This document shows, one piece after another, positions 1 through 64,000 of a DNA stretch of 64,000 nucleotides. The first letter of the stretch is position 1. Each line of letters opens with the position of its first letter. The stretch covers positions 26,840 through 90,839 of the forward strand of contig CAZGTC010000004.1 in the NCBI GenBank assembly GCA_964528395.1. Direction: 5' to 3'. The position numbers and the translations under genes were made by a program. The notes beneath the pieces are model-generated. The model did no database searches. It had not been told where the DNA came from and saw only the letters and a program-made list of their open reading frames with translations. This DNA comes from an uncultured bacterium. Its GTDB lineage: Bacteria > Margulisbacteria > WOR-1 > CAZGTC01.

Positions 1-47
1 TGCCTAGTTTCCGCAATCTCAATATTGAGGATAAAATATATCATCTA

Positions 48-1079
48 TTGAGATGTTTAGACGTTAGGTTGGCAAATAACATTGGATATATGGCTTCAAA
101 AGAAGAAATTAAACAATTCATCGTAGAAAATCATCGAGTAGATTTAACCTTACAAGCTATTTTGGATCATAAAGTCAGGAGATATTTCCCCAGCCATCCT
201 ACCCCTCCTAATAATCCCAAAAAACGTGCGGGTCGAAAAGGATATTTTTATCCTACAATATTAAAATTTCATGAGAGAAAAAAAGAAGAAATAGCAACCT
301 TCTTATATATAATGGAAAAAATTATGGCTAGTTTTAGAAGAAATAATCTTAAGGATGCCTTGGTTTATGATTTAGCAGCTGGAACTTCAGATATTGGCCT
401 AGCAATCGCTTATGGCTTATCTCATCAAAAAATTAAACAGGTTATCGCTGTTGATAGAGATCCAAAACAAGAAGGAAGAGCAGAAGACTTAATTGCAAGT
501 CTCAATCAAAAAGAAAACATTACAACGAATAAAATTCCTTGGGCTTATATAACAGATGATCTTAGCAACTACCAATATGGGAATGGTTCTGCTACTCCAA
601 CAATATTTTTATCTAAACATGCTTGTGCTATTGCAACTGATTATATCATCGAAGAAGTAATTCAAAAAAAACCTGAAGTCTATATTGGGATGACCTGCTG
701 CTATCAAAAAATGGTTACAGAACAAAAGGATCCCTCTGGAGCTTTGGCTCTAGCTACTTTTGTAAGTTTAAATAAACTTCATGATCGGTTTTCTTTTTTA
801 AACGGGTCCGACATATATGAAGCTATTCATGATATCGCCCTTGCTACCCATGAGGAAGAACGCCCTCCAATTTCAAGCCACACTACTCCGGTACGGCTAT
901 CAATGATTCTGATAGATGTGATCAGAGCAAAAAAATTAAAAGATGCGGGATATAAAGTTGGTCTTGTAAAAGTCCCAGAAGAAATATCAAAAGCTAATCA
1001 CTTTTTAATTGCTATACAACCTGGGCTATCCCCAGAATTAGAAGAAATAATCGATAAATATAGCATTATTATTTTGTAA
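48..1079 (+). CDS. Hypothetical protein, possible class I SAM-dependent methyltransferase (start may be ATG at 90).
   Basis: ORF of 343 aa. VYDLAAGTSDIG resembles Rossmann-fold MTase motif I, followed by an acidic IAVDRD strand end. No other recognisable motifs. Confidence 0.35.
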   Translation: MRCLDVRLANNIGYMASKEEIKQFIVENHRVDLTLQAILDHKVRRYFPSHPTPPNNPKKRAGRKGYFYPTILKFHERKKEEIATFLYIMEKIMASFRRNNLKDALVYDLAAGTSDIGLAIAYGLSHQKIKQVIAVDRDPKQEGRAEDLIASLNQKENITTNKIPWAYITDDLSNYQYGNGSATPTIFLSKHACAIATDYIIEEVIQKKPEVYIGMTCCYQKMVTEQKDPSGALALATFVSLNKLHDRFSFLNGSDIYEAIHDIALATHEEERPPISSHTTPVRLSMILIDVIRAKKLKDAGYKVGLVKVPEEISKANHFLIAIQPGLSPELEEIIDKYSIIIL

Positions 1080-1189
1080 AACTTCCCCTCATTATTTAGT
1101 GCTCAAAAACCTCCATTCTAATGGCTCGCTTTACAAATTTTCGCAAAAAAAATGATATAATATATTTTCTTTTTTTAGGAGGCGCATGC

Positions 1190-2269
1190 ATGTCTTATAA
1201 TGTTACTTTGATCCGCGGAGATGGCGTAGGCCCGGAACTCGCTGAAGCTGCAAAAAGGGTTTTAGACGCAACCAAGATTAAATTTAATTGGGACATCGTG
1301 GATGCTGGGGTGGATATTATGGAAAAATACGGCACGCCCCTGCCCGATGAAGTGCTGCAATCCATCCGCAAAAATAAAGTTGCCATAAAAGCCCCGATCA
1401 CCACCCCGATTGGCACGGGTTTTCGCTCGGTAAATGTTGCTCTAAGAAAAGAACTCGATTTATACGCCTGCCTTCGGCCCGCCAAATATTTTCTCGGAGT
1501 CCGCACCCATTATACGAATGTTGATCTAGTAATTGTCCGAGAAAATACCGAAGACCTATATGCTGGCATTGAATTTGAGCAGGGAAAACCTGAAACCAAA
1601 AGAATTATTGAAGCCATAGAAAAAGAAGGCAAAAAAACGATCCGCAAAGATTCCGGGATCTCGATCAAGCCAATTTCTATCTCTGGGACTGAAAGGATCG
1701 TGCGCTTTGCTTTTGATTATGCTGTAAAAAATAACCGCAAAAAAGTAACTTCCATTACCAAAGCCAATATTATGAAGTTTACGGACGGCCTATTTATGGC
1801 AACTTCGCAAAAAGTCGCCAAAGATTATCCAAAAATTGAGTACGAGGACCGCTTAATTGATAATATGTGCATGCAGCTCGTACAAAAGCCCGAGCTCTAT
1901 GATGTTTTGGTGCTTCCTAATTTATACGGCGATATTATCTCTGATCTTTGCGCAGGCTTGGTAGGCGGCTTAGGAGTTGCGCCTGGCGCCAATATCGGTG
2001 ATAACTGCGCGGTATTTGAAGCAGTACACGGTTCTGCCCCAAAATACAAAGGACAAAACAAAGTTAATCCAACTGCCATGATTTTATCCGGGGTCATGAT
2101 GTTAAATTACCTTGGAGAAAAAACAGCAGCAGAAAAACTGGAAAAAGCCGTAGCTGATGTTATAAAAGAAGGCAAAAATGTAACTTATGACATGAAACCC
2201 AATCGAGATGATCCCGCGGCTATTGGCACGCAAGAAATGGCGGATGCAATCATAAAAAAGATAAACTAA
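1190..2269 (+). CDS. icd: Isocitrate dehydrogenase (isocitrate/isopropylmalate dehydrogenase family).
   Basis: [10 protein letters not shown] and [18 protein letters not shown] closely match the E. coli Icd motifs. AGGAGG lies 7 nt upstream of the in-frame ATG at 1190; the 1121 start adds a non-conserved leader. Confidence 0.8.
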
Positions 2270-2270
2270 T

Positions 2271-2852
2271 ATGCAGCAATTTTTTATTATTATTCTTAGC
2301 GCGGTTTTTATCAATAATTTTATCCTCTCTCGTTTTCTGGGAATTTGTCCTTTTTTGGGGGTATCTTCGCAGATAGAAGCATCAATCGGCATGGGATCTG
2401 CGGTTATATTTGTCATGACCATGGCTTCAGCTGCAGCATGGCTGATCCAGTCTTTTATTTTGAACCCCTTTGGCTTGGGATTTTTACAAACCATTTTTTT
2501 TATTTTAATTATTGCGGCTCTTGTCCAGCTAACTGAATTTGTTATCAATAAATACAGCCCCGCCCTAAAACAAGCATTGGGAATTTACCTGCCTTTAATT
2601 ACTACGAATTGCGCGGTTTTAGGAGTTTCTATCCTAAATATCATGAAAAATTACTCCTTTATTGAAAGCACCGTAAATGGCGCAGCTTCGGGCATTGGTT
2701 TTACCCTGGCACTGGTTTTGATGGCTGGGATAAGGGAGAGGCTGGATCTGGCCCCCATCCCCAAACCGCTTAAAGGCGTGCCCATTACCCTAATTACTGC
2801 GGCCTTGATGTCCATAGCATTTTTGGGATTTATCGGCTTAATTACAGAATAG
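2271..2852 (+). CDS. rnfA: Rnf electron-transport complex subunit A (RnfA/NqrE family).
   Basis: 193-aa polytopic membrane protein. Hallmark RFLGICPFLGVS motif. Adjacent to an RnfB-like gene. Confidence 0.8.
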   Translation: MQQFFIIILSAVFINNFILSRFLGICPFLGVSSQIEASIGMGSAVIFVMTMASAAAWLIQSFILNPFGLGFLQTIFFILIIAALVQLTEFVINKYSPALKQALGIYLPLITTNCAVLGVSILNIMKNYSFIESTVNGAASGIGFTLALVLMAGIRERLDLAPIPKPLKGVPITLITAALMSIAFLGFIGLITE

Positions 2853-2859
2853 GTTTTTT

Positions 2860-3669
2860 ATGGAAACTATTATTTTATCGATTCTATTTTTAACTGGCTT
2901 GGGCCTGCTCTCCGGCCTTGGCTTGGGCTATGCTTCAGAAAAATTCAAGGTAGAAATTGACCCTCGCGTTGCAGCAGTTTTAAAAGCTCTTCCGGGCAGC
3001 AATTGCGGTGCCTGCGGAAAAGCTGGCTGTATGGGGCTAGCTGAAGCGATCGTAAAAGGGGAAGCCGAGGCCAATGCCTGCCTAGCCGGGGGACAAGAAG
3101 TTGCAGAGGCTGTCTGCAAAGCCTTGGGCCAACAAACCCAGCCAGAAACGCGCTCTCCCCAAACTGCAGTTATAAAATGCGGATCTGGCCGTGCGATCTG
3201 CGCCTCTAAATTTGATTATATTGGGGAAGAAACCTGCAAAGATGCCGCGGCTATTGCCGGGGGATTCCTGGCCTGCTCAAAAGGCTGTTTGGGGTACAAT
3301 GATTGTATAAAAGTTTGCCCTTTTGATGCTATGTTCCCTAATCCTGAAAAAGGAAAACCTCCAATTATCGACCGGGAAAAATGCCGGGCCTGCGAGAAAT
3401 GCATTAAAGAATGCCCGCGCAATGTTATTATTCTAGAGCCTAAGAAGCGCGAAGTAACCATGCTCTGCGCCAGCATAGATAAAGGCGCGCAAACTAGAAA
3501 AGACTGCAAAATTGGCTGCATTGCCTGCCAAATTTGCGTAAAAAAATGCCCGGTTCAAGCCATCACGATGTTCGGCCGCATTCCTGTAGTAGATGAGGAA
3601 AAATGCACTTTGTGCGGAGAATGCATCAAAGCCTGCCCGACAAAAACCATTGTTAATTATAAAAGCTAA
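2860..3669 (+). CDS. rnfB: Rnf complex subunit B (polyferredoxin).
   Basis: N-terminal TM helix, a CGACGKAGC cluster, and three CxxCxxCxxxCP 4Fe-4S ferredoxin motifs. Confidence 0.8.
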   Translation: METIILSILFLTGLGLLSGLGLGYASEKFKVEIDPRVAAVLKALPGSNCGACGKAGCMGLAEAIVKGEAEANACLAGGQEVAEAVCKALGQQTQPETRSPQTAVIKCGSGRAICASKFDYIGEETCKDAAAIAGGFLACSKGCLGYNDCIKVCPFDAMFPNPEKGKPPIIDREKCRACEKCIKECPRNVIILEPKKREVTMLCASIDKGAQTRKDCKIGCIACQICVKKCPVQAITMFGRIPVVDEEKCTLCGECIKACPTKTIVNYKS

Positions 3670-3753
3670 GGATAAGCCCTTCGACTCCGCTCAGGGCACA
3701 ATACTGGACACCGAGCGCCGTGCCCGCCGGCAGGCAGGGAATCGAGGTGTCTT

Positions 3754-4617
3754 ATGAAAAAAAAGCCAAAAATCATCATTATTATCGGGCCAACTGCAGT
3801 AGGAAAAACCAAATACGCCATAAAACTTGCCGAAACCAAGAACGGGGAAATTATTTCCGCGGATTCCATGCAGGTTTATAAAAAAATGGATATTGGAACT
3901 GCCAAGCCAACAAAAAAAGAACAGCAAGGCATAAAACATTATCTTCTAAGCATAAAAAATCCGGATCAAAGCTGGACCGTTGCAGATTTTATTTTTGAAT
4001 GCAGAAAAAAAATCAAAGCTATCTTAAAAAAAGGCAAACTGCCGATTATTGTTGGCGGAACTGGCTTGTATATCAATGCCCTGCTCCAAGGATTCAGCTT
4101 CCCGATCATTGAAGCTGATTTAAAGTATCGGAAAAAGCTCTATAAACGCGCGGAAAAACAAGGATCCCCAAAACTGCATGAAGAACTCCAAAAAATTGAT
4201 CCTTATGCTGCCAAGAAAATCCATCCCCATGATCTAAAACGCATTATTCGCGCGCTGGAAGTTTTTCATAAGACCGGCCAAATGATTTCACAGGTACAAA
4301 CCAAAAATCCCCTATCCAATGAATATGATATCCAAATTAAATTCCTGGATATGCCAAGGGAAAAACTTTACGCGCGCATTAACCATAGGGTAGGCAACAT
4401 GATAAAAAAAGGGTTAATCAAAGAAGTAAAAAAATTAAAAGCCAAAGGATATGATAAAAATCTTCCCTCTATGCAAGGCCTTGGCTACAAAGAAATTTTT
4501 GATTACTTAGACAACAAAACTACCAAAGAAGCCGCCATTGATCTTATCAAACAAAAAACCCGCAACTTCGCCCGCCGCCAGCTTGTTTGGTTTAGGCGAA
4601 TTCTAAGAGAGCAATAG
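3754..4617 (+). CDS. miaA: tRNA dimethylallyltransferase.
   Basis: GPTAVGKT P-loop, ISADSMQVYKKMDIGTAKP and GGTGLY motifs typical of MiaA. Confidence 0.85.
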   Translation: MKKKPKIIIIIGPTAVGKTKYAIKLAETKNGEIISADSMQVYKKMDIGTAKPTKKEQQGIKHYLLSIKNPDQSWTVADFIFECRKKIKAILKKGKLPIIVGGTGLYINALLQGFSFPIIEADLKYRKKLYKRAEKQGSPKLHEELQKIDPYAAKKIHPHDLKRIIRALEVFHKTGQMISQVQTKNPLSNEYDIQIKFLDMPREKLYARINHRVGNMIKKGLIKEVKKLKAKGYDKNLPSMQGLGYKEIFDYLDNKTTKEAAIDLIKQKTRNFARRQLVWFRRILREQ

Positions 4618-5980
4618 TTTCAACATGATAGGTTTGGGGAAACATGTCCAGCGGGATAATCCTTTTGAGCTTGTAACTTGCCTCGCAAAATATTTTTAGA
4701 TCCCGCGCCAGGGTAGCTGGATTGCAGGAAACGTAAATAATCTTTCGCGGCTGGTTTTTTATAATCTCTCCGATAATAAAAGGAGAAATCCCCACGCGCG
4801 GCGGGTCAATAATAATTAGATCTTGTTTTTCCTCAAGAATGTTAATCGTTTTTTCTACTGGCCCAGCAATGAATGAAGTGTTTTTTATTCCATTTTGGCT
4901 GGCATTTTCCAGTGCATCCTCTATGGCAAAAGCATTTTCTTCTAGACCGATTACTTGCTTAGCTTTGCCCGCCAAAGACAGCCCCAGCCCCCCAACTCCG
5001 CAATATAAATCTGTGACTTTTTCTTGTCCGCTCAACTCCGCCAATTTTTCCACCAACATATAAAGCTTGGCGGTTGCCAAAGGATTGACCTGAAAAAAAG
5101 AAGGGAAAGAAAACCTTAGCTGCAATTGGTTTATCTTTTCTACTAAAAAAGACTCCCCAAATAAAAGGCTGTTAGCTTCCCCTAGAATCGTATTAGTTTG
5201 CTGGGTATTGATATTGATAAAAAAACCTTTGAGATTGATCTTTTTTTCTAGTTGTTCAACCAAGCGCTCGGCTTGCGGAAAAGTTTCCCCATTGATAGAA
5301 AATCCAGCAACCACAGCATCTTCTGTTAAACTGTGCCGGGCAATAAAATGCCGCGCCAGACCGGTATGTTTTTTTTCATCATAAACCGAAAACTCTATGT
5401 TTTTTAAAGCTTGAGCTGCCTGGTTGAGCATGGGATGGACGATCAAACAATTTTCAATGTCCACCACATCATGCGTCTCCTGCCGATAATACCCTAAGAT
5501 AATTTTTTCTCGCATACGGTTTGGATTTTGAAATTGGGATTTTATTTGGCTTTTGGCATTGGGATTTGGGATTTTTTTTATCGGGTAAGCGATTTTATTC
5601 CGATAATTCCACGGCTCTTCCATGCCCACAACATCTTCTACCAGATAAGAATCCATTTTACCGATTCTTTCCAAAGCTTCTTTAATCAAACTTTTTTTTG
5701 CTTTTAATTGGGCGGAATATTGTAAGTGCTGCCATTGGCAGGCTCCGCACAGCCCAAATACCGGGCAAGGAGGATCCGCCCGATCAAGAGACGGGGTTTT
5801 TAGTTTCGCGATCCGAGCCCGGGCGTAATTTTTCTTTTTTACTATAATTTTTAGATCTGCGATATCCCCTGGCGCGCCATAGTCTACAAACACTGGGAAA
5901 TTATCCAAGCGGCCAAAGCCCTGGCCTTCATTCACCAGTTTTTCTACCGTAAAATTTTCTATTACATCCCCTTGTAACAT
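4592..5980 (-). CDS. rlmD: 23S rRNA (uracil-5)-methyltransferase, RlmD/RumA family.
   Basis: N-terminal TRAM-like region. CGACQWQH Fe-S cysteine cluster. C-terminal SAM-MTase motifs (DLYCGVGG, IDPPR). Confidence 0.75.
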   Translation of the reverse strand: MLQGDVIENFTVEKLVNEGQGFGRLDNFPVFVDYGAPGDIADLKIIVKKKNYARARIAKLKTPSLDRADPPCPVFGLCGACQWQHLQYSAQLKAKKSLIKEALERIGKMDSYLVEDVVGMEEPWNYRNKIAYPIKKIPNPNAKSQIKSQFQNPNRMREKIILGYYRQETHDVVDIENCLIVHPMLNQAAQALKNIEFSVYDEKKHTGLARHFIARHSLTEDAVVAGFSINGETFPQAERLVEQLEKKINLKGFFININTQQTNTILGEANSLLFGESFLVEKINQLQLRFSFPSFFQVNPLATAKLYMLVEKLAELSGQEKVTDLYCGVGGLGLSLAGKAKQVIGLEENAFAIEDALENASQNGIKNTSFIAGPVEKTINILEEKQDLIIIDPPRVGISPFIIGEIIKNQPRKIIYVSCNPATLARDLKIFCEASYKLKRIIPLDMFPQTYHVETIALLEFA

Positions 5981-6008
5981 ATCTCCTCCAAAATGCTATA
6001 ATTCTAGC

Positions 6009-6677
6009 ATGGATATCGGACAGAGGATTGAATTCCATAGCCATTCTTTATTTTCCGACGGGATTTTGCTCCCAGCAGCCCTAGTTCGAGAAGCCGGGAT
6101 AAGAAATATAAAAGCCCTGGCCATTACTGACCATGCGGATGCTTCAAATATTGATACGGTTTTACAGCCTATCCTAAAATTTTTAAAAGCCGAGGAAAAA
6201 ACCCTAGAAGTAAAGCTTATCCCAGGCATTGAATTAAGTTATACCAAGCCCCAGGACATTGAAAAATATGCAAAACTCGCACGCAAACACGGGGCAAAAA
6301 TTGTTATTGTGCACGGGGAATCCCCAATTGAGCCGCTTTATCCTGGCACCAACCATTCTGCTGTCCAGCAAAAAGGCATTGTAGACATACTTGCCCATCC
6401 GGGCTTTATCACCAAAGAAGATGTGGAGCTGGCAAAAAAGAATAATATTTTTCTCGAGCTTTCTGCTAAAAACGGGCACAAAGACGGAAATAAGCATGTA
6501 GCAATTTTAGCTTTGGAAATTGGCGCAAAGATGCTGGTAGGATCCGACGCGCACAATGAAAATGGCTTAATTACCCAGGAACAAGCCCTGAATATCTGCC
6601 TCGAAGCCGGCCTCACCCAAGATCAAGCCCTCAAAGTTATCATCGACAATGCGGAAGAGTTGTTGAAAAGGGTTTAA
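6009..6677 (+). CDS. PHP-domain metal-dependent phosphoesterase.
   Basis: HSHSLFSDG and ITDHAD motifs of the PHP (polymerase/histidinol phosphatase) fold. 222 aa. Confidence 0.6.
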   Translation: MDIGQRIEFHSHSLFSDGILLPAALVREAGIRNIKALAITDHADASNIDTVLQPILKFLKAEEKTLEVKLIPGIELSYTKPQDIEKYAKLARKHGAKIVIVHGESPIEPLYPGTNHSAVQQKGIVDILAHPGFITKEDVELAKKNNIFLELSAKNGHKDGNKHVAILALEIGAKMLVGSDAHNENGLITQEQALNICLEAGLTQDQALKVIIDNAEELLKRV

Positions 6678-7909
6678 GCGAAAAAACGCGAAGCAGAAAC
6701 TATATACATGCCCTTTGTTTTTGCGCTTAAGATATTAGGTTCTTTAATAATTTGTACAAAGGGAACATTGTTTAAAAACTCCCTATGGCGATAGTGGTGT
6801 TGGGCTATCTCTTTGTCAGAAAGCTTGGCCTCACAGAGAAGAAAGGGTTGTTTATTCTTCGTAATCAAAAAATCCGATTCCCCGCCATCGCGAGAACGAA
6901 CAAAAAACAACTCATAATTCTCAACCAACAAATCATTCCATAAATCTACTCGGCTTTTAAGCTCAAAAGCCACATAATTTTCAAAACGTTTTGCTTCATC
7001 TGTTAAATCAAGCCAATTATAAAAGTAAACCTTTTTCTCTTTCTTCACTAATCGGCTTTTCTTTTGATAATACGGAGAAATTTCAAAAAGAACGTAAGAT
7101 AAAACTAGATAACGGATATAGTTTTTTATAGTATTAACATGAACATCTAAATCTTGCCGAAGCGAATTAAGTGATAAAGGAGATCCTATTTTGATCGGCA
7201 ATAAATATAATAAATCCAGAACTTTTTCCAGCATATGGATATGAGAAATATCGCGCAAATCCTCTTTTATAATCCTCTCAAAATAATCTTGCTGCCACTT
7301 TTTAGCAAATAAAGCATTATTGCTTAAAAAAGGCTCTGGAAAGCCGCTAAAATGCAATAGTTGTTCTAGTTCTGTTTGGTAGTAGTTCGGAAAAGAAATA
7401 AATTTTTCGATAGTAAGCTGGCCATCTTTTTCTGGAAGAATGTTTTTAACTGGTTTTTTTAAGATTTCGGACAGGATAAAAGGATTAAGCCTAAAAAGAA
7501 AATATCTTCCTGCCAAGCTATCTCCAGCTCTTCGAAATAGATCTAGCCGCGCACTTCCAGTAACAATGTAAGTAACTTTATTTTCATAGGTATCAAAAAA
7601 ATCTTTAAGAATATTTTTCCAACGGGGCATTTTATGTATTTCATCAAAACAAACCCAATAATGGTTTTTACTTCCCATATTAATAAGATCATTTTCTAAA
7701 AAAGAAGACTCTTCTCTAAACCGTTTTCGAACCGATTTTTTATCCCAATTATAGTAGAGCAAAGATGAATTAACTTTTTCTAATTGATGTTTTGCAATAG
7801 TCGTTTTACCGCATTGGCGGGGTCCAGCAATAAACCTCATTTGCCGGCCCATTTCAGGAGAAAAAGCCGCTTCTTCTAAAAATCTAGGGTAAATTTTATC
7901 TTCAGACAT
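6674..7909 (-). CDS. AAA-family ATPase (DUF4143/COG1373-type ATP-binding protein).
   Basis: Walker A GPRQCGKTT near the N-terminus. Overall architecture of the widespread archaeo-bacterial DUF4143 ATPases. Confidence 0.55.
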   Translation of the reverse strand: MSEDKIYPRFLEEAAFSPEMGRQMRFIAGPRQCGKTTIAKHQLEKVNSSLLYYNWDKKSVRKRFREESSFLENDLINMGSKNHYWVCFDEIHKMPRWKNILKDFFDTYENKVTYIVTGSARLDLFRRAGDSLAGRYFLFRLNPFILSEILKKPVKNILPEKDGQLTIEKFISFPNYYQTELEQLLHFSGFPEPFLSNNALFAKKWQQDYFERIIKEDLRDISHIHMLEKVLDLLYLLPIKIGSPLSLNSLRQDLDVHVNTIKNYIRYLVLSYVLFEISPYYQKKSRLVKKEKKVYFYNWLDLTDEAKRFENYVAFELKSRVDLWNDLLVENYELFFVRSRDGGESDFLITKNKQPFLLCEAKLSDKEIAQHHYRHREFLNNVPFVQIIKEPNILSAKTKGMYIVSASRFFA

Positions 7910-8027
7910 ACAAGATAATTATACATACTTATGCAAAAAAGTCAAGACTAAATTATATGATTATATAAATTAGTCAAGACCAGAACAGAATCTGTTTCAT
8001 TTTGGTCAGAAAAATAACAAACTAAGA

Positions 8028-8058
8028 GAGAGCTTATCTTTTTATCGACCTGCCTACC
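8028..8058. repeat. About 30-nt repeat AGAGCTTATCTTTTTATCGACCTGCCTACCC 3' of paralogue A, overlapping the hairpin 8049-8082.
   Basis: Near-identical copy at 9656-9686, 3' of the TA pair and of paralogue B. The hairpin is CCTGCCTACCCGGCC...GGCAGGCAGG. Confidence 0.6.
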
Positions 8059-8117
8059 CGGCCTACCGGACAGGCAGGCAGGTAAGCCCTCTTAGAAAAA
8101 ACTTTAATCTGCAATAA

Positions 8118-8981
8118 CTACATATTTGTATCGTATAAAATTCTTTTGCTTTGCTGTATTATTAGAGGTGCGATTTTAAAAGTTTGAGTTATATATGTCA
8201 TAGTAGGTTCCGCATAGAATTGTCCTTGTTCAATTGCAGCACCAGATATAGTATAAGTATTATTATAATAATTCACAATTCCTTCGGCATCTAGTTTCAT
8301 AAGGGCAGGATCTGTTTGTTTCGCAATTAAACGAATTATTCCGATACGATTATCAAAATCCATCTGAGAATTATCCCCAATCATTCCTTTTATAAAACTA
8401 ACATAATCACCTTTCCCTGGCCCACCAGGAACATCTTCTGCCATCTTAAATTTCCTCACTGGCTGTTGAAAAGGATCTAGGCCTTTTCCAATATAAACCA
8501 AATATGGAGAAGCAAAACCATTTACTTGATCAATTTTTTGTTTGGTTGACCAAGCATATAAATCAAATTTTCCCTTTGGATAAGTTCCACTGCTAACAAC
8601 GTCCTCAAAAACAATTTCAATTTCGATTTCGCCCTCATTAAAAACTACGGTCCTTTTATTCTGCATAACAGGAACCAGTGCTCGTTGAGCGAGATCCTTT
8701 AATGTATTTTGTAACCTAACCTTAAACTGTGTCTCATCTATTTGAATCTCATTTTTCTGTGTTTTCTTCATCTGATAAGTTTTTGGAGGAGCTCCATCTC
8801 TTCCCATCGCAGGCTTAACCTCTTCTACAACAATTTTTTTTGTGCCTTCTATACTCGAAACACCAGCCCCTTGGGATTGCTTCTCCTGCGGAATATCTGG
8901 TATAAGCTCAAAATCCTCCGCAATAGCCACTAGACCCAAAACCAAACTCAACCCCAAAAATAACATCAAAAACCTTTTCAT
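8118..8981 (-). CDS. Secreted hypothetical protein, paralogue A.
   Basis: Signal peptide MKRFLMLFLGLSLVLGLVAIAEDFE is nearly identical to that of the 9959..11263 ORF. GAAGGGGG RBS. Upstream and downstream flanks are shared with the paralogue. Confidence 0.5.
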   Translation of the reverse strand: MKRFLMLFLGLSLVLGLVAIAEDFELIPDIPQEKQSQGAGVSSIEGTKKIVVEEVKPAMGRDGAPPKTYQMKKTQKNEIQIDETQFKVRLQNTLKDLAQRALVPVMQNKRTVVFNEGEIEIEIVFEDVVSSGTYPKGKFDLYAWSTKQKIDQVNGFASPYLVYIGKGLDPFQQPVRKFKMAEDVPGGPGKGDYVSFIKGMIGDNSQMDFDNRIGIIRLIAKQTDPALMKLDAEGIVNYYNNTYTISGAAIEQGQFYAEPTMTYITQTFKIAPLIIQQSKRILYDTNM

Positions 8982-9023
8982 AAAAACCCCCTTCTTTTTT
9001 TTATTTACCTAAATCTTAACACG

Positions 9024-9055
9024 AGCATAATAATAATAATAATAATCAATGTCAA
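9024..9055 (-). promoter_or_regulatory. Putative sigma70-like promoter of paralogue A: TTGACA (9050-9055, minus), 20-nt spacer containing (ATT)6, TATGCT -10 (9024-9029).
   Basis: Hexamers read on the minus strand. Spacing is 20 nt, against 17 nt for the paralogue. Confidence 0.4.
9029..9046 (-). repeat. (AAT)6 trinucleotide tract inside the promoter spacer of secreted paralogue A.
   Basis: Direct read. Flanked by the conserved context AACACGAGCAT(AAT)nC, which is also present upstream of paralogue B with n=4. Confidence 0.8.
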
Positions 9056-9080
9056 TCTGGTTTTGGGGCATAAGTAAAAT

Positions 9081-9127
9081 TTGACATATAGTACGTAATA
9101 TGGTACGCTTTGGTCGAGGTGATAATA
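9081..9127 (+). promoter_or_regulatory. Putative promoter/operator region of the yefM-yoeB operon (TTGACA at 9081-9086; GTAC-containing inverted repeat AGTACGTAATATGGTACG; GAGGTGA RBS).
   Basis: Read from sequence. The -10 element is not confidently placed. Confidence 0.3.
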
Positions 9128-9370
9128 ATGACAACTTTAACTGCTAGCGAAGCAAGAACTCGGCTCTTTAAATTATTGGATGAAACCGCCTCCTCTCATG
9201 AACCCATTCAAATCAAAGGCAAAAGACATAGTGCGGTTTTAATTCCTTCAGAAGATTGGGAATCTATACAAGAGACGCTTTATCTACTTTCTATACCTAA
9301 AATGAGACAGTCAATCCAAAAGGGACTGGCTGTCCCTCTAGAAAAATGCAAAAAGAAGTTAAAATGGTAG
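9128..9370 (+). CDS. yefM: Type II antitoxin, Phd/YefM family.
   Basis: MTTLTASEARTRLFKLLDE N-terminus typical of YefM. GAGGTGA RBS 6 nt upstream. 4-nt overlap with the downstream YoeB-like toxin. The ORF track began at an upstream TTG. Confidence 0.7.
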   Translation: MTTLTASEARTRLFKLLDETASSHEPIQIKGKRHSAVLIPSEDWESIQETLYLLSIPKMRQSIQKGLAVPLEKCKKKLKW

Positions 9371-9630
9371 ATTGGCAATTAGTTTATACCGCTCAAGCTC
9401 AAAAAGATGCAAAAAAACTCTCACAAAAAGGGCTGCGTATAAAGGCAGAAAAAATTCTGACTATTTTAAAAGCTAATCCCTTTCAAAATCCTCCGACTTT
9501 TGAAAAATTAGTTGGGGATTTAGATGGAGCCTATTCACGACGCATAAACATCCAGCATCGGATTGTTTATCAAGTTTATAAGGTTTCAAAAACCGTCAAA
9601 ATTATCCGCATGTGGACGCATTACGAGTAA
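9364..9630 (+). CDS. yoeB: Type II toxin, YoeB/Txe family mRNA interferase.
   Basis: C-terminal SRRINIQHRIVYQV ... IIRMWTHYE matches the YoeB catalytic region (RRI..HRLVY..RYHY). Translationally coupled to the antitoxin. Confidence 0.75.
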   Translation: MVDWQLVYTAQAQKDAKKLSQKGLRIKAEKILTILKANPFQNPPTFEKLVGDLDGAYSRRINIQHRIVYQVYKVSKTVKIIRMWTHYE

Positions 9631-9655
9631 ATGTGTGTGTAAAAATAAAAACAAA

Positions 9656-9686
9656 AGAGCTTATCTTTTTATCAACCTGCCTGCCC
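9656..9686. repeat. Second copy of the 30-nt repeat (AGAGCTTATCTTTTTATCAACCTGCCTGCCC).
   Basis: 29/31 identical to the copy at 8028-8058. Confidence 0.6.
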
Positions 9687-9738
9687 CTCCTGACTTTCTC
9701 TTTTGTGTATCACAAGCAAAATTCAATATTTTGAAACC

Positions 9739-9760
9739 GATATCATAGGGACAAGTCGCG
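9739..9760. other. Perfect 22-bp palindrome GGGACAAGTCGCGACTTGTCCC between the TA operon and paralogue B; possible bidirectional terminator hairpin or protein-binding site.
   Basis: Direct read. No flanking U-tract. Confidence 0.3.
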
Positions 9761-9958
9761 ACTTGTCCCTAAAGAAGGCTACAAACGTAAAAAGTTGCGA
9801 TTTGGGTGTTGCAAAGTTAAAATTACAGCATGTTTGCAAGAAAAATCCGTAATTACAGCGGTTCATTTAGTGTTCAAATTATTTCCAAAACTGGAGGCAA
9901 GTACCGCGTTATTGAAATAGCGGGAACCTCAAACGATCCCTAGATAAATAAAAATTTA

Positions 9959-11263
9959 TTAAGGGGTAACACGTATTATAAAAGTCTTTTCAATCCTCCA
10001 ATCAAGATGCTTATTATAATTATCAACATTTGGATATCGTTGTTTAATTTCTTCCCTCACTTTATTATAGTGAACAAGCATATCCTTTAAGTTAATCGTA
10101 TAGACATAATCACTTATTAGCTTATCTTTTTCCAAATCAAAAAGCACAAAATGAATTTTCGCATTTGAAAGCTCTTGATAAACTTTACCCTTGGCATCCG
10201 TCATATCATAAGGAACTACCACCCAATTCCCAATGATTGAAGAATAAGCTTGCTTTTGAATATCTTCTATTAAACGAAGCCCATACTTACGCACATCGCG
10301 TGGAGCTGTATTTTCTCCTTCTCGATGTTTTTCACCGACTCCTTGATAATATTTATCAGAGTGAGGATCCATTCTTTTATCTTTTGGGTGAAGTATCGCC
10401 AATAAATTAATTGCCTGGTATTCATAATAAACTAAACATCCTACATTCACCCAATCTTTCATTATCTCCAAATTAACGGGTAAATTCATTGCATTATCAA
10501 ACCTTATTTCGAAATCTAGAAATAAAGTAAAAATGGGTTTTTGGGCTCCATTAGGAAAAATATAATCATTGGCAGGAAAAGTCCTATAAGTACAGGTTGT
10601 ATTACCCTTATTCACGCTACTAATATCCTCAAAAACATATTGCATTGTCATATTCGACGGCATAATTTGATCTTTTACAACTAACCCTTTCATTGGAATC
10701 CCTGTCCCTCCAGTTTGAGGAGAAAACTGCTTCATATCTTCTGCTTTCTGTGCCCCTGTCTTAAATTTAGGAATCCCTCCCAATCTATTAAAAAAATCTT
10801 TTTGTGGAACCATATTAATAATTCCTGTTGTCCCAAATATTTTCAGATCCGATACAAAATTAAGAGAATTTCCCTCGCCATCGCCAAACGGATCATTATT
10901 TATTAATTGAGGTTTTGCTTCTATAGGCTGGGTCCCTGAAGCCTTTGGCATTATTTGTAAAGATTCAGTACCTGGAATCGTTGGTTTTATTTGTACCGGT
11001 TGAGCCCCTGGACTGGTTGGCCCCATTTGTAAGGGCGGGGCTCCCTGATTTACAGGTTTCACTTGTATGATTTCGGCTTCTTTTGTTATTATTTTTTCTT
11101 CATATTCATCCCTAAGCTGGAATTGTTGTTGTGGAGGGAGTTTTTGTTGTTCTTTTGGAGCTGGGGGTAGAACTTGTTTTTGGAGTATCTCAAAATCCTC
11201 TGCAATTGCAGCAAAGCCCAAAAACAAGCACATTCCTAAAAACAAAATAAAAATTTTCTTCAT
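9959..11263 (-). CDS. Secreted hypothetical protein, paralogue B (Pro/Gln-rich linker).
   Basis: Signal peptide MKKIFILFLGMCLFLGFAAIAEDFE shared with the 8118..8981 ORF. AAGGGGG RBS. Same 5'UTR and 3' repeat. Confidence 0.5.
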   Translation of the reverse strand: MKKIFILFLGMCLFLGFAAIAEDFEILQKQVLPPAPKEQQKLPPQQQFQLRDEYEEKIITKEAEIIQVKPVNQGAPPLQMGPTSPGAQPVQIKPTIPGTESLQIMPKASGTQPIEAKPQLINNDPFGDGEGNSLNFVSDLKIFGTTGIINMVPQKDFFNRLGGIPKFKTGAQKAEDMKQFSPQTGGTGIPMKGLVVKDQIMPSNMTMQYVFEDISSVNKGNTTCTYRTFPANDYIFPNGAQKPIFTLFLDFEIRFDNAMNLPVNLEIMKDWVNVGCLVYYEYQAINLLAILHPKDKRMDPHSDKYYQGVGEKHREGENTAPRDVRKYGLRLIEDIQKQAYSSIIGNWVVVPYDMTDAKGKVYQELSNAKIHFVLFDLEKDKLISDYVYTINLKDMLVHYNKVREEIKQRYPNVDNYNKHLDWRIEKTFIIRVTP

Positions 11264-11296
11264 AAATGCCCCCTTATTTTTCTTAAACTAAACACG

Positions 11297-11325
11297 AGCA
11301 TAATAATAATAATCGAGGTTGTCAA
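11297..11325 (-). promoter_or_regulatory. Putative sigma70-like promoter of paralogue B: TTGACA (11320-11325, minus), 17-nt spacer containing (ATT)4, TATGCT -10 (11297-11302).
   Basis: Hexamers read on the minus strand. Optimal 17-nt spacer. The shared 5'UTR continues to a GAAGGGGG/AAGGGGG RBS. Confidence 0.45.
11302..11313 (-). repeat. (AAT)4 trinucleotide tract inside the promoter spacer of secreted paralogue B.
   Basis: Direct read. Same flanking context as at 9029-9046. Confidence 0.8.
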
Positions 11326-11349
11326 TTAGCCTTTAACTATCTTCTACTA

Positions 11350-13092
11350 TTATCGAAAAACCGCGAATTTATCTTTGCCCATTATCTTTCCATTGGCAAC
11401 AAGGGTAAAAACATAGATCCCATTCGGAACTTCCCCCTCTGTAACACTCTGGCCATTCCAATTTATGCGGTTCAAGCCTTTTTTGCCTCCTTCTTGGCCA
11501 GACTCAAATTGTTTTTTCCAAACAATCTGTCCGCTAATATCAAAAACATAAAATTCCAGGCGCAAATCTTCGGGTAAAACATATTCAAAATTTATTTTTC
11601 CATGCACGGCTGGATTAAAAGGGCTCGGCCCGGCTTTTATTGCTGTGGCTTTATCCTTTTCAATTTTTTGAGCCTTGATCGTTACTTCTCCATACACGTT
11701 TTTATCGCTCAATGAAGTAATTCTAATTTTTACATCTCCGTCCAAATGCGGAGAAATCGTCCAATTATATTCAATATAATCAGAACTATTAGTTACATTA
11801 GAAATAATAAGGTTGCAGTCCTTGGAAAAATTATCCAAAGAATATTCCAATTTTACTTTTTCAATGGAACTATCCGCAAGCGCCTTGATCAGCACCACAT
11901 CTCCCCCCATAAACTCCTGGCCATAAGAAGGAGAAAGCATCTCAATTCCGGGAGTAACAAAGGCAAAAAATGGATCAGAAATATCTTCTAACTTGTTGTC
12001 TTCTGAATAAACCTTTAGTTGGACATTGCGCATATTTTTGTTTGGGATGTCTAACAATATATACCCGCTATTTAAATTGCCGCTACCCAAAACCACTTTT
12101 TTCTCCTCGATCCGGCCTTCTACCACATAGCGCGCGCTCCTATCCTTGGCACGGATCCACAATTCGCTTTTTTCCCCGGCTTTCATGTTTTTATTTATAC
12201 TTTCAAAATCCGCCTTGAGCAAAGGAGGATCTTCAATTTTGATCGACTCGATATTAGATATAACTTTTTTATCTTCCTCCCCAATCAGCTTAAAAGAAAT
12301 GGTTTTTCCTAATATCTGGGAAGTGGCTTTAATTCCCAAAAAATTCGTGTCCGCAGAAACAACTTTTATATCCTTGGAGGTTTTTTCAAAATTATCATAA
12401 GAATAAGTTATTTTTAAGTTTTCAACATTTTCAGCCGCCTTCCATTGGACAAAAATCTTATCTCCTGGCGCGGAAAAACGCGGCTTAAAAGGAAAAAGCC
12501 GAATAGTACTAGGAGGAATATCTTCCTCGCCTTGAGCTTTTATTGATTGAGCTGATAACATCGGTTTTTCTTCTTCTGGAGGATTAGAAGTTTGTGAAGA
12601 TGGCATGCTCGAAGCTGCACTTGCAGGCCCGGCTTGAGAAGAAGGGGAAGAAGCAATATCGAAAATGTTTAAGCTAATTGCTTCGCTTTGGATAAAAATT
12701 TTGGGGGAAGATGCGTTCCTTACAATAAATTCTACAAATCCGCTTGATATTTTTCCCGGCAGGTTAAAATCAAGCTGGTTTTTCCCTGAAACAACTTTTA
12801 CTTCTTTTGAAATACAATAGGTGTTTTTATCCTGCAAACTATAGGCTTCGATCGAAACCACTTCCGCGGAAATAGAACTTTTTTCCCAAACAATTGAATA
12901 GGTTTTGTTCTTTTCTGACATCTGGCTAAAAGAAGGCTTAATAACTTTTACTTTTTCATTTTTTGAAGAAGGCTTTTCTTTGTCTACTTCAAAATCTGCA
13001 GGAGGAGGAAAAGAAAAAGCTAGTAAAAATATCATCGATAGAAAAAAAAGAATAAAAAAAACGGTTAATGCAATCAGCAATTTTTTTTTCAT
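11350..13092 (-). CDS. Secreted protein with T9SS-type (Por_Secre_tail/FlgD-Ig-like) C-terminal sorting domain.
   Basis: N-terminal TM/signal segment MKKKLLIALTVFFILFFL. C-terminal FNPA...LEFYVFDISGQIV...NGIYVFTLVANGK...KFAVFR pattern. Start chosen at the internal ATG at 13090-13092 to avoid overlap with hisD. Confidence 0.5.
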   Translation of the reverse strand: MKKKLLIALTVFFILFFLSMIFLLAFSFPPPADFEVDKEKPSSKNEKVKVIKPSFSQMSEKNKTYSIVWEKSSISAEVVSIEAYSLQDKNTYCISKEVKVVSGKNQLDFNLPGKISSGFVEFIVRNASSPKIFIQSEAISLNIFDIASSPSSQAGPASAASSMPSSQTSNPPEEEKPMLSAQSIKAQGEEDIPPSTIRLFPFKPRFSAPGDKIFVQWKAAENVENLKITYSYDNFEKTSKDIKVVSADTNFLGIKATSQILGKTISFKLIGEEDKKVISNIESIKIEDPPLLKADFESINKNMKAGEKSELWIRAKDRSARYVVEGRIEEKKVVLGSGNLNSGYILLDIPNKNMRNVQLKVYSEDNKLEDISDPFFAFVTPGIEMLSPSYGQEFMGGDVVLIKALADSSIEKVKLEYSLDNFSKDCNLIISNVTNSSDYIEYNWTISPHLDGDVKIRITSLSDKNVYGEVTIKAQKIEKDKATAIKAGPSPFNPAVHGKINFEYVLPEDLRLEFYVFDISGQIVWKKQFESGQEGGKKGLNRINWNGQSVTEGEVPNGIYVFTLVANGKIMGKDKFAVFR

Positions 13093-13111
13093 AGGCGAAA
13101 TATTCTGTTTT

Positions 13112-14395
13112 TTATTTAAAACGAATGCTGATCGAATGCGCGTGCGCATCCAAGCCTTCAATGTTTGCCAATTTCTCAATCGCCAAGCGGTTTTCCTTGA
13201 GCGCAGACTTGGTATACCCCAAAAAACTTTGGTATTTTATAAAATCATAAACCCCCAGAGGAGAAGAAAACCGCGCCCCGCCCTCGGTGGGCAAGACATG
13301 GTTGGGCCCTGCCATATAATCCCCCACTGTTACCGGGGAATACGGCCCCATAAAAACTGCACCCGCATGTTTTATTTTTTCCAGGATCGACTGCGGGTTA
13401 TCCAGCATAATTTCTAAATGTTCCGGCGCTACTAAATTGGCAATTGCAACCATTTCATCCACAGTTGAAACAAAGAAAATTCGGCCGCGCTTTTTTAAGC
13501 TTTGCTGGATAATATTTCTGCGCTTTAAGCCCTTAAGCTGTTTTACGATTTCTTTTTGTAAAGCATTGATAAAATCTAAGGAATTTGATACCGCAAAAAC
13601 TGAAGCATTCGCATCGTGTTCTGCCTGCGCCAAAAGATCCGCAGCCGCAAAAGCCGGGTTGCTCTCGCAATCCGCCAGGATCAAAACATCCGAAGGCCCG
13701 GCAAACTTGTCAATACCCACAACCTTGCTTAAAAGAAGCTTGGCAATATTTACAAAAACATTGCCCGGCCCCGCAATTTTATCAACTTTTGGGATGCTTT
13801 CTGTACCAAAAGCCATGGCTGCAATGGCCTGCGCCCCGCCCACTTTATAAATCTCCCGCACTCCCAGCTGGTCTGCTGCTACCAAAATAAGCGGATGCAA
13901 AGTTTTGTTTTTATTCGGCGGGGAGCAAAGGCAAACCTTGCCCACCCCGGCAACCAAAGCTGGGATAACATTCATCAAAACCGAAGAAGGGTAAACCGCG
14001 CTTCCGCCCGGCACATACACCCCGACCCGGTCAATCGGAACTGCCCTTAAGCCCAAAACTACATCGTTTTTTGCTGTATCAAAAAAAATATCCGGTTTTT
14101 GCTTATCGTGGAAGGAGCGGATATTTTCAATTGCACAATTTAAAGCGCTTAATGTTGCTTTATCCACTTTTTTATAAGCTGCTTTTATCTCTTCTTCTTT
14201 TACCTGCAAGCCGCAGGCAGAAAGGTCTGCTTTATCGTATTTTTTGGTTAGCTTAAAAAGCGCGCGGTCCTTGCCTTTCAAGACTTGGGAAATAATTTTT
14301 TTTACTGCGTTTTCTTCCGGGAGGAAATAAAAGCCTTTGCGCAAGGACTCGATCTCGGCTTTTATCTTTTCGCTGCCTTTTACTACTTTTAGCAT
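13112..14395 (-). CDS. hisD: Histidinol dehydrogenase.
   Basis: GGAQAIAAMAFGTESIPKVDKIAGPGNVFV and the HisD Zn-ligand region. Full length, 427 aa. Confidence 0.85.
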   Translation of the reverse strand: MLKVVKGSEKIKAEIESLRKGFYFLPEENAVKKIISQVLKGKDRALFKLTKKYDKADLSACGLQVKEEEIKAAYKKVDKATLSALNCAIENIRSFHDKQKPDIFFDTAKNDVVLGLRAVPIDRVGVYVPGGSAVYPSSVLMNVIPALVAGVGKVCLCSPPNKNKTLHPLILVAADQLGVREIYKVGGAQAIAAMAFGTESIPKVDKIAGPGNVFVNIAKLLLSKVVGIDKFAGPSDVLILADCESNPAFAAADLLAQAEHDANASVFAVSNSLDFINALQKEIVKQLKGLKRRNIIQQSLKKRGRIFFVSTVDEMVAIANLVAPEHLEIMLDNPQSILEKIKHAGAVFMGPYSPVTVGDYMAGPNHVLPTEGGARFSSPLGVYDFIKYQSFLGYTKSALKENRLAIEKLANIEGLDAHAHSISIRFK

Positions 14396-14408
14396 AATGC
14401 GTAAATCC

Positions 14409-15467
14409 TCAACGGGAAAGTTCGCGCTTTAGCTTGGTAATTGCTTCAATTAAAGAAGGATCCTTTTCCTCGGCCAAAGCTACGTAATAAGAAAGATAGT
14501 CCCCGGCATAAACCAAATACAGCATCCGCTCTAAAAGGGAATGGCCTTCTGCAGCTATTTCAATGATCCCGCCAAAATGCGGGCTAATAAGGGATTTGAC
14601 AATATCCATGCTCTTATTCACCCGCTCTTCCCTTATTTCAGAGCGCAAAATAATTAGGGCAAAATCGTGTTCCCCGCGCTTCAAATCCCCCAGAGCAGCT
14701 AATTCGTTATGGTTGAGCTCTGGGAAAATTCCGTGCAGGGCCAATTTTTTGGCATTTTCATTGAATTGGGACTTCATGCGGTAAGCTACGCTCCTGATTT
14801 CTGCCGGAGAATAAATCAAGGGTAGCTTGCCTTTTATTTTTTGCGCCATTTGCTTGATAAAGTTCTTCAGCAAAGGCACTTCCAGGGAAATTTTATTCCT
14901 TAATTTTTTCAAGGTTGCAACGGACTGGGAAACATCCGCTGCAAAAGATAAATTGCTCCAATTTTTTTCAAAAATAGTTAAAAGTGCTGCCAAAATCACC
15001 GGAAAAGCTGCGCGCGGCTGGAAGTCTTTGGGCAATTCGATGTAAGCCCATTTTTTATCCTGGGCTAGCTTGAGAATTTTGCCCCCCGAAGCCACCACCA
15101 CCGGAGAAATGCCTTTTTTTTCTGCATCGCGGCAAGAAGAAAGGGTTTCTTCGGTTTCTCCGGAATAGCTGACCAAAATAACTAAAGTATTTTTATTCGC
15201 GTAAGCCGGCAAAGTGTAGCCGCGGGAAACAAAAATATTTACCGGCAAAACATGGGTTAAAAGGTTGGAAATAACATCTCCGGAAATCGCAGACCCGCCC
15301 ATGCCGCAAATAATAACGTTTTGGAAGCTGCGGGGAGAAAAAGAAAATCCGGAGCGAAAAAGCGGATAATTCTCTTCCAAAAAATTCGGGAACTTTTGGA
15401 GAAAAAGCCCAAAATCGCTTTTGTCCAAAGCCTTTATTTGTTTGCTGTCATCTAAAATATCCGGCAT
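14409..15467 (-). CDS. Bifunctional phosphoglucose/phosphomannose isomerase (double SIS domain).
   Basis: ICGMGGSAISGDV and LVILVSYSGETEET SIS motifs. About 350 aa, typical of archaeal-type PGI/PMI. Confidence 0.6.
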   Translation of the reverse strand: MPDILDDSKQIKALDKSDFGLFLQKFPNFLEENYPLFRSGFSFSPRSFQNVIICGMGGSAISGDVISNLLTHVLPVNIFVSRGYTLPAYANKNTLVILVSYSGETEETLSSCRDAEKKGISPVVVASGGKILKLAQDKKWAYIELPKDFQPRAAFPVILAALLTIFEKNWSNLSFAADVSQSVATLKKLRNKISLEVPLLKNFIKQMAQKIKGKLPLIYSPAEIRSVAYRMKSQFNENAKKLALHGIFPELNHNELAALGDLKRGEHDFALIILRSEIREERVNKSMDIVKSLISPHFGGIIEIAAEGHSLLERMLYLVYAGDYLSYYVALAEEKDPSLIEAITKLKRELSR

Positions 15468-15469
15468 TT

Positions 15470-16693
15470 TTAAAAAGCTTCCGCAGAAATAATCATTTTA
15501 TCCAAAACTTTTATGGCTTCCTGCAGCTGGATATCCTTTTCCAAATCTTTGGGAGGCGGGATCATTTCCTTGTCATCGCCATTGGCTTCGGCTGAAGGCA
15601 AATTTACCACTACATCCGGCTGGATGCCTTTTTTGCTGATATCATCCCCATTTGGAGTTAAATATTTGGCCACAGTTACCAATAAAGCTGATCCATCGCT
15701 TAAATTGCGCACGCTCTGTACCGAAGCCTTGCCAAAAGTTTTTGTACCCACTAATTTGGCTTTGCCGGTATCTTTGAGCGCTCCGGCCAAAATTTCTGAA
15801 GCTGAGGCCGAGGCCCCGTTAATTAAAACAACCACCGGCTTATTCCAGATTAAGCGGCCATTCGCATCCAAAGATTCGCGGCGCTTATCGCGGTCAACCG
15901 TATAAACAATCGGGCCTTCTGCAATAAACATCGAGCCAATTTCAACCGCATTATGCAAGAGCCCTCCTCCGTTGTTGCGCATGTCTAGGACCAGCCCTTT
16001 ATTAACATTTGATTTTTGCCCTTTTTGTAAAACCGCAGCTACTTCATCTGCCGCGCTCTGGTTCTCAAAAGTATTTAATTTAAGATAAAGAATATCCGAT
16101 CTTTTCAAAGCCGGGGTTTCAACGCTTTTTATGACAATCTTGTCCCTTTCAATCACAAAATCTTTGGGTTCTTTCCATTTGCCGCGCAGGATGCCTAAAG
16201 TAACAGGAGTGCCCTTAGGGCCGCGGATTAAGCTGACGGCTTCTTCAAGCGCCATATGTAAAGTAGTTTTCCCATCAATTTTAATGATTTTATCCCCGGC
16301 CAAAAGCCCGGCCTTATCTGCAGGGGTCGAGGCAATCGGAGAAATAACTACCAGCTGTTCATCTTTCATTCCAATATAAATGCCAATCCCAAAATAAGAA
16401 CCCGACAAGCGGATTTTCATTTCTTTAAAAGCTTTGGGCTCCATAAAGCGGGTATATGGATCGCCTAATCCGGTTAATAAGCCTTTTATTGATCCGTAAA
16501 CTAGCTGCGTATTGTCTAGTTTTTTATCTACATAATCATTGCGGATAATATCCAAAACTTGAAGAAAGACCTCGAGCTTGCTCTCTAAGTCTTCCCCGGC
16601 CCGCACAGACTGAAAACCCATCCCAAAAAGAAACGAAGCCAGCATAAGAAAGAAAATCAGCCCAGTACGCGCGTTCATTTTTGGCATAATCAA
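15470..16693 (-). CDS. Carboxyl-terminal processing protease (S41 family).
   Basis: Signal peptide, a PDZ region, and S41 catalytic motifs (GGGLL, INGASASASEI). Confidence 0.8.
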   Translation of the reverse strand: MIMPKMNARTGLIFFLMLASFLFGMGFQSVRAGEDLESKLEVFLQVLDIIRNDYVDKKLDNTQLVYGSIKGLLTGLGDPYTRFMEPKAFKEMKIRLSGSYFGIGIYIGMKDEQLVVISPIASTPADKAGLLAGDKIIKIDGKTTLHMALEEAVSLIRGPKGTPVTLGILRGKWKEPKDFVIERDKIVIKSVETPALKRSDILYLKLNTFENQSAADEVAAVLQKGQKSNVNKGLVLDMRNNGGGLLHNAVEIGSMFIAEGPIVYTVDRDKRRESLDANGRLIWNKPVVVLINGASASASEILAGALKDTGKAKLVGTKTFGKASVQSVRNLSDGSALLVTVAKYLTPNGDDISKKGIQPDVVVNLPSAEANGDDKEMIPPPKDLEKDIQLQEAIKVLDKMIISAEAF

Positions 16694-16713
16694 GGAACTC
16701 CTTTTGTTTTAAA

Positions 16714-17892
16714 TTATGGGAGATATTCCATAGGATTAACCGGCTTACCATTCACGCGGATTTCAAAATGCAAATGCGGCCCAGTTGACCACCCGGTACT
16801 GCCGACTAATCCGATGCTTTTTCCTTTGGCGATTATATCACCCGCTTGCACATAAAGTCGAGACAAATGCGCGTACACCGTAGAATATTTATTCCCATGG
16901 CTGATAATAATGCATTTGCCATAGCCTCTTTTCCAACCAGCAAAAATTACTTCGCCGGAATCCGCAGCCAGAATCGGGGAACCATAAGGGGCAGCAACAT
17001 CTTGTCCGGTATGGAAATCGCGGCTGCGCCACAAAGGATGGCGGCGCCAGCCAAAAGAAGAAGTCAAGCGGCCTTTTAGCGGCCACATAAATATTCCGGA
17101 GCCGCTGGCCCGCACTTGGCCCTGGGCTTGCTGCTTTTGGATAAAGGCCTCTAATTCTTGGGAAGATTTTTCCAATTCCCGGACATTTTTTTCGTACTCT
17201 TCGCGCCGCGTTTTTAACAAAGAATATAAATGCTGCTCGGCCTGTTCTTTCTGGGAAATTAATTCCTTGTCTTTTTTTATATCATCAACCTGTTCTTTAA
17301 TTTTGCCTACGGTTTGCTCCAAATTCCCTTTTTTACGCTGGAAAGCCCGGTAATCACCTACAATTTCATTGATAATACGGGCATCTTTTTCTAAAACTTT
17401 TCCAAAATAATAGCTGCGCGTCAAAAAATCGGACATGGAAGTAGAAGAAAATAAAATTTCCAGGAAATTAATATGGTTGCCTTTATAAATCTCTTGGATT
17501 TTTTCGGATAAGGTGCTGGATTTTTTCCGGATAGTTCTTTGCGTCTCATCAATTTCCACCACCAGGCTAGAGATCTGGTTCTGGTTATAATTTAATTCTT
17601 TTTGCGTCTTATGCAGGTTCTTTTTTGTGCTTTCTAGTTCCTGGCGCGTCCGGGCCAAGCGGATCATGGTTTCCCGCTCTTTGGCCTTGGTTTTTTCTAG
17701 TTTTTCTTTTTCTGCCTTTAACTGCGCTTGGATTTTTTCCAGCTTTTCTTCTTCATTCGCATAAGCTGTAGAAAATAAAAAGCAAAAATGCAGGACAAAA
17801 AACCAAACAATTATTTTTTTCAGCTTGGGCAAAGTTTTATGCTTCTTTCCACAAAGATTTTTTTCTGCGGGCGCGGTGGAAGCCAATGGCAA
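16714..17892 (-). CDS. M23 family metallopeptidase with N-terminal coiled coil (EnvC/NlpD-like).
   Basis: HTGQD, HLHFEIR and GSTGWSTGPHLH LytM motifs. Long coiled coil. The 5' end overlaps the uvrC stop by about 56 nt, so the start is uncertain. Confidence 0.7.
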   Translation of the reverse strand: MPLASTAPAEKNLCGKKHKTLPKLKKIIVWFFVLHFCFLFSTAYANEEEKLEKIQAQLKAEKEKLEKTKAKERETMIRLARTRQELESTKKNLHKTQKELNYNQNQISSLVVEIDETQRTIRKKSSTLSEKIQEIYKGNHINFLEILFSSTSMSDFLTRSYYFGKVLEKDARIINEIVGDYRAFQRKKGNLEQTVGKIKEQVDDIKKDKELISQKEQAEQHLYSLLKTRREEYEKNVRELEKSSQELEAFIQKQQAQGQVRASGSGIFMWPLKGRLTSSFGWRRHPLWRSRDFHTGQDVAAPYGSPILAADSGEVIFAGWKRGYGKCIIISHGNKYSTVYAHLSRLYVQAGDIIAKGKSIGLVGSTGWSTGPHLHFEIRVNGKPVNPMEYLP

Positions 17893-19090
17893 AGCGATGG
17901 GCTTCGTCGCGGACTCTTTGCAAAAGTTTCAGCCCCGCATGTTCCCTAGGCAATATTATAGGGGCATTTTGGCGGTTTACAAAAAGCTCTTCATTTTTTT
18001 TTGCCAAGGCCGCGGCTTCAATTTCTAAGCCTGCTTTTTTCAAGGCTTTATGGGCAGCTTGCAGCTGGCCTTTGCCGCCATCGATCAAAAGCAGCTGGGG
18101 ATGAGGCAAATCTTTTTGCGTGCCCAAAAACCGGCGTTCAATAACTTCTTGCATGGATAAGCAGTCGTCCGATTGTCCAGATACACGGTGGATATTAAAC
18201 TTGCGGTAGTCTTTTTTCAGCGGTTTTCCTCCCTCAAAAGCCACCATCACCCCTACAATTTCCGCGCCTTGGATATGCGAAATGTCATAGCCTTCAATGC
18301 GCCACGGTTTTTGGGGAAGGGATAAAGCTTCTTGTAAAGCCTCTAGGCTTTGGCCGGATAAATTATTTTGGGGCCTCTTCAAACTGGGTTTCTGAAAAAA
18401 ATCCTCTAATGCCCTTAAGCGGTCGCGCAACTGGGCCGCACGCTCAAAATCTTTTTTTTCTCCGGCTTCCAGCATTTGGGAAAGCAAATTTTTTTTCACT
18501 TCTAAATAGCGGCCTTTGAGGAAAAGCTTAAGGCTTTGGCAGATTTTCAAATACTCTTTCCGGGTAATTTTGGAAACACACGGCCCCAAACAATAATGCA
18601 AATGAAACTCCAAGCAAGGAAACTTGCGGTTTTTAAATTTTGCAGAAGAACATTTCCTCAAAGGAAAAATCCGCTGGGCCAATTTTAGGATCGTGCGGGT
18701 AGTTTTGGCTGGAAATGGCCCAAAATAAATATCTTTACCCGGTTGTTTTTTCCTGACCAAAATCAAGCGCGGCCATTTTTCCGAAAGGGTTAATTTCAAT
18801 AAAGGGTAGCGCTTATCGTCTTTTAGCTGGATATTGTAATAAGGCTTATAAGTCTTGATGAGATCGCTTTCCAGGAGCAGGGCTTCGATCTCGTTTTGTG
18901 TTTCTATATAATCTACTGTAGCTGCTTTTTGCCGCATGGCCAGGGTTTTGGAGTCGCTTAAGTGCGGGTTAAAATATTGCTGGATGCGGTTTTTTAGGGA
19001 TTTGGCCTTGCCCACGTAAATAACTTTGCGCAAATTGTCGCGGAACAAATAAACGCCGCTTGCAGAGGGAATATCTCCGGGTTTTTCCAT
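17837..19090 (-). CDS. uvrC: Excinuclease ABC subunit C, short form lacking the C-terminal (HhH)2 domain.
   Basis: GIY-YIG N-terminus (GVYLFRD...VIYVGKAKSLKNR), a Cys-rich CLGPC region, a UvrB-interaction helix (AAQLRDRLRALE), and an RNase-H-like endonuclease domain ending in DEAHRFAIGFHR. Only 417 aa. Confidence 0.75.
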   Translation of the reverse strand: MEKPGDIPSASGVYLFRDNLRKVIYVGKAKSLKNRIQQYFNPHLSDSKTLAMRQKAATVDYIETQNEIEALLLESDLIKTYKPYYNIQLKDDKRYPLLKLTLSEKWPRLILVRKKQPGKDIYFGPFPAKTTRTILKLAQRIFPLRKCSSAKFKNRKFPCLEFHLHYCLGPCVSKITRKEYLKICQSLKLFLKGRYLEVKKNLLSQMLEAGEKKDFERAAQLRDRLRALEDFFQKPSLKRPQNNLSGQSLEALQEALSLPQKPWRIEGYDISHIQGAEIVGVMVAFEGGKPLKKDYRKFNIHRVSGQSDDCLSMQEVIERRFLGTQKDLPHPQLLLIDGGKGQLQAAHKALKKAGLEIEAAALAKKNEELFVNRQNAPIILPREHAGLKLLQRVRDEAHRFAIGFHRARRKKSLWKEA

Positions 19091-19112
19091 GAGGCAAATT
19101 ATAGCGGGAGAA

Positions 19113-19559
19113 TTACTTCCTGGCTACTTCAACTTTTATCTCAACAAAAACTCCCTTGAAAATGACCAGCTTGGCGCTGAAGGAGCCAAGATTTTTTATG
19201 GGTTCGCATTCAATCTGCTTTTTATCAAATGTGCGGCTGTATTTTTCGTTTAAAGCTTCGGCAATGTCTGCATGCGAAATAGAGCCGAAAAGCTTGCCTT
19301 TTTCCTCATCGGCCTGGGCAGATATTGTAATTTCTAAAATTCCCAGTTCTTTTTTAAGGGTTTCCGCGTCTTGTTTAAGCTTGTCTTTGCGCAAGACAAC
19401 TTTTTTCTTCTGCCTTTCCCATTCTTTTAGGTTGTTTAAGGTTGCTTCAATCGCAAAATTGCGGGGAAAAAGATAATTGCGGGCATAACCTTTGGCTACA
19501 TTGACCTTTTCCCATTTATGTCCGAGTTTTTCTACGTCTTTTACCAAAATTACTTCCAC
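19113..19559 (-). CDS. rplI: 50S ribosomal protein L9.
   Basis: MEVILVKDVEKLG...YARNYLFP N-terminus typical of L9. 148 aa. Confidence 0.85.
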   Translation of the reverse strand: MEVILVKDVEKLGHKWEKVNVAKGYARNYLFPRNFAIEATLNNLKEWERQKKKVVLRKDKLKQDAETLKKELGILEITISAQADEEKGKLFGSISHADIAEALNEKYSRTFDKKQIECEPIKNLGSFSAKLVIFKGVFVEIKVEVARK

Positions 19560-19571
19560 AGCAAAAACCTC

Positions 19572-19835
19572 CTATTCAACCACATGCGGATAAATGCCCA
19601 GGTTGCGGCCGCATTTTATCGCTCGCGCTACCATGCGCTGGTGCTTGGCGCAGCATCCGGTCATGCGGCGCGGGGCAATCTTTCCGCGATCCGTGATAAA
19701 ACTTTGCATTAAGTCCGTATTTTTATAATCGATCGGGGCTTTGTTGGCACAATACCAGCAAACGCGCTTTTTTCTTTTTTTAAAAAATTTTTTCGGCTCT
19801 CTTTTTTTATTATTGTTTCTTTTCTTATCTGACAT
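19572..19835 (-). CDS. rpsR: 30S ribosomal protein S18.
   Basis: [14 protein letters not shown]...[15 protein letters not shown] matches the S18 core. GGAGGA RBS 5 nt upstream of the ATG for MSDKK. Confidence 0.85.
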
Positions 19836-19855
19836 TTTTTCCTCCATTTACCAAA

Positions 19856-20248
19856 CTAAAAAGGAATTTCATCCTCATTGGCAGCAGCTTCTTTGGCCGG
19901 CTCTTTTGCAGAATAACCCGGAGCTGCATTTTCATCTTTTCTGCCCAACATCTGGATATTGTCTGCTACAACTTCGGCATAAACTTTTTTTACCCCGTTT
20001 TTTTCATAACTGCGCACTTCTAAGCGGCCTTCAACTGCCACGGGCCGGCCTTTTTTCAAAAACTCCCCGCAAATTTCTGCTAAACGGCGCCAAGCCGCGA
20101 CATTTATAAAATCTGCTTCATTATCTGCGCCTTTACGGGAAAAACGGTTGACTGCTACTACCAAGCGCGCCACCGGCAATCCATTGGGAGTAAACCTTAC
20201 TTCTGGATCCCGAGCCAAATTTCCAATCAAAAATACTTTATTGTACAT
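19856..20248 (-). CDS. ssb: Single-stranded DNA-binding protein.
   Basis: OB-fold N-terminus (VFLIGNLARDPEVRFTPNG). Acidic C-terminal tail ending in DEIPF. Confidence 0.8.
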   Translation of the reverse strand: MYNKVFLIGNLARDPEVRFTPNGLPVARLVVAVNRFSRKGADNEADFINVAAWRRLAEICGEFLKKGRPVAVEGRLEVRSYEKNGVKKVYAEVVADNIQMLGRKDENAAPGYSAKEPAKEAAANEDEIPF

Positions 20249-20260
20249 GGCTTATCCTTT

Positions 20261-20644
20261 TTAAAAAGGTAAATCATCTGGTGCATCAAATGGGTTTTCA
20301 GCCTGACTGCTTGCTATCCCCGCAGCCTTATCCATATTGCGGAAACTCCGGGCAACCACTTCAGTTACCCAGCGTTTTTCCCCGTTTTCAGCATCAAAAG
20401 AACGGTTTTGAATCCGTCCTTCAACCAAAATTGTGTTGCCATCTTTTAAAGATTCGGTAGCAAGTTCTGCCAAGCGCTCCCAGGCAACAATATCAATATA
20501 ATCAAAAGTAGGATTTTGGCCTTCTTTTATAAACCGCTGAACTGCCAAGCGGAACTTGGTCATGGGAGATCCGCCTTCAGTATAACGGCTTTCCGGATTG
20601 CCGGAAACTTTGCCGATTAGGATGATGCGGTTCAAGCTCGCCAT
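20261..20644 (-). CDS. Single-stranded DNA-binding protein, second tandem paralogue.
   Basis: LNRIILIGKVSGNPESRYTEGG OB-fold. Tail ending in DDLPF. Confidence 0.75.
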   Translation of the reverse strand: MASLNRIILIGKVSGNPESRYTEGGSPMTKFRLAVQRFIKEGQNPTFDYIDIVAWERLAELATESLKDGNTILVEGRIQNRSFDAENGEKRWVTEVVARSFRNMDKAAGIASSQAENPFDAPDDLPF

Positions 20645-20646
20645 TT

Positions 20647-21057
20647 TTAAGCATTGCCTTCTGGAAAGGATTCCAACATTTCAGGCGCAATTTCCACTTG
20701 GTCAGAGCCTTTTTCCTTGTCCACACTCTGCGCTTCAGGAGAAGCCACTGGAGCCGAGGGCACGGAATGCGTAATCACAAAACGGATAACGCTCTCTGTA
20801 ACCCGTAAAAGCTCGCTTAGGATCGGGGGAACAGTTGAAGGCCCAGAAAAAGATGTTTGCACAAAAATTGCTTCTCTTAATTTTTTGTCTTTTTTGTAGT
20901 TGCAGTAGATCGAGCGGCGCATAGGAGAGGAAATTTTTTCGATTTGCCCCCCATTTTGGGTAATACGGTCGGAAAAGCGCGTCATGAGATTGTTGCGCTC
21001 TTCCTCTGTAACCTTGGGATCAAAAAAACACAAAAAATCGTACTTTCTGCTGTGCAC
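20647..21057 (-). CDS. rpsF: 30S ribosomal protein S6 (GTG start).
   Basis: S6-like core (RKYDFLCFFDP ... ELLRVTESVIRFV). AGGAGGA RBS 7 nt upstream of an in-frame GTG at 21055-21057. The longer ORF-track N-terminus is not conserved. Confidence 0.65.
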   Translation of the reverse strand: MHSRKYDFLCFFDPKVTEEERNNLMTRFSDRITQNGGQIEKISSPMRRSIYCNYKKDKKLREAIFVQTSFSGPSTVPPILSELLRVTESVIRFVITHSVPSAPVASPEAQSVDKEKGSDQVEIAPEMLESFPEGNA

Positions 21058-21093
21058 CGAAAATCCTCCTCTATAATAGTTAAGCCAATCAAG

Positions 21094-21157
21094 CCAGAGA
21101 CTAAACGTCTCGGCTTCCCTAATATTTTTGGCAACCGCGACGTTCAGTCGCAGGTTC
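21094..21157. ncRNA. Conserved ~64-nt two-hairpin element, copy A, lying 37-100 nt upstream of rpsF (minus-strand operon).
   Basis: About 85% identical to 26008-26069. Hairpin 1 is GAGAC-TAAAC-GTCTC. Hairpin 2 is AACCGCGAC-GTTCA-GTCGCAGGTT. Confidence 0.45.
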
Positions 21158-21194
21158 AAAAGAAGGGAAATTGTAGCATAGAACCTTTGGTTTT

Positions 21195-22280
21195 TCAAAC
21201 ATTAAAGCGGAAAATAACTACATCGCCTTCGCGCATAGCGTAAGACTTTCCTTCGGTCCGCAGCCGGCCTTTTTCGCGCGCTTTGGCCCAAGATCCGCAG
21301 GCCACAAAATCATCAAAAGACACAACTTCTGCGGCAATAAAACCCCGCTGGATATCTGAATGGATTTTGCCCGCGCCCTCTGGAGCCATGGCCCCTTTTT
21401 GCACGGTCCAGGCCCGGGCCTCTTTTTCTCCTGCAGTAAAAAAAGTTATCAAATCCAGCAGCTGGTAGCTGGCGCGGATAAATTGGTTTAGGCCCCGCTC
21501 CCCGATTCCCAGCTGGCAATAATATTCCTGGGCTTCTTTTTCCGGCAGGTCCTTTAATTCCCCTTCTAATTTGGCGCAAATGGCAATGGCCTGGGATTTT
21601 TCTTTTTGCGCATATTGGGATATTTTTTTAAATTCCTCAACATTCCCGCTTTCATCTACATTGGCTACATATAAAACCGGCTTAAAAGTAAGGAATCCCC
21701 AGGGAGCCAGCAATTCTTTTTCTTCTTTGGATAAAACTAAGTTCCTAATCGGCTCCCCGGAAGCTAGGCTTGGCTTAATTTTTTTCAGGAGCTCCCATTC
21801 CTGTAAAGCTTTTTTGTCTTGGGATTTTACGGTTTTTTCTTGTTTTTCCAAACGGCGCTCCGCGGAATAAAGATCCGCTAAAAGCAATTCTGAATTGATC
21901 ACTTCTATATCGCGGATCGGGTCAAGGGAAGCATCCACATGCACGATATTCTCGTCTTTAAAGCAGCGCACTAAGTGGACAATTGCATCTACGCTGCGGA
22001 TATGCGAAAGAAACTGGTTTCCAAGGCCTTCGCCCTTATGCGCGCCCTTGACCAGGCCGGCAATATCATTGAACTCAACAATCGTGGGCGTAATTTTTTT
22101 GGATTTTTCCAGTTGCGCCAGCACTTGCAGGCGCTCGTCCGGGACTTTTACAATGGCCACATTGGGATCAATCGTGCAAAATGGATAGTTGGAAGCCTCG
22201 GCCTTGGCTTCTGACAAAGAATTGAAAAGCGTGGACTTGCCGACATTGGGCAAACCAACAATGCCAACCGAAAAACTCAT
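21195..22280 (-). CDS. ychF: Ribosome-binding ATPase YchF (Obg-family GTPase).
   Basis: GIVGLPNVGKSTLFN G1 motif and C-terminal TGS domain. 361 aa. Confidence 0.85.
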   Translation of the reverse strand: MSFSVGIVGLPNVGKSTLFNSLSEAKAEASNYPFCTIDPNVAIVKVPDERLQVLAQLEKSKKITPTIVEFNDIAGLVKGAHKGEGLGNQFLSHIRSVDAIVHLVRCFKDENIVHVDASLDPIRDIEVINSELLLADLYSAERRLEKQEKTVKSQDKKALQEWELLKKIKPSLASGEPIRNLVLSKEEKELLAPWGFLTFKPVLYVANVDESGNVEEFKKISQYAQKEKSQAIAICAKLEGELKDLPEKEAQEYYCQLGIGERGLNQFIRASYQLLDLITFFTAGEKEARAWTVQKGAMAPEGAGKIHSDIQRGFIAAEVVSFDDFVACGSWAKAREKGRLRTEGKSYAMREGDVVIFRFNV

Positions 22281-23137
22281 TTTACATCTACTACTTTCAG
22301 GCTCATATCCAAGCTTTTAACGGAATGGGTCAAGGCGCCGATGGAAATATAGTTGATGCCGCATTTAGCGTAAGCTACTATGTTTTTTTCATTAATGCCG
22401 CCCGAAGCTTCAACTTCTAAATTGGATTTGGCATCCTTGATCAATTTAATGGCTTGTTTCACTTGGCTGGGATTCATATTATCCAATAAAACCTTGTTTA
22501 TCCCTTCCAAAGCCAAGACTTCTTTTATTTCCTGCAGGGATGAAACCTCTACCTGTACCGAATATTTGCCTTTGTATTTTGTTGCAACTTTTTTCACTGC
22601 TGCAGTAATGGAACCCGCAACTTTTATATGGTTGTCTTTGATCAAAATCGCATCAAACAAGCCAAAGCGGTGGTTTTCTCCCCCGCCCAATTTCACGGCA
22701 TATTTTTCCAAAACCCTTAAGCCCGGAGTGGTTTTGCGCGTATCCAAAACATCTACATTGTGCACATAAACTAAATCTTCAAACTGGCGGGCTGCAGTTG
22801 CAATGCCCGAAAGCCTTTGTAAAAAATTGAGCGCCACCCTTTCCCCTTCTAAAATCGCCTTAGCGCTGCCTTCAACTTCTGCAATCACAATCCCAGCGCG
22901 CGCTTTGATGCCTTCTTGCACTTTGGGGCGGAAATGGACTCTTTTATCCAGCATAAAAAATACTTCGCGCGCTACCGGCAGCCCAGCCACCACCCCTTTT
23001 TCTTTGAGCTCAATATAGGCCTTGGCCCAGCGCCGCGGCTCAACAATAGCTTCGGTTGTAATATCTCCCTTGCCCAAATCTTCTTCCAGCGCCTGCTTGA
23101 CCACAGGCTTGATATCCTTAACTTCTAAACGATGCAT
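22277..23137 (-). CDS. nadC: Nicotinate-nucleotide pyrophosphorylase (carboxylating).
   Basis: QPRTase motifs (RVALNFLQRLSGIAT, LDNM). Confidence 0.8.
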   Translation of the reverse strand: MHRLEVKDIKPVVKQALEEDLGKGDITTEAIVEPRRWAKAYIELKEKGVVAGLPVAREVFFMLDKRVHFRPKVQEGIKARAGIVIAEVEGSAKAILEGERVALNFLQRLSGIATAARQFEDLVYVHNVDVLDTRKTTPGLRVLEKYAVKLGGGENHRFGLFDAILIKDNHIKVAGSITAAVKKVATKYKGKYSVQVEVSSLQEIKEVLALEGINKVLLDNMNPSQVKQAIKLIKDAKSNLEVEASGGINEKNIVAYAKCGINYISIGALTHSVKSLDMSLKVVDVK

Positions 23138-23152
23138 AAAAACATCCCCCTT

Positions 23153-23971
23153 TTATTTTAGAATAACCCAAACCGCATAGTAATAAACCACTGGCGCTGC
23201 CAGGATAAAACTGTCCAAACGGTCGAGAACTCCGCCATGCCCGGGAATTAAATTGCCTGAATCTTTTACTCCGGCATCACGCTTGATCAGGGATTCAACT
23301 AAATCCGAAATTACGGCCAAAACCCCGATAATCAATCCCAAAATTGCCGCATGCCAAAGGTTCATATTCATAAAATAATAGCCCCAGGCTACGGCTGAAA
23401 TAATACAAAAAATAATTCCTGCCAAAGCCCCTTCAATAGTTTTTTTGGGGGAAATGCTTTTTGAGAGGGCATGCCGGCCAAAAAATTTGCCAAAAAAATA
23501 AGCAATAATATCATTGGACCAAACCGAAAACATAAGGAAAAAAATATAGGCGCCATGGTCCGTCAAAGCCCTAAGAAAAAGAAAATAGCTGAAAAACCAG
23601 CCGATATAAATCATGCCCAAAAGCGTTACTGCAATATCCACAATGGCTTCTTCTGCGCGTTTAATAAAAACCGCGGCGGACAAAGTCAACATGCAGGCTA
23701 AGGTCAAAATAAAAGAATGCCCGGGCTCCCAGTTTTTTTTCAGGGCATAGTAGGCGGCAAAAATAAAAAAGATCACCACCAAGTTCCCCAGGTAAACTGC
23801 GGGATGGTAGTCTTTGCGCCGCATTAAATTGTAAAATTCATTTACTCCGGCTAAGGCCAAAGCCAGGATCAAAACCAAAAAAGCAAATCCCCCCCAATAA
23901 GTGCAAGCCACAATAATTGGGGCAGCAATCAAGCCGGTTAGCGTCCGGGCAAAAAATTTAGACCCGACCAA
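23153..23971 (-). CDS. cdsA: Phosphatidate cytidylyltransferase.
   Basis: Polytopic membrane protein with the C-terminal CdsA signature (GHGGVLDRLDS). Confidence 0.75.
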   Translation of the reverse strand: MVGSKFFARTLTGLIAAPIIVACTYWGGFAFLVLILALALAGVNEFYNLMRRKDYHPAVYLGNLVVIFFIFAAYYALKKNWEPGHSFILTLACMLTLSAAVFIKRAEEAIVDIAVTLLGMIYIGWFFSYFLFLRALTDHGAYIFFLMFSVWSNDIIAYFFGKFFGRHALSKSISPKKTIEGALAGIIFCIISAVAWGYYFMNMNLWHAAILGLIIGVLAVISDLVESLIKRDAGVKDSGNLIPGHGGVLDRLDSFILAAPVVYYYAVWVILK

Positions 23972-24707
23972 AGCGTCTCTCCCTTTTTTGGTAATCTAAT
24001 AAGGCTTTGGCCATTTCTTCGCGGTTGAAATCCGGCCAGCATTTGTCAGTAACGTAAATTTCGGCATAAGCCAGCTGCCATAAGAGAAAGTTGGAAATGC
24101 GCATTTCACTGGCCGTGCGGATTAGGAGGTCCGGATCCGGGATTTCAGCCGTGTATAAATATCGGGAAAAAAGTTTTTCATCTATGGACGAATTTTTTCC
24201 TTCGCTTAAAATACGGTTAACCGCATCCACGATTTCTGCCCGGCTGCCGTAATTAAGCATAATATTTAAATTTAAGCCTTGATTGTTTTTGGTGGCGTCT
24301 TCTGCGCGCTTGATTTTTTCCTGCAGGGCGCTGGATAACTGGGAAGTTCGGCCAAAAAAACGGATGCGCACTTTATTTTCAATCAAAGAAGAAAGTTCTT
24401 TATCTATGGTATTGGATAAGAGCTCCATCAGGGAAGAAACTTCTTCTTTGGGCCTTTGCCAGTTTTCCGTTGAAAAGGCATAGAGCGTCAAATATTTTAT
24501 TTTGAATTCCCCGCAGGCCTTTACTGCTGCGCGGACAGATTCTGCGCCCATATGATGGCCGGCCGCGCGCGGCAAGCCCCTTTTCTTTGCCCAGCGGCCG
24601 TTGCCGTCCATGATAATAGCAATATGCTGCGGTAATTTTTCTATTTTGGCCGGCCCTAAGTTAGCGGGGAAAAAAGGCTCTAAAATTTTCTTGAGTAATT
24701 CCCTCAT
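23958..24707 (-). CDS. uppS: Undecaprenyl-diphosphate synthase (cis-prenyltransferase).
   Basis: HIAIIMDGNGRWA, and the ENWQRP, IRTSGEMRISNFLLWQ-type motifs. Confidence 0.85.
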   Translation of the reverse strand: MRELLKKILEPFFPANLGPAKIEKLPQHIAIIMDGNGRWAKKRGLPRAAGHHMGAESVRAAVKACGEFKIKYLTLYAFSTENWQRPKEEVSSLMELLSNTIDKELSSLIENKVRIRFFGRTSQLSSALQEKIKRAEDATKNNQGLNLNIMLNYGSRAEIVDAVNRILSEGKNSSIDEKLFSRYLYTAEIPDPDLLIRTASEMRISNFLLWQLAYAEIYVTDKCWPDFNREEMAKALLDYQKRERRFGRV

Positions 24708-25261
24708 TAAACTTCCATTATTTCGGCTTCTTTGTTTTTTTGCAGCTTGTCGATTTCTGCGGAAAATTTATCCGTTACTTTTTGGATTTTTTCTTCAGAA
24801 GACTTGGCTGCATCCTCGGATATTTCCTTATTTTCTTTTTGCTTCTTTAAGGCATCTATAACTTCGCGGCGGATATTTCGCAAGCTGACTTTGCTTTTTT
24901 CTGCTTCGGTCTTTATGAGCTTGACCAAATCCCTGCGGCGTTCTTCCGTGAGCTGGGGAAGAATCAGGCGCACAACCCCGGCTTCGATAACCGGATTAAG
25001 GCCTAAATCGGATTTTTGGATGGCTTTTTCTATATCTTTCAGCGAATTTTTATCATAAGCCTGGATAACCATCATCCTCGGTTCTGGCACCGCGATTTGC
25101 GCCAGCTGCTTTAAAGGCGTAGTTGCCCCATAATATTCAACTACAATGTTATCCAGCAAAGCTGGGGAGGCCCTCCCGGTCCTTACCCCGGCAAAAGTTT
25201 TTGCTGCAGCTTCGATCGTTTTTTTCATCTTGATTTCAGTTTCTTGTACGATGTCAGGCAT
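24707..25261 (-). CDS. frr: Ribosome recycling factor.
   Basis: [12 protein letters not shown] motif. AAGGAGGAG RBS upstream of MPDIV. 184 aa. Confidence 0.85.
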
Positions 25262-25997
25262 GGCTTTTTTCTCCTCCTTGTCGCGTTTCAATCAGGGTCC
25301 CGACCTTGCGGCCGAGCACTGCTTTTTCGATATTGCCGGTTAAATTAAGATCCAAAACTAAAATCGGAATATTATTATCCATACAAAGCGATGCTGCAGT
25401 TGAATCCATTACTTTTAGCCTGCGCTTTAAAATATTCATATGCGACATGCGCTTGAATTTGCGCGCATCCTTATGCAAAAATGGGTCCTTGTCATAGACC
25501 CCGTCCACTTTGGTAGCTTTGAAAATAATGTCTACGCTCAATTCCGCGGCGCGCAGCGAAGCCGTGGTATCCGTTGTAAAATAGGGGTTTCCCGTGCCCC
25601 CGGCCAAAATAACGATCCGGCCTTTTTCCATGTGGCGGATGGCGCGGCGCCGAATAAAAGGTTCGGCAATCTGGCGCATTTCAATCGCGGATAAAACCCG
25701 GCTGGCCAAGCCTTCTTTTTCCAAGGCGTCCTGCAAAGCTAAAGAATTTATAACGGTTGCGAGCATGCCCATATAATCGCCGGTGGCGCGCTCAATGCCG
25801 GATGCTTCGCCGGATAATCCGCGGAAGATGTTCCCCCCGCCAATAACAATCGCAATATCCACTTCGTGTTTTTTGACTTTTTTCAGCTCGCGGGCTATAA
25901 CCTGTAAAACCGAAGGGTCAATGCCGGATTTTTTGCTGCCCCCCAAAACCTCCCCGGACAACTTCAACAGAATCCTTTTATATTTTGGCTTGCCCAT
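25254..25997 (-). CDS. pyrH: UMP kinase.
   Basis: [18 protein letters not shown] and amino-acid kinase fold motifs. Confidence 0.9.
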
Positions 25998-26007
25998 AAA
26001 TGACTGC

Positions 26008-26069
26008 CTTTATGTAACCAGAGGCTAAACGCCTCGGTTTCCATACTATTTGGTAACCGCGACGTTCAG
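26008..26069. ncRNA. Conserved ~64-nt two-hairpin element, copy B, lying 11-72 nt upstream of pyrH (minus-strand operon), in the pyrH/mnmG divergent region.
   Basis: Hairpin 1 is GAGGC-TAAAC-GCCTC, a compensatory A:T to G:C change relative to copy A. Hairpin 2 is identical. Confidence 0.45.
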
Positions 26070-26150
26070 TCGCAGGTTCTATAGGGTAAAACTGGGTAAT
26101 TATATCATCTCTAGAGGGAAGGTGTCAAAGTATGCTAGAATCTATCGCTT

Positions 26151-27938
26151 ATGCCAGAGATAAAGTTTTATAAGAAATACGATGTGATTGTCATTGGCGC
26201 AGGCCATGCCGGGTGCGAGGCAGCACTGGCCAGCAGCCGCCTCGGTTGCAAAACCCTGCTTTTGACCATGAACCTGGACACCATTGCTTTTATGTCCTGC
26301 AACCCGGCTATGGGCGGCCCAGCCAAGAGCCAGTTGATCAAAGAAGTTGATGCTTTGGGCGGAGAGATCGGGCTGGCAACGGATAACACTTTTCTGCAAA
26401 TGAAAACTTTGAATAAGAGCAAAGGCCCGGCAGTGTGGGCCCTGCGCGCTCAATCTGACCGCAAACAATATCATCGCTACATGGTAAAAGTTTTAGAAAA
26501 ACAGCCTAATTTAGATTTAAAGCAAGGCTTGGTTACAGAAATTTTGGTGGATGAAAAAAAGCAAATTACTGGGATAAAAACCAAGCTGGGAATTACCTAT
26601 TCCGCAAAAACTGCCGTTATCACTGCTGGAACTTTTTTGAATGGGAAAATCCATGTTGGGTTAAATTCCATGGAAGCTGGCCGAGCCGGAGAATTTGCTG
26701 CCAAAGAATTGTCAAAAAGCTTGGCCAAGCTCGGGTTAAAGCTGGGGCGCTTAAAAACCGGAACCACCCCGCGCCTAAACTCCCGCAGCATTGATTTTGC
26801 AAAAACTATTCTCCAGCCCGGCGACCATCCCCCGGCTTTATTTTCTTTTAATTGGGAATACCGTGACTTTGGATTAAGATTCCCTAAAAACTCTTTGCTT
26901 AAATCAAAACAAATCCCATGCCACCTAACCCATACGAATGAAAAAACTCATCGTATTATCAAGGCAAACCTTGACCGCTCTCCTCTTTACCAAGGAGTAA
27001 TTAAAGGCATTGGGCCGCGCTACTGCCCTTCAATTGAGGATAAAGTGGTGCGCTTTCCAGAGAAAAAAAGCCACCAGGCTTTTCTCGAGCCCCAGGGCCG
27101 GGACACCATGGAAATTTATGTCCAAGGCATGGCCACTTCCCTGCCGGAGGACGTACAATGGAAATTCATCCGCACTATGGCTGGACTGGAAAAAGCCGAG
27201 ATCCTGCGGCCAGGTTATGCGGTTGAATATGACTATGTTTTGCCTTCGCAGTTAAAACATTCTTTGGAAACCTTAGCTATTTCCGGCTTATTCTGCGCTG
27301 GCCAAATCAATGGGACTTCGGGCTACGAAGAAGCTGCTGCCCAAGGCCTGATTGCAGGAATCAATGCCTCGCGCAAAGTAAAAAAATTAAAGCCTTTTAT
27401 CACCTCGCGCGACCAAAGCTACATCGGCACCCTGATTGATGACTTAATTACAAAGGAAATTAATGAGCCTTACCGCATGCTGACTTCGCGCTCTGAATAC
27501 CGCTTGACCCTGCGCCAGGATAATGCAGATTTAAGGCTGACCGGAAAAGGCTATGAAATCGGGCTGATATCGCAGGAAAGATACGCCAGCTTAAAGAAAA
27601 AAGAAGCTGAAATAAAAATTTATCAAAGCTACCTGAAAGGCCAAGCCAAAATCAAGCCGCGCGTAAAAAAAAGCGCGCGCTGGCAGGCGGAAATTTATAT
27701 GAAATATGAGGGATATATCCAGCGCCAGCTCAAGGAAATAGAGCGGTTCCGCGATTTGGAACACAAAAAGATCCCGTTGGGAGTGGACTTTCTTAAGTTG
27801 CACGGTCTTTCGCTGGAAGCCCGTCAAAAATTAAAATCCCATCAGCCAGAATCAATCGGAAGAGCCAGCCGCATTGCCGGGATCTCCCCTGCTGATATTT
27901 CGGTACTGCTGATGTATTTAAAAAAAGTTGGAAATTAA
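26151..27938 (+). CDS. mnmG: tRNA uridine-5-carboxymethylaminomethyl modification enzyme MnmG (GidA).
   Basis: [19 protein letters not shown]-binding site. Full-length GidA architecture, 595 aa. Confidence 0.9.
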
Positions 27939-27984
27939 AAACCCTCACCCAAATTTTTCTAAGATGCCTACTATTCTAATGCTA

Positions 27985-28013
27985 CCCTCTCCCGCGCTAA
28001 CGCTGGGAGAGGG
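27985..28013 (+). terminator. GC-rich hairpin CCCTCTCCC-GCGCTAACGCT-GGGAGAGGG, 47 nt downstream of the mnmG stop.
   Basis: 9-bp perfect stem. No clear U-tract, so assignment as an intrinsic terminator is tentative. Confidence 0.35.
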
Positions 28014-28093
28014 ATTAATTGGGAGAAGGTGGCATGCGAAAAGTTTCCAACTCTTGAAAAATTTAGGATGAGGGTGGTGTTGTTTTTCTTTTG

Positions 28094-28102
28094 TGATATA
28101 AT
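28094..28102 (+). promoter_or_regulatory. Extended -10 element TGATATAAT upstream of skp.
   Basis: TGnTATAAT consensus match 41 nt upstream of the skp ATG. Confidence 0.4.
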
Positions 28103-28142
28103 GCCCCAGAGTATTTTTTGAAATTTTAAAGGAGGAAAAAAT

Positions 28143-28604
28143 ATGCGTTTTACTAGAGTCTTGGCAATGGTTTTGTTTGTCGTGTTTTTAGCCTCGGTTT
28201 CTTTGGCAGAAACAGCTTCGAGCATCGGATCAATTGATGTCCAAAAAGTATTCAAGGGCTATAAGGAAACTGTAAAAGCCCAGGAACAAATCGACACAAA
28301 GCAAAGCGAATTCAAAAAAGAATTTGAAAAGAGCCAGGAAAAACTGCAAAAAGCGCAAAAAGACGGCAAAGCCGTAGAAGAAATCGATAAAATGCGCAAA
28401 GACCTGGAAGAAAAGCTAGAACCAAAAAGAAAAGAAATCCTGCGCTTAAACGAAGAGCTGACTGTCCGCCTCCAGCAAAAAATCTTGGTAGCCGTAGAAG
28501 CCGTCAGCAAAAAAATGGGCGTAGATGTAGTATTTGACAAGCAAGTCATTATTACCGGCGGAGTGGACCTGACTGACATGGTGATCCGCGAGCTCAATAA
28601 ATAA
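28143..28604 (+). CDS. skp: Periplasmic chaperone Skp/OmpH family.
   Basis: Signal peptide plus coiled-coil 150-aa protein immediately upstream of lpxD. AGGAGG RBS. Confidence 0.65.
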   Translation: MRFTRVLAMVLFVVFLASVSLAETASSIGSIDVQKVFKGYKETVKAQEQIDTKQSEFKKEFEKSQEKLQKAQKDGKAVEEIDKMRKDLEEKLEPKRKEILRLNEELTVRLQQKILVAVEAVSKKMGVDVVFDKQVIITGGVDLTDMVIRELNK

Positions 28605-28610
28605 AAAAAC

Positions 28611-29540
28611 ATGCCTTTTTCCCTTGCAGAAATTGCCCAAGCTGTTAATGGCCGAACAGTTAACGGAAAAGATATTCCTATTTCTTCTGTAAACCAATTG
28701 GCCTTTGTCTTGTCTCCGCACTCTTTGGAAAAAGCGCTGGCCTCTCCGGCAGCAGCCATTGTTATAAAGGAAACCACGAAAGCTCTGTCCAAACCAGCGA
28801 TTCTGGTAAAAGACCCGCGCTTGGCCATGGCAAAAATCCTGCTGCTGTTTGCCCCTATCCCAAAGCCCGGAAAAATCCATAAGACCGCAATCATTGATAA
28901 GACTGCAAAAATCGGGAAACATACTGCTATTGGCGCATATTCCGTAATCGGTGCAAATTGCCGGATCGGCGCAAATTGCATAATCCACAGCGGAGTTAAT
29001 CTTTATCCAAAAACCGAAATCGGGAATAATGTTATCCTGCATTCTGGGTGCGTGATTGGAGTAGACGGGTTTGGCTTTGCGCAGGATGAAAATAAAAAGC
29101 ATGTAAAAATCCCGCAAATCGGAAAAGTAGTCATAGAAGATGATGTAGAAATATTTGCCAATTGCACAGTTGCCCGAGCCACGCTCAATGAAACCCGCAT
29201 AAAAAAAGGCACAAAAATCGACTGCCTCTGCCATATTGCCCATAATTGTGAGGTTGGCGAAAATTGCGCTTTTGCTTCCGGGGTTGGGGTTTCGGGATCT
29301 GTTACCATAAAAGACCGGGTGCTGGTCGGCGGGCAGGTGGGATTTAACAATCATATTACGGTTGGCAATGACAGCTTATTGATGGGCCGCGCCGGCATAA
29401 CTAAAGATGTGCCGGAAAAAACCGTGGTTTCGGGATTTCCTGCCCAAGAACACCAAAAAGAACTCAAGCAGCAGGCCTTGGTCTCCAAGCTGCCGGAAAT
29501 CTATCAGCGCTTAAAAGCCCTGGAAGAAAAAAATAAATAA
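28611..29540 (+). CDS. lpxD: UDP-3-O-acylglucosamine N-acyltransferase.
   Basis: [15 protein letters not shown]-terminus, left-handed beta-helix hexapeptide repeats, HIAHNC catalytic His region. Confidence 0.8.
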
Positions 29541-30658
29541 TGCGGATCGTGCATTTTGCCGAATCTTCGCTCCCCTACATTTCTGGCATAACCATTGCCC
29601 TGAACCATTTAATTAAAGAGCAAAAAAAACAGGGGCATGAAGTTTTGCTGTTTGCCCCGCATTATCCCGAAGTGCAGGAAGAAGAAAATATTATCCGCTT
29701 GCTATCAATTGCCAGCCACTACCCCAAGCACCGCGTTCCCCTGCCTTTTGGCATGAAAAAAGACCTGGAAAAATTCCAGCCAGAAGTGATTCATGTGCAC
29801 GCGCCTTTTGTTACAGGAATCGCGGCACTTTATCATGCCAAAAGGTTAAAGATCCCGGTGGTTTATACTTTTCATACCCAGTTTGACAAGTATTTGCACC
29901 ATGTTCCACTGGTCCCGCATTTCTTTATAAAACAGCCGCTTCGCAAGTATTTGCGCTGGTTTGGAAACCGGGTTAATTCTGTGATTGCACCAACCTCTAC
30001 CATGAAAGATTATTTATTGCAGCTAAAAATTAAAAAACCGATTGCAGTTATTCCAAATGGATTGAGTTTCCCAGAGATAAATGAAGATAAATCTGCCTTG
30101 AGAAAAAAACTGGGACTGCCCCAGGACAAAAAACTGCTCATATATTTGGGGAGATTGTCCAAAGAAAAAAATTTGAACTTTTTACTAAAAGCCTTTAGTC
30201 TGATTCTCAAGGCTGACCCAAAAATCCTTTTGATACTTGTAGCCCATGGTCCACAAAAAAATCAATTAGAAAAACTCAGTCATTCTCTTAATATATATAA
30301 TAATGTAATGTTCGTAGGCGAAGTTAGCAACCTCGAAGCCTACTCTTACCTAAAAGCCTGTGACCTTTTTGTGTTTGCCTCAAAAACTGAGACCCAGGGA
30401 TTAGTGGTAGCTGAAGCCGCATCCCAAGGCTTACCTGTGGTTGCAATAGATGCAGACGGGGTTTGCGAAGGAGTCATAAATAACCAAACGGGTTTTCTCG
30501 TAGAAGAAAAAGAAATTATATTTAGAGACTCTGTATTAAAATTATTACGAAATGCCTCCCTTTCTCAAGATTTTTCCCAAGCTGGAGAAAAATTTGTAAG
30601 GGCAAAATTTGGCATTAAAAAAACCGCGCAAGCTATAAGCCTCCTATACTGCCCCTAA
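29540..30658 (+). CDS. Glycosyltransferase family 4.
   Basis: GT-B fold. E-x7-E-like C-terminal motif (FVFASKTETQGLVVAEAASQGLPVVA). Confidence 0.7.
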   Translation: MRIVHFAESSLPYISGITIALNHLIKEQKKQGHEVLLFAPHYPEVQEEENIIRLLSIASHYPKHRVPLPFGMKKDLEKFQPEVIHVHAPFVTGIAALYHAKRLKIPVVYTFHTQFDKYLHHVPLVPHFFIKQPLRKYLRWFGNRVNSVIAPTSTMKDYLLQLKIKKPIAVIPNGLSFPEINEDKSALRKKLGLPQDKKLLIYLGRLSKEKNLNFLLKAFSLILKADPKILLILVAHGPQKNQLEKLSHSLNIYNNVMFVGEVSNLEAYSYLKACDLFVFASKTETQGLVVAEAASQGLPVVAIDADGVCEGVINNQTGFLVEEKEIIFRDSVLKLLRNASLSQDFSQAGEKFVRAKFGIKKTAQAISLLYCP

Positions 30659-30699
30659 AAAAATCTTTTTTCAAAAATGAAATTTTATCTTGTTTTGCA

Positions 30700-30718
30700 C
30701 GATATATATATGGGAAGA
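30700..30718 (+). promoter_or_regulatory. Locus motif instance 1: CGATATATATATGGGAAGA upstream of the 385-aa gene.
   Basis: One of five copies of CGATATATATAT, here 37 nt upstream of the ATG, with an AGGGGA RBS closer to the start. Confidence 0.5.
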
Positions 30719-30749
30719 CAAAATCCTTTGATAAAACAGGGGAAAAAAT

Positions 30750-31907
30750 ATGAGCATAAATCCAATAGGTTCAACATATACAATCCCTAGAAATCTCCAA
30801 GCTCCTTTGGAACGTATACAAAGGCGCACTAATCTTCAAAGAACTTTAATATTAAAAAATGTTTTGCCCCAAGCAATTCAAGCCGCGGTTTTGACTTCTG
30901 CTGGATATATTGGATTTGGAGAAACACTCTTTACTATTGGACTCGGAAGTGCTGCCACCCTAGCCATTGCAACCCGCTGGATAAGATGGGGCCTTCATAG
31001 CATTGATAGATGGTTAATCGGAAAAAGGCTGGCCAAAGAAATTACCAGAACAGAAGAAGCTGGGATTTTTTCCGAAGCCCGTCCAATTCTATCTCAATAC
31101 ATTTTTAGTTTTGATGATTTATCTTTTCCCAAATATTTGGGCACTAAACCCTATGATTACTTAGCCAAGCGGGGAATAACTGCCAAGATAAGAGAATCTC
31201 AAGCTATAGATTTTAACGACTCGCCTCCCCCACAACTGACTGACATTTCCAAAACAGAGGAAAAAACTATTCCTGGCGCAAATTTAATCAAGCTTTTACA
31301 AGGGTCCCCATCCCAAAAAATTCTTGCGTTAAAAAGCCTTATCCGCGGAAGTTCTTTTGGCCTGCATGAGCTTTTAGATGAATTTGCCATAAAACTCGCT
31401 TCTTTCTTAGAAAACACTGATAATGAAATACAAATACAATCCGTCGAAGAACTTACTGTAAAGGATAAGCCCCTTATTCTCCAACAATTGGGATTGTTGA
31501 TCCAAGGCATAGAACAACGCAAGCTAAAAGAGGGGATCAGCGAAGCAGAAGATCAAAAGCGGCAAGCACTATGCGCACTACAAAATGAAATTAATGCACT
31601 AAAAGATGGAACTCCTTTTGAAACAATCTATCGATTATATTCTAATATCCTAATTTTAAACCAGGGGATCAAAATGGGTACTCCTTATGAAATAGACGGC
31701 AAAACACTTATTTCCATAGAAGATATAGTTACAGAACTTGAAAAAAATCCTACTTTGTATAATCCAACTATGGTAAAGGACGCAAAACAAGCTTTTTTTG
31801 AACTTAAAAAGATCGTGCCCAAAGGAGCAGCTCCTGCTGCAACAGGGACTCCAGAGGCTGCTTCAGGGGGAGCTCCAGCTGCTCCTAAAAAAGCCGGGGG
31901 TAAATAA
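30750..31907 (+). CDS. Hypothetical membrane-associated protein with Ala/Pro-rich C-terminus; first gene of the giant-protein locus.
   Basis: One hydrophobic segment (AVLTSAGYIGFGETLFTIGLGSAATLAIA). C-terminus PKGAAPAATGTPEAASGGAPAAPKK. Preceded by the locus motif. Confidence 0.4.
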   Translation: MSINPIGSTYTIPRNLQAPLERIQRRTNLQRTLILKNVLPQAIQAAVLTSAGYIGFGETLFTIGLGSAATLAIATRWIRWGLHSIDRWLIGKRLAKEITRTEEAGIFSEARPILSQYIFSFDDLSFPKYLGTKPYDYLAKRGITAKIRESQAIDFNDSPPPQLTDISKTEEKTIPGANLIKLLQGSPSQKILALKSLIRGSSFGLHELLDEFAIKLASFLENTDNEIQIQSVEELTVKDKPLILQQLGLLIQGIEQRKLKEGISEAEDQKRQALCALQNEINALKDGTPFETIYRLYSNILILNQGIKMGTPYEIDGKTLISIEDIVTELEKNPTLYNPTMVKDAKQAFFELKKIVPKGAAPAATGTPEAASGGAPAAPKKAGGK

Positions 31908-31909
31908 AA

Positions 31910-34900
31910 ATGAGACCTTTCTTTAATCAATTTACTAGGCCAAACCTTTTTAATCCATATGGTTTAGGATCACATAACATTGGGGAAGGGATTGGACGGC
32001 TAGGGAGAACCCTTTTATTTCCACGTGTACATTGTAAAGGAGAAGGCGGCCCCCCCAGTGCCCCTTCTGCCCCAGCTGCCGGAGTTTCTACCGCCCCTGC
32101 GCAAGCCGCTGCTGGCAAAGTCATTCAGAGCGCCTTATTCATTGAACGAGCTCGGTTGTTTAGCCTCTTAGATCCTACAAATAAAGACTTAACCCAACAA
32201 ACCAGAATTTTAGAAGGTTATGCTCATGGGCAATATCCAATATTCGACAATGTCTTAGCCGGAAACACATTTCAAACGCTTATTTCTCACAACAGCCCGC
32301 TAAATCAATCTGGTTTGGCTGAAAAAGCACTAGATCGATTAGGCGGACTAAATCTTAGGAACAGGGAAATTAATCCTGCGGATGCTTATATGCAAATGAA
32401 AAGCATTGAAAGGATCTTAAATGAAACCCTTTATAATCGCTTGCTCATGTTTTTAGAAAATGGTACTCTCGCAACCCAAAGAGGCCTTCTCTTGTTTTTT
32501 TATCAATATGCCCTTATTACCAAGGGGGAAGAAAATGTAAAAATTAATGTCCCCCCAGAGCTAAAAACCGCTCTTGATAATGCAAAAAAAACCATGGCCG
32601 CAGAATGGGCACAAGAAAATGAACGCCTAAAAGCCATGGGCCAGGCTCCTGCCACACAAACTGATTTTGCACGTTTGATCTACGATGAAGGGAAGTTATC
32701 TCTTGCCAATATTATGGCAAAGCCCGGCGAAGCTGGAAGAGAAATGAGGACCATTGACCTTGAAACTGTTCTGGACGCCTTTAGAAATGAAAAAAGCAGC
32801 GACTTAATTCGCTCGGCCTTAAGGCATGCCCTGGCCAGTATTTTTGCCGGCCAAGAAAAAGATATGTTTCTCCAAATAACTACATCCCTTGAAGCCAATC
32901 AATTAGAGCAGCTTCCGCTTACCTTAAAAATAGCTCGTATTCTGTTTCAAACTCTTAATTCGCCAGAAAAAAAATCAAGACTCTACTCTCTTATATTTAA
33001 TTTTTATAGGGATAATCCTAACTCCCCCCTGAAAGAAGAAATACTAGATACCTTGGTCACTTTTAAATATGACGCCTTTGTCCATCCTAGCCGAAAATAT
33101 GCCGAGGACATGATCCAGCAAGAACTAGATCCTAATTCTCAAACTCCGCTGCGCAAAGCTGCAGGATCCAAGGCCGCAGAACCAATCGTCCTTCCCAAAA
33201 ATCGCGACCTTATGCTATATGTAGAAAAAATCTGTAAGGAATTAGGCGGGGAGCTTGTCAGCGCTATTTGCACTTTGGTAAAAGAAAAAAACATGCCAAA
33301 ATCACTTAGGGCAACTAATGGAAAAGCCGTAGAATCAACGGATATTTATAATAAATCCCAAGATGAGCTAAGCCAAAGGATTAGGGCTTTGAGCCAAACC
33401 GCGCAAAGGGTTTTTTGGGCTGCAGCTGATACCAGCGATCCGGATAAATTGCCAAACGAAGTATCTATGATCGGGAATTTGGATGCTTTTATTGAACTTA
33501 TCCAATTTATGATAAAAGAATTCAAGTTTGACCCCAGCTTACCAGGAAAAGTCATGTTGAGTAAGGCTGGCGCTGGAAGCCGCAGCGGCTTATTGGGCCT
33601 AGCTGAGGCCATTGACAAAGGCACAATTCGCTTAGGAAGAACTGCTTTTGAAACTATTTCCACTTTTGCTGCGGTCATTGTTTTATCACAACTGCCTGAC
33701 CATGGCAAAGGCTGGATCGTATTTACAGGCTGCGACCAGATGCTGATTCCTTATGGAGGAGACAATTTAACAATTGGAAGACATAAGGTTGTTGATTATG
33801 AAAAAAACACGGGCACAAAACTTCCGGGATTAATTATTACAACCGTTAGAGCTGAAGTCGAAGGATCTACCAATGCTGATGATTATAAATATTTATGCGG
33901 ATTAGGCAATGTTATTATTACTTCCAAGGACCTGCGCACAGATGTTGATGAAAAATCCAAAACTCCCGAAGGCCTGCGCCTAGCTTTTGTAGAAAAACCC
34001 AAAACCGTAGAACTTTTAAGGGAACAATTAAGAAAAGCCACTCTCTTTTCTGTTTTGGGAAAAGAAAACAATTGGGGTTCCAACTTAAAAAATTTTCTTA
34101 AGGGTAAAAACTTAGGGGGGGTTCCAGTAGAAGATTTATTTCTTGCCTGCGCTCAAGATTTAAACGTTACGCTCACATATTCCGGAAGTTTGAGAGATTA
34201 TTTTCTTGAAGTAGCTCGCGGGGAAAAAACCTTAGGCAATCCTAAACTGAATGCATTGGCTAAAGGCTTTATGTACACTTATATTAATACCTTTGTTATG
34301 TCCGCACGAGTAGAGATTGCAAAAATGCTTACCGAAGTATATGAAATGCCAACCGAAACAGATTCCTCCAGCATTTTAAGAAAAATATTTACCCAAGATC
34401 CTTATTTTGATTGGTCTCAATTGCTTATGGAAGCCATGGTCATTGGAAAAGACGAGCACCGCTATAAACCCGCAGCTAAAATACAAGGGGAATGGGAAAA
34501 TTTAAGGAAATGCAGCCAAAGATATGCCCGTATTTTATCTGAAATAGATGCTGATTTTGCAACAAGCCTTAATTTGCCCGCAAATTTTGATCTACCAGAA
34601 AATATGCCAACATCAATAAGCCCAGAACTAAACCAAAAGATAGAAGCTTTGGTTTGTCTAAGAGCCTGGGAAATTCGCAAAAGAAAAACCGAGGGATGGC
34701 AAAAGGTTGAACTAAATGACTGGATGCGGCTCTGGTGGGCAGCGCGAAAAATAGAACATTCCGCCAACGGACTAGGCGTAGCAGTAGCAGATTATTTTTC
34801 TGATACTGGAACCGTGGTAGAAGTTTTTAAGGTTTATTTTCAGATATTTTTTGATGAAAATAGAGCTGATCCTTATTTGAATAAAGACTATGCAGAAATC

Positions 34901-35548
34901 CAGCGCTTTTCACAAGGGCTTAGTACAACCCCAATACAAGGGCAAAATCGCTTTGTAAACTTTGAAAAAGGCATAAAATTTGGAGGAGAATCTCTAAATG
35001 AAGAACAGCTTTCACGCTTAAATACCTCAACTGATCCAATAACCATAAATGGGGTAACAATCCAAAATCCTAGATTTACTTATATTGGAGAAGGAACCGA
35101 GCTTGCGCAGGGTACAACCGTAGAACCATGGTCCATTCTTTTGCAAGCTAAATTGGGACAATCTACCCATATCCCTTCTTACTGTATTATAAATGGCGCT
35201 AATATCCCAAAAGCTCAAGTGGTATTTCCTGAACAAGAGCTTCCAAAAATTAAAGGGAAAAATGAGCAGGAACGAATTGCGCGGCCAGATGAAATAAAAC
35301 CCGGACACATGAGAATTATCTATGACCAGACATATGAAGGAGAAAAAACTCTGGTAATTGAGCCAAGTACTTTACATGGAAGCATTGAATTAATGGATAG
35401 CTTAAGGGCTCAAGCTTTGCAAGACATTAACGACGCAAAAATAAAAGGCCAAGTCCCCGGAGTTGGCATTGGTTTTGACCATTTAGCCAGCGCAGTACAA
35501 GCCTTTCCTAGGAGATTGCCCAGGGCAATTGATGGGGGGAAAAAATAA
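31910..35548 (+). CDS. Giant hypothetical protein (1212 aa), Ala/Pro-rich N-terminus, possible nucleotidyltransferase-like glycine loop.
   Basis: Long uninterrupted ORF starting 2 nt after the previous stop. KAGAGSRSGLLG resembles the G-x-G-(T/S)-R loop of sugar nucleotidyltransferases, a weak match. Confidence 0.45.
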   Translation: MRPFFNQFTRPNLFNPYGLGSHNIGEGIGRLGRTLLFPRVHCKGEGGPPSAPSAPAAGVSTAPAQAAAGKVIQSALFIERARLFSLLDPTNKDLTQQTRILEGYAHGQYPIFDNVLAGNTFQTLISHNSPLNQSGLAEKALDRLGGLNLRNREINPADAYMQMKSIERILNETLYNRLLMFLENGTLATQRGLLLFFYQYALITKGEENVKINVPPELKTALDNAKKTMAAEWAQENERLKAMGQAPATQTDFARLIYDEGKLSLANIMAKPGEAGREMRTIDLETVLDAFRNEKSSDLIRSALRHALASIFAGQEKDMFLQITTSLEANQLEQLPLTLKIARILFQTLNSPEKKSRLYSLIFNFYRDNPNSPLKEEILDTLVTFKYDAFVHPSRKYAEDMIQQELDPNSQTPLRKAAGSKAAEPIVLPKNRDLMLYVEKICKELGGELVSAICTLVKEKNMPKSLRATNGKAVESTDIYNKSQDELSQRIRALSQTAQRVFWAAADTSDPDKLPNEVSMIGNLDAFIELIQFMIKEFKFDPSLPGKVMLSKAGAGSRSGLLGLAEAIDKGTIRLGRTAFETISTFAAVIVLSQLPDHGKGWIVFTGCDQMLIPYGGDNLTIGRHKVVDYEKNTGTKLPGLIITTVRAEVEGSTNADDYKYLCGLGNVIITSKDLRTDVDEKSKTPEGLRLAFVEKPKTVELLREQLRKATLFSVLGKENNWGSNLKNFLKGKNLGGVPVEDLFLACAQDLNVTLTYSGSLRDYFLEVARGEKTLGNPKLNALAKGFMYTYINTFVMSARVEIAKMLTEVYEMPTETDSSSILRKIFTQDPYFDWSQLLMEAMVIGKDEHRYKPAAKIQGEWENLRKCSQRYARILSEIDADFATSLNLPANFDLPENMPTSISPELNQKIEALVCLRAWEIRKRKTEGWQKVELNDWMRLWWAARKIEHSANGLGVAVADYFSDTGTVVEVFKVYFQIFFDENRADPYLNKDYAEIQRFSQGLSTTPIQGQNRFVNFEKGIKFGGESLNEEQLSRLNTSTDPITINGVTIQNPRFTYIGEGTELAQGTTVEPWSILLQAKLGQSTHIPSYCIINGANIPKAQVVFPEQELPKIKGKNEQERIARPDEIKPGHMRIIYDQTYEGEKTLVIEPSTLHGSIELMDSLRAQALQDINDAKIKGQVPGVGIGFDHLASAVQAFPRRLPRAIDGGKK

Positions 35549-38500
35549 TGAGTATTATTAATAAAATAACCAGACTTTTTAAATCTACTTCTTCAGTGAC
35601 CAGCCCAAATACTATGGGGCCAAGAACCCAGCTAGCACTGGTTATGCTAAAACCCGGGGCCTTGGTAGCCTCACAATTTGTAGCCCAAGAACTAATCTCA
35701 AAGCTAGAGAAAATCCAAGGGGTATCCTCTATCCAAATAATCTGCCCTGAAATTTTTCCTTTTACTCCAGAAAAAGCGGATGCCTTTTATAAAAAACCTT
35801 TGGAAGGCAAACCTCCTGCATTAAAAAAAGAAATTGTTTCCCGCATGTCTGCAACTTCCGAAAACCCGGGTGAAGCCCAAACCCCGGTGATTGCTTTTAT
35901 TGTACGAGCAACTGTCGCCGGAGAAAAATCCCTTTATGAAATATTAAGGCAGCCAGATGTTATTGGCCCAACCTGGCCCATGGTTGGAGCTGGCGAAGGG
36001 AATATCGAAGTGGATGGGAAAACCATCCCAGCTTCTTTGGAAAAAATCAATGAGAGCTTGCGCCGCCAAGTTGAAGCGAGGTTTGGATTTAGCCCAACTA
36101 TTCGAGGCAATCCTAAAAATGCTTTTAATTTTATCCATTGTTCAGATAGCGAAAGAAATGCCTGGGAAGAAATCTCCCATCTTTTTAATCGTTCCGACCT
36201 GGAAAAATGGGGAATAGACAAAAAAACCCTGGATGCTATTTATCCAACCCCTCAAAACCCTAACCCTGTCAGCTACCCTTTCTTTAATTTAAACGGGCAA
36301 ATAACCATAAGCCAGTTTGCTTCGCCTCCAACTGATTTAGCTTTATTTATGCATGCTCAAAAGATTCTAGATAGAATAAATGCCCAACGCCAACAAACTG
36401 GACTAGCGACTTATCGAGATTTTAGTGCCCAAGCTCTTGAGCATATCTTATTGGATTGGGCAAGATGGTATCAAGTTCAAAACATTCCTTCCCAGCCCTT
36501 GGATAAAAATATTGCTACTTTAATCGGGCCAAGCGGATCCGGAAAAACATCCGTGGCTATGGCCTTATCCCAAGGCTTAGTAAACCTGGACGCTCTTAGT
36601 CCCAAAGGGCAAATTGTTCTTTATAATTTTCTACTTAAACATAAGCTTATTGATAAATTAGGAATAGTGTCAAAATATTTTATAGAGAATTTTGCTGGCA
36701 ACAAAGAAGAAGCATTTTTAAAATTAGTTGAGGGAGACAATACCCTGCAGCTAAACTGGAAAAAACATCTCTATTCTTATTTAAATAAAACAACTCAAGA
36801 AGCTGCGCAAGACTTTCAATTGGTTACACTTTCTACCAGCCGGGAGGGAGGAATTGAACCTGGAGAAGAAAGCCTAGGCACTAGATTTGAACACCTTATA
36901 AACATGGGCAGCTTCAAAGCGGTAGAACATTTTAGCGATGCAACCGGCAATATAGGCTATGGCATAAAAAAAGAACCCCTTCGCACTGCCCAAGAAAGAA
37001 ATTCCGGAATGATACTTATTGTAGCTGGGCCAGAAATAGCCAGACAACTAAATAGTTATACACTTTATATACAACCAGCTACAAACATTCAAGAATTTGA
37101 AGAAGCCACTTTTGAACGCTTAAAACAACGCGAACAAACCACGGGTCGCAAAGCCAAGGATAGGATTGCAGCTTCGGTTGCTCAATATAAAAATCTCGAA
37201 AGATTAGACTACGATTTTACAATAAACAATCCCTTAACTACAGAAGAACAACAAAAAAATCCTGATCCAGTTCAAATTAACCGTGATTTTTGCGCACTCG
37301 TACAACAAGCTAAAACAACATTACAAAATTTATCTGGAGCTCCCCAAGGGCTAGGAAGCGTAGCTGTTGATGCCGGAGCTTTTCCTCCTCGCGCCGCTCT
37401 CTTGCGCAATTCCCTGTCTGGGCTTTTGGATAAAGTTCAAAAAACTGCAACTGCAACCTTATTTAATCCTGAAGGCGAACCATTCAAGGTTTTACGAGCT
37501 TTCTTGCTTGAATGTTTCCAAATGAATGAATCTCGAACCATCATGAGCAAAAAAGAAAAAAGCGATGGGACAAAACCGCTCGAAAGCAATATGACTGCGG
37601 AGCAAAATCTCGTAGAATCTACAACTGGCCATATCCTAGGGGTAGTTGGCATGGCAAAAGCGGTTGCCACTTTGCCAGAAGTTAATTTATATGCAGCCAA
37701 AGGCCCTGGGTTTGCCAGCCTTTGCTTAGGAACCGAAGATCTTCATCGCGAACGCGAGCGAAATAATCTTCAAGCAATTAATAATCTTCTGGCCGCGAAG
37801 GCCGTTACCCTCGCCTATTTTTCAGAGTTTGGCTCAATAAAGGCAAAAGAATATTGGAACATGCTTATCAAGGAGAAACAGATTAAACCAAATGGCCAAA
37901 TTTCAAAATTTGAAGGAAAGTTAGAAGCGTTTAAATTACCAAAAGACATTTCTGAAGAGATAAGAATTAAACTTTTCAATATTTTACTACGCGCTCAAAT
38001 CATAAAAGAAGAAACCCTTTTGCGTTTAGCCCTCCTACATGACATCGGAAAAATGCAAGAACCGGATAAGCTCTATGGCCATGATCGCCAAAGCGCACAG
38101 CTTATTGCTGATTGCCGTTTGTTAAAAAATATTCCTTTTGATCCAGCTAATCCAAAAAAAGTAGATGACTTAAAAAGCAAATTAGAAAAAGCTCAAGCCG
38201 AGGGTAAAAGCCCAGAAGAAATCGATGATATAGAACGTGAATTCTATGCTGTCCAAAGCGATGAAATAGAAGCTAACCGCACAATTTTTACCTTGGCGAT
38301 TAAACACCACCATGCAATTGGCGGGACCTTTGAAGGCGGGGTTTCAACCCATCATTTTGGGGAAATTTTCCGCGATTCAGAAGTAAAGGGAATTTTAGAG
38401 GAGCCGGGTTGCGATTCTATTGGGCGAGCAACCTTGCTTATCAACTACCTTGCTGCTATAACTCTGTTGGATATAGGCGGGCATGGCCTGCTTTCAAACT

Positions 38501-39231
38501 TAAGGGCGGAACATTATCTGGCTATGAGAGAAAGATTAATTGCAACCGTATCAAAAACACAACCATTTTCAGCAGATCAAGTAGCTCAAGCTTTGGAAAA
38601 ACTTGCTGTTGCTGAAGATGCCCTAAAAAGATTAGGCGCCATCTTGGTTCCCAACCATCAACAAGGGGGATATTCTATCGCGGATAAAAGCCATAAAACA
38701 CTCGAGGATTATGGGGCTCAAGCCCGTCAGGATATAGACACAGCTCTACAAAATAACGTCATAAGCTCAAATGATTCTGATAATATTATTAAATATTTCC
38801 AATTTGTTGCCCTACGCTACTTTCCGCTCTGGCAATTGGCTGGAATAGAAGGGGAAAAATCAACAGTTGATAATCTTCCGCATATGCATCCAAGTGCTAT
38901 GCGCTTTATCTCATTACTAGTTAACATCGCCCGAAAGGTAAAAGACAAAATTGAAGTTGTTGTTGTAGATAAAAACAACCACCTTGTGGTAGCTTCTGAC
39001 CAAGCAACTGCCAGCCAAAAAATCCATGAAATACTCTCCAAAAATATTGCAGGGGATGTTAATTCTAAAATTACGGGCGATATTTCTACTGGATTATCTA
39101 TAAGCGGGGCCGAACAAAAAATAGAAATACAGATACAAATGCCTAGCAATAATGGCGAGCCAGCTAAGGTAAGCATAAAACTTATGGAGCTTGAAAACCA
39201 AGTCTTAAGAAAAAACGGAGATGGAAAATAA
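35548..39231 (+). CDS. Giant multidomain protein (1227 aa): NDK-like domain, P-loop (nucleotide-kinase-like) domain and HD phosphohydrolase domain.
   Basis: aa ~25-215 align with NDK (LKPG, FY, TIRGN, NFIHCSDSERNAWEEISHLF versus NxxHGSDSxxxAxxEIxxWF). Walker A LIGPSGSGKTS at aa ~327. HD motifs LALLHDIGK and KHHHAIGG at aa ~830-900. Confidence 0.55.
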   Translation: MSIINKITRLFKSTSSVTSPNTMGPRTQLALVMLKPGALVASQFVAQELISKLEKIQGVSSIQIICPEIFPFTPEKADAFYKKPLEGKPPALKKEIVSRMSATSENPGEAQTPVIAFIVRATVAGEKSLYEILRQPDVIGPTWPMVGAGEGNIEVDGKTIPASLEKINESLRRQVEARFGFSPTIRGNPKNAFNFIHCSDSERNAWEEISHLFNRSDLEKWGIDKKTLDAIYPTPQNPNPVSYPFFNLNGQITISQFASPPTDLALFMHAQKILDRINAQRQQTGLATYRDFSAQALEHILLDWARWYQVQNIPSQPLDKNIATLIGPSGSGKTSVAMALSQGLVNLDALSPKGQIVLYNFLLKHKLIDKLGIVSKYFIENFAGNKEEAFLKLVEGDNTLQLNWKKHLYSYLNKTTQEAAQDFQLVTLSTSREGGIEPGEESLGTRFEHLINMGSFKAVEHFSDATGNIGYGIKKEPLRTAQERNSGMILIVAGPEIARQLNSYTLYIQPATNIQEFEEATFERLKQREQTTGRKAKDRIAASVAQYKNLERLDYDFTINNPLTTEEQQKNPDPVQINRDFCALVQQAKTTLQNLSGAPQGLGSVAVDAGAFPPRAALLRNSLSGLLDKVQKTATATLFNPEGEPFKVLRAFLLECFQMNESRTIMSKKEKSDGTKPLESNMTAEQNLVESTTGHILGVVGMAKAVATLPEVNLYAAKGPGFASLCLGTEDLHRERERNNLQAINNLLAAKAVTLAYFSEFGSIKAKEYWNMLIKEKQIKPNGQISKFEGKLEAFKLPKDISEEIRIKLFNILLRAQIIKEETLLRLALLHDIGKMQEPDKLYGHDRQSAQLIADCRLLKNIPFDPANPKKVDDLKSKLEKAQAEGKSPEEIDDIEREFYAVQSDEIEANRTIFTLAIKHHHAIGGTFEGGVSTHHFGEIFRDSEVKGILEEPGCDSIGRATLLINYLAAITLLDIGGHGLLSNLRAEHYLAMRERLIATVSKTQPFSADQVAQALEKLAVAEDALKRLGAILVPNHQQGGYSIADKSHKTLEDYGAQARQDIDTALQNNVISSNDSDNIIKYFQFVALRYFPLWQLAGIEGEKSTVDNLPHMHPSAMRFISLLVNIARKVKDKIEVVVVDKNNHLVVASDQATASQKIHEILSKNIAGDVNSKITGDISTGLSISGAEQKIEIQIQMPSNNGEPAKVSIKLMELENQVLRKNGDGK

Positions 39232-39249
39232 GACAAAACTGAAGTTTTT

Positions 39250-40743
39250 TTAATCTCGTATAATTATCTGATCAATCCCCGCCCCCACCCCAATCCCATA
39301 AACATCTACTTCTAATTGCTTTTGAATAAACCAGATCAGTTCTTTTGCTTCTCGCGGCAAACCATCAAAAGAATTTATCTGGCCAATTTCTCTTTGCCAT
39401 CCGGGAAATTCTCTATAGATAGGAGTAGCCTGTCTTAATATATCAGTTAAAGTCGTATCTCTTTCTGTTTGATTAATCCCCTGAAGGCTTCTTCCTTCAT
39501 ACCTTTGGGCAATCTTGACCTGGCTTAAGCTATCCAAGCGGTCTAGACAACTAATAAATAACCCTTGTATTTCAGGGTTAAGCCTTAGGGAATATTTTAG
39601 CAATTCGAGGTCCAGCCAGCCGATCCTAAAAATCTGCTGCAAAGGAGAATTATCTCCTCGCACATCATCTCTCAAAGGATTATGTTCTTTTCCTGGTTTA
39701 ATAATTTCTGTAGGCAACGGGGCATTCCCCAGGTCCCAACGGTGCATATAAGGGCGAAATACCCCAATTGCTTCAAATTTATCCATTGGCAGACTGGTAG
39801 ATACATTTAAGGCTGAAGCCATGGCATGGGTCGGGCTATTATAGGGGTATGTTCCATTAACACGGTCAAGCAATACCCCTTGAGACCCTTCTGCAACAAT
39901 AGAGGCCCCGGCTTCGTATTGTTCTTTTATATAACTTAACCCCTGGCTTTCATCAACAATCTTTTCGCTAAAAACTGATCTCCAAGCCCGGCATAAATTA
40001 TAGAGATACTGCAGTTCAAAATGTTCTGGATTATAATGCCTTGAAACTAAGCCCGCAGAACAACTTAAAATCCCCTGTGCTTTAGTACAATTGAATTGTA
40101 GGAGAATTTCTATTTTTTGCTTTAATTCTTCCTCTGATAAAAACAAATCCCTTACTTGCAGGCCGCGGCCTTCTTGTTGGTCTAAGTAAGCAGGAAAGAT
40201 TCCTCGGCCAATAGTACTATGCCCAGCTTGCCCTTGATAAGCTGCCTGCATACGGTTTATATCAATGTGAAAAGGAAGAACCAAAAAAGCTGCATTGCTG
40301 ACAAACACCCGGTTTTTTACGTCAAAACCATGGTTTATCTTAAGGCTATCAAATTCTGCTTGCAGGCGAGAAAGGTCTACCAGCATCCCGGCCCCCAAAA
40401 AACCCTTGTTATTAGGGTGCGCCAAAGTTGCCATAGGCACTTGGTTAACTACAACTTTACAATCCGGGGCATATTCAATCCCATGCCCTGCTTGCGGCCC
40501 TCCATTATAGCGAAAGCCTATAATTGCGGCATTAGGTCTATCGCTGCGCAAGGTATCCGCCATACGAAAAGCCAAGGCTCCTTTGCCCCCATCGCCAAAT
40601 CCCAAGTCAACGATTAAATGCGCTGTGCCTTTTTTTTCTAAGGCTCCCCTAAAAGGCCAATGCTGACGGAAAAAAGATGGCTTATGGCCAATAAAAATAG
40701 TCCTTTGACCCTTATGAATACGAAGAGATGAATGTGATTTCAT
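39250..40743 (-). CDS. Divergent adenylosuccinate synthetase (PurA)-family protein with N-terminal extension and altered aspartate loop.
   Basis: PurA motifs in order: GFGDGGKGA (QWGDEGKGK), GGPQAGHG (GGHNAGHT), STIGRGIFPAYLDQQEGRGLQVRDLF ([25 protein letters not shown]), EGSQGVLLDRVNGTYPYNS ([21 protein letters not shown]), IGWLDL (TGWLD), CLDRLDS (TKLDVLDG), GAGIDQIIIRD (GPDRTETMILRD). The GATTGRRRR Asp-binding loop is replaced. Confidence 0.65.
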   Translation of the reverse strand: MKSHSSLRIHKGQRTIFIGHKPSFFRQHWPFRGALEKKGTAHLIVDLGFGDGGKGALAFRMADTLRSDRPNAAIIGFRYNGGPQAGHGIEYAPDCKVVVNQVPMATLAHPNNKGFLGAGMLVDLSRLQAEFDSLKINHGFDVKNRVFVSNAAFLVLPFHIDINRMQAAYQGQAGHSTIGRGIFPAYLDQQEGRGLQVRDLFLSEEELKQKIEILLQFNCTKAQGILSCSAGLVSRHYNPEHFELQYLYNLCRAWRSVFSEKIVDESQGLSYIKEQYEAGASIVAEGSQGVLLDRVNGTYPYNSPTHAMASALNVSTSLPMDKFEAIGVFRPYMHRWDLGNAPLPTEIIKPGKEHNPLRDDVRGDNSPLQQIFRIGWLDLELLKYSLRLNPEIQGLFISCLDRLDSLSQVKIAQRYEGRSLQGINQTERDTTLTDILRQATPIYREFPGWQREIGQINSFDGLPREAKELIWFIQKQLEVDVYGIGVGAGIDQIIIRD

Positions 40744-40767
40744 GACTATCCCTCTAATTATATATCG
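40744..40767 (-). promoter_or_regulatory. Locus motif instance 2 (minus strand): CGATATATAATTAGAGGGATAGTC immediately before the ATG of the PurA-like gene.
   Basis: Reverse complement of 40744-40767. GAGGGA RBS 5 nt before the ATG. Confidence 0.55.
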
Positions 40768-40855
40768 GTATTTTTAGCCAATAATTTCAAGCTTAAATAT
40801 TTATTTTTCATTTAAAAAAAATATATGCTGCTCTGAAATTTTCGGCCTTTTTTGT

Positions 40856-40880
40856 CGATATATATATGAGAGGGAAATTT
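40856..40880 (+). promoter_or_regulatory. Locus motif instance 3: CGATATATATATGAGAGGGAAATTT immediately before ATG 40881 of the 2168-aa gene.
   Basis: Same architecture as instances 2 and 5. The divergent intergenic region 40744-40880 carries one copy for each direction. Confidence 0.55.
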
Positions 40881-43800
40881 ATGGCAACGAATAGAATGGC
40901 AGTTTCACCCATTAGATTTTCAAACCGGTCTTCTCTGGCCGTGGAATTTACCCGTTGTTTAAAAGATTTTTCTACCCTTGAACAAAAAAGAAATTTTATT
41001 GCCTGTATGGCCAGTTACGGCGTAATCAAAGAAAAATACGCCCCCCAACTTGTGGAAAGCGCCTCCCCAAGCGCAGTTGAACGCACGCATCTTTCTATGA
41101 TGCTTACCCAGGAAAGATTAGATAGCGCAATGGATATCTGGGGAAAAATATCTGCGGAAAATCCTAGCCCATTAAGCGCAGCCACTTCTCCTTCAACACT
41201 AAAAAGCAAAATCCTAAATATTATCTGGGACATCCGGGATGGGCTTTTGCCTTTGCTGTATTCTAAAAGAGATATCATCAGTGCCAAGCATCGTTCCTTG
41301 CTAACCCTTACCCTTATCCGACAGGCTGCCAAAGCCTACTCCGGATTAAGTGACCTGGCAGAATCTGCAGAGATCAACTGGTCTTCTGACGGGAATTTTG
41401 CCAATCCGCGCGAAGCACAGCTGGTCCACCAAGCCCTGCTTGAAAACCAAAAAGACCTGGCCCAAAAAATGTCTCAAGATTCTTTGGCAGTTATCAAATA
41501 TCTTGTTGAAAAAGGCCATTACATTAACCAAAGAAGGATTTCCCCGAAAGAAAGGGATCTTTATGTTCGCATTTCAGAAACTTTAAGAAAAATAAGCTCT
41601 GGCCAGGAATCTGCAGAAGCGTTAGCCGGAGAAATTAACGGGCTAATTGAAGCATATGAAAAAACCTTGGTCTTGAGTTTTTATGCTGCGGTCAGCGATC
41701 GCCTCCGCCCACAAAAAAAAGGGCTGACAAAAATAACCAACAGCTTAAGGGAAATAGCAAGGGATGCCCAGGCAGTCGTACAAGCACAAAAAAATCTAGA
41801 AGAAGCACGAAAAATAAAAGATGAGAACTTCAATCCCGAAACTAATAAAGATTTCGAAAATAAAAAAACCCTTCTCGAAGGTGCGCAGCAAGAGTTTGCT
41901 GACGCAATTAGAGAATCGATCCTGCATATCAATGACCTGCTCACCTCAAACGAAGATAAAAATTTCCTTCTAAAAATAATCGCTGGAAGCGCAATCTTTT
42001 TTTCTATTATTTTTCTGTTCTACCGCTGGTATATGGGAATTGCAACTAACGCAGGAACTGGCCTCTTAAAAACTGCTAGCCTTTCTTTGGTTGTTGCGGA
42101 AACTTTTTATAATGGTTTAGCCATTATCTACCAACTAGGGGTCATCCGCAGCAGTGCCCATGCCAATGGAGAAGGCTATCTTCCTCTTATGCGCAAAGGA
42201 TTGGACCCGGATAAAGATAAAAGACCCCCTTATGCTTTTGTCTTGACCATGGTAGAAGAATCTGTGGGAGCTATTTTTGAGAACATTCGCAGCCATACTC
42301 GCTCGGCTTGGGAATATGGGAAAAAATGCCATGTTTTGGTCTGCGATATGTCCTCCCTCCTGTTTAATAAGATTGGGGCATTGGCTGCTACAACCCTCTC
42401 CCAAAAAATGACTGCCCGTAAATTAATCGTTAAATCTGTGGCCATTTCCAAGGGGATAAGTTCCGCCAAAGCAGAAGAGCTTTCTTCGGTCATAGCCTCA
42501 CAATTTACCGAAGTAGACGACAAAGAATGCCGCTTCTGGTGCATTGCCCGTGTGGCTGAAATTGGCCGAAAATTTTATCTTCCTGAAGCCCGAGTAAAAG
42601 AATTAGGGAAAAAGCTCGCGAAATTATTCGAACAGCGCAACCAGGATAAAAGTCCCTTAGACCATCTGGAAGTTCCTGTAACTTTAAAATGGATAACCGA
42701 CCAGCTCATTGCTATGGGGGGACAGGGAGAAAAAATCCCGCTAATCGCTGAATTGATTGAAAAAGAACTTCATTCCCTGGTAAGACGCTCTAGTATTTCG
42801 CGCGTTTTTCATTTGGTTTTTTGCGGAAAAAATCTTTCTTTAGCAGAAAGAAAAAATTTGGAAAACAATCTCTGCCTTGAATTCAAGATTACCCCCAACC
42901 AAGCCCAACTTTTAACTGGCGAAATCATGGAAAATGTTGCACAAATTGAAAAGATCGCATCTGAAGCAGTTGGAGAGCAGGATTTCTTTTCATACCCATC
43001 TGCCCTTAGGCTTTATAATGGGTTAAGGGCTGTCATGGGACAGTTTATGATCAATGATAAACGCACTGCCCTTATCTCTGAAAGCCTTTTTGAAAAAATT
43101 CAAAAGATCGTTCAGAATGAACTCTACATGGGCAAAGAAGCTACCCGTTTATCCTTGGGTCAGGGCCCTCAAGTCTGGAAAAATTCTAACGAAATAGGAA
43201 CTGCCATTGCCCAAGGCATTGATAAGCTAAGAAATTATTCTTTAATGATCGAGGACCAAATAAAAACCATTCCTAATCCTTCTTTCAAAGATATTGAAAA
43301 CGCCCGTGAAAAAGCTTGGGAAGAATATAGTCGAAAAGTGAAAAACACGGTTTTTAGAATAGGAAAAAAACACGGCTTAACTACTAAAGAAAATGAAAAA
43401 ATCGCCAAGGCTATCTTGGAAAATTTTGAAGAAAACAAAAAAGTTCGCGACCTTGCCAGCCATGAATTTGCCAACCAAGTCATAAAATTTGCCCGGGCAA
43501 TTGTACAAAACAACCAAAAAATTTCGGATGAAGAATTATTAAATGACCTGCTAACTAACCTAAGGATCAAACCAACCGGAGATCAAAAAGGCGGAGTAGG
43601 CTTGGCAGTAAGCTTGCTTTTAAAAGATATGCAAGTTGCTGCAACCGAAGCGCAAAAAAAGTTTGCCACCCAAGCTTTTGACGCAACCTTGGATCCTGAA
43701 AAAGATCGCCAAGAATTGATCAATAAATTACAGGGTAAAGATAAAGACGGCAAACCTATCCCAAAAACCGAATTACCCGAAGGGTTTTTCCCTTTTTCTC

Positions 43801-46800
43801 AAGAAAGAGCCACAGAATTTGTAGATGCTTATATAAAAATGTATAAACGCCAAGTCGGCTTGCTAAAAGAATTGGTCCCTAGCCTTCGGAGCCTTGTTAT
43901 GGGCGGACCAGAAGATTCTGTCGCTGGTATTGAGGGGGGATTGATTTCTCCCATCCAGGCCAAACGCACAGATGGCGGGAATATTATGGTTGGAGAAACT
44001 CTTATAGATTTAGAAGAAATAAAAAAAGATATTGGGGAAAGAATCCGTAAAGTTGATGTTGACTACCGTGGAGGAGCCAAGGCTGGAGTTATCTGCTCTG
44101 CTATTCTTGGAGGCACGATCCCACAATATATTGGGGAACAACAACGCTGGACACTCCATCAAATGATTGAAGAAAGAATCTTTAACCGCCGCCGCGTTCC
44201 TCAACAGATTATTACTAGAATTGATACTCAAATTTCTGGTCAAAGAGGTGTATTGCCACGTTCCCTGGATGAAAAATTATGCGATGCGGATTTTATTGCC
44301 ACAATCATTGTTAATGCCTTGGAACAAGGCAAAAAAACCGATGAAATTCTTGATCTGCTCATCAATGAAAAATGGAAGCTGGGCAAAGATATTGCTCCCA
44401 GCCTGCTGCTTAATCTAAGAGAAATAATTGCTGAAATCAATTGGAATCTTGTTTTTGGCCACTTGATCAATCGCATAGGACAAGAAACATCTGGAGAAAA
44501 AAGGCAACGTCTTGTCAGCAATATTCCCGAATTAGTAGAAGCGGTAGCAAAAAATCGCGGCTTATCCAAAAAAGAAAAAACCCTTATGGCAAAATGGGGA
44601 GAAAAAATTAAAGCTAACATAAATCAGGGACTATTTGTAATTGCTGGCAATGGGGACAACTATTATCTTAGGTTGCATGAAAACGCTGCGCGCAATAATC
44701 GCGTTGAAGAGGCTCTTTTTGAGCATTACCACGAGACCCTCCGCAGCTATTACCAAAACTTTATTTTTGGGTCTCCTACTGCAGAAAATGATATTTATGT
44801 ACAAGCCCATAACAGCTATATAAAAAAGTATGATATTCAAGGGGATGAAAGTTGCAGCGCCAAAAGTTTGGTTAATATAATCATAGAATTAACCCGCGCA
44901 GGAAAAGGTGCTGATACTATTCTTGAGACAGTTCAAGACCAATGGCAGGCTCAAAACAACAAAGAACGTCAAGCTGGATTGAAAAAAGTTGTCCTAGAAG
45001 TACGAAAACGCATTGTCCTGGGAGAACTCCTTCCTTCAATAATAGCTAGCCCTCAAAGCGAAGAAGGCTTTGTAATTAACCTTAATGCCCTCAAAGAGCT
45101 CTATGGTATTTCTGACCCGGAATTAACAATATTAAAACCAGAAGCAAACAAAATTCAAGAACTAATCAAAGATATTTTTACTTCTGCCTCCATAGGGAGC
45201 CTAAAAACAGAAATTGACCCCCATAATAATCGATTAAGAATTACTCTTGCAGATAAAGAAAATAGCGTGGCAGTTGCCCGGCATCGCCAAATAACAAAAG
45301 AATTAGAATTTTATCAGGCCCATATTCTATCTCCAAAACAACCAACTGCCGAGCAGATCGCCCAAGAGCTTATTATTCGCGGCCGCCTTCCGCTTACTAC
45401 CTATAGGCGCGAGGCCTTTGCATCCGAAATCCAAAAGACCGCTCCTCTTTTAGAAACTGCTTATAAAGCCGTAGAACCGCAGGTCCAAGAAATCAAAAAA
45501 AAGAAAGAAGCCGAAGGCTTATCTACAGATGAAGCCTTAAGGCAAACCACCTTAGAAGCTCTTGACCTAATAAAAGCGCAGATGGAAAACCTAGTTAAAT
45601 CTTCGGGCATGAAAAATTATTTGAACGAAAATATTCCCGAAGCTTCTACCCTGAAATATACCGGCTTTCACTGCGATGACGCAGATTATCGCGCCCATCG
45701 TACCGCAGCCACGGATCAGGCTCCTTACTTGCAAGAAAGAAAAGGCCTTGTCATGACCGGCCAAAGGCAATTCGGAAGAGACCGCGGAAAACCCATGGCT
45801 GACGCCTTTCAAAGCGGAGGCAACGCTTACTGGGGATTTACCAATATCAGTGCTTCACTTTTGGGAATTACTCCTTCTTGGGGATCTTGTGTTTCTTACT
45901 CTTCCAGATCTTATCGCCACAGCGCTTTTTGGATCGGAGCCATTCCTTACGAAGGCACAGTAGCTAAATATTTTGGTTATACTGGGAAATTCCAGCTTAA
46001 AAAGCTCTTAAATATTACCTCTGATTATTTATATGAACTATATATCAATTCCTCTTTTTATAAAGAGAGAGAGATGGTCTGGCCTTTGGTTATGGGGCGC
46101 TTAGCCAAAAAAATTGCCGGGGCCGGCGCTTTTTGCTTTGATTTAGCTTATGCTTTTTCTTTTCTTATTGCGCGGGATAGCTTGAATTATCTGTCTTCTC
46201 ACGGTTTTATGCCCGGGTGGCTGCCAGACAGCATAACCAATATTATTGAACGCCCGATTGACAAGAAAAAGCTTTTGGAAAAAAGCCCAGCCTCTGGGCC
46301 AATGGAGCTTTTTGCGATTCAAGACTGCACAACCGAATCTGAAGATATTGCTTCAGGAATCCACTTTTTTAGGGAGATCCGCTTTGCCACCGAATTAGCT
46401 AATCCTTGGTGGGAAAGATGGTTAACCAGCTTAACCAGAGCTCCAGAAGGCTTATGGAATGCCCTTTTTATTGAAGGAATCGGGTCTTTAGGGGCCCATT
46501 CAGATGGTATCAATAGTGCTAATGTTACTTTTTATGCACGTTGGGCTCGCGGCAATGAAGCCATTATTTGGGATATATTATCCACCCCCATGGGATTTTC
46601 CAGAAAACTTCATTTTGCGGCACTTTCATTATTTTGGAATACCGGCTTGTTCAGGCCAATGTTGATCCTTTCTCCTATGGCTTTTATGGGATTGGGCATT
46701 TCTACGGTTTTAATGGGGGCTAATCCTTTGGGCTTCTTATCTCTTTTAGTTCTTTGTTTTGGATTTAACATGACTGCTTTCTTATACTCTATGCGCAAAC

Positions 46801-47372
46801 GCGGATTTTTTAGATGGGACAACATGAAAGAAACCTTGGCTTGCATGTATTTAGATTTTGGCGGATTAAACCGCATGCTCAAATCTTTTTATCAAGGCAC
46901 GATCTGGGGGGAAAGGCCGCCCTTTGAACCTTCTCCTAAAGAAAGTGTAGTTATTGAAAAAGTCCCGCTACGCAAGCTCTGGATGGAATATGGCCTGCTG
47001 GCTGGTAATGCCACTGCCCTAGGCTATACCATGCTTTATGGTTTTAGCCCGCAAATTAAACAAGCTGTAGCCCTGCTTTCGCAACAAGCTGCGGATTATA
47101 TACCGCTTATGGGAGGAACCCCAGAAATGCTGCTTGCTGGAGTTTGGACTGCTTTTCATGGGGTATTGATCGGCACTGCCCTGAAAAAATTTAATAAAGG
47201 GGTGTATACCGAAAGGCCTTATGTGGGAACCCTAAAGGCGATCTGGAAAGATTTATCCCCTGGGCCAAATACGCATATAAATAAAGGCACCAACTATGAT
47301 AATAATCTTCTCCTTCTCAAAGAAGAAGGCAATGGAGGGCTAACCTACGGCTATTTAGCTATGCCTAATTAG
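40881..47372 (+). CDS. Giant membrane protein (~2163 aa) with a central TM hairpin and a C-terminal polytopic membrane domain.
   Basis: Uninterrupted ORF. Hydrophobic segments at aa ~370-420 and multiple near the C-terminus (LILSPMAFMGLGISTVLMGANPLGFLSLLVLCFGF...). Start set to the ATG at 40881, which aligns with the conserved motif/RBS; the track start 40866 lies inside the motif. Confidence 0.5.
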   Translation: MATNRMAVSPIRFSNRSSLAVEFTRCLKDFSTLEQKRNFIACMASYGVIKEKYAPQLVESASPSAVERTHLSMMLTQERLDSAMDIWGKISAENPSPLSAATSPSTLKSKILNIIWDIRDGLLPLLYSKRDIISAKHRSLLTLTLIRQAAKAYSGLSDLAESAEINWSSDGNFANPREAQLVHQALLENQKDLAQKMSQDSLAVIKYLVEKGHYINQRRISPKERDLYVRISETLRKISSGQESAEALAGEINGLIEAYEKTLVLSFYAAVSDRLRPQKKGLTKITNSLREIARDAQAVVQAQKNLEEARKIKDENFNPETNKDFENKKTLLEGAQQEFADAIRESILHINDLLTSNEDKNFLLKIIAGSAIFFSIIFLFYRWYMGIATNAGTGLLKTASLSLVVAETFYNGLAIIYQLGVIRSSAHANGEGYLPLMRKGLDPDKDKRPPYAFVLTMVEESVGAIFENIRSHTRSAWEYGKKCHVLVCDMSSLLFNKIGALAATTLSQKMTARKLIVKSVAISKGISSAKAEELSSVIASQFTEVDDKECRFWCIARVAEIGRKFYLPEARVKELGKKLAKLFEQRNQDKSPLDHLEVPVTLKWITDQLIAMGGQGEKIPLIAELIEKELHSLVRRSSISRVFHLVFCGKNLSLAERKNLENNLCLEFKITPNQAQLLTGEIMENVAQIEKIASEAVGEQDFFSYPSALRLYNGLRAVMGQFMINDKRTALISESLFEKIQKIVQNELYMGKEATRLSLGQGPQVWKNSNEIGTAIAQGIDKLRNYSLMIEDQIKTIPNPSFKDIENAREKAWEEYSRKVKNTVFRIGKKHGLTTKENEKIAKAILENFEENKKVRDLASHEFANQVIKFARAIVQNNQKISDEELLNDLLTNLRIKPTGDQKGGVGLAVSLLLKDMQVAATEAQKKFATQAFDATLDPEKDRQELINKLQGKDKDGKPIPKTELPEGFFPFSQERATEFVDAYIKMYKRQVGLLKELVPSLRSLVMGGPEDSVAGIEGGLISPIQAKRTDGGNIMVGETLIDLEEIKKDIGERIRKVDVDYRGGAKAGVICSAILGGTIPQYIGEQQRWTLHQMIEERIFNRRRVPQQIITRIDTQISGQRGVLPRSLDEKLCDADFIATIIVNALEQGKKTDEILDLLINEKWKLGKDIAPSLLLNLREIIAEINWNLVFGHLINRIGQETSGEKRQRLVSNIPELVEAVAKNRGLSKKEKTLMAKWGEKIKANINQGLFVIAGNGDNYYLRLHENAARNNRVEEALFEHYHETLRSYYQNFIFGSPTAENDIYVQAHNSYIKKYDIQGDESCSAKSLVNIIIELTRAGKGADTILETVQDQWQAQNNKERQAGLKKVVLEVRKRIVLGELLPSIIASPQSEEGFVINLNALKELYGISDPELTILKPEANKIQELIKDIFTSASIGSLKTEIDPHNNRLRITLADKENSVAVARHRQITKELEFYQAHILSPKQPTAEQIAQELIIRGRLPLTTYRREAFASEIQKTAPLLETAYKAVEPQVQEIKKKKEAEGLSTDEALRQTTLEALDLIKAQMENLVKSSGMKNYLNENIPEASTLKYTGFHCDDADYRAHRTAATDQAPYLQERKGLVMTGQRQFGRDRGKPMADAFQSGGNAYWGFTNISASLLGITPSWGSCVSYSSRSYRHSAFWIGAIPYEGTVAKYFGYTGKFQLKKLLNITSDYLYELYINSSFYKEREMVWPLVMGRLAKKIAGAGAFCFDLAYAFSFLIARDSLNYLSSHGFMPGWLPDSITNIIERPIDKKKLLEKSPASGPMELFAIQDCTTESEDIASGIHFFREIRFATELANPWWERWLTSLTRAPEGLWNALFIEGIGSLGAHSDGINSANVTFYARWARGNEAIIWDILSTPMGFSRKLHFAALSLFWNTGLFRPMLILSPMAFMGLGISTVLMGANPLGFLSLLVLCFGFNMTAFLYSMRKRGFFRWDNMKETLACMYLDFGGLNRMLKSFYQGTIWGERPPFEPSPKESVVIEKVPLRKLWMEYGLLAGNATALGYTMLYGFSPQIKQAVALLSQQAADYIPLMGGTPEMLLAGVWTAFHGVLIGTALKKFNKGVYTERPYVGTLKAIWKDLSPGPNTHINKGTNYDNNLLLLKEEGNGGLTYGYLAMPN

Positions 47373-47385
47373 GTTAGAAAAATTT

Positions 47386-50300
47386 ATGGGAGTTTTAACA
47401 AGAATATTTAATTATTTTAGAAAACCAGCTATTCAACGGCCCGCGGCTCCTCCACCTCCGGTCAATGCTTCTAGCTGGAATCCAACCATGTCGCGCCGGG
47501 CTTTTTTGGCTGGATCAGCAACTGTTGTGGGTTTGGGCTTAACTGCTTATGGAGGAAAAAGGATTTCAAACTGGCTCGGTTCTCCCCATCCTCAACCAAT
47601 AGAACCTATGTCGTCATCCCCTTTAAGCCAGAGCCAGCTTTCTCTCATTAAAACCTGGTGGAAAACTCATGTGCAAACTGTTCCTGTAAAGGGACAAAAT
47701 AATCCTATTTCTTTTGTCATACAAGAAACAGATAAAAATACAGGCGGACTCAAAGTTGTTTCTGAAGGCATTCCTTGGGGATTAGCCTCTGCTCGACACT
47801 TAAATAGCCAAGATAGATTTGACCAGGTTTTGCGTGGCCTAAGACTGATGATGAGAGACGGGTTACCTTCTTGGAATAATCTTCTGAAAAAAGAACCAGC
47901 CCAAAATAGTTTTTCCTTTGAAACCGTTGATTCCAATCCTGCCATGGACGCAGACCTGCAAATCGTAGCCGAGTTAATTCAAGCCGCACGCCTGCAAGAT
48001 AAAAAGATTTGGGGAAATGGAGAATTTGACTATGCCAAAATCGCCCAGCATATGCTGAATATGCTTTATGATAGCTATGTTTCTTATGACGGGGCTTTTG
48101 CTAGCCTTGCCCCCAACCCTCACGAAAAAGGCGGAGCCCAAGGGTATGTCAAAAATTTAAGCTATATTTCTATTGCTATCCTAGAAGTAATTCGCGATTT
48201 TGATGCCAATACCTCGCACCAATGGAATGACATAATTAATTTTGAACAAATTAGCCGAAATAAAATTATCTCTGCCAAAGAATATCATCAAGGCGAAACT
48301 GCTGCGGTTAATGCTCCTATCACCCGCTTGCCAGATTGGGTACGTTTAGGAGTAGAACAAAAATATGATAATGGGAGCTATTCTAATGAATATAAAATTT
48401 TTATTGATGCAAAACGTTCCAGCAATTTTGGCTATGAAGCGATCCGTTGTTTATGGCTGATTGCCCAAGACGGGCTATATGCAAGGGATCCGGAAATCCA
48501 AAAACAAAACCAAGAACTAGCCAAATTTCTCATTGGCCAAATATTAGCGCTGGCCAAATCGCAAAATAAACCCCCAGAAGAATTTATCGCTGAAATTGAA
48601 GTTGGCTCTGAAAAAAATAAAGAACCAAAAACTCTTTATGCTGGCTACGCGGCTTTGGCTTATGCCGCTAGTTTTTTGCCGCAAAAAGACCAAGCCGCGG
48701 ATTATGCCGCACTTTCTAAAAATTTAGCCCAAAAAGCCCAAGAAGGGGGAACTTTCCACGGGCGCTATTATCAAGATAGTTTAATTTTGTTCTCCTCTCT
48801 TATGCTTAAACAAGCCTTTCATTGGCAGCCGCAACAGCCTTATGTTAATGGGGAAAGCAAGGACTCGCAAAATATTTTGCGTAAATATTGGCCTTATCCA
48901 TTTTTCCATCTTAAGTTTACTTATTACCTAACTGCCCATCAAAGGGCTTTGCTTGGATTAGCCAATGCCCGGGCCGCGGTTTATAACTCTTATGCCTGGG
49001 CTGGCAACTGGAGAAGAAGCCGGGTGACCAACCATTTCCGCAATCGCATTACTTATGGACAACAGCTCGCACTCTTTGGCATGGTAGAGGGCGCCATAGA
49101 ACAGTTTACCTATATTTTAAAACACGCAGACCCTGGCAGAAACTTAAGAGAAATTCGGGAAGCTGCTTATGGCTTAGAAGGCAGCTTGCGCAGGGGCGGA
49201 ATCCCGGCTTTTAAAGCTGTGCGCATATACGAACAAATTATTGAAGAAAGAAGCCAAAACAAACGTTCTTCTTTGGCTTATTTATACGTGGGCTTAGCTC
49301 AAGCCTATTTAGAAACTTATAGTCAAAAATTTCTGTTTCTAGCCCTAGCTAATGCAAGAATTGCTAGGAACCTAAGCAATGCACCCTACGATAATGAAGC
49401 TTATGTAAAAGCCTGTTTCTTATTCGCTGTAGCCCATCAGCGTAAAGGCGAACATCTTCTCAACAACATAGGAAAAGAAGTTTCTATAGAACGAGTTAAG
49501 ACTTTTATTGATGCAAACAAAATTATCGCAGAATTTGATCAAGCCCGCCAAGCCCTGATAAAGGCTTTGGAAATAATCAACACTGTTTTTACAGAACAAA
49601 ACAAACTTTCTTTGTTGGGCTATTTTGATCATTATCTTTCCATTGATGCGGATTTGTATAAAGACCTTCGAAGATGCGGTTCTTTTAGGGCTGCGTTGTT
49701 CTTTCAAATCGCAGAACTAGACAAACAAAAAGCAGATGCTTTTTCTCAAATTGTTGGGCTTACCGATCAACAAAAAATCGATCAGAAAAATGCTTATAAA
49801 AGCGCGCGTGAGTATTATTGCAAAGCTCTGGAAGATAAAGATATTACTCCTAATTTATGCCTTAGCTCAATTAGTAAGATCATTGATACTTACCGTGAAG
49901 AAGCGGATTATGCCATTAAAAATAGCCACGGCATACCAAAAGGCCGGCCCCTTACAGAACCTGCACACCTGCGTGAGTTAAACGCGCATCCTGCTTTTAG
50001 AGAAGCTCAAAGACTCATGACTTTTGCCTTAACGAGCTTTCAAAATCCTCCGGCCAAAAAACCAGAAAAAATAGACAGGGACACCCCGTGGATTTCACCA
50101 GAAGAACAAGCCATTACCATTGGAACCTGCGTTATTAAAGACGGGACTCCCCAACCCAAATGGTATGACCAGCTCTTACGCGAAACAAACCTACAAGATA
50201 AAAAACGCGCTTATGAATTAAGGTTAGCCGAGCTTACACTAAGAAATACGCTTCTTGGCATTGTTGCTGAATCCGCTCAACCACAAGAAGCCATGAGAAT

Positions 50301-51357
50301 AACCTTGAACGAAGTAAATAAAATTATTCGGCTTTCTCCTTTGGCAAGGGTTCGATCACATTATGAAAGACTTGCTTTTTATTTAGGCCGCGGACAAATT
50401 TTAAGGGTAAAAAAAGAGCTTGAAAGCATCTTAACGATTGCAACTATCCTGGAAGCTGGGCTCAATTCCCTACCCGCTCAAATTTTTGATGAAAAAACCG
50501 AGGACTTCTTAAAAACCTTAAGTTTTACCAGTCGCGCATTTTTGGCCACAGGGAATGCAATCCTCCCAGAACTAAAAAAACATTTAGCCCATTTAGGCCT
50601 AACCGGAATTAGTGATCTTCCAGATGAAGAAGTAAAGCCAGCAGCGATTAAGTTATTGTTGAAAAAAATGCACCAATTAAAAGTCGCTGTTCCTAATGCG
50701 CGCGTCCGAACCCTATTAGATAAAACAATAAGTTTGCTTAATGAGGCGAGCAAAAACCCTGAAGGTTTTGAGCTTATTGCCATTGCCTCTGAACTAGCGG
50801 TAGAAGAAAATGTTATTTTAAAACATTACAAAAATAAAACCGCACAAGAAATCGCGCTAGAAGCAGTTGAGCTTAAAAAAGCCAAAGGGCTTCTTGCTTC
50901 CCTAGAAAAGGAATTTCTTTCTCTAGAAAAAACCTTGCAAGGCTTACAGTCTAAGGTTGCTGATCTAGAAGCTCGAGGAGAAATCCCCTATACTGCAGAT
51001 TGGTTCGAAAGGATCCTGGGAGTTTATATTTCAACCTCCTGGTCTATTTATAAAAGTGAGCCTACAATTGCTATTGCTACCATGTTAGAGGTTTTAAACC
51101 AAGACCATGTCCCAATCAAATCTTCCGAGAAAACTGCCCGCACCCTGATAAATTTTATGCGCGACAAAGAAGTCCGCGGATTTATGAACATCCTTATGCA
51201 ATCACCCTATTACCAGCTCTTGGCCTTGTCAACTGTTGCTCAAATGCTTTTTTATTCTGGTTCAGAAACAGAGGCAAAAGAAATTTACGATAAGATGAAA
51301 GCCCTTGATCCAAACAATGCACAAACACAAAAAATTAAGGCCCTTATAGAGAAATAA
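47386..51357 (+). CDS. Giant helical-repeat (TPR-like) protein (1323 aa) with a putative twin-arginine (Tat) signal.
   Basis: MSRRAFLAGSATVVGLGLTAYGG matches the S-R-R-x-F-L consensus followed by an h-region. The rest is predominantly alpha-helical repeat sequence. Confidence 0.5.
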   Translation: MGVLTRIFNYFRKPAIQRPAAPPPPVNASSWNPTMSRRAFLAGSATVVGLGLTAYGGKRISNWLGSPHPQPIEPMSSSPLSQSQLSLIKTWWKTHVQTVPVKGQNNPISFVIQETDKNTGGLKVVSEGIPWGLASARHLNSQDRFDQVLRGLRLMMRDGLPSWNNLLKKEPAQNSFSFETVDSNPAMDADLQIVAELIQAARLQDKKIWGNGEFDYAKIAQHMLNMLYDSYVSYDGAFASLAPNPHEKGGAQGYVKNLSYISIAILEVIRDFDANTSHQWNDIINFEQISRNKIISAKEYHQGETAAVNAPITRLPDWVRLGVEQKYDNGSYSNEYKIFIDAKRSSNFGYEAIRCLWLIAQDGLYARDPEIQKQNQELAKFLIGQILALAKSQNKPPEEFIAEIEVGSEKNKEPKTLYAGYAALAYAASFLPQKDQAADYAALSKNLAQKAQEGGTFHGRYYQDSLILFSSLMLKQAFHWQPQQPYVNGESKDSQNILRKYWPYPFFHLKFTYYLTAHQRALLGLANARAAVYNSYAWAGNWRRSRVTNHFRNRITYGQQLALFGMVEGAIEQFTYILKHADPGRNLREIREAAYGLEGSLRRGGIPAFKAVRIYEQIIEERSQNKRSSLAYLYVGLAQAYLETYSQKFLFLALANARIARNLSNAPYDNEAYVKACFLFAVAHQRKGEHLLNNIGKEVSIERVKTFIDANKIIAEFDQARQALIKALEIINTVFTEQNKLSLLGYFDHYLSIDADLYKDLRRCGSFRAALFFQIAELDKQKADAFSQIVGLTDQQKIDQKNAYKSAREYYCKALEDKDITPNLCLSSISKIIDTYREEADYAIKNSHGIPKGRPLTEPAHLRELNAHPAFREAQRLMTFALTSFQNPPAKKPEKIDRDTPWISPEEQAITIGTCVIKDGTPQPKWYDQLLRETNLQDKKRAYELRLAELTLRNTLLGIVAESAQPQEAMRITLNEVNKIIRLSPLARVRSHYERLAFYLGRGQILRVKKELESILTIATILEAGLNSLPAQIFDEKTEDFLKTLSFTSRAFLATGNAILPELKKHLAHLGLTGISDLPDEEVKPAAIKLLLKKMHQLKVAVPNARVRTLLDKTISLLNEASKNPEGFELIAIASELAVEENVILKHYKNKTAQEIALEAVELKKAKGLLASLEKEFLSLEKTLQGLQSKVADLEARGEIPYTADWFERILGVYISTSWSIYKSEPTIAIATMLEVLNQDHVPIKSSEKTARTLINFMRDKEVRGFMNILMQSPYYQLLALSTVAQMLFYSGSETEAKEIYDKMKALDPNNAQTQKIKALIEK

Positions 51358-51381
51358 GTGCAAGTTATAGAGATACCGTAT

Positions 51382-51404
51382 CGAATATATATATACTTAA
51401 GGAG
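51382..51404 (+). promoter_or_regulatory. Locus motif instance 4: CGAATATATATATACTTAAGGAG upstream of the 1881-aa gene.
   Basis: TATATATAT core followed by an AAGGAG RBS, 11 nt before ATG 51416. Confidence 0.5.
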
Positions 51405-51415
51405 ATGAAAAGTTT

Positions 51416-54400
51416 ATGCCAGTACCAGCACCAATAACCGGAAGTAGTTCTTCCCATGATATTTGTAAAAAAGTCTATCTTGGGAATGTATACGAAGAAA
51501 TAGGAAATATTGATTCTCGCGCTTTTAGAAGCTCTGCAACCGACGTGGACAATCAATATAATACGCAACAAAACATTGCAGGCATTGAACTCCAAATATC
51601 AAAATTAAATTGTAAAAGAAACCTAAATGATATTGCCTACAAAAAAAATGCTTTTCTTGCTTTTATGGTGCTTATCCAGTTGCTCGATCGCTTGGCAAAT
51701 CTAACCACAGATACAAAAGAAAAAAAAGCCCTGTACGCAAAATGCGCGGCTTTGTCCGCGGTTTTCTGTCGCAAAAGCATTCCAGCCGGCATTGTGGCAG
51801 ATCAAGCCACCCAAAAGAACCTAATTCCTCTTCTTCGCTTGTTAATTAATAAGGGGTATAAAGAACCAGAAAACAAAGTTCGAGAAGAAATAGAGTTTAT
51901 TTATAAACAAGCGCTTTCATATCTTGGTTCTGATAATGAAATGATCAAGTCCGGAGAAAACTGGTTTGCAAAAAGAAGTGGGGCTTCAAAAACTGCTCCC
52001 AAGCTTAAAAGATATACCTATGATTACACCGTAGGATACCGTACACGTTGGATGGAAATTCTAGCCCAAAAACCTGCTCAAGCGCATCTACTGCTCACAA
52101 AAGACCCTGCCCAGTATAAGCAAGTCCTATTGGATTACCTTGTTTATTTAAAGAGAGTAGCTACTCCTTCCCCCACAATAGCACAAAGATTAAACGAGCT
52201 TTATACGCGGATGGTTTCTGCCATAATAAACGCATACACAAACACTACAAGTACAACTTATGCCGCAAAAAAGAAAGAAATTTTAGCCATTCTTGGCAAA
52301 GACATAAAAAATCGAACAGCAGAGGAAAAAACCACTCTTCTACATATATTTAACCCGGGGCTTATTGGAGGATTCAAATTAAAATATATTGAAGATCAAG
52401 ATGGATTAACCCAATATGACGCAAAAGTCAATCGAGGATGGGTATTGGCAAAATCGCGCAGCGAAGAAGACCTAAACTTAGCCGTAAAACTAGCTATTGA
52501 AAATTTAAATACCGGTCATATTGAAAGAAAAACGCATGATTTTATAAAGATCCTTATCGAAGCTTTAAATAATCTCATCTTAATAAAAGGCAAAACCAGC
52601 CCCAAGTCTCTAGAATTAAGACAAATTTTAGCCTTGGTTCTAAAGCTCTCGGCAAATTCTATTCCCAACTTACCCGCCTGGGTAACTATGCTAGCAAATG
52701 TAGCCAAAAAAAATGGATCAAACAATTATTATATTATGGTTGCTCAAACCCGCCTTGACCTTAACCGTATTCCGGCTTATTTTTCTGATTTAGACCCTGA
52801 CCGCAAGCCAGATGAAATCGTCAAGCAGGGCCTCTGGATTGCCGGCCTTTTATCTTCTATTGCTGATACGCTTAAAAAAGCCGGGAGAGAAAAGGATATT
52901 TATGACCCTTTCTTTTTTGCCGCAGTTAGGGAATATCTCAATTGCCAAATTCCCCTTATCCGGGAAATACAAAAATATCCGCAAAAAGCATCTTTATACT
53001 TAAGCTTGGCTTCGGCCTACCATGCCATGGGAGACCAGCACGAAAAAGATGGGGACAAAGAAACTGCCCGCTTATGCTGGAAAAGAGCCAAAGCCATTTG
53101 CCAGGCTCTTTGGGATGGAATACAAATATCTTCTTCTTTATTTACAGCCCAAGGAGATATTTTACCAGATATTTCTGCGCTTATGCGAGGAATAATCATC
53201 CATCGGAACGCCTTATTAAAATCTTTAAAAAATGGTAATTCCTCAAGCAGCGCCCCGGGAAAAGTCCCGGGAAAAATTATTTACGAATTCTTTCATAGTT
53301 TTGCCGAAGCCATCCGAAAAGTTGATCTAGTCTACGACAGAGAAAAATCTAAAAAGAAAAACTTAAAGTTTATTGATACGTCTTTTCAGACGGCTAAAGG
53401 GTTTTATTCGCTAGCTAAAAAATCGATAGATCCAGATGTTATTTCTCGAGCTAACGCTGGCGAAAAAGAAGCTTTTCGCGCCCGTATTCGCGCTTATATT
53501 TTAGCGGGAAAATTTGAAGAAGCCATAAAATTATATCCTCCAGAAATTATCAAAACCTTTACCCACCTATCAGCCGGAGGGACCCCTAGTTTTGAAAACC
53601 TTACTCTGGCCTTGGGAAATATTACAGAACTCGCCTGGGCCTATGCTGAAAAAGGCCAGTACGACAGCCGTTATCTAGGAAAAGAACATCAAAAAACCAG
53701 TTATGTAAACTTCTTAAAATCTGCGGCTATTTATCATGCCCTCTTATATGGCAAACAATTATTACCGAAGATCAACGATCAATCTTTTAAAGAGATTATT
53801 AAATTAATTATAAAATTCAAAGCTCATTTTGATAATCCTCTTTTGCTTCTAACTCTAAAAATCTCAAAAGAAGAACTTTATATGCGATTAGGCGATTTAA
53901 CCCGCGATGCTGCCCAGAAAACCCTTGCTTTTAATATGGCTAATAAATTATATGTTTTTGCAGGTAAACAATACCAAGCTGCTTTAGCCCTGCTCCAAAC
54001 TAGTAATGGAAATGGCCTTTCAAAAGTAAAAATCGCGGCCGCCCAAACCGGCTTGGCAAAAACTTATATTTTAAGGTCGGAATTATCCCTTAAATTAGGG
54101 CAACCCAAAATAGCAAAAAAATATTTAGCATTTGCCAGGCATTTCGCTAAAAAGGGCCTTTTAGCTCTTACCCATAAAGATATAGACACTCGAAAAGAAG
54201 GAAAGCTTATCTTGGATGCTTTTTCTACCTATAGCTGGGCACTCGGAAAAAGCGGCGGGTTCGCAGAAAAACAAGGGGATATTTCAGGCGCGCACAAATA
54301 TTTTAAACTTGCACGCACCTTAAATAATGCTTTTGTCCATAATCTTAAAAGTCAGAGCCTCCCCAAAGAAACTAAAGTTTTAGCACAAATTGCTTCTACC

Positions 54401-57061
54401 CTCAAAGAACAGCTTCCTTTTAGGCAAACCCTTATCCACGATCAGCCGCAGGAATATTTTTCTCTAGACTTGGCCAAGCTTTATAAAGCTTCCAGTAAAG
54501 GTTACAAAAACCCGCAGGAAAAAATAAGGGCTCTAAGCCGAGCGATTTATATATTTGAAACTATTATTTCACAATCCAAAGACATCCTTTTTGCTTATAA
54601 AATAAAAGAAGCACAAGTAGAATTGGCCGAAGCCTTAACTCTGCGGGGCAAATACTATGAAGATACCCGGCGCGATGATCTAGCAGAAAAAGACTATCAA
54701 ACTGCCCTGCAAATTTGCCTTGCATCAATTAAAGACCAAAAACCTATCAAAACATTGGCCCAATCCACGGTTTATCTAAAAGGCATATCGGCTTTAATTT
54801 GGGCACTTAAGCACTATATGGACCTAAAAAAATATACTGATGTTGCTTATTCTGACATTGGCAGCCTTTTGCCTATCGCGCTTTTTAACTGTTTAACTAC
54901 TGGCAATATTTCTCTTAGCCCAGAATTACGTACATTTATTATTGCCAAACTAAACATAGCTGAAGCAGAGATAAACAGTCTTTTTGGTTTTTTAAAAACT
55001 TATGCTCAAACCTTTGCCCAAAATAAGGCCCGCATCCTAGAAGCTGCGGATTTAACTGAAAACAATCTAAAACTCGGGTTTATTGGCTTGCTGATTTCCG
55101 CAAAAAAATATTCGGATGCAGCCAACATGTATAAAGACTATGTCATTCCACAATTAAAAGAATTAGCTAAAATCCCTCCGGCAGAGTTTGAGATTATTCT
55201 TGAGATCACTTCCGCCCTGGGGGATATCTATTGCTATAAATTTGAAGATTTCAAAAAAGCCAAAGAATATTATCTTAAGACTTTAGAAATTTTTACTTCT
55301 TATAAAAAGAAATATACTGATCTACCAGAAGAAATAAAACTTGTAGAACAAAAAGCTATTCTTGGCCTGGCCAAAATAGATATAGAAAATAACAATTACA
55401 AAGCCGCAGAAAAAAAATATTGGAAGGGCATTAATCACTCTAATTTTAACCAAACATCAGGCAGCCTTCCCTTGAAAGCACAAGAGGTCCTTATTCGGGC
55501 TTATTTAGGTTTAGGCGGCTTATATTTACACCTTAAGCCAAATCATACCAAAGCCCTAGAAATGTATAAAAAAGCGCGTCAGTTGATCTCTTTGCTTTCG
55601 ATCAAAAAGGCCTACCGCTATTTGGTCCAGGCTTTTCTTGAAAGTGGAGATGTTTATAGGCTATTGAACCAGCCAAAGCAAGCCATTAACTTTTATCAAG
55701 ATGGGCTAAAACTATTAACCGGGCAAGGCATCAATGAAGAAGAAGATATTGAATTAGAAACCCTTATTAGGGCTGCACTGTCCCAAGCTTTGGCACAAGA
55801 AGGAAAAGTTGATTTAGCCTTGCAAGAAAACAAAAAAGCCAGAGAGCTTATACAAAAACTCCTAAGCAGACCGTATGGAAAAAAATATCAAAAGACTTTC
55901 CGTCGTATTATTGGGGATACCTCAAATATTTGGGATGAAGCTTCGCGCTGTCCCGGTTCGTTTAGAATTGGCGGGGCTTTTAGCTATAATCAGAGCAATC
56001 GCCTTTCGATCTTGGGAAATGCCTTTCAGGGCCAAGCAGGGCCATCTGGTGAAGGCTTTATCTCTTATCAAATCTCTAGAAGATTTAGCCTTGCCCTAAA
56101 TTATCAGCCGGATATTCCTCAAGCTTTTAATATCTTTAATCCTGGTTCCAGTGCCGGCTCTCCACAAAATCTAGCAAGAATGGAAAGCAACTACAACCAT
56201 TCCATAGGATTATCCTTAAACTACAAATTAGAAACCCCTTCTTATAACCTAAGCTTGAATCCTTTTATCCAAAGCCATATATTTTCTTATAGAATTTATG
56301 AGCATAGTTTTTCACAGGATTATCGCTTTGTTGATCAGCTTCCTGGCTATCCGTTGGAACATCCTAATACCCTGCTTAGCTTTAGCTTGGGCGGGATTAT
56401 TAGTGGGGATTGGAAGCTTAAGCTTCCTAATCAATTTTTGTTATTGATCGGGGGACAAGCCAAAATCGCTGGATCTTTTGTTTCTGGGCCAGGCATAGGC
56501 AATGAAAGTTATTTAATCTCCCAACTAGAAAATGCTAAAACTAAAAATCCTCAAGCAACTAAAGAAGCTTTGCCCGGGCCAGCCTATGCCACTGCTAGCC
56601 GATTAAAAAATACTCATCTTTTTACCTGGAACCTAAATCCCGGAGTTAATCTGGTTTTCCCAGCTTGGGTTGGTCCTATGGGAATTTGGAAAAACTCCAG
56701 CCTAAGACTAGGCTTTTCTTTTGGAGAAGACCCGATTGCCGCTACGCTTAATAACTTTTATCCTATGCGCAATTTACAAAAAGATGCTTCTGGTAAAACT
56801 TGGTTCAAAGACTTGGATAGCTTTCGTATTTCTGGAACAATTTCTGCCAGAACCGACATAACTTTTGGACTGGATTCAAGAATGCGCATTCCAATTGAAT
56901 TTTTGCTTGAAGGCGGAAATTATCTTTATCTGCAGATAACCACAGGTTTTAAATATTATGGGGATATGTGGAATATTTTCCCCTTTATAAGGTATGAACA
57001 GTTTGAGGGGCCGACCGATAGATCTCAGCGTTTTAAAATTGGGGTTGAATTCGGCTTTTAA
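51416..57061 (+). CDS. Giant TPR-rich protein (1881 aa) with a C-terminal beta-barrel-like domain ending in an OMP-type beta-signal.
   Basis: AAGGAG RBS. Long helical-repeat N-terminal 1450 aa. Last ~400 aa are rich in alternating hydrophobic/Gly/Asn/Ser beta-strands. C-terminus is KIGVEFGF, an alternating hydrophobic pattern with terminal Phe. Confidence 0.5.
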   Translation: MPVPAPITGSSSSHDICKKVYLGNVYEEIGNIDSRAFRSSATDVDNQYNTQQNIAGIELQISKLNCKRNLNDIAYKKNAFLAFMVLIQLLDRLANLTTDTKEKKALYAKCAALSAVFCRKSIPAGIVADQATQKNLIPLLRLLINKGYKEPENKVREEIEFIYKQALSYLGSDNEMIKSGENWFAKRSGASKTAPKLKRYTYDYTVGYRTRWMEILAQKPAQAHLLLTKDPAQYKQVLLDYLVYLKRVATPSPTIAQRLNELYTRMVSAIINAYTNTTSTTYAAKKKEILAILGKDIKNRTAEEKTTLLHIFNPGLIGGFKLKYIEDQDGLTQYDAKVNRGWVLAKSRSEEDLNLAVKLAIENLNTGHIERKTHDFIKILIEALNNLILIKGKTSPKSLELRQILALVLKLSANSIPNLPAWVTMLANVAKKNGSNNYYIMVAQTRLDLNRIPAYFSDLDPDRKPDEIVKQGLWIAGLLSSIADTLKKAGREKDIYDPFFFAAVREYLNCQIPLIREIQKYPQKASLYLSLASAYHAMGDQHEKDGDKETARLCWKRAKAICQALWDGIQISSSLFTAQGDILPDISALMRGIIIHRNALLKSLKNGNSSSSAPGKVPGKIIYEFFHSFAEAIRKVDLVYDREKSKKKNLKFIDTSFQTAKGFYSLAKKSIDPDVISRANAGEKEAFRARIRAYILAGKFEEAIKLYPPEIIKTFTHLSAGGTPSFENLTLALGNITELAWAYAEKGQYDSRYLGKEHQKTSYVNFLKSAAIYHALLYGKQLLPKINDQSFKEIIKLIIKFKAHFDNPLLLLTLKISKEELYMRLGDLTRDAAQKTLAFNMANKLYVFAGKQYQAALALLQTSNGNGLSKVKIAAAQTGLAKTYILRSELSLKLGQPKIAKKYLAFARHFAKKGLLALTHKDIDTRKEGKLILDAFSTYSWALGKSGGFAEKQGDISGAHKYFKLARTLNNAFVHNLKSQSLPKETKVLAQIASTLKEQLPFRQTLIHDQPQEYFSLDLAKLYKASSKGYKNPQEKIRALSRAIYIFETIISQSKDILFAYKIKEAQVELAEALTLRGKYYEDTRRDDLAEKDYQTALQICLASIKDQKPIKTLAQSTVYLKGISALIWALKHYMDLKKYTDVAYSDIGSLLPIALFNCLTTGNISLSPELRTFIIAKLNIAEAEINSLFGFLKTYAQTFAQNKARILEAADLTENNLKLGFIGLLISAKKYSDAANMYKDYVIPQLKELAKIPPAEFEIILEITSALGDIYCYKFEDFKKAKEYYLKTLEIFTSYKKKYTDLPEEIKLVEQKAILGLAKIDIENNNYKAAEKKYWKGINHSNFNQTSGSLPLKAQEVLIRAYLGLGGLYLHLKPNHTKALEMYKKARQLISLLSIKKAYRYLVQAFLESGDVYRLLNQPKQAINFYQDGLKLLTGQGINEEEDIELETLIRAALSQALAQEGKVDLALQENKKARELIQKLLSRPYGKKYQKTFRRIIGDTSNIWDEASRCPGSFRIGGAFSYNQSNRLSILGNAFQGQAGPSGEGFISYQISRRFSLALNYQPDIPQAFNIFNPGSSAGSPQNLARMESNYNHSIGLSLNYKLETPSYNLSLNPFIQSHIFSYRIYEHSFSQDYRFVDQLPGYPLEHPNTLLSFSLGGIISGDWKLKLPNQFLLLIGGQAKIAGSFVSGPGIGNESYLISQLENAKTKNPQATKEALPGPAYATASRLKNTHLFTWNLNPGVNLVFPAWVGPMGIWKNSSLRLGFSFGEDPIAATLNNFYPMRNLQKDASGKTWFKDLDSFRISGTISARTDITFGLDSRMRIPIEFLLEGGNYLYLQITTGFKYYGDMWNIFPFIRYEQFEGPTDRSQRFKIGVEFGF

Positions 57062-59230
57062 TTAAAGGCTCTCAAGCCAATTTTGGATGGCTTTTGCAGA
57101 AATTATTTGGCCAGCACACAAAGCCATTAATATATTGATCCCGGCTCTGTCAATCTTTTTCAAGCTCTGGATTGCTTGGACATTCGCAGGGGATAAACCC
57201 TCGACTGTAGATAATTTCCATAGGATAATCGCCCGCATAGCTGGCCCAATCACATAAGCCTTAAATTCTTGTTTTAAGTGTTTTATAAAGTTATCCGAGG
57301 ATTTATCGCTTGAAGCAAAAAACTTTAATAAAGAAGGAAGCTTCTTATGGCTATGGGTAAAATAACTAACTCCCCGCCCTACAATAACCCGTACCAAATT
57401 AAAAGCTTGTTCCGTTAGCTTTGTGGCTTGTTTAGGTTCTTTTATTGCCACTCCTTGCTTAACCAATTCCTCTCGCGCAGAAAGGGCGGATAAAATCCTT
57501 CTTTTGTCGGTAAAAATCGGAACCACTTCTGCTGGCCCTTGTAAATCAACTTGCAACCCTTGTTTTTCAGCCCCTTGCTTGGCTAAAAAGCCTGATATTT
57601 GGGTATTATGGTAATGGACCTCTGGGGAACCTAAGCTAGCTGGACCATAAATTAACCGGCTTCTTTTTGCTATTGGCTGAAAGGCAGGCTCTCCTTGAGT
57701 AGCAATTTCTGTTAAGCGGGCATTTGCTTGCACCGTTCGTGTTTCAAGGTCAATTGGCAGAGTTTCACTTCCTGCAAAAGAAATAGAAAAAACTATCCCT
57801 ATCTGGCCGCTAGCTCTATCCGGCAAACCAAAGCGTTTTTCATATCTCTCATCTTGCCAGCTTGCCACAAACTTAGCATTAAATAGATTAAAAATATTTT
57901 GCAATCCTATCCACCCCATAATTTGATGGTTTTCTCCAACTAATAAACGATTCCATTGATATTGCATGCCTACATCCAAAATAAGCCGTTGATCAATCCT
58001 CCATAACCAAGAAGCTCCTATTTCGAATGGAGTATTAGTTTTTTCCAGCTGTAATGGAACATGGAGGGAAACATATAAATCATGGCGCGTAGCCAAAGGA
58101 TAAAACAATTTTGCATACAAACCATGAGAAAGATCAAAATTAAGAGCCTGGTTTTGGCCGCTTAAATCGCTAACCACGCGGCTAGAAGCCCTTAACTGCC
58201 ACCCCAGCTGTGCGATAGCTGAACCCAAAGTTAATCTTAACCCAAGATCAGCCTTAAATTCTAGGTATTCTTTGTTCTTTTCAAAACTGCCAACCCTAGT
58301 TTCAAACCCTCCCGCTATTCCTAGGTTGCGTAAAACTTTTATAGAGCTAAAAGGCGCCCATCCAGCATTGAGGCGTACTTCACCATAGCCCCCGACCCCT
58401 AACCCCAGCCTCTCACCCCCGTTATAACTCAAACTCAGGCCAAAAGAAGGGTCTCCGCTAAAAAGCTTATTGGGTAAGCCATACAGGGCAAGCCCAATCG
58501 AACCATCGGTTACTGGCTGAGCCTTGAAACGATGCGCAACATCCCCCAAAAAGCGCAAGGTCAAACTATAATTCTGGGTTTGTGCTATTCTCCAATCAAA
58601 AGTTGTGTTCCCTCCAATAAAAATACTTGCCGGATTATCCGAAAGAATAACTCCCCCTTGCAGCTCTAAGTCTAGATTAAGTCCTTTACCACGCAAAAAA
58701 TCGTGAGCCTTAGTAAAAGGGTCTGTTGTAGGCATTCCCCCAGCCTGACTAAGAAGGTTTGCAAATAAATCTTTATATTTTTTTTCAAAATTAAAAATAA
58801 AGGCTTTTTTCTCTCCGCACAAAAGCTGAAGAATTCTATCTGGTTTTATCGGGACGTTTGGGGATGCAGGATTAAAACCTATTTGAGACTGTGTTGGAAG
58901 AGACAATTGCCTTGCCAGAACAACCAACAAATCCTGTAATTTTTGTTTAAAAGTAAGGTTAAAAGCCCCAAGTTTTTGTCTAAATAATCTTTGGATGCTT
59001 TGATCCTTTATCAAATGAGAAAATAATTTTAAAATTTTTCCCTGTAATTGAGAATTACGTTGTATATCGGTATCTTCATGAGATCCCAATAATTCTAAAG
59101 CTTTGACAACCAAAAATAAGCTCTTTAAAAGATTTGCCTGCGCTGGAGCTGTGGCCGGCAAAGTCGTCGCTAGCCGGATAGGTTTAAATCCTTCTAGATC
59201 ACAGCTTTCATTCCAAAATGTAGTACTCAT
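57062..59230 (-). CDS. Hypothetical protein (722 aa) with a central beta-barrel-like region and a helical C-terminal region.
   Basis: aa ~180-480 show amphipathic beta-strand periodicity similar to the C-terminal domain of the 1881-aa protein. No obvious signal peptide. Likely co-transcribed with the upstream 596-aa gene. Confidence 0.45.
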   Translation of the reverse strand: MSTTFWNESCDLEGFKPIRLATTLPATAPAQANLLKSLFLVVKALELLGSHEDTDIQRNSQLQGKILKLFSHLIKDQSIQRLFRQKLGAFNLTFKQKLQDLLVVLARQLSLPTQSQIGFNPASPNVPIKPDRILQLLCGEKKAFIFNFEKKYKDLFANLLSQAGGMPTTDPFTKAHDFLRGKGLNLDLELQGGVILSDNPASIFIGGNTTFDWRIAQTQNYSLTLRFLGDVAHRFKAQPVTDGSIGLALYGLPNKLFSGDPSFGLSLSYNGGERLGLGVGGYGEVRLNAGWAPFSSIKVLRNLGIAGGFETRVGSFEKNKEYLEFKADLGLRLTLGSAIAQLGWQLRASSRVVSDLSGQNQALNFDLSHGLYAKLFYPLATRHDLYVSLHVPLQLEKTNTPFEIGASWLWRIDQRLILDVGMQYQWNRLLVGENHQIMGWIGLQNIFNLFNAKFVASWQDERYEKRFGLPDRASGQIGIVFSISFAGSETLPIDLETRTVQANARLTEIATQGEPAFQPIAKRSRLIYGPASLGSPEVHYHNTQISGFLAKQGAEKQGLQVDLQGPAEVVPIFTDKRRILSALSAREELVKQGVAIKEPKQATKLTEQAFNLVRVIVGRGVSYFTHSHKKLPSLLKFFASSDKSSDNFIKHLKQEFKAYVIGPAMRAIILWKLSTVEGLSPANVQAIQSLKKIDRAGINILMALCAGQIISAKAIQNWLESL

Positions 59231-59231
59231 A

Positions 59232-61022
59232 TTAAATCCTTTTCCATCCCAGCATAGCCAGCAAAGTTAAGAATTGATTGTAGTATCTATTAGCATCTTG
59301 ATACTCCCCTCCGCAATAGGCTGGAAGTCCTCTCCGACAAAGAGCGCTAAGGCGTACATGGAATTTTACCGCTAAGCGTTGTGCAGTTTTTTTGGGCCCC
59401 TCAGTCAAAACTTTGGCTAAAGCCTTAGCTCCTGCATAATACATAGCCACCGCCACTTGGTTATTCCAGCTTGCCATAATAACATTGTGAGGCTCTTTGC
59501 CTTGCATAACCAAGTTTAAAGCTTGGATCGCTTTTTGCCTCAAGGCTTGGTTCCCTTTTTGAGAAAGTACATCTTGAGCCAAGCGCCAAGGCACGCGAAT
59601 TGATTCTTTGCCGTTATTCCAAGTGCGGCTATATTTATTTGTCCATCCTGGCCTATGTTGGTCTTTGGGGATTGCAAAACTTAGGGTCCCATTTGGGTTT
59701 ACAGTTACCACAATCCAGTCTGGGATAATCTTGGGCCCCGTTTGATTTTGATAAAGAGGAGATTTTAATACTTGCGTGATTAAGGTATAAGCATCTTGTG
59801 CCAATTTGCTCCAAGAATTTCCCCAAGCCCGATAATATCCTGTAGCCAAATAAGAAAGATTAACGAGATAAGTATTGAGCTGATTAGCTTTTGCCAAAGA
59901 AAAGTGATATGGCGTAAGAAGGTGAAAAGTGTTTCCATTTGATAGTTTAATTTTTACAACTGCATCATGCCATAGGTCGTTTTTCATTTTATTTAAAAGC
60001 TGGGTACATAAGTGGCTTAGTAAAATTTTAGAGCTTGGATTACGCGGGTCTTTCACCATTGCGTCCGTCCATATTTTAGTTGTTTGCAGATTATGTAAAG
60101 CTATCTGCAGTGCAAAAACCATGTCTTGGTTTGCGTCGGTTGCGAAGTTTTTATTTGCCGCTGTCTCCCTTCTTGGTTGAGCAGGATTTGAGACAAGCCA
60201 AGCTGGCCTTCCATTCTTTCCTGCAGCGATAAAGATCTTTACCAAGCTGACTAAAGATTGATAAAACAACTCTTGTGGAGCAAAAGTAATAATAGAACTA
60301 TCCCTAAGCCGTTTTTTATAGTTTTTCCGCCCTCTCATAGCTAAGAAAAGCATTAAATAAGCTAAGCCTTCGGTATGGTTTTGGCCTTGTCCTTCTGATG
60401 GGTCATTTATGTAGACTCCTTGTAATCCTCCAGCAAATGAACTCAGTTTTAAATATTGGCGTAAAACGGTCTGGCTAAAGATGGGATCAATCAATGTTTG
60501 AAAATCGCGACTTACACTCCCCAGCATATGGACCTTTCCCTGTGCTTTAAGCAGAGGCCGAGCATCTAAGGAGATTGGCGCTGGCGGATTTAAAGGCGTA
60601 ACTATATCAAGGAGAGTTTGCGCTCTTTTCTCTGGATTGGCTTTTTTCCAGGCTAAAATTAGGGCGCGAACAACCCAAGCTTGATTATATAAAAAAATTC
60701 TTTTTGGGTTTTGTTTTGTTATGTTTCTTAGAATTACATAATATTGTTTTCTGATATCCTCTAAAGAAACTGAATTAAATTTTATCTTGTATTTTTCAAG
60801 AATTTTCAAAATTAGATACGACAAATGCTGATATGGCCCGATTGGTTCGTCTAAACTAGCTAATATTTTTTGTTTTTGTTCTTCTGTACATAATGTAATA
60901 TTATGTTTTCTAAGCATATTTGAAATTTGCTGCGGGGTTTTTTCCCTTATATCTACAGAGGAAGAAAGAGTACCCTCGCTTAAAAACAAAGAAGACATTG
61001 CAGCTAAATGGTTTATATACAT
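59232..61022 (-). CDS. Glycoside hydrolase family 8-like protein with an N-terminal extension.
   Basis: HTEGLAYLM matches the GH8 TSEGQSYGM proton-donor motif. FATDANQDMVFALQIA resembles the GH8 PROSITE signature A-[ST]-D-[AG]-D-x2-[IM]-A-x-[SA]-[LIVM]. Preceded by the locus motif and a GAGGGA RBS. Confidence 0.45.
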   Translation of the reverse strand: MYINHLAAMSSLFLSEGTLSSSVDIREKTPQQISNMLRKHNITLCTEEQKQKILASLDEPIGPYQHLSYLILKILEKYKIKFNSVSLEDIRKQYYVILRNITKQNPKRIFLYNQAWVVRALILAWKKANPEKRAQTLLDIVTPLNPPAPISLDARPLLKAQGKVHMLGSVSRDFQTLIDPIFSQTVLRQYLKLSSFAGGLQGVYINDPSEGQGQNHTEGLAYLMLFLAMRGRKNYKKRLRDSSIITFAPQELFYQSLVSLVKIFIAAGKNGRPAWLVSNPAQPRRETAANKNFATDANQDMVFALQIALHNLQTTKIWTDAMVKDPRNPSSKILLSHLCTQLLNKMKNDLWHDAVVKIKLSNGNTFHLLTPYHFSLAKANQLNTYLVNLSYLATGYYRAWGNSWSKLAQDAYTLITQVLKSPLYQNQTGPKIIPDWIVVTVNPNGTLSFAIPKDQHRPGWTNKYSRTWNNGKESIRVPWRLAQDVLSQKGNQALRQKAIQALNLVMQGKEPHNVIMASWNNQVAVAMYYAGAKALAKVLTEGPKKTAQRLAVKFHVRLSALCRRGLPAYCGGEYQDANRYYNQFLTLLAMLGWKRI

Positions 61023-61047
61023 ACATTATCCCTCTATATATATATCG
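61023..61047 (-). promoter_or_regulatory. Locus motif instance 5 (minus strand): CGATATATATATAGAGGGATAATGT immediately before the ATG of the GH8-like gene.
   Basis: Reverse complement of 61023-61047. Almost identical to instance 3. Confidence 0.55.
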
Positions 61048-61120
61048 TAATTTTTGGGGTAAAATTTCACCTTTTACACAGAATTTATCCGCGGACAGGG
61101 GTAAAATTTTGCTTGTTTTT

Positions 61121-62908
61121 TTATTGCCAGGATAACTTTTCTTCTGTTTGTTTATTGGCCAAGGCAGTGTGCGAAAACATTTCTACTACCTCAGCACGCG
61201 TTACGTTCTTATTCGGTTGTAAAGCTTTATCCTCAATATATTCTAATAGGCCGGCTTTTTTGGCAGCTTCTACGTATTTTGCCCCCCAATGGTCTGCCCC
61301 CACATCTACAAATGAAGGCTGCTCTGTAGCAGAGAATTCTAATAGGTCAAACCTTGCCAGCACTGCAATTGCCTCGGCTCGAGTTACTGGTTTATTTGGT
61401 TTGAACTGGTTTTTTGGATAGCCTTGAATGAGTCCTAGCTCCTGTGCTTTTTCAACATATCCGGCTGCCCAATGCCCTTTTTGGACATCCTTAAAAGTTG
61501 CCTTATATTTATTTTCTTTGGAAACATCCAAGCCCTTAGCCCTTATCAAAAGAGCAGCTAATTCTGCTCGGGTTAGAGAGCGCTGGGGCCGGAAAGTACC
61601 ATCTGGATACCCCTTGATTAAGCCTAATGTCCCCATATTTTCAATGGGTTCTTTGGCCCAATACCCTCCCTTAACATCACTATAATTAACTAAGCGTAAT
61701 ATCGCTCGCTCAATTTTTTCTTCTCCTGCCCGCACAACAATAATATTTTTACCTAAATCAGGCACTGTCATTATAGTTGAAAAAGTCTTATCTTTTGCAT
61801 TAACTTCTATGGTTTTATCATTCACAAAAACTTGATTCAATTCACTTACAACACGGCCAGTTACTTCCACTTTGTCCCCATAAATAATTGCCTTTTCTAG
61901 CGGCGCAGATAAAACAATCTGTGTTCCTGACGCTTTTTCCGCTGCCGGAATTTTCTTTTCCTGCCCTACATAACTGATCGAAAAGAAATGGGTTCCATTT
62001 TCCGGAGCTAAATTATAAGGATGGTAAGCATAGTTAAATTCCATCCCCCCTAGCCGCAAGCCCACTCCCGCTGTAGGATTGGTCTCATCCTCAATTTTGT
62101 TAATATCTTTTTCCAAGCCCAAGCGCAAAGCCAAGTTTTTCAAGGGGAAATATTCAGCTCCCACATGCCAAACCTGCGCCCCGCCAGAAAGAAGGTCTGC
62201 ATCCAAAACCAAGGTCAATTTTTGACCGCCAAAAGGATATAAGTTCAATTTTGAACCAACTTTAAGCACCTGGTTTATCGTCTGTTCTGTTCCCTTAGAA
62301 TTTTTTAACTTTGCCCCTCCCACATTTTGCACTGCCAAACCTAAAGAAAGGTCATCAGAAAAAGAATAAATTAGCCCTAAGTCCATCCCTAAACCAGAAG
62401 AAATTGCCTCACTAATATTCGAATTGCCATCTCCTCCTTGAGAATAGTATTTAAGGTTTGCTCCGATTTTGGTACGTATATTTTCCAAATTCAATCCATA
62501 CCCGACAAAAATTACACTTTTTTTCCAGGTTCCGGTTCCATTGGCAACCCCGGCACTGGTTCGAAGATCAATGCCCCCAGCATTCATCATAACCGCACCC
62601 AATCCAAAAGCAGAATTAGAAGTAATGGGATAGCCCCCTCCAAAAACCGTATAATCGACATCTCCCATTAGATTGGCAAACATACTAGTTAAACAAGGCT
62701 GGCGCATGCCCCCCAAGCCCGCAGGATTGATAAAAATAGCATCTCCCCCTTCAGCCAAAGCCACATAGGCCTTGCCCATGCCTAAGGGTCGCGCTCCGAC
62801 CCCAATATACATAGGATCTGCTAGGACCAAGCCATCAGCAAAAGCTGGGTTAGTAAAAAAGACCACGCCGAGGCTTAAAATCAAAAATAACTGTATTAGC
62901 CTTCTCAT
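61121..62908 (-). CDS. Outer-membrane protein: N-terminal PorV/FadL-like beta-barrel-type domain plus three C-terminal S-layer homology (SLH) domains.
   Basis: Signal peptide MRRLIQLFLILSLGVVFFTNPAFA. ARPLGMGKAYVALAEGGDAIFINPAGLGG motif. Three repeats of the GYPDGTFRPxxxVTRAE type SLH consensus. Confidence 0.55.
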   Translation of the reverse strand: MRRLIQLFLILSLGVVFFTNPAFADGLVLADPMYIGVGARPLGMGKAYVALAEGGDAIFINPAGLGGMRQPCLTSMFANLMGDVDYTVFGGGYPITSNSAFGLGAVMMNAGGIDLRTSAGVANGTGTWKKSVIFVGYGLNLENIRTKIGANLKYYSQGGDGNSNISEAISSGLGMDLGLIYSFSDDLSLGLAVQNVGGAKLKNSKGTEQTINQVLKVGSKLNLYPFGGQKLTLVLDADLLSGGAQVWHVGAEYFPLKNLALRLGLEKDINKIEDETNPTAGVGLRLGGMEFNYAYHPYNLAPENGTHFFSISYVGQEKKIPAAEKASGTQIVLSAPLEKAIIYGDKVEVTGRVVSELNQVFVNDKTIEVNAKDKTFSTIMTVPDLGKNIIVVRAGEEKIERAILRLVNYSDVKGGYWAKEPIENMGTLGLIKGYPDGTFRPQRSLTRAELAALLIRAKGLDVSKENKYKATFKDVQKGHWAAGYVEKAQELGLIQGYPKNQFKPNKPVTRAEAIAVLARFDLLEFSATEQPSFVDVGADHWGAKYVEAAKKAGLLEYIEDKALQPNKNVTRAEVVEMFSHTALANKQTEEKLSWQ

Positions 62909-62925
62909 ATCGATCGCCCCTTTCT

Positions 62926-64000
62926 CTACTGATGAATAATTAAAATTTTACCTTTGCCTAGTTGCGATTTGCCTTCGTTGTTTATTACTCGATATAGATA
63001 AACCCCGTCTCCCAGCACTTCGCCAAAACCATTTTTCCCGTCCCACGTTACGGTCCCGGCCCCACCAGCCCAATCAATTTTTTTCACCAAACGGGCAGAG
63101 ATATCAAAGATATAGACTGAAATATTCTTGGCTGAACCTGCATCAAAAACAATGGTAGTCTTATTTTCCACAGGGTTGCTGCTAGAAGGATTGAATGGAT
63201 TCGGATAATTATAAGAAGAACCGCCAGCAGAAGAACCGCCTATTCCTTCAACTTCAAATATAGCTGTATTGCTTTCTTTATTATCGCTTCTTACAATGCG
63301 CACCCTTTTAGTCCCAACGGTCAAACTTGGAACCTTTAATTCTATGCGGCTTGCTTCCCATGTAACAATCAAGGATCCAGGATCATTGCTCTTAATTGAC
63401 AAGGTTTGGTTATCTCCTTCAAAAATAACACTTCCGGAAGTCCCAAATTCTTTCCCAGAAATTACGATAACCACATCTTTTTTGGCTTTATCCGGAGAAA
63501 TGCTATTAATAACTGGAAATCCTGCCGGTTGGATACTTCCGGCTTTCACCAATTTAATATCATCGATAAGAATAGGAGTTTTTGAAGCCGCTTTCCCCAC
63601 AAAGACAATTTGATAGTGTGCAATTTTGCCTAAATCCAGATTTTGAGCTCCTTCTACTCTCTTAGACAAGGCTGCCAAAGGAATAGAATATTCCTTCCAA
63701 TTCGTATCTGACAAAACAATTAAATTCTGTGTATCATTGTCCGCCACTGCATAAGCATTGCCCGCTGCATCTTTTAGCTGTAATTTAATTTTATTTTGTC
63801 CCCCATCCCCTTTTATCCGGATAGAAACTGTATCAAATTTAGAAACATCCACAACATTATTTAGCTCGGCCCCAAATCCTCTCCACCCCGCCGGAGCTTC
63901 TGTAAAATTAATGCTTATTGCATAAACCTCGGTTGCTCCAGCATCTTTTTGCTGCTTAAGCACAGGATAGGATTTTTGCTCTGGGCCAAAAGAATAATAT
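62926..64000 (-). CDS. Secreted carbohydrate-binding protein (CBM-like, IPT/TIG, T9SS-type C-terminal sorting domain); 5' end lies beyond the window.
   Basis: The reading frame stays open upstream of the track GTG start to position 64000. CBM-like beta-sandwich segment (ILIDDIKLV), IPT/TIG segment (PVINSISPDKAKKDVVIVISGKEFG), and C-terminus PNPFNP...NISVYIFDISARLV...GDGVYLYRV...KILIIHQ. Confidence 0.5.
   Translation of the reverse strand, partial: YYSFGPEQKSYPVLKQQKDAGATEVYAISINFTEAPAGWRGFGAELNNVVDVSKFDTVSIRIKGDGGQNKIKLQLKDAAGNAYAVADNDTQNLIVLSDTNWKEYSIPLAALSKRVEGAQNLDLGKIAHYQIVFVGKAASKTPILIDDIKLVKAGSIQPAGFPVINSISPDKAKKDVVIVISGKEFGTSGSVIFEGDNQTLSIKSNDPGSLIVTWEASRIELKVPSLTVGTKRVRIVRSDNKESNTAIFEVEGIGGSSAGGSSYNYPNPFNPSSSNPVENKTTIVFDAGSAKNISVYIFDISARLVKKIDWAGGAGTVTWDGKNGFGEVLGDGVYLYRVINNEGKSQLGKGKILIIHQ

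Follow-up and report, generated by a model that had tools for sequence, protein, structure and literature searches.

A PurA-like protein without the aspartate-binding residues, encoded in a conserved giant-gene cluster, is a candidate for a new kind of purine-modifying enzyme

Introduction

A gene in the 64-kb stretch of DNA analysed here (the window) encodes a PurA-like protein that retains the phosphotransfer residues of adenylosuccinate synthetase and that, as judged from its alignment, has lost all side chains holding L-aspartate. We consider it a probable new type of purine-modifying enzyme, distinct from a housekeeping PurA. It is encoded in a conserved cluster of giant genes, and the reading preferred here, to which we give something short of an even chance, is that of a specialised GTP-dependent paralogue with the PurA fold, which would use a nucleophile other than aspartate and would feed or regulate a cellulose-synthase-like machine via a dedicated nucleotide.

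In PurA chemistry, GTP phosphorylates a purine oxo group and an amine subsequently displaces the phosphate. As far as we know, and as far as our searches went, all characterised members of the PurA superfamily use aspartate, including PurA itself, PurZ/PurZ0, and ToyG of toyocamycin synthesis. A conserved lineage in which the phosphotransfer residues persist and the nucleophile pocket has been rebuilt would extend the fold to new products, and would offer, in the gene described here, a specific and clonable lead to a new modified nucleotide. Moreover, a large unannotated clade of PurA-like proteins in CPR bacteria, Chloroflexota, and other bacteria carries the automatic annotation adenylosuccinate synthase, a point of importance when the metabolism of these reduced genomes is reconstructed. 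Finally, the seven-gene giant cluster of WOR-1-like bacteria, previously undescribed, joins nucleotide-activating domains to a cellulose-synthase-like machine.

Materials and Methods

Residues of the PurA-like protein (the query) were mapped onto E. coli PurA by phmmer and hmmalign alignment, and single active-site residues are given in E. coli PurA numbering. Comparison sets consisted of 119 canonical sequences, 68 sequences of a wider clade, and 10 sequences of the group to which the query belongs. Residue roles (IMP phosphate, aspartate, and others) were taken from the solved complexes of H. pylori AdSS (PMC11571797), as well as from structures of the E. coli mutants R143L, K16Q, and R303L that appear among the structure matches.

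Relatives were found by exhaustive search of representative sequences. When the query, the subfamily alignment, or the alignment of the neighbouring 1212-aa protein was used in word-indexed protein searches, only self matches or distant PurAs came back. Scanning of genome contigs with the single PurA-like protein yielded no relatives, and the same scan with the PurA-like alignment, for which generic motifs had been picked, recovered canonical PurAs almost exclusively for that reason. A metagenome scan with the alignment of the neighbouring NDK-GMK-HD fusion gave nothing beyond the known WOR-1 contig.

Results

Fold and family scores of the PurA-like protein

The gene and its landmarks are the following:

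39250..40743, minus strand: PurA-like gene, 497 aa (open reading frame, PF00709, AF2, Foldseek, residue table)
40618..40743, minus strand: N-terminal extension of about 42 residues (start of the Pfam match at residue 44, alignment, pLDDT)
40576..40602, minus strand: P-loop GFGDGGKGA, with the D13 and K16 counterparts retained and K18 replaced
39607..39672, minus strand: replaced aspartate-binding loop RDDVRGDNSPLQQIFR, followed by the retained IGWLDL
39532..39555, minus strand: guanine-recognition block ISCLDRLD (canonical TKLD), with K331 replaced by C and D333 retained

The open reading frame starts with ATG and is preceded, 7 nt 5' of the start codon, by the Shine-Dalgarno-like sequence GAGGG. 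The G+C content of the gene equals that of its flanks, on which ground a recent horizontal insertion was rejected. Residues 44-494 match PF00709 over profile positions 2-416 of 416 (Pfam, E=1.3e-70), and the landmark blocks follow the order of PurA: GFGDGGKG (residues 48-55), GGPQAGH (81-87), GRG (180-182), EGSQG (285-289), IGWLDL (374-379), and SCLD (398-401). The AF2 model (pLDDT 85.9) was matched by Foldseek to solved PurA structures (5I34, 1DJ3, and 1CG3) with TM scores of 0.78 on the query and 0.90 on the target. The query thus has the same full-length fold as PurA (EC 6.3.4.4; E. coli 1ADE/1CG0, H. pylori 6ZXQ), at about 22-26% identity to solved structures, and the divergent PurA-family protein with canonical block order that had been proposed in the preliminary description is borne out by all three approaches. 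Its scores on the equivalog models are about half of the cut-offs, with 215 bits against 402 for NF002223 and 200 bits against 396 for TIGR00184 (NCBIfam).

The N-terminal extension, which had been put at 45 residues and measures about 42, is absent from PurA. It is basic and common to the nearest relatives, with the consensus G-x-R-x-x-x-G-x-x-T-I-F-x-G-R, and it is predicted to be disordered (AF2 pLDDT below 50 at residues 1-34).

Phosphotransfer residues are retained and aspartate ligands are replaced

Like PurA, the query has D13 and K16 in the P-loop, H41 as a catalytic residue, Q224, the GWLD block, and D333, which is specific for guanine; D13 and H41 correspond to D51 and H87 of the query. 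Five residues, D13, K16, H41, and Q224 of phosphotransfer together with D333, are invariant in all ten group members, and in the wider clade D13 and H41 are found in 68 of 68 sequences and Q224 in 67. In contrast, the aspartate ligands of PurA are missing. Query G363-DNSPLQQIF-R373 aligns to E. coli G298-ATTGRRR-R306, the stretch RDDVRGDNSP occupying residues 358-367 of the query, and T300, T301, R303, and R305 are replaced by P, L, Q, and F, respectively, while R306, G308, W309, L310, and D311 are kept. Since T301, R303, and R305 are invariant in 119/119 canonical sequences and T300 is T in 93 of them, an alignment shift at this loop is not the explanation. The aspartate-binding residues are truly replaced and not merely displaced, which confirms the loop replacement beside a kept GWLD block as it was first described.

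The loop, which had been put forward as the change in this protein, is indeed replaced, but it is not the only site affected. N38 (119/119 canonical sequences), T129 (118/119), and R143 (115/119), the last contributed by the partner subunit, are replaced by Q, I, and G, respectively, and K331 by C. Of the IMP 5'-phosphate ligands N38, T129, T239, and R143', which read Q, I, S, and G in the query, the S at position 239 is counted as kept. Because three of these four ligands are altered, the first substrate of the enzyme may differ from that of PurA as well, besides the nucleophile, and the changes at N38, T129, and R143 are such that the acceptor may perhaps be no nucleoside 5'-monophosphate at all. 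In the guanine-nucleotide site D333 is retained, K331 is C, S414 is G, and K18 is replaced; with both lysines changed, the use of GTP is suggested by D333 and the P-loop.

Relatives and a wider clade with the same loop type

Ten related proteins, with 28-51% identity, display the same residue pattern. R143 and R303 are absent from all ten, and T300/T301 are absent wherever members align there. R305 is likewise missing in 10/10, with F in its place in eight; T129 is I in eight, and K331 is C or N in nine. The conservation of D13, K16, H41, Q224, and D333 across proteins this divergent speaks for catalytic activity with a nucleophile that is not aspartate, and in this respect favours the ligase with a non-aspartate substrate that the preliminary description had put forward as a candidate. 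One of the loci with the PurA-like gene comes from candidate division WOR-1, and the orthologue encoded there, OGC03774.1, carries the UniRef name 'Adenylosuccinate synthetase'.

A clade of PurA-like proteins with the loop HNxxNxWQGxFRxGWLD (the WQG clade) accounts for at least 68 of the 210 sequences retrieved, from CPR bacteria, Chloroflexota, and Clostridia. The query and this clade have in common the loss of R303 and R305 with F at position 305, the retention of R306, the loss of R143, a residue other than T at position 129, C, N, or H in place of K331, and T or S in place of K18; E135 is present in most, and the query has Q38. Aligned to the clade loop [W][Q]Gx-F-R-x-G-W-L-D, the query reads LQQIFRIGWLD, with F305 and R306 in common and L for W301. 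Differences include H273, which is invariant in the clade (68/68), L in the query, and H in 5/10 group members.

The query scores 275 bits on the WQG-clade HMM and 285 bits on the canonical one, and four of its five nearest relatives score higher on the clade HMM; clade and canonical scores are, for example, 349 and 272 for P0063, 310 and 238 for P0064, and 344 and 283 for P0065. Overall distance analysis gave no placement of the query relative to canonical and WQG sequences because distances were saturated. The gene neighbourhoods differ: WQG-clade genes typically have vWA-like and kinase-like neighbours, as seen in Chloroflexota and Saccharibacteria, whereas the query is accompanied by the NDK-GMK-HD gene and the giant-gene cluster. 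The vWA-like gene, which encodes 330 aa, is present in loci L002, L004, and L036, and blastp detected no similarity between it and any protein of the window. No paper, NCBIfam model, or PADLOC model was found for the WQG clade, searches of the literature on PurA-like paralogues, their vWA linkage, and purine metabolism of Saganbacteria returned nothing relevant, and no characterised relative of the PurA-like protein was found.

Genes on the convergent side of the conserved cluster

Three genes on the convergent side of the PurA-like gene are involved:

35548..39231, plus strand: fusion of NDK-like, guanylate-kinase-like, and HD domains, 1227 aa, convergent with the PurA-like gene (Pfam, profiles, synteny)
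31910..35548, plus strand: 1212-aa protein conserved in five loci, with NDP-sugar-pyrophosphorylase-type motifs and a left-handed beta-helix
30750..31907, plus strand: 385-aa protein, first gene of the conserved cluster, with homologues in two loci

The order NDK-GMK-HD fusion, PurA-like gene, and gene for a membrane protein of 2,100-2,300 aa is kept in all seven loci with readable flanks, at cluster-protein identities of about 22-38%. The giant-gene setting that had been noted for the PurA-like gene is therefore upheld, mostly with the gene on the strand opposite to its neighbours. This orientation is seen in 6/7 of these loci, so that the gene does not share a transcript with its neighbours there. 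Where the flank extends far enough, the locus also encodes a giant protein with a GH8 domain and one that carries NDP-sugar-pyrophosphorylase motifs.

In the 1227-aa protein, the NDK-like domain covers approximately residues 27-220 (motif FNFIHCSD; E=1e-5 for the profile against NDK in the PDB), and the guanylate-kinase-like domain approximately residues 318-565 (GPSGSGKT; E=1.8e-8 against guanylate kinase in the PDB). Both are also seen by Pfam across members of the family. An HD/HDIG domain with the motifs LLHDIGK...IKHHH follows at about residues 818-990. An HD domain in the neighbouring giant gene had been predicted, and it is supported by Pfam HD (E=1.1e-4, 22.9 bits against a cut-off of 22) and by an HDIG match (E=3e-4); a profile of this region yielded no informative match among solved structures. 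The occurrence of NDK-like and guanylate-kinase-like domains beside HD strengthens the idea of a dedicated nucleotide pathway.

The 1212-aa and 1227-aa genes overlap at the stop of the former and the start of the latter. In its C-terminal half, the 1212-aa protein contains GAGSRS (GAGTRS in homologues), GCDQ, FVEKPK, and DYFSDTGT, followed by the left-handed beta-helix, and its profile matched the GlmU beta-helix and a sugar-1-phosphate nucleotidylyltransferase (E=0.001-0.008, confined to the beta-helix), with a further weak match to GlmU. AF2 modelling of this half from two sequences gave a pLDDT of 37, with confidence in the beta-helix region only, and hhalign of the region against E. coli RmlA was not significant, though the EKP motif was aligned. 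On the basis of these motifs, the protein appears to be NDP-sugar pyrophosphorylase-like. The 385-aa protein has homologues of 381 aa in L008 and 409 aa in L011 (Smith-Waterman z>10) and no Pfam or NCBIfam match. Neither the PurA-like protein nor any of its neighbours was matched to a defence system by PADLOC, no purine genes were found in the window, and nothing in the cluster was recognised as a glutaminase or as another domain that could supply an amine.

The divergent side partly resembles a cellulose-synthase system

The other side of the cluster comprises the following features:

40744..40865, no strand: A+T-rich intergenic region of 122 bp between the divergent PurA-like and 2168-aa genes
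40866..47372, plus strand: 2168-aa membrane protein with five hydrophobic segments, divergent neighbour in every locus (TM scan, synteny)
47386..51357, plus strand: 1323-aa protein with a twin-arginine-type signal (SRRAFLAG) and a GH8 domain (Pfam, N-terminus)
51416..57061, plus strand: 1881-aa TPR protein, directly downstream on the same strand (Pfam TPR matches)

The intergenic region presumably holds the promoters of both divergent genes; no consensus sigma-70 site was called in it. The C-terminal region of the 2168-aa protein (approximately residues 1820-2030) contains TESEDIAS and ARWARGN, two motifs reminiscent of TED and QxxRW in BcsA. BcsA took the top three places when the family profile was matched against the PDB (E=0.024-0.028), and comparison with E. 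coli BcsA gave a Smith-Waterman z of 5.8 (0/200 shuffles) and an hhalign E of 0.004, a marginal similarity that is confined to the QxxRW/TM part. The 1323-aa protein, conserved in loci L008, L011, and L096, matches GH8, the family to which BcsZ belongs (PF01270, E=2.5e-8, 33.8 bits, cut-off 24). Membership of the 1881-aa TPR protein in the cluster is uncertain: the WOR-1 locus has a gene for 1867 aa at the corresponding position, and no similarity between the two proteins was detected.

The likeness to Bcs systems lies in the giant membrane protein, in which TED-like and RWARG motifs come before TM helices that align to BcsA, in an exported GH8 protein (compare BcsZ), and in a downstream TPR protein (compare BcsC). 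The cluster proteins are several-fold larger than those of Bcs, the similarity to BcsA is marginal (E about 0.02), and none of the cluster proteins has a Pfam match to GT2, BcsB, PilZ, or the BcsC barrel. We know of no Bcs system with its own PurA-like, NDK, guanylate-kinase, or HD genes. Together with the NDP-sugar-pyrophosphorylase motifs, these polysaccharide-synthase-like surroundings lend no support to a DNA-modification setting for the gene.

Discussion

In the preferred reading of a specialised paralogue, the PurA-like enzyme would activate a lactam-type oxo group by turning it into a phosphoryl intermediate; the group is most likely that at C6 of a purine nucleotide. Ammonia or another amine, and not aspartate, would then displace the phosphate. 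The neighbouring kinase domains would carry the resulting non-standard nucleotide to the triphosphate, and the pyrophosphorylase-like protein of the cluster would load it with a sugar. The product would feed, or regulate, the giant cellulose-synthase-like export machine with its BcsA-like motif, GH8 protein, and perhaps TPR protein, while the HD domain would clear competing or spent nucleotide.

A more specific proposal, which we regard as a long shot, is that the cluster makes an extracellular polymer from a sugar donor on a non-standard nucleotide carrier. The PurA-like enzyme would then make a C6-modified purine NMP with GTP and a non-aspartate nucleophile, the kinase domains would phosphorylate it further, the pyrophosphorylase-like protein would join it to a sugar 1-phosphate for use by the giant BcsA-like synthase, and the HD domain would exclude standard nucleotides or recycle the carrier. 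If true, this would constitute a private nucleotide currency for one biosynthetic machine.

Of the explanations that depart from the preferred reading, the best surviving one, unlikely in itself, is that the same phosphorylate-then-substitute chemistry acts on another target, such as the base or acetamido group of a nucleotide sugar, or a group bound to a protein or polymer. The altered IMP 5'-phosphate ligands would fit such a target, as would the loss of R303, which is a ligand of the ribose 2'-OH. The cluster itself is of a polysaccharide type, and the linkage of the wider clade of the same loop type to vWA-like and kinase-like genes hints at non-metabolic targets. However, the cluster is without a vWA-like gene, and Q224, D13, G127, and the T239 position are counted as kept, all of them surrounding the purine and some of the phosphate. 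Moreover, a fusion of NMP-kinase and NDP-kinase domains as the conserved partner fits a nucleoside monophosphate product best.

Somewhat less probable still is that the PurA-like protein is catalytically silent or merely binds GTP, and serves the giant-protein machine as a pseudoenzyme, sensor, or scaffold, in which case no new nucleotide would be made. The joint loss of R143, T129, R303, R305, K331, and K18 points in this direction, the conserved, disordered, and basic N-terminal extension could be a docking peptide, and transcription of the gene apart from its neighbours in all but one of the seven loci is compatible with such a role. Nevertheless, D13, H41, and Q224 serve acceptor chemistry and not GTP binding, yet they are invariant in the ten proteins of the group and near-invariant in the 68 of the wider clade. 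The replacement loop is itself conserved (F305, R306, and GWLD), as expected for a new binding site and not for decay.

A divergent housekeeping adenylosuccinate synthetase is very improbable and was rejected. The full-length PurA fold, the catalytic residues, and the UniRef name of the WOR-1 orthologue would agree with it, but the equivalog scores lie below the cut-offs, residues that are invariant (T301, R303, R305, and N38) or nearly so (R143 and T129) in canonical sequences are missing, and a synteny with giant genes that is kept across lineages at low cluster-protein identity, outside any purine or housekeeping setting, is unexpected for a housekeeping gene.

PurZ is a PurA-superfamily paralogue with changed specificity, a short form of approximately 340-370 aa that is encoded by phages, uses aspartate, acts on dGMP, and is partnered by an HD-domain nucleotide hydrolase and NMP/NDP kinases. 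A PurZ-type role in the 2-aminoadenine (Z-base) DNA pathway, paired with an HD-type dATPase, was likewise rejected and is the least probable explanation of all, since the formal likeness of a PurA homologue adjoining an HD domain and nucleotide kinases to PurZ with DatZ and host kinases is outweighed by the absence of the aspartate site, by a chromosomal polysaccharide-type locus with housekeeping flanks and without a polymerase, PurB, MazZ-like gene, or phage genes, and by a score of 49.2 bits on the NCBIfam PurZ model NF038379 (cut-off 300). Searching a viral fold library with the PurA-like model gave distant PurA and PurZ matches only. Closeness of the protein to PurZ is not supported by its structure either, which is much closer to PurA, with Foldseek TM scores on the query of 0.51-0.58 to PurZ/PurZ0 (7ODX and 7VF6) against 0.78 to PurA.

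A PurA-fold protein without an aspartate site

The PurA-like protein is a PurA-fold paralogue in which the catalytic residues are intact and the aspartate site has been abolished.

39250-40743, minus strand: PurA-like gene, ATG start, 497 codons

A ribosome-binding-like GAGGG lies 7 nt upstream of the start, and residues 44-494 match the whole Pfam profile of adenylosuccinate synthetase (PF00709, E=1.3e-70). In a sequence search of solved structures the closest were bacterial PurAs, i.e., Legionella 6BS7 (E=3e-42) and E. coli 1ADE (E=1.6e-36), versus just E=0.0011 for phage PurZ (7ODX). An AlphaFold2 model based on 53 sequences (mean pLDDT 85.9, pTM 0.86; less confident at residues 1-34 and in a few loops) matched solved PurAs in Foldseek with TM scores of 0.78 (query) and 0.90 (target), as compared with 0.58 for PurZ0 and 0.51 for PurZ. 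Among the fold matches were structures of the E. coli mutants K16Q, R143L, and R303L with 6-phosphoryl-IMP.

The loop RDDVRGDNSP and the block IGWLDL, which the preliminary description had reported in the aspartate-binding region, were located at residues 358-367 and 374-379, respectively. The possibility that the aspartate residues are present but shifted was addressed by aligning 209 retrieved PurA-family sequences and E. coli PurA on a canonical HMM, with the reference verified at D13, K16, N38, H41, T129, R143, Q224, T239, R303, R305, K331, and D333 (E. coli numbering throughout); shifted residues were not found, and the loop replacement stands. Among 119 canonical sequences T301, R303, R305, and N38 are each present in all, followed by T129 and V273 (118 each), R143 (115), and K331 (105). 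The PurA-like protein carries Q at N38, I at T129, G at R143, L at V273, L at T301, Q at R303, F at R305, and C at K331, and retains G12, D13, K16, G17, H41, E221, Q224, R272, R306, G308, W309, D311, and D333.

Roles for several of these positions are available from complexes of H. pylori AdSS (PMC11571797), in which the IMP phosphate is bound by Arg135* of the other subunit, Thr230, Asn37, and Thr121 (E. coli R143, T239, N38, and T129), the ribose is held by Val264 (V273) and Arg294 (R303), Asp12 (D13) contacts N1 of the base, Lys322 (K331) lies within the GTP site, and Arg294 and Arg296 (R303 and R305) hold a sulphate in the aspartate region. Read against these roles, the residue comparison shows that the phosphotransfer residues have been kept, that the aspartate site is gone, and that the nucleotide-phosphate site is partly remodelled. 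As R143 and T129 are lost, the acceptor may be bound in a manner that differs from that of IMP in PurA.

Relatives of the PurA-like protein

In a collection of 15 billion proteins the exact sequence occurs as a singleton. When 1.84 billion representatives were searched exhaustively with HMMER, 7,223 PurA-family proteins were recovered, and just four of them (P0062-P0065) stood clearly nearer to the query than the rest (34-38% identity, 207-262 bits). Their matches begin at residues 7-39; the replaced loop is found in all four and the N-terminal extension in three (P0062-P0064). The orthologue from WOR-1, OGC03774.1 of candidate division WOR-1 bacterium RIFOXYA12_FULL_43_27, appears in its sources as 'hypothetical protein' or 'Adenylosuccinate synthetase'.

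Ten proteins of this type share 28-51% identity. G12, D13, K16, G17, H41, G130, E221, Q224, G308, W309, D311, and D333 are invariant among them. None of the ten retains R143, R303, or R305, and T300/T301 are changed in each member that can be aligned there. This combination of invariant residues and uniform losses marks an enzyme under selection whose second-substrate site has been rebuilt.

A wider set of PurA-like proteins, here called the WQG clade, accounts for at least 68 of the 210 sequences analysed, with source names that include Yanofskybacteria, Pacebacteria, Chloroflexota, Clostridia, and Saccharibacteria. The clade has HNxxNxWQGxFRxGWLD in place of the aspartate loop and T[C/N]LD in place of TKLD, together with an invariant H273, Q at position 38, and C or V at position 129. 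The query segment LQQIFRIGWLD lines up with WQGxFRxGWLD. The query is about equidistant from both families (275 bits with the WQG-clade HMM versus 285 bits with the canonical HMM), and four of its five nearest relatives score higher with the WQG-clade HMM. The sources label WQG-clade proteins adenylosuccinate synthase; searches for a Pfam, NCBIfam, or PADLOC model or a paper on the clade found none. WQG-clade genes were inspected in three retrieved contigs:

5812-9341 of L002: WQG-clade gene neighbourhood
5209-9317 of L004: WQG-clade gene neighbourhood
883-6571 of L036: WQG-clade gene neighbourhood

Next to these genes in Chloroflexota, the L004 genome, and Saccharibacteria is an unannotated ~330-aa vWA-like protein (DVTGSM motif), encoded in one to three copies; Chloroflexota and the L004 genome also have a kinase-like gene there, which in Chloroflexota is fused to DnaJ. 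This vWA-like/kinase-like setting is absent from the window.

A conserved cluster of giant genes

The same gene arrangement was found at every relative of the query with a sufficiently long contig.

Table. Gene order at the PurA-like loci (lengths in aa)
Window: 385, 1212, 1227, PurA-like, 2168, 1323 (GH8), 1881 (TPR)
L008 (WOR-1): 381, 1250, 962, PurA-like, 1834, 1299 (GH8), 1867
L011: 409, 1280, 1043, PurA-like, 2172, 1290 (GH8)
L096/L097: 537, 1477, 1153, PurA-like, 2289, 1323 (GH8)
L098: 1223, 1030, PurA-like, 1122+
L007: PurA-like, then 1025 and a fragment of a 1212-like gene
L095: PurA-like between fragments of both flanking genes

By blastp, the proteins on either side are homologous across loci (22-38% identity), the 385-aa window protein is also conserved in the cluster, and the 1227-aa fusion is kept in seven loci. 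In six loci the PurA-like gene runs opposite to its neighbours, and in one it shares their strand; G+C is uniform (~0.41) over the window cluster. Across the loci, the PurA-like gene keeps its linkage to a fusion of NMP-kinase, NDP-kinase, and HD domains and to a giant membrane protein.

31910-35548, plus strand: 1212-aa protein, its stop overlapping the start of the 1227-aa gene
35548-39231, plus strand: 1227-aa fusion of NDK-like, guanylate-kinase-like, and HD/HDIG domains
40866-47372, plus strand: 2168-aa membrane protein with five hydrophobic segments
47386-51357, plus strand: 1323-aa protein, twin-arginine-type signal (SRRAFLAG), GH8 above the Pfam cut-off
51416-57061, plus strand: 1881-aa protein with TPR repeats, directly downstream of the GH8 gene

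Among solved structures, a four-homologue profile for the 1227-aa protein matched guanylate kinases over positions 306-488 (E=1.8e-8) and nucleoside-diphosphate kinases over positions 23-152 and 194-223 (E=1e-5). Pfam detected Guanylate_kin and NDK each in three of four members and HD in the window protein, which also has an NCBIfam HDIG match. The family keeps the NDK catalytic-histidine motif FNxIHCS (FNFIHCSD in the window), the P-loop GPSGSGK(S/T) (GPSGSGKT in the guanylate-kinase-like domain), and the HD pattern LLHDxGK ... KHHH ... D, which is followed by a conserved C-terminal region with an LSNLR motif.

The 1212-aa protein had no Pfam match, and no family could be assigned to its N-terminal ~500 aa. 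Its C-terminal half contains GAGSRS (GAGTRS in homologues), GCDQ, FVEKPK, and DYFSDTGT, the ordered motifs of NDP-sugar pyrophosphorylases, and then a left-handed beta-helix. Given that profile matches to the beta-helix junction of GlmU and an archaeal sugar-1-phosphate nucleotidylyltransferase are weak (E=0.001-0.008), and that an AlphaFold2 model from two sequences was confident in the beta-helix part only, the protein is regarded as a putative NDP-sugar-pyrophosphorylase-type enzyme.

In the 2168-aa family, invariant C-terminal TESEDIAS and ARWARGN resemble TED and QxxRW of processive GT2 synthases. With a C-terminal profile of four homologues (about 510-630 aa each), Rhodobacter sphaeroides BcsA supplied the three best PDB matches at marginal E-values (0.024-0.028, 177,635 sequences), aligned at QxxRW and the helices after it. 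Comparison with E. coli BcsA gave a Smith-Waterman z of 5.8, a score reached by 0 of 200 shuffles, and hhalign gave E=0.004 at low probability. No recognisable domain was found in the ~1,500 N-terminal residues. BcsZ belongs to GH8. The 1881-aa protein has no detectable similarity to the WOR-1 1867-aa gene in the same position over the available part. Part of the GH8 giants of other loci has a paralogue in a 596-aa protein (59232-61022, minus strand; E=1e-13 to L011).

Proposed function

We hypothesize that, at the expense of GTP, the PurA-like enzyme would activate the 6-oxo group of a purine or a similar lactam group, which would then be substituted by a nucleophile other than aspartate. The neighbouring kinase domains would phosphorylate the product to the triphosphate, the pyrophosphorylase-like protein would turn it into a nucleotide-sugar, and a BcsA-like, GH8-containing export machine would consume it. 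Searches turned up no account of PurA-superfamily members lacking the aspartate site, the WQG clade, or this giant-gene cluster.

The strongest alternative, action on a nucleotide-sugar or other non-nucleotide amide, is improbable: the remodelled phosphate site speaks for it and the linked nucleotide kinase domains against it. Somewhat less probable is a GTP-binding pseudoenzyme, for which the loss of K331 speaks and against which D13 and H41, invariant in the group, speak. A housekeeping PurA is very improbable, as scores with the NCBIfam PurA equivalog models (215 and 200 bits) fall short of the cut-offs (402 and 396), and membership of a PurZ-type DNA-base pathway is fainter still (PurZ model, 49 bits against 300).

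Surrounding genes

The window genome also encodes skp-lpxD, Rnf-type subunits, an SLH protein, and ordinary housekeeping genes.

61121-62908, minus strand: protein with a signal peptide and three S-layer homology (SLH) repeats

This protein and skp-lpxD (28143-29540) jointly indicate a diderm envelope that uses SLH anchoring. The window also has an AAA_14/DUF4143 ATPase gene at 6674-7909 (minus strand), and a gene of the same family lies beside an IS110 transposase at the cluster border in WOR-1 (L008, 21350-21482).

Follow-up and report, generated by a model that had tools for sequence, protein, structure and literature searches.

The window, by which we mean the whole 64-kb stretch of DNA that was analysed, carries three consecutive giant ORFs on its + strand: ORF1 (40866..47372; 2168 aa), ORF2 (47386..51357; 1323 aa) and ORF3 (51416..57061; 1881 aa). 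Re-deriving the coordinates gave the same three genes and lengths as a preliminary description of this locus; for ORF1, a start at ATG 40881 (2163 aa), preceded by GAGAGGG, is more likely. Since a second assembly of SRR8863440 matches the locus with 0 mismatches across 26.5 kb, and since orthologues of the giant ORFs align with the window proteins from end to end, chimerism of these ORFs is unlikely, and they stand as the intact genes that the preliminary description had taken them for. The parallel that it drew with published 'giant genes' holds as a loose analogy only. It had also found no obvious enzymatic motifs in the three proteins, a statement that has to be withdrawn: aa 111-481 of ORF2 correspond to a GH8 domain, and ORF1 carries the motifs of a GT2 synthase.

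Following a 365-aa N-terminal extension, ORF1 shows GT elements collinear with those of BcsA (beta1, first Asp, KAG, DxD, Q-x-F, GSC, (T/S)ED, RW and PFxxSPK), the defining BcsA motifs being taken from PMC8892547. The first recognisable segment is a TM hairpin ('FYRWY...VVAETFYN', aa 366-425; 41961..42140, +), detected by hydropathy and aligned by hmmsearch and hhalign to TM3/TM4 of BcsA, the hairpin just ahead of its GT domain ('YIWWRY...LFAETY'). In addition, hhalign pairs aa ~370-425 with residues 199-260 of E. coli BcsA and aa 1890-2110 with residues 489-685, and hmmsearch against 4hg6 gives the same hairpin and C-terminal pairing. This hairpin had been described as mid-protein; it exists (about aa 367-425), but only 17% of the way along the protein, close to the N-terminus. 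The core of the GT-A domain is then distributed over aa 453-500, 1050-1095 and 1585-1900, with gaps of ~550 and ~490 aa. In the first block (42222..42365, +), defined by the family alignment and hhalign, 'AFVLTMVEES' corresponds to BcsA 'VDIFVPTYNED' and 'VLVCD494MS' to 'ILDDGG'. These beta1/beta2 motifs are degenerate in the clade of the window, distant family members having the canonical 'PSFNEP' and 'LDDS', and the first Asp (D494 in the window) is Pro in the closest orthologue (P0002), which counts against a working synthase. Insertion 1 (aa 501-1049; 42366..44012, +) is helical, interrupts the GT-A domain without a BcsA counterpart and contains a weak internal repeat; decoy splices taken from it do not improve the BcsA alignment. 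It is followed by YRGGAKAGVICSAILGG (aa 1050-1095; 44013..44150, +), the equivalent of BcsA 'HAKAGNINNAL', in which the K and G of the KAG segment are conserved family-wide. Insertion 2 (aa 1096-1584; 44151..45617, +), likewise helical, contains a ~185-aa module that is tandemly duplicated (about aa 1105-1294 and 1290-1490; prob 96.7%, E 4e-10, in an hhalign self-comparison).

The third block of ORF1 opens with D1605-A-D1607, 'GQRQFGR' and 'SWGSCV' (aa 1585-1700; 45618..45965, +). DADY is aligned to BcsA VFDADH in the profile comparison with the PDB, 'SWGSCV' is comparable to FFCGSC, and D1605, D1607, Q1635 and G1673 are invariant in 20 sequences. The C-terminal part (aa 1805-2168; 46278..47369, +), aligned to BcsA 341-685, is marked by invariant or near-invariant columns: 'TTESED1827' is aligned to VTED, with E1824-S-E-D1827 near-invariant in 20 family members; R1892-W1893-ARGN, near-invariant in the family as R1892-W-x-R-G-N, is aligned to QRxRWARG and followed by TM helices; and 'PF2020EPSPK2025E' resembles the gating-loop motif. 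Two further TM helices come next, and the protein ends in a short tail in which 'EEG' is conserved. A point against the synthase assignment is that the family does not keep the Q of Q(Q/R)xRW: this position is variable, with F1889 in the window. Hydropathy places hydrophobic helices at 1750-1768, 1932-1950, 1955-1973 and 2088-2106, plus weaker ones, in keeping with the C-terminal TM block noticed earlier.

Profile searches link this protein to BcsA. The ORF1 family is small, with ~25 cluster representatives among 1.84 billion proteins, and when its profile was compared with the PDB the sole matches were BcsA chains (3.7e-6, 3e-7 and 1.1e-8), with sub-alignments collinear with BcsA over the TM hairpin, DxD, and RW plus TM. 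In hhalign comparisons with E. coli BcsA, the C-terminal part alone reached 35%, S1+S2 alone reached a probability of 76.8% against residues 199-349, and the insertion-free profile reached 95-96.9% (E 3.5e-8 to 1.6e-10) against residues 199-685. Eight decoy splices of ORF1 gave no gain in the hhalign alignment to BcsA, and the specificity controls scored 2.4% for PgaC, in an alignment limited to the beta1-beta2 region, and 0.1-0.2% for four unrelated proteins. Other results are less favourable to this assignment. The AF2 model of ORF1 is poor (pLDDT 58, lowest over the motif regions), although its best Foldseek match is BcsA 9b8v_E. A Pfam scan of ORF1 gave no match, to GT2 models or to any other, and only one of 20 family members matches a GT2 model, weakly; standard annotation misses ORF1 because the catalytic domain is split by two ~500-residue insertions. 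BcsA has a C-terminal PilZ domain for c-di-GMP control and a BcsB partner; here, and again unfavourably, neither PilZ nor BcsB was matched by Pfam or NCBIfam in ORF1 or in any protein of the cluster, and hhalign against E. coli BcsB gave 0.1%. Taken together, the alignments identify ORF1 as a distant BcsA-type processive GT2 synthase/translocase with a putative split GT-A domain and a predicted polymerising activity.

ORF2, which comes after the synthase gene in all related loci, consists of an N-terminus with an RR/hydrophobic segment, a GH8 domain and ~840 aa of helical repeats. The BcsZ/CelA-like catalytic domain (aa 111-481; 47716..48828, +) is matched by Pfam GH8 (PF01270, 33.8 bits vs a cutoff of 24), while the best NCBIfam match is BcsZ (E 1e-12, 47.7 bits, below the equivalog cutoff of 299) and the best PDB match is CelA (1cem, E 4e-5). 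The motifs S-E127-G, D-A-D188, IPDW and G-Y-E350-A-I-R are present; E127, the catalytic acid, and D188 are invariant in 9-11 orthologues, and at the position of the catalytic base the window has E350 where the other orthologues have Asp. By homology, ORF2 is a putative GH8/BcsZ-like glucanase at its N-terminal end, with the catalytic residues conserved. Ahead of this domain, SRRAFLAGSATVVGLGLTAYGG (aa 36-57; 47491..47556, +) could act as a Tat-type signal or anchor the N-terminus in the membrane: S36-R-R-A-F-L-A, which fits the Tat consensus S/T-R-R-x-F-L-K and had already been recognised as a twin-arginine motif, is followed by GSATVVGLGLTAYGG, which is mildly hydrophobic and under the TM threshold. 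A signal anchor is equally possible because the ORF2 N-terminus shows no clear AxA signal-peptidase site. The longer start is real, since the 35 aa ahead of SRRAFL are conserved as protein and M35 lacks an SD. As a test of the Tat proposal, conservation of the RR gives a divided answer: 3 of 11 orthologues retain it (the window, L002 and L011, which are the closest), L003 and L009 have KR instead, and the six more distant proteins lack an N-terminal hydrophobic segment altogether, which speaks against an envelope location of the family. No match to Tat families was found among the scanned ORFs, a subset of those in the 64-kb window.

In ORF3, a long helical region (aa 1-1500; 51416..55915, +), with profile matches to consensus TPR proteins, precedes a beta-rich amphipathic domain (aa 1501-1881; 55916..57058, +). 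Pfam recognises TPRs (TPR_12, 42.8 bits vs a cutoff of 30.1; TPR_2, 30.1 vs 27) at aa 1071-1101 and 1360-1481, so that the ~1400 aa of TPR-like repeats proposed earlier hold for these stretches, the remaining helical region being probably TPR-like from its composition. The C-terminal ~380 aa have an OMP-like, Gly/Asn/Ser/Thr/Tyr-rich composition, with about 15 alternating segments, several of hairpin-sufficient length. Their alternating hydrophobicity (z 4.4 vs shuffles; z 2.1-4.4 in five orthologues) bears out the amphipathic beta region of the preliminary description, the positive controls being the E. coli BcsC barrel (z 2.4) and a PorV-like barrel (z 2.0). The C-terminal strand RFKIGVEFGF (57029-57058, +) contains the KIGVEFGF beta-signal singled out at that time: 5 of 6 orthologues keep a terminal Phe with hydrophobics at -3, -5 and -7, and the sixth has Phe at -2, in proteins only about 20% identical. 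The C-terminal domain is a probable outer-membrane barrel; in BcsC/PgaA/PelB-type exporters, a C-terminal outer-membrane beta-barrel has 16-18 strands. Against this, the domain has no match to a Pfam OMP or a PDB barrel and no homology to the BcsC barrel, and neither ORF3 nor its five orthologues has an N-terminal signal peptide or hydrophobic segment, as hydropathy confirms for the signal-less start reported before. An AF2 run on the domain without an alignment gave a pLDDT of 31. The end of ORF2, 58 nt ahead of ORF3, leaves no room for an upstream extension of ORF3. The host does use signal peptides, since a classical one is carried by a PorV-like OMP encoded elsewhere in the window.

Upstream of the giant genes lies a co-conserved trio. 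(i) A 1212-aa protein (31910..35548, +) is NDP-sugar pyrophosphorylase-like: its C-terminal half has a sugar-1-phosphate nucleotidyltransferase-like plus left-handed beta-helix look, with the motifs GAGSRS...KG and FVEKP and weak PDB matches (0.008-0.075) to GlmU, G1P thymidylyltransferase and UGPase. (ii) A 1227-aa NDK-like/guanylate-kinase-like/HD fusion (35548..39231, +) is supported by synteny, by family-profile matches in the PDB to guanylate kinase (5.7e-9) and NDK (6e-6), and by the motifs AKPDAV, NxxHCS, GTSGSGKT and LHDIGK; its Pfam and NCBIfam matches are weak. (iii) A 497-aa paralogue of the adenylosuccinate-synthetase (AdSS) family (39250..40743, -; Pfam 1e-70; NCBIfam purA 215 bits vs a cutoff of 402), in which the Asp-binding loop TTGRRRR is not conserved, adjoins the synthase gene on either strand in related loci (L004, L005, L006/7, L010, L011, L015 and L018). 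Downstream, a convergent operon adjacent to the giant genes encodes a CBM11-like protein and a 596-aa GH8-like paralogue without signal peptide (59232..61022, -; PDB CelA, E 0.006), which tblastn matches to the GH8 domains of ORF2 orthologues (1e-12). The 722-aa protein (57062..59230, -) was said to contain a beta region similar to that of ORF3 and to belong to the same assembly. Its middle part (aa 180-490) is indeed strongly beta-amphipathic (z 6.2), but homology to the ORF3 C-terminus was not found (BLAST E 0.57, hhalign 0.4%). It has no family matches and is absent from related loci within the available flanks, and we consider its membership of the system doubtful.

The order synthase-GH8-TPR is kept in ~15 loci (L002-L012, L015, L017 and L018; four data sources, three phyla) from Saganbacteria/WOR-1, Margulisiibacteriota, Omnitrophota and unassigned metagenomes, which provides the giant-gene synteny that the preliminary description had proposed to look for. 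In L008 the cluster is flanked by a GH94 gene and, upstream of the synthase, by a Pfam NTP_transferase gene; no AdSS-like gene was seen there. The system is restricted to a few uncultivated lineages, and Saganbacteria/Margulisbacteria are sister to Cyanobacteria.

These observations suggest that the three ORFs are probably the core of a very divergent, lineage-restricted, synthase-dependent polysaccharide system that resembles the bacterial cellulose (Bcs) machinery. ORF1 would be the inner-membrane synthase-translocase, in which a TM hairpin leads into a cytoplasmic GT2 (GT-A) domain and this into four or five TM helices with homology to those of the BcsA channel. It would use a nucleotide sugar to polymerise a beta-linked glycan, in the simplest case beta-1,4-glucan, and pass the chain through its own channel, product and donor being read from family membership only. 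ORF2, a GH8 endoglucanase with a long helical-repeat arm, may take the BcsZ role in trimming or release, and ORF3, with its TPR scaffold and beta domain, that of BcsC/PgaA/PelB as periplasmic guide and outer-membrane pore. The upstream trio probably supplies and recycles the nucleotide-sugar donor locally. The envelope-spanning assembly imagined in the preliminary description is compatible with this scheme; its motif-less structural giants are not, the parts being a synthase, a hydrolase and a TPR/beta-domain protein.

Could the partners of ORF1 stay inside the cell? ORF1 would still be BcsA-like, but ORF2 and ORF3 would be cytoplasmic-side scaffolds or regulators docked on the synthase, for instance on the ORF1 insertions or the EEG tail, with GH8 on the cytoplasmic face or acting on an intracellular glucan and with no outer-membrane pore. 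We regard this as rather unlikely. It accommodates the lack of a signal peptide in all six ORF3 orthologues and of a hydrophobic N-terminus in 6 of 11 ORF2 orthologues, next to a PorV-like OMP with a normal signal peptide in the same window, as well as an ORF3 beta domain for which no homology to BcsC or to a barrel family could be detected and the unusually elaborate cytoplasmic side of the cluster. However, the alternating-hydrophobic terminal-Phe strand is kept at ~20% identity, the beta-amphipathic statistics of ORF3 equal or exceed those of known barrels, and the clade of the window has an RR/hydrophobic export-type segment in ORF2. Moreover, in synthase systems GH8 enzymes are located outside the cytoplasm (PMC8892547), and GH8 domains on different membrane sides among members of one orthologous system would be unparsimonious. 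A very unlikely alternative makes ORF1 a catalytically dead BcsA descendant, retained as channel or scaffold in a cluster for uptake or processing of external beta-glucans. The degenerate beta1, the variable first Asp, the loss of the Q of QxxRW in the window clade, the >1000 aa that interrupt the GT-A core, the two GH8-like genes and CBM11-like protein close by and the GH94 phosphorylase that adjoins the L008 cluster all fit such a view. Yet DxD, (S/T)ED, RW, KAG and the gating-loop F/K are (near-)invariant in ~20 sequences that share 20-37% identity, which argues for purifying selection on a working active site, and the co-conserved upstream genes include nucleotide kinases and one that resembles a pyrophosphorylase. 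From the giant size, the long helical repeats, the RR motif and the beta-signal one might also picture three non-enzymatic envelope proteins building a protein-only trans-envelope structure (an adhesin, secretion apparatus or tether), with ORF2 as an exceptional Tat cargo. We give this hardly any credence: conserved catalytic motifs of carbohydrate-active enzymes occur in both ORF1 and ORF2, the RR motif is confined to the closest orthologues and conservation of the cluster does not extend to the 722-aa 'fourth member', and the GH8 and BcsA homologies have largely refuted it already.

The Bcs-like polysaccharide system that we favour also admits a bolder form, which we think unlikely: a new type of self-contained polysaccharide factory with a twice-interrupted but working GT-A domain, a non-UDP, possibly guanine-type, donor and giant partners free of Sec signals. 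The helical ~500-aa modules might then serve as built-in scaffolds or regulators replacing BcsB and PilZ. The pyrophosphorylase-like protein, the NDK-GK-HD fusion and the AdSS paralogue, whose aspartate site is lost, might produce and recycle the donor locally, and the partners might do without Sec signals on their way to the envelope, in the window clade for instance by hitch-hiking through Tat on ORF2.

The proposed scheme would give a functional assignment to giant 'hypothetical proteins' whose family is very rare among sequenced proteins, and would place in lineages sister to Cyanobacteria, as well as in Omnitrophota, a Bcs-like system that is invisible to domain-based annotation. The split GT-A domain would represent a natural experiment on how far a processive synthase tolerates insertions, and its recognition illustrates that remote-homology detection can be rescued by removing insertions. 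Regulation, export and donor supply seem to be solved differently here, as indicated by the absence of BcsB and PilZ, by the presumed periplasmic and outer-membrane parts that lack signal peptides, and by companions that resemble guanylate kinase, NDK and AdSS.

The closest known system is Bcs, represented by the bcsA(B)ZC operons of types I-III and by the BcsA structures 4hg6, 4p00, 7lby and 9b8v from Rhodobacter sphaeroides and E. coli. Both share (i) the gene order synthase, GH8 hydrolase, TPR/beta-domain protein; (ii) a synthase with the pre-GT hairpin, KAG, DxD, (T/S)ED, RW, a gating-loop-like motif and C-terminal TM channel helices; (iii) the GH8 fold motifs of ORF2 and BcsZ; and (iv) the TPR-then-beta-domain layout of ORF3 and BcsC. 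The differences are as follows: (i) the GT-A domain, a contiguous ~250 aa in BcsA, is split in ORF1 by two ~500-aa insertions; (ii) ORF1 has a 365-aa N-terminal extension and has lost the Q of QxxRW; (iii) the PilZ domain and BcsB are absent; (iv) ORF2 has 1323 aa and a Tat-like or anchor N-terminus, whereas BcsZ is a single-domain periplasmic protein of ~40 kDa with a Sec signal; (v) ORF3 lacks both a signal peptide and BCSC_C homology; and (vi) the cluster includes the pyrophosphorylase-like gene, the NDK-GK-HD fusion and the AdSS-like gene. More generally, synthase-dependent systems pair a processive synthase in the inner membrane with a hydrolase or modifier in the periplasm and with a TPR scaffold that is coupled to a beta-barrel porin (PMC9384988, PMC8892547). 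The PgaABCD (PNAG), Pel and alginate (Alg8/44-AlgK-AlgE) systems share this synthase/hydrolase-or-modifier/TPR-porin logic with our cluster; in contrast to them, the hydrolase here is GH8 and not of the PgaB, PelA or AlgL type, and the ORF1 profile scores 2.4% against PgaC and 96.9% against BcsA. A similar scenario occurs in the sister phylum Cyanobacteria, whose cellulose systems, as cited in PMC8892547, comprise BcsA/BcsZ homologues with HlyD-like and TolC-like exporters. Although the cluster analysed here has no HlyD or TolC genes, and its proteins are giant and its GT domain split, both would join a BcsA-like synthase and a GH8 enzyme to a non-canonical export route.

The best-supported reading of the three giant genes that follow one another on the forward strand, ORF1 (40866–47372; 2168 aa), ORF2 (47386–51357; 1323 aa) and ORF3 (51416–57061; 1881 aa), is that they form a divergent, synthase-dependent beta-glycan system resembling the bacterial cellulose system (Bcs), with its synthase BcsA, its GH8 glucanase BcsZ and its TPR/barrel exporter BcsC. 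The preliminary description had found no enzymatic motifs in these proteins, which is incorrect, since ORF2 matches GH8 and ORF1 is homologous to BcsA. The genes are separated by 13 nt (ORF1–ORF2) and 58 nt (ORF2–ORF3); the probable start codon of ORF1 is the ATG at 40881, preceded by GAGAGGG, and AAGGAG lies upstream of the ORF3 start. We considered whether an assembly chimera or a frameshift could have produced such large frames. This is ruled out: positions 30881–57372 (26.5 kb) match a separate Logan assembly of SRR8863440 with 0 mismatches, and the alignment of ORF1 with orthologues from other samples spans residues ~4–40 to ~2120–2160, so that neither misassembly nor frameshift explains the size and the ORFs are genuine. 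The ORF1 protein is also present in NCBI and ENA assembly records. Elsewhere the window has the genes of an ordinary chromosome (icd, rnf, miaA, hisD, pgi, ctpA, uvrC, ychF, nadC, cdsA, mnmG, skp, lpxD and a GT4 gene), and neither a tRNA nor an Rfam match was found in it.

ORF1 matches nothing in Pfam, and its sole NCBIfam match is to CelA (aa 1885–1996, 16 bits). A word-indexed protein search with ORF1 returned the protein itself and one homologue, and the family was recovered only by an exhaustive HMMER search, in which the C-terminal domain retrieved 25 cluster representatives from 1.84 billion, most of them 1400–2500 aa long. Similarly, in a profile scan of genome contigs, patterns built on two close sequences detected nothing and a broader alignment gave matches. 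In the resulting 20-member alignment D1605, D1607, Q1635 and G1673 are invariant, while G-x-R-Q-x-G-R, S-W-G, E-S-E-D1827, R1892-W-x-R-G-N, F2020, P2024 and K2025 are nearly so. Searched against the PDB, the family profiles hit only BcsA chains (4hg6, 4p00 and 5ej1 at 3.7e-6, 3e-7 and 1.1e-8; E. coli BcsA at 4e-2 to 6e-4), and the alignment consists of three collinear pieces: the TM hairpin, in which ORF1 'YRWY...AETF' pairs with BcsA 'YWFWR...VETF'; the DxD strand, with 'DADY' on 'FDADH'; and the RW helix together with the subsequent TM helices. The hydrophobic hairpin proposed in the preliminary description exists (aa 367–425), although near the N-terminus rather than in mid-protein, and the C-terminal hydrophobic helices were confirmed.

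The family alignment also located the N-terminal half of the GT-A domain, which is dispersed along the protein. A beta1-like strand directly follows the hairpin ('AFVLTMVEES' in the window ORF1, the canonical 'PSFNEP' in distant members), and a beta2 strand carries the first Asp ('VLVCDMS' and 'LDDS', respectively). Some 550 residues past beta2 comes 'GGAKAGVI..AI' ('GKAGAINNAIHG' in distant members), the counterpart of BcsA 'HAKAGNINNAL', and the DxD strand lies another ~490 residues beyond this KAG element. When both intervening blocks were removed and the spliced family profile was compared with E. coli BcsA by hhalign, the match rose from 34.7% (E 4e-4, 188 columns) to 95–96.9% (E 3.5e-8 to 1.6e-10, 454 columns, BcsA 199–685). 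With the same program, the two N-terminal pieces alone gave 76.8% on BcsA 199–349 and the C-terminal pieces alone 91% on BcsA 344–685, while eight equal-length decoy splices taken from within the insertions brought neither gain nor extension against E. coli BcsA. The spliced profile reached 2.4% with PgaC and just 0.1–0.2% with BcsB, BcsE, PgaB and PhoH. Weak further support comes from modelling the last 729 aa of ORF1 with AF2 on 13 sequences: the model was poor (pLDDT 58), and its best Foldseek match was E. coli BcsA (E 0.025), with plant CesA8 at rank 5. At the level of sequence profiles, then, ORF1 is homologous to BcsA, and the homology extends to the channel helices and most of the catalytic motifs.

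As for the inserted blocks, within insertion 2 a helical module of ~185 aa is tandemly duplicated (aa ~1105–1490; 44181–45335; hhalign 96.7%, E 4e-10), and insertion 1 contains a weaker internal repeat (57%). Two other features of ORF1 deserve mention. In the variable region between GSC and TED there is one hydrophobic helix (aa 1750–1768; 46113–46169), the equivalent in the close orthologues P0002 and P0003 being a hydrophobic stretch of ~40 aa that may form an additional TM hairpin, or a re-entrant one, within the GT domain. In addition, nearly all family members carry (S/K/D)-E-E-G a few residues from the C-terminus (~47300–47369 in the window); given the giant TPR proteins of the neighbouring genes, this motif may be a docking peptide.

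ORF2 is a GH8 protein. Residues 111–481 match Pfam Glyco_hydro_8 at 33.8 bits (cutoff 24); in NCBIfam the best score goes to BcsZ, the endoglucanase of the cellulose synthase complex (E 1e-12, far under the equivalog cutoff), and the PDB matches are C. thermocellum CelA (E 4e-5) and also Pseudomonas BcsZ. Across eleven orthologues the catalytic motifs S-E-G (E127), D-A-D (D188), IPDW and G-x-D-A-x-R are kept, with Glu replacing Asp in the last of these in the window protein. Helical repeats make up the other ~840 aa. The twin-arginine motif noted previously is present, as S36-R-R-A-F-L-A, and the residues after it are mildly hydrophobic. Starting ORF2 at M35 would shorten the Tat n-region to textbook length, but this start was rejected: M35 has no SD, and the 35 aa ahead of the motif show protein-level conservation in the related loci L002, L003 and L011, so the long n-region is real. 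Conservation of the motif itself is partial: RR is retained in the window, L002 and L011, but L003 and L009 pair KR with a hydrophobic segment, and any such N-terminal segment is absent from the orthologues of L004, L005, L006, L008, L010 and L012. This distribution makes the RR motif clade-specific, and the segment could equally be a signal anchor or a Tat signal.

In ORF3, as had been described, the TPR matches exceed the Pfam thresholds, an N-terminal hydrophobic segment is lacking and the protein ends in RFKIGVEFGF. We compared six complete orthologues (window, L003, L004, L009, L011 and L017), of 1446–1881 aa and only 17–27% pairwise identity. None of the six has an N-terminal signal peptide, and in all of them TPR-type repeats precede a ~380-aa region rich in Gly, Asn, Ser, Thr and Tyr. 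A terminal strand of alternating hydrophobicity closing in Phe is found in five (GIGLEF, LGLGGFF, FGLIFRF, LNLQASF and GVEFGF), and L004 ends in KIYFE; ORF3 therefore combines TPR content with a conserved beta-signal-like terminus. Its beta region comprises ~15 amphipathic segments, several of hairpin length, and in all six orthologues its i/i+2 hydrophobic alternation is above composition-preserving shuffles (z 2.1–4.4); the barrel of E. coli BcsC and the PorV-like barrel of the window, used as positive controls, gave z 2.4 and 2.0, and TPR, GH8 and AdSS, used as negative controls, −1.1 to 1.2. These patterns fit an outer-membrane barrel. No Pfam, PDB or hhalign link joins the domain to BcsC_C or any other barrel family, and profile and hhalign comparisons with the E. 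coli BcsC barrel, the PorV-like barrel and the 722-aa product of the neighbouring convergent gene were negative. In the word-indexed search the ORF3 C-terminus matched nothing, not even itself, and the family alignment matched only itself; an AF2 single-sequence model reached pLDDT 31. Between two near-identical loci, the TPR gene is a single frame in L012 (8497–14058) and two frames of 898 and 956 aa in L015 (15526–21087), either through a frameshift, through a sequencing error or as a real split.

Gene order is conserved, with the synthase followed by the GH8 protein and then the TPR protein in L002–L012, L015, L017 and L018, from JGI, NCBI, ENA and Logan data. The named genomes with the cluster belong to candidate division WOR-1, Candidatus Saganbacteria, Candidatus Margulisiibacteriota and Candidatus Omnitrophota, the closest to the window being a candidate division WOR-1 (Saganbacteria) genome (44% over the ORF1 C-terminal domain). 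Going by these relatives, the source of the window was probably Saganbacteria-like. In the paper library, nothing was found on this cluster, or on the family, from Saganbacteria, Margulisbacteria or Omnitrophota.

Three genes upstream of the synthase are co-conserved with the cluster. The C-terminal half of a 1212-aa protein (31910–35548, + strand) combines motifs of the sugar-1-phosphate nucleotidyltransferase type (GAGSRS...KG, that is G-x-G-S/T-R, and FVEKP) with a left-handed beta-helix and weakly matches GlmU, glucose-1-P thymidylyltransferase and UGPase in the PDB; its N-terminal ~550 aa have no assigned function. A 1227-aa protein (35548–39231, + strand) joins three domains: an NDK-like one (AKPDAV, NxxHCS), a guanylate-kinase-like one with a P-loop, whose profile matches E. 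coli Gmk at E 5.7e-9, and an HD domain (LHDIGK). This hints that the donor may carry a guanine nucleotide or that NDP is recycled locally. The third, of the adenylosuccinate synthetase (AdSS) family (39250–40743, − strand), adjoins the synthase gene in at least 8 loci, on either strand (for instance L004 8509–9990, L011 4712–6202, L006 8303–9829, L005 8135–9802 and L018 3738–5408). Its product scores about half the PurA cutoff and retains the P-loop GDxGKG and the equivalents of His41 and Gln224, but TTGRRRR, the loop that binds aspartate, is replaced, and so is the Lys of TKLD. It is probably a neofunctionalised GTP-dependent ligase. At L008 (2804–9801), the most divergent locus, no AdSS-like gene was seen, and the synthase gene follows genes for a GH94 phosphorylase and a 527-aa NTP_transferase, neighbours that support a glucan/cellodextrin context.

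On the other side, the stop codons of ORF3 and of the 722-aa gene (− strand) abut at 57061/57062 with zero intergenic bases, which leaves no space between them for a shared terminator hairpin. The 722-aa protein had been credited with a beta region similar to that of ORF3; the region is very strongly beta-amphipathic (z 6.2), but homology was rejected, as neither BLAST nor hhalign found similarity. The protein matched no family and had no counterpart in the related loci within the flanks covered. Its 596-aa operon partner is a GH8-like paralogue without signal peptide, and the convergent operon (59232–63963, − strand) encodes GH8-like, PorV/PorQ-like + SLH and CBM11/TIG proteins, the window edge falling inside or just beyond it. 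The 595-aa PorV/PorQ-like barrel, fused to three SLH domains and bearing a classical signal peptide, is an OmpM-style outer-membrane tether, an arrangement of barrel and SLH typical of Terrabacteria diderms. The CBM11/TIG/FlgD-Ig protein weakly matches the T9SS C-terminal domain.

The idea of an envelope-spanning assembly was thus partly right, although the biology is enzymatic, with a BcsA-like ORF1 and a GH8 ORF2. In the mechanism we propose, the split GT-A domain of ORF1 would fold and work, the product would be a beta-1,4-glucan, ORF3 would serve as the outer-membrane pore and the upstream genes would supply the donor. BcsA is defined by two UDP-coordinating Asp residues, the TED base and Q(Q/R)xRW (PMC8892547). 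Neither a PilZ domain in ORF1 nor a bcsB gene in the cluster was found. Of the BcsA features, DxD, (S)ED and RW are preserved in ORF1, which also carries 'PFxxSPK', a motif resembling the gating loop; however, the first Asp is not universal in the ORF1 family, and the Q of Q(Q/R)xRW is F1889, at a position that varies among members. The cluster is real and conserved, and what is unusual in it, within a known type of system, is the split synthase.
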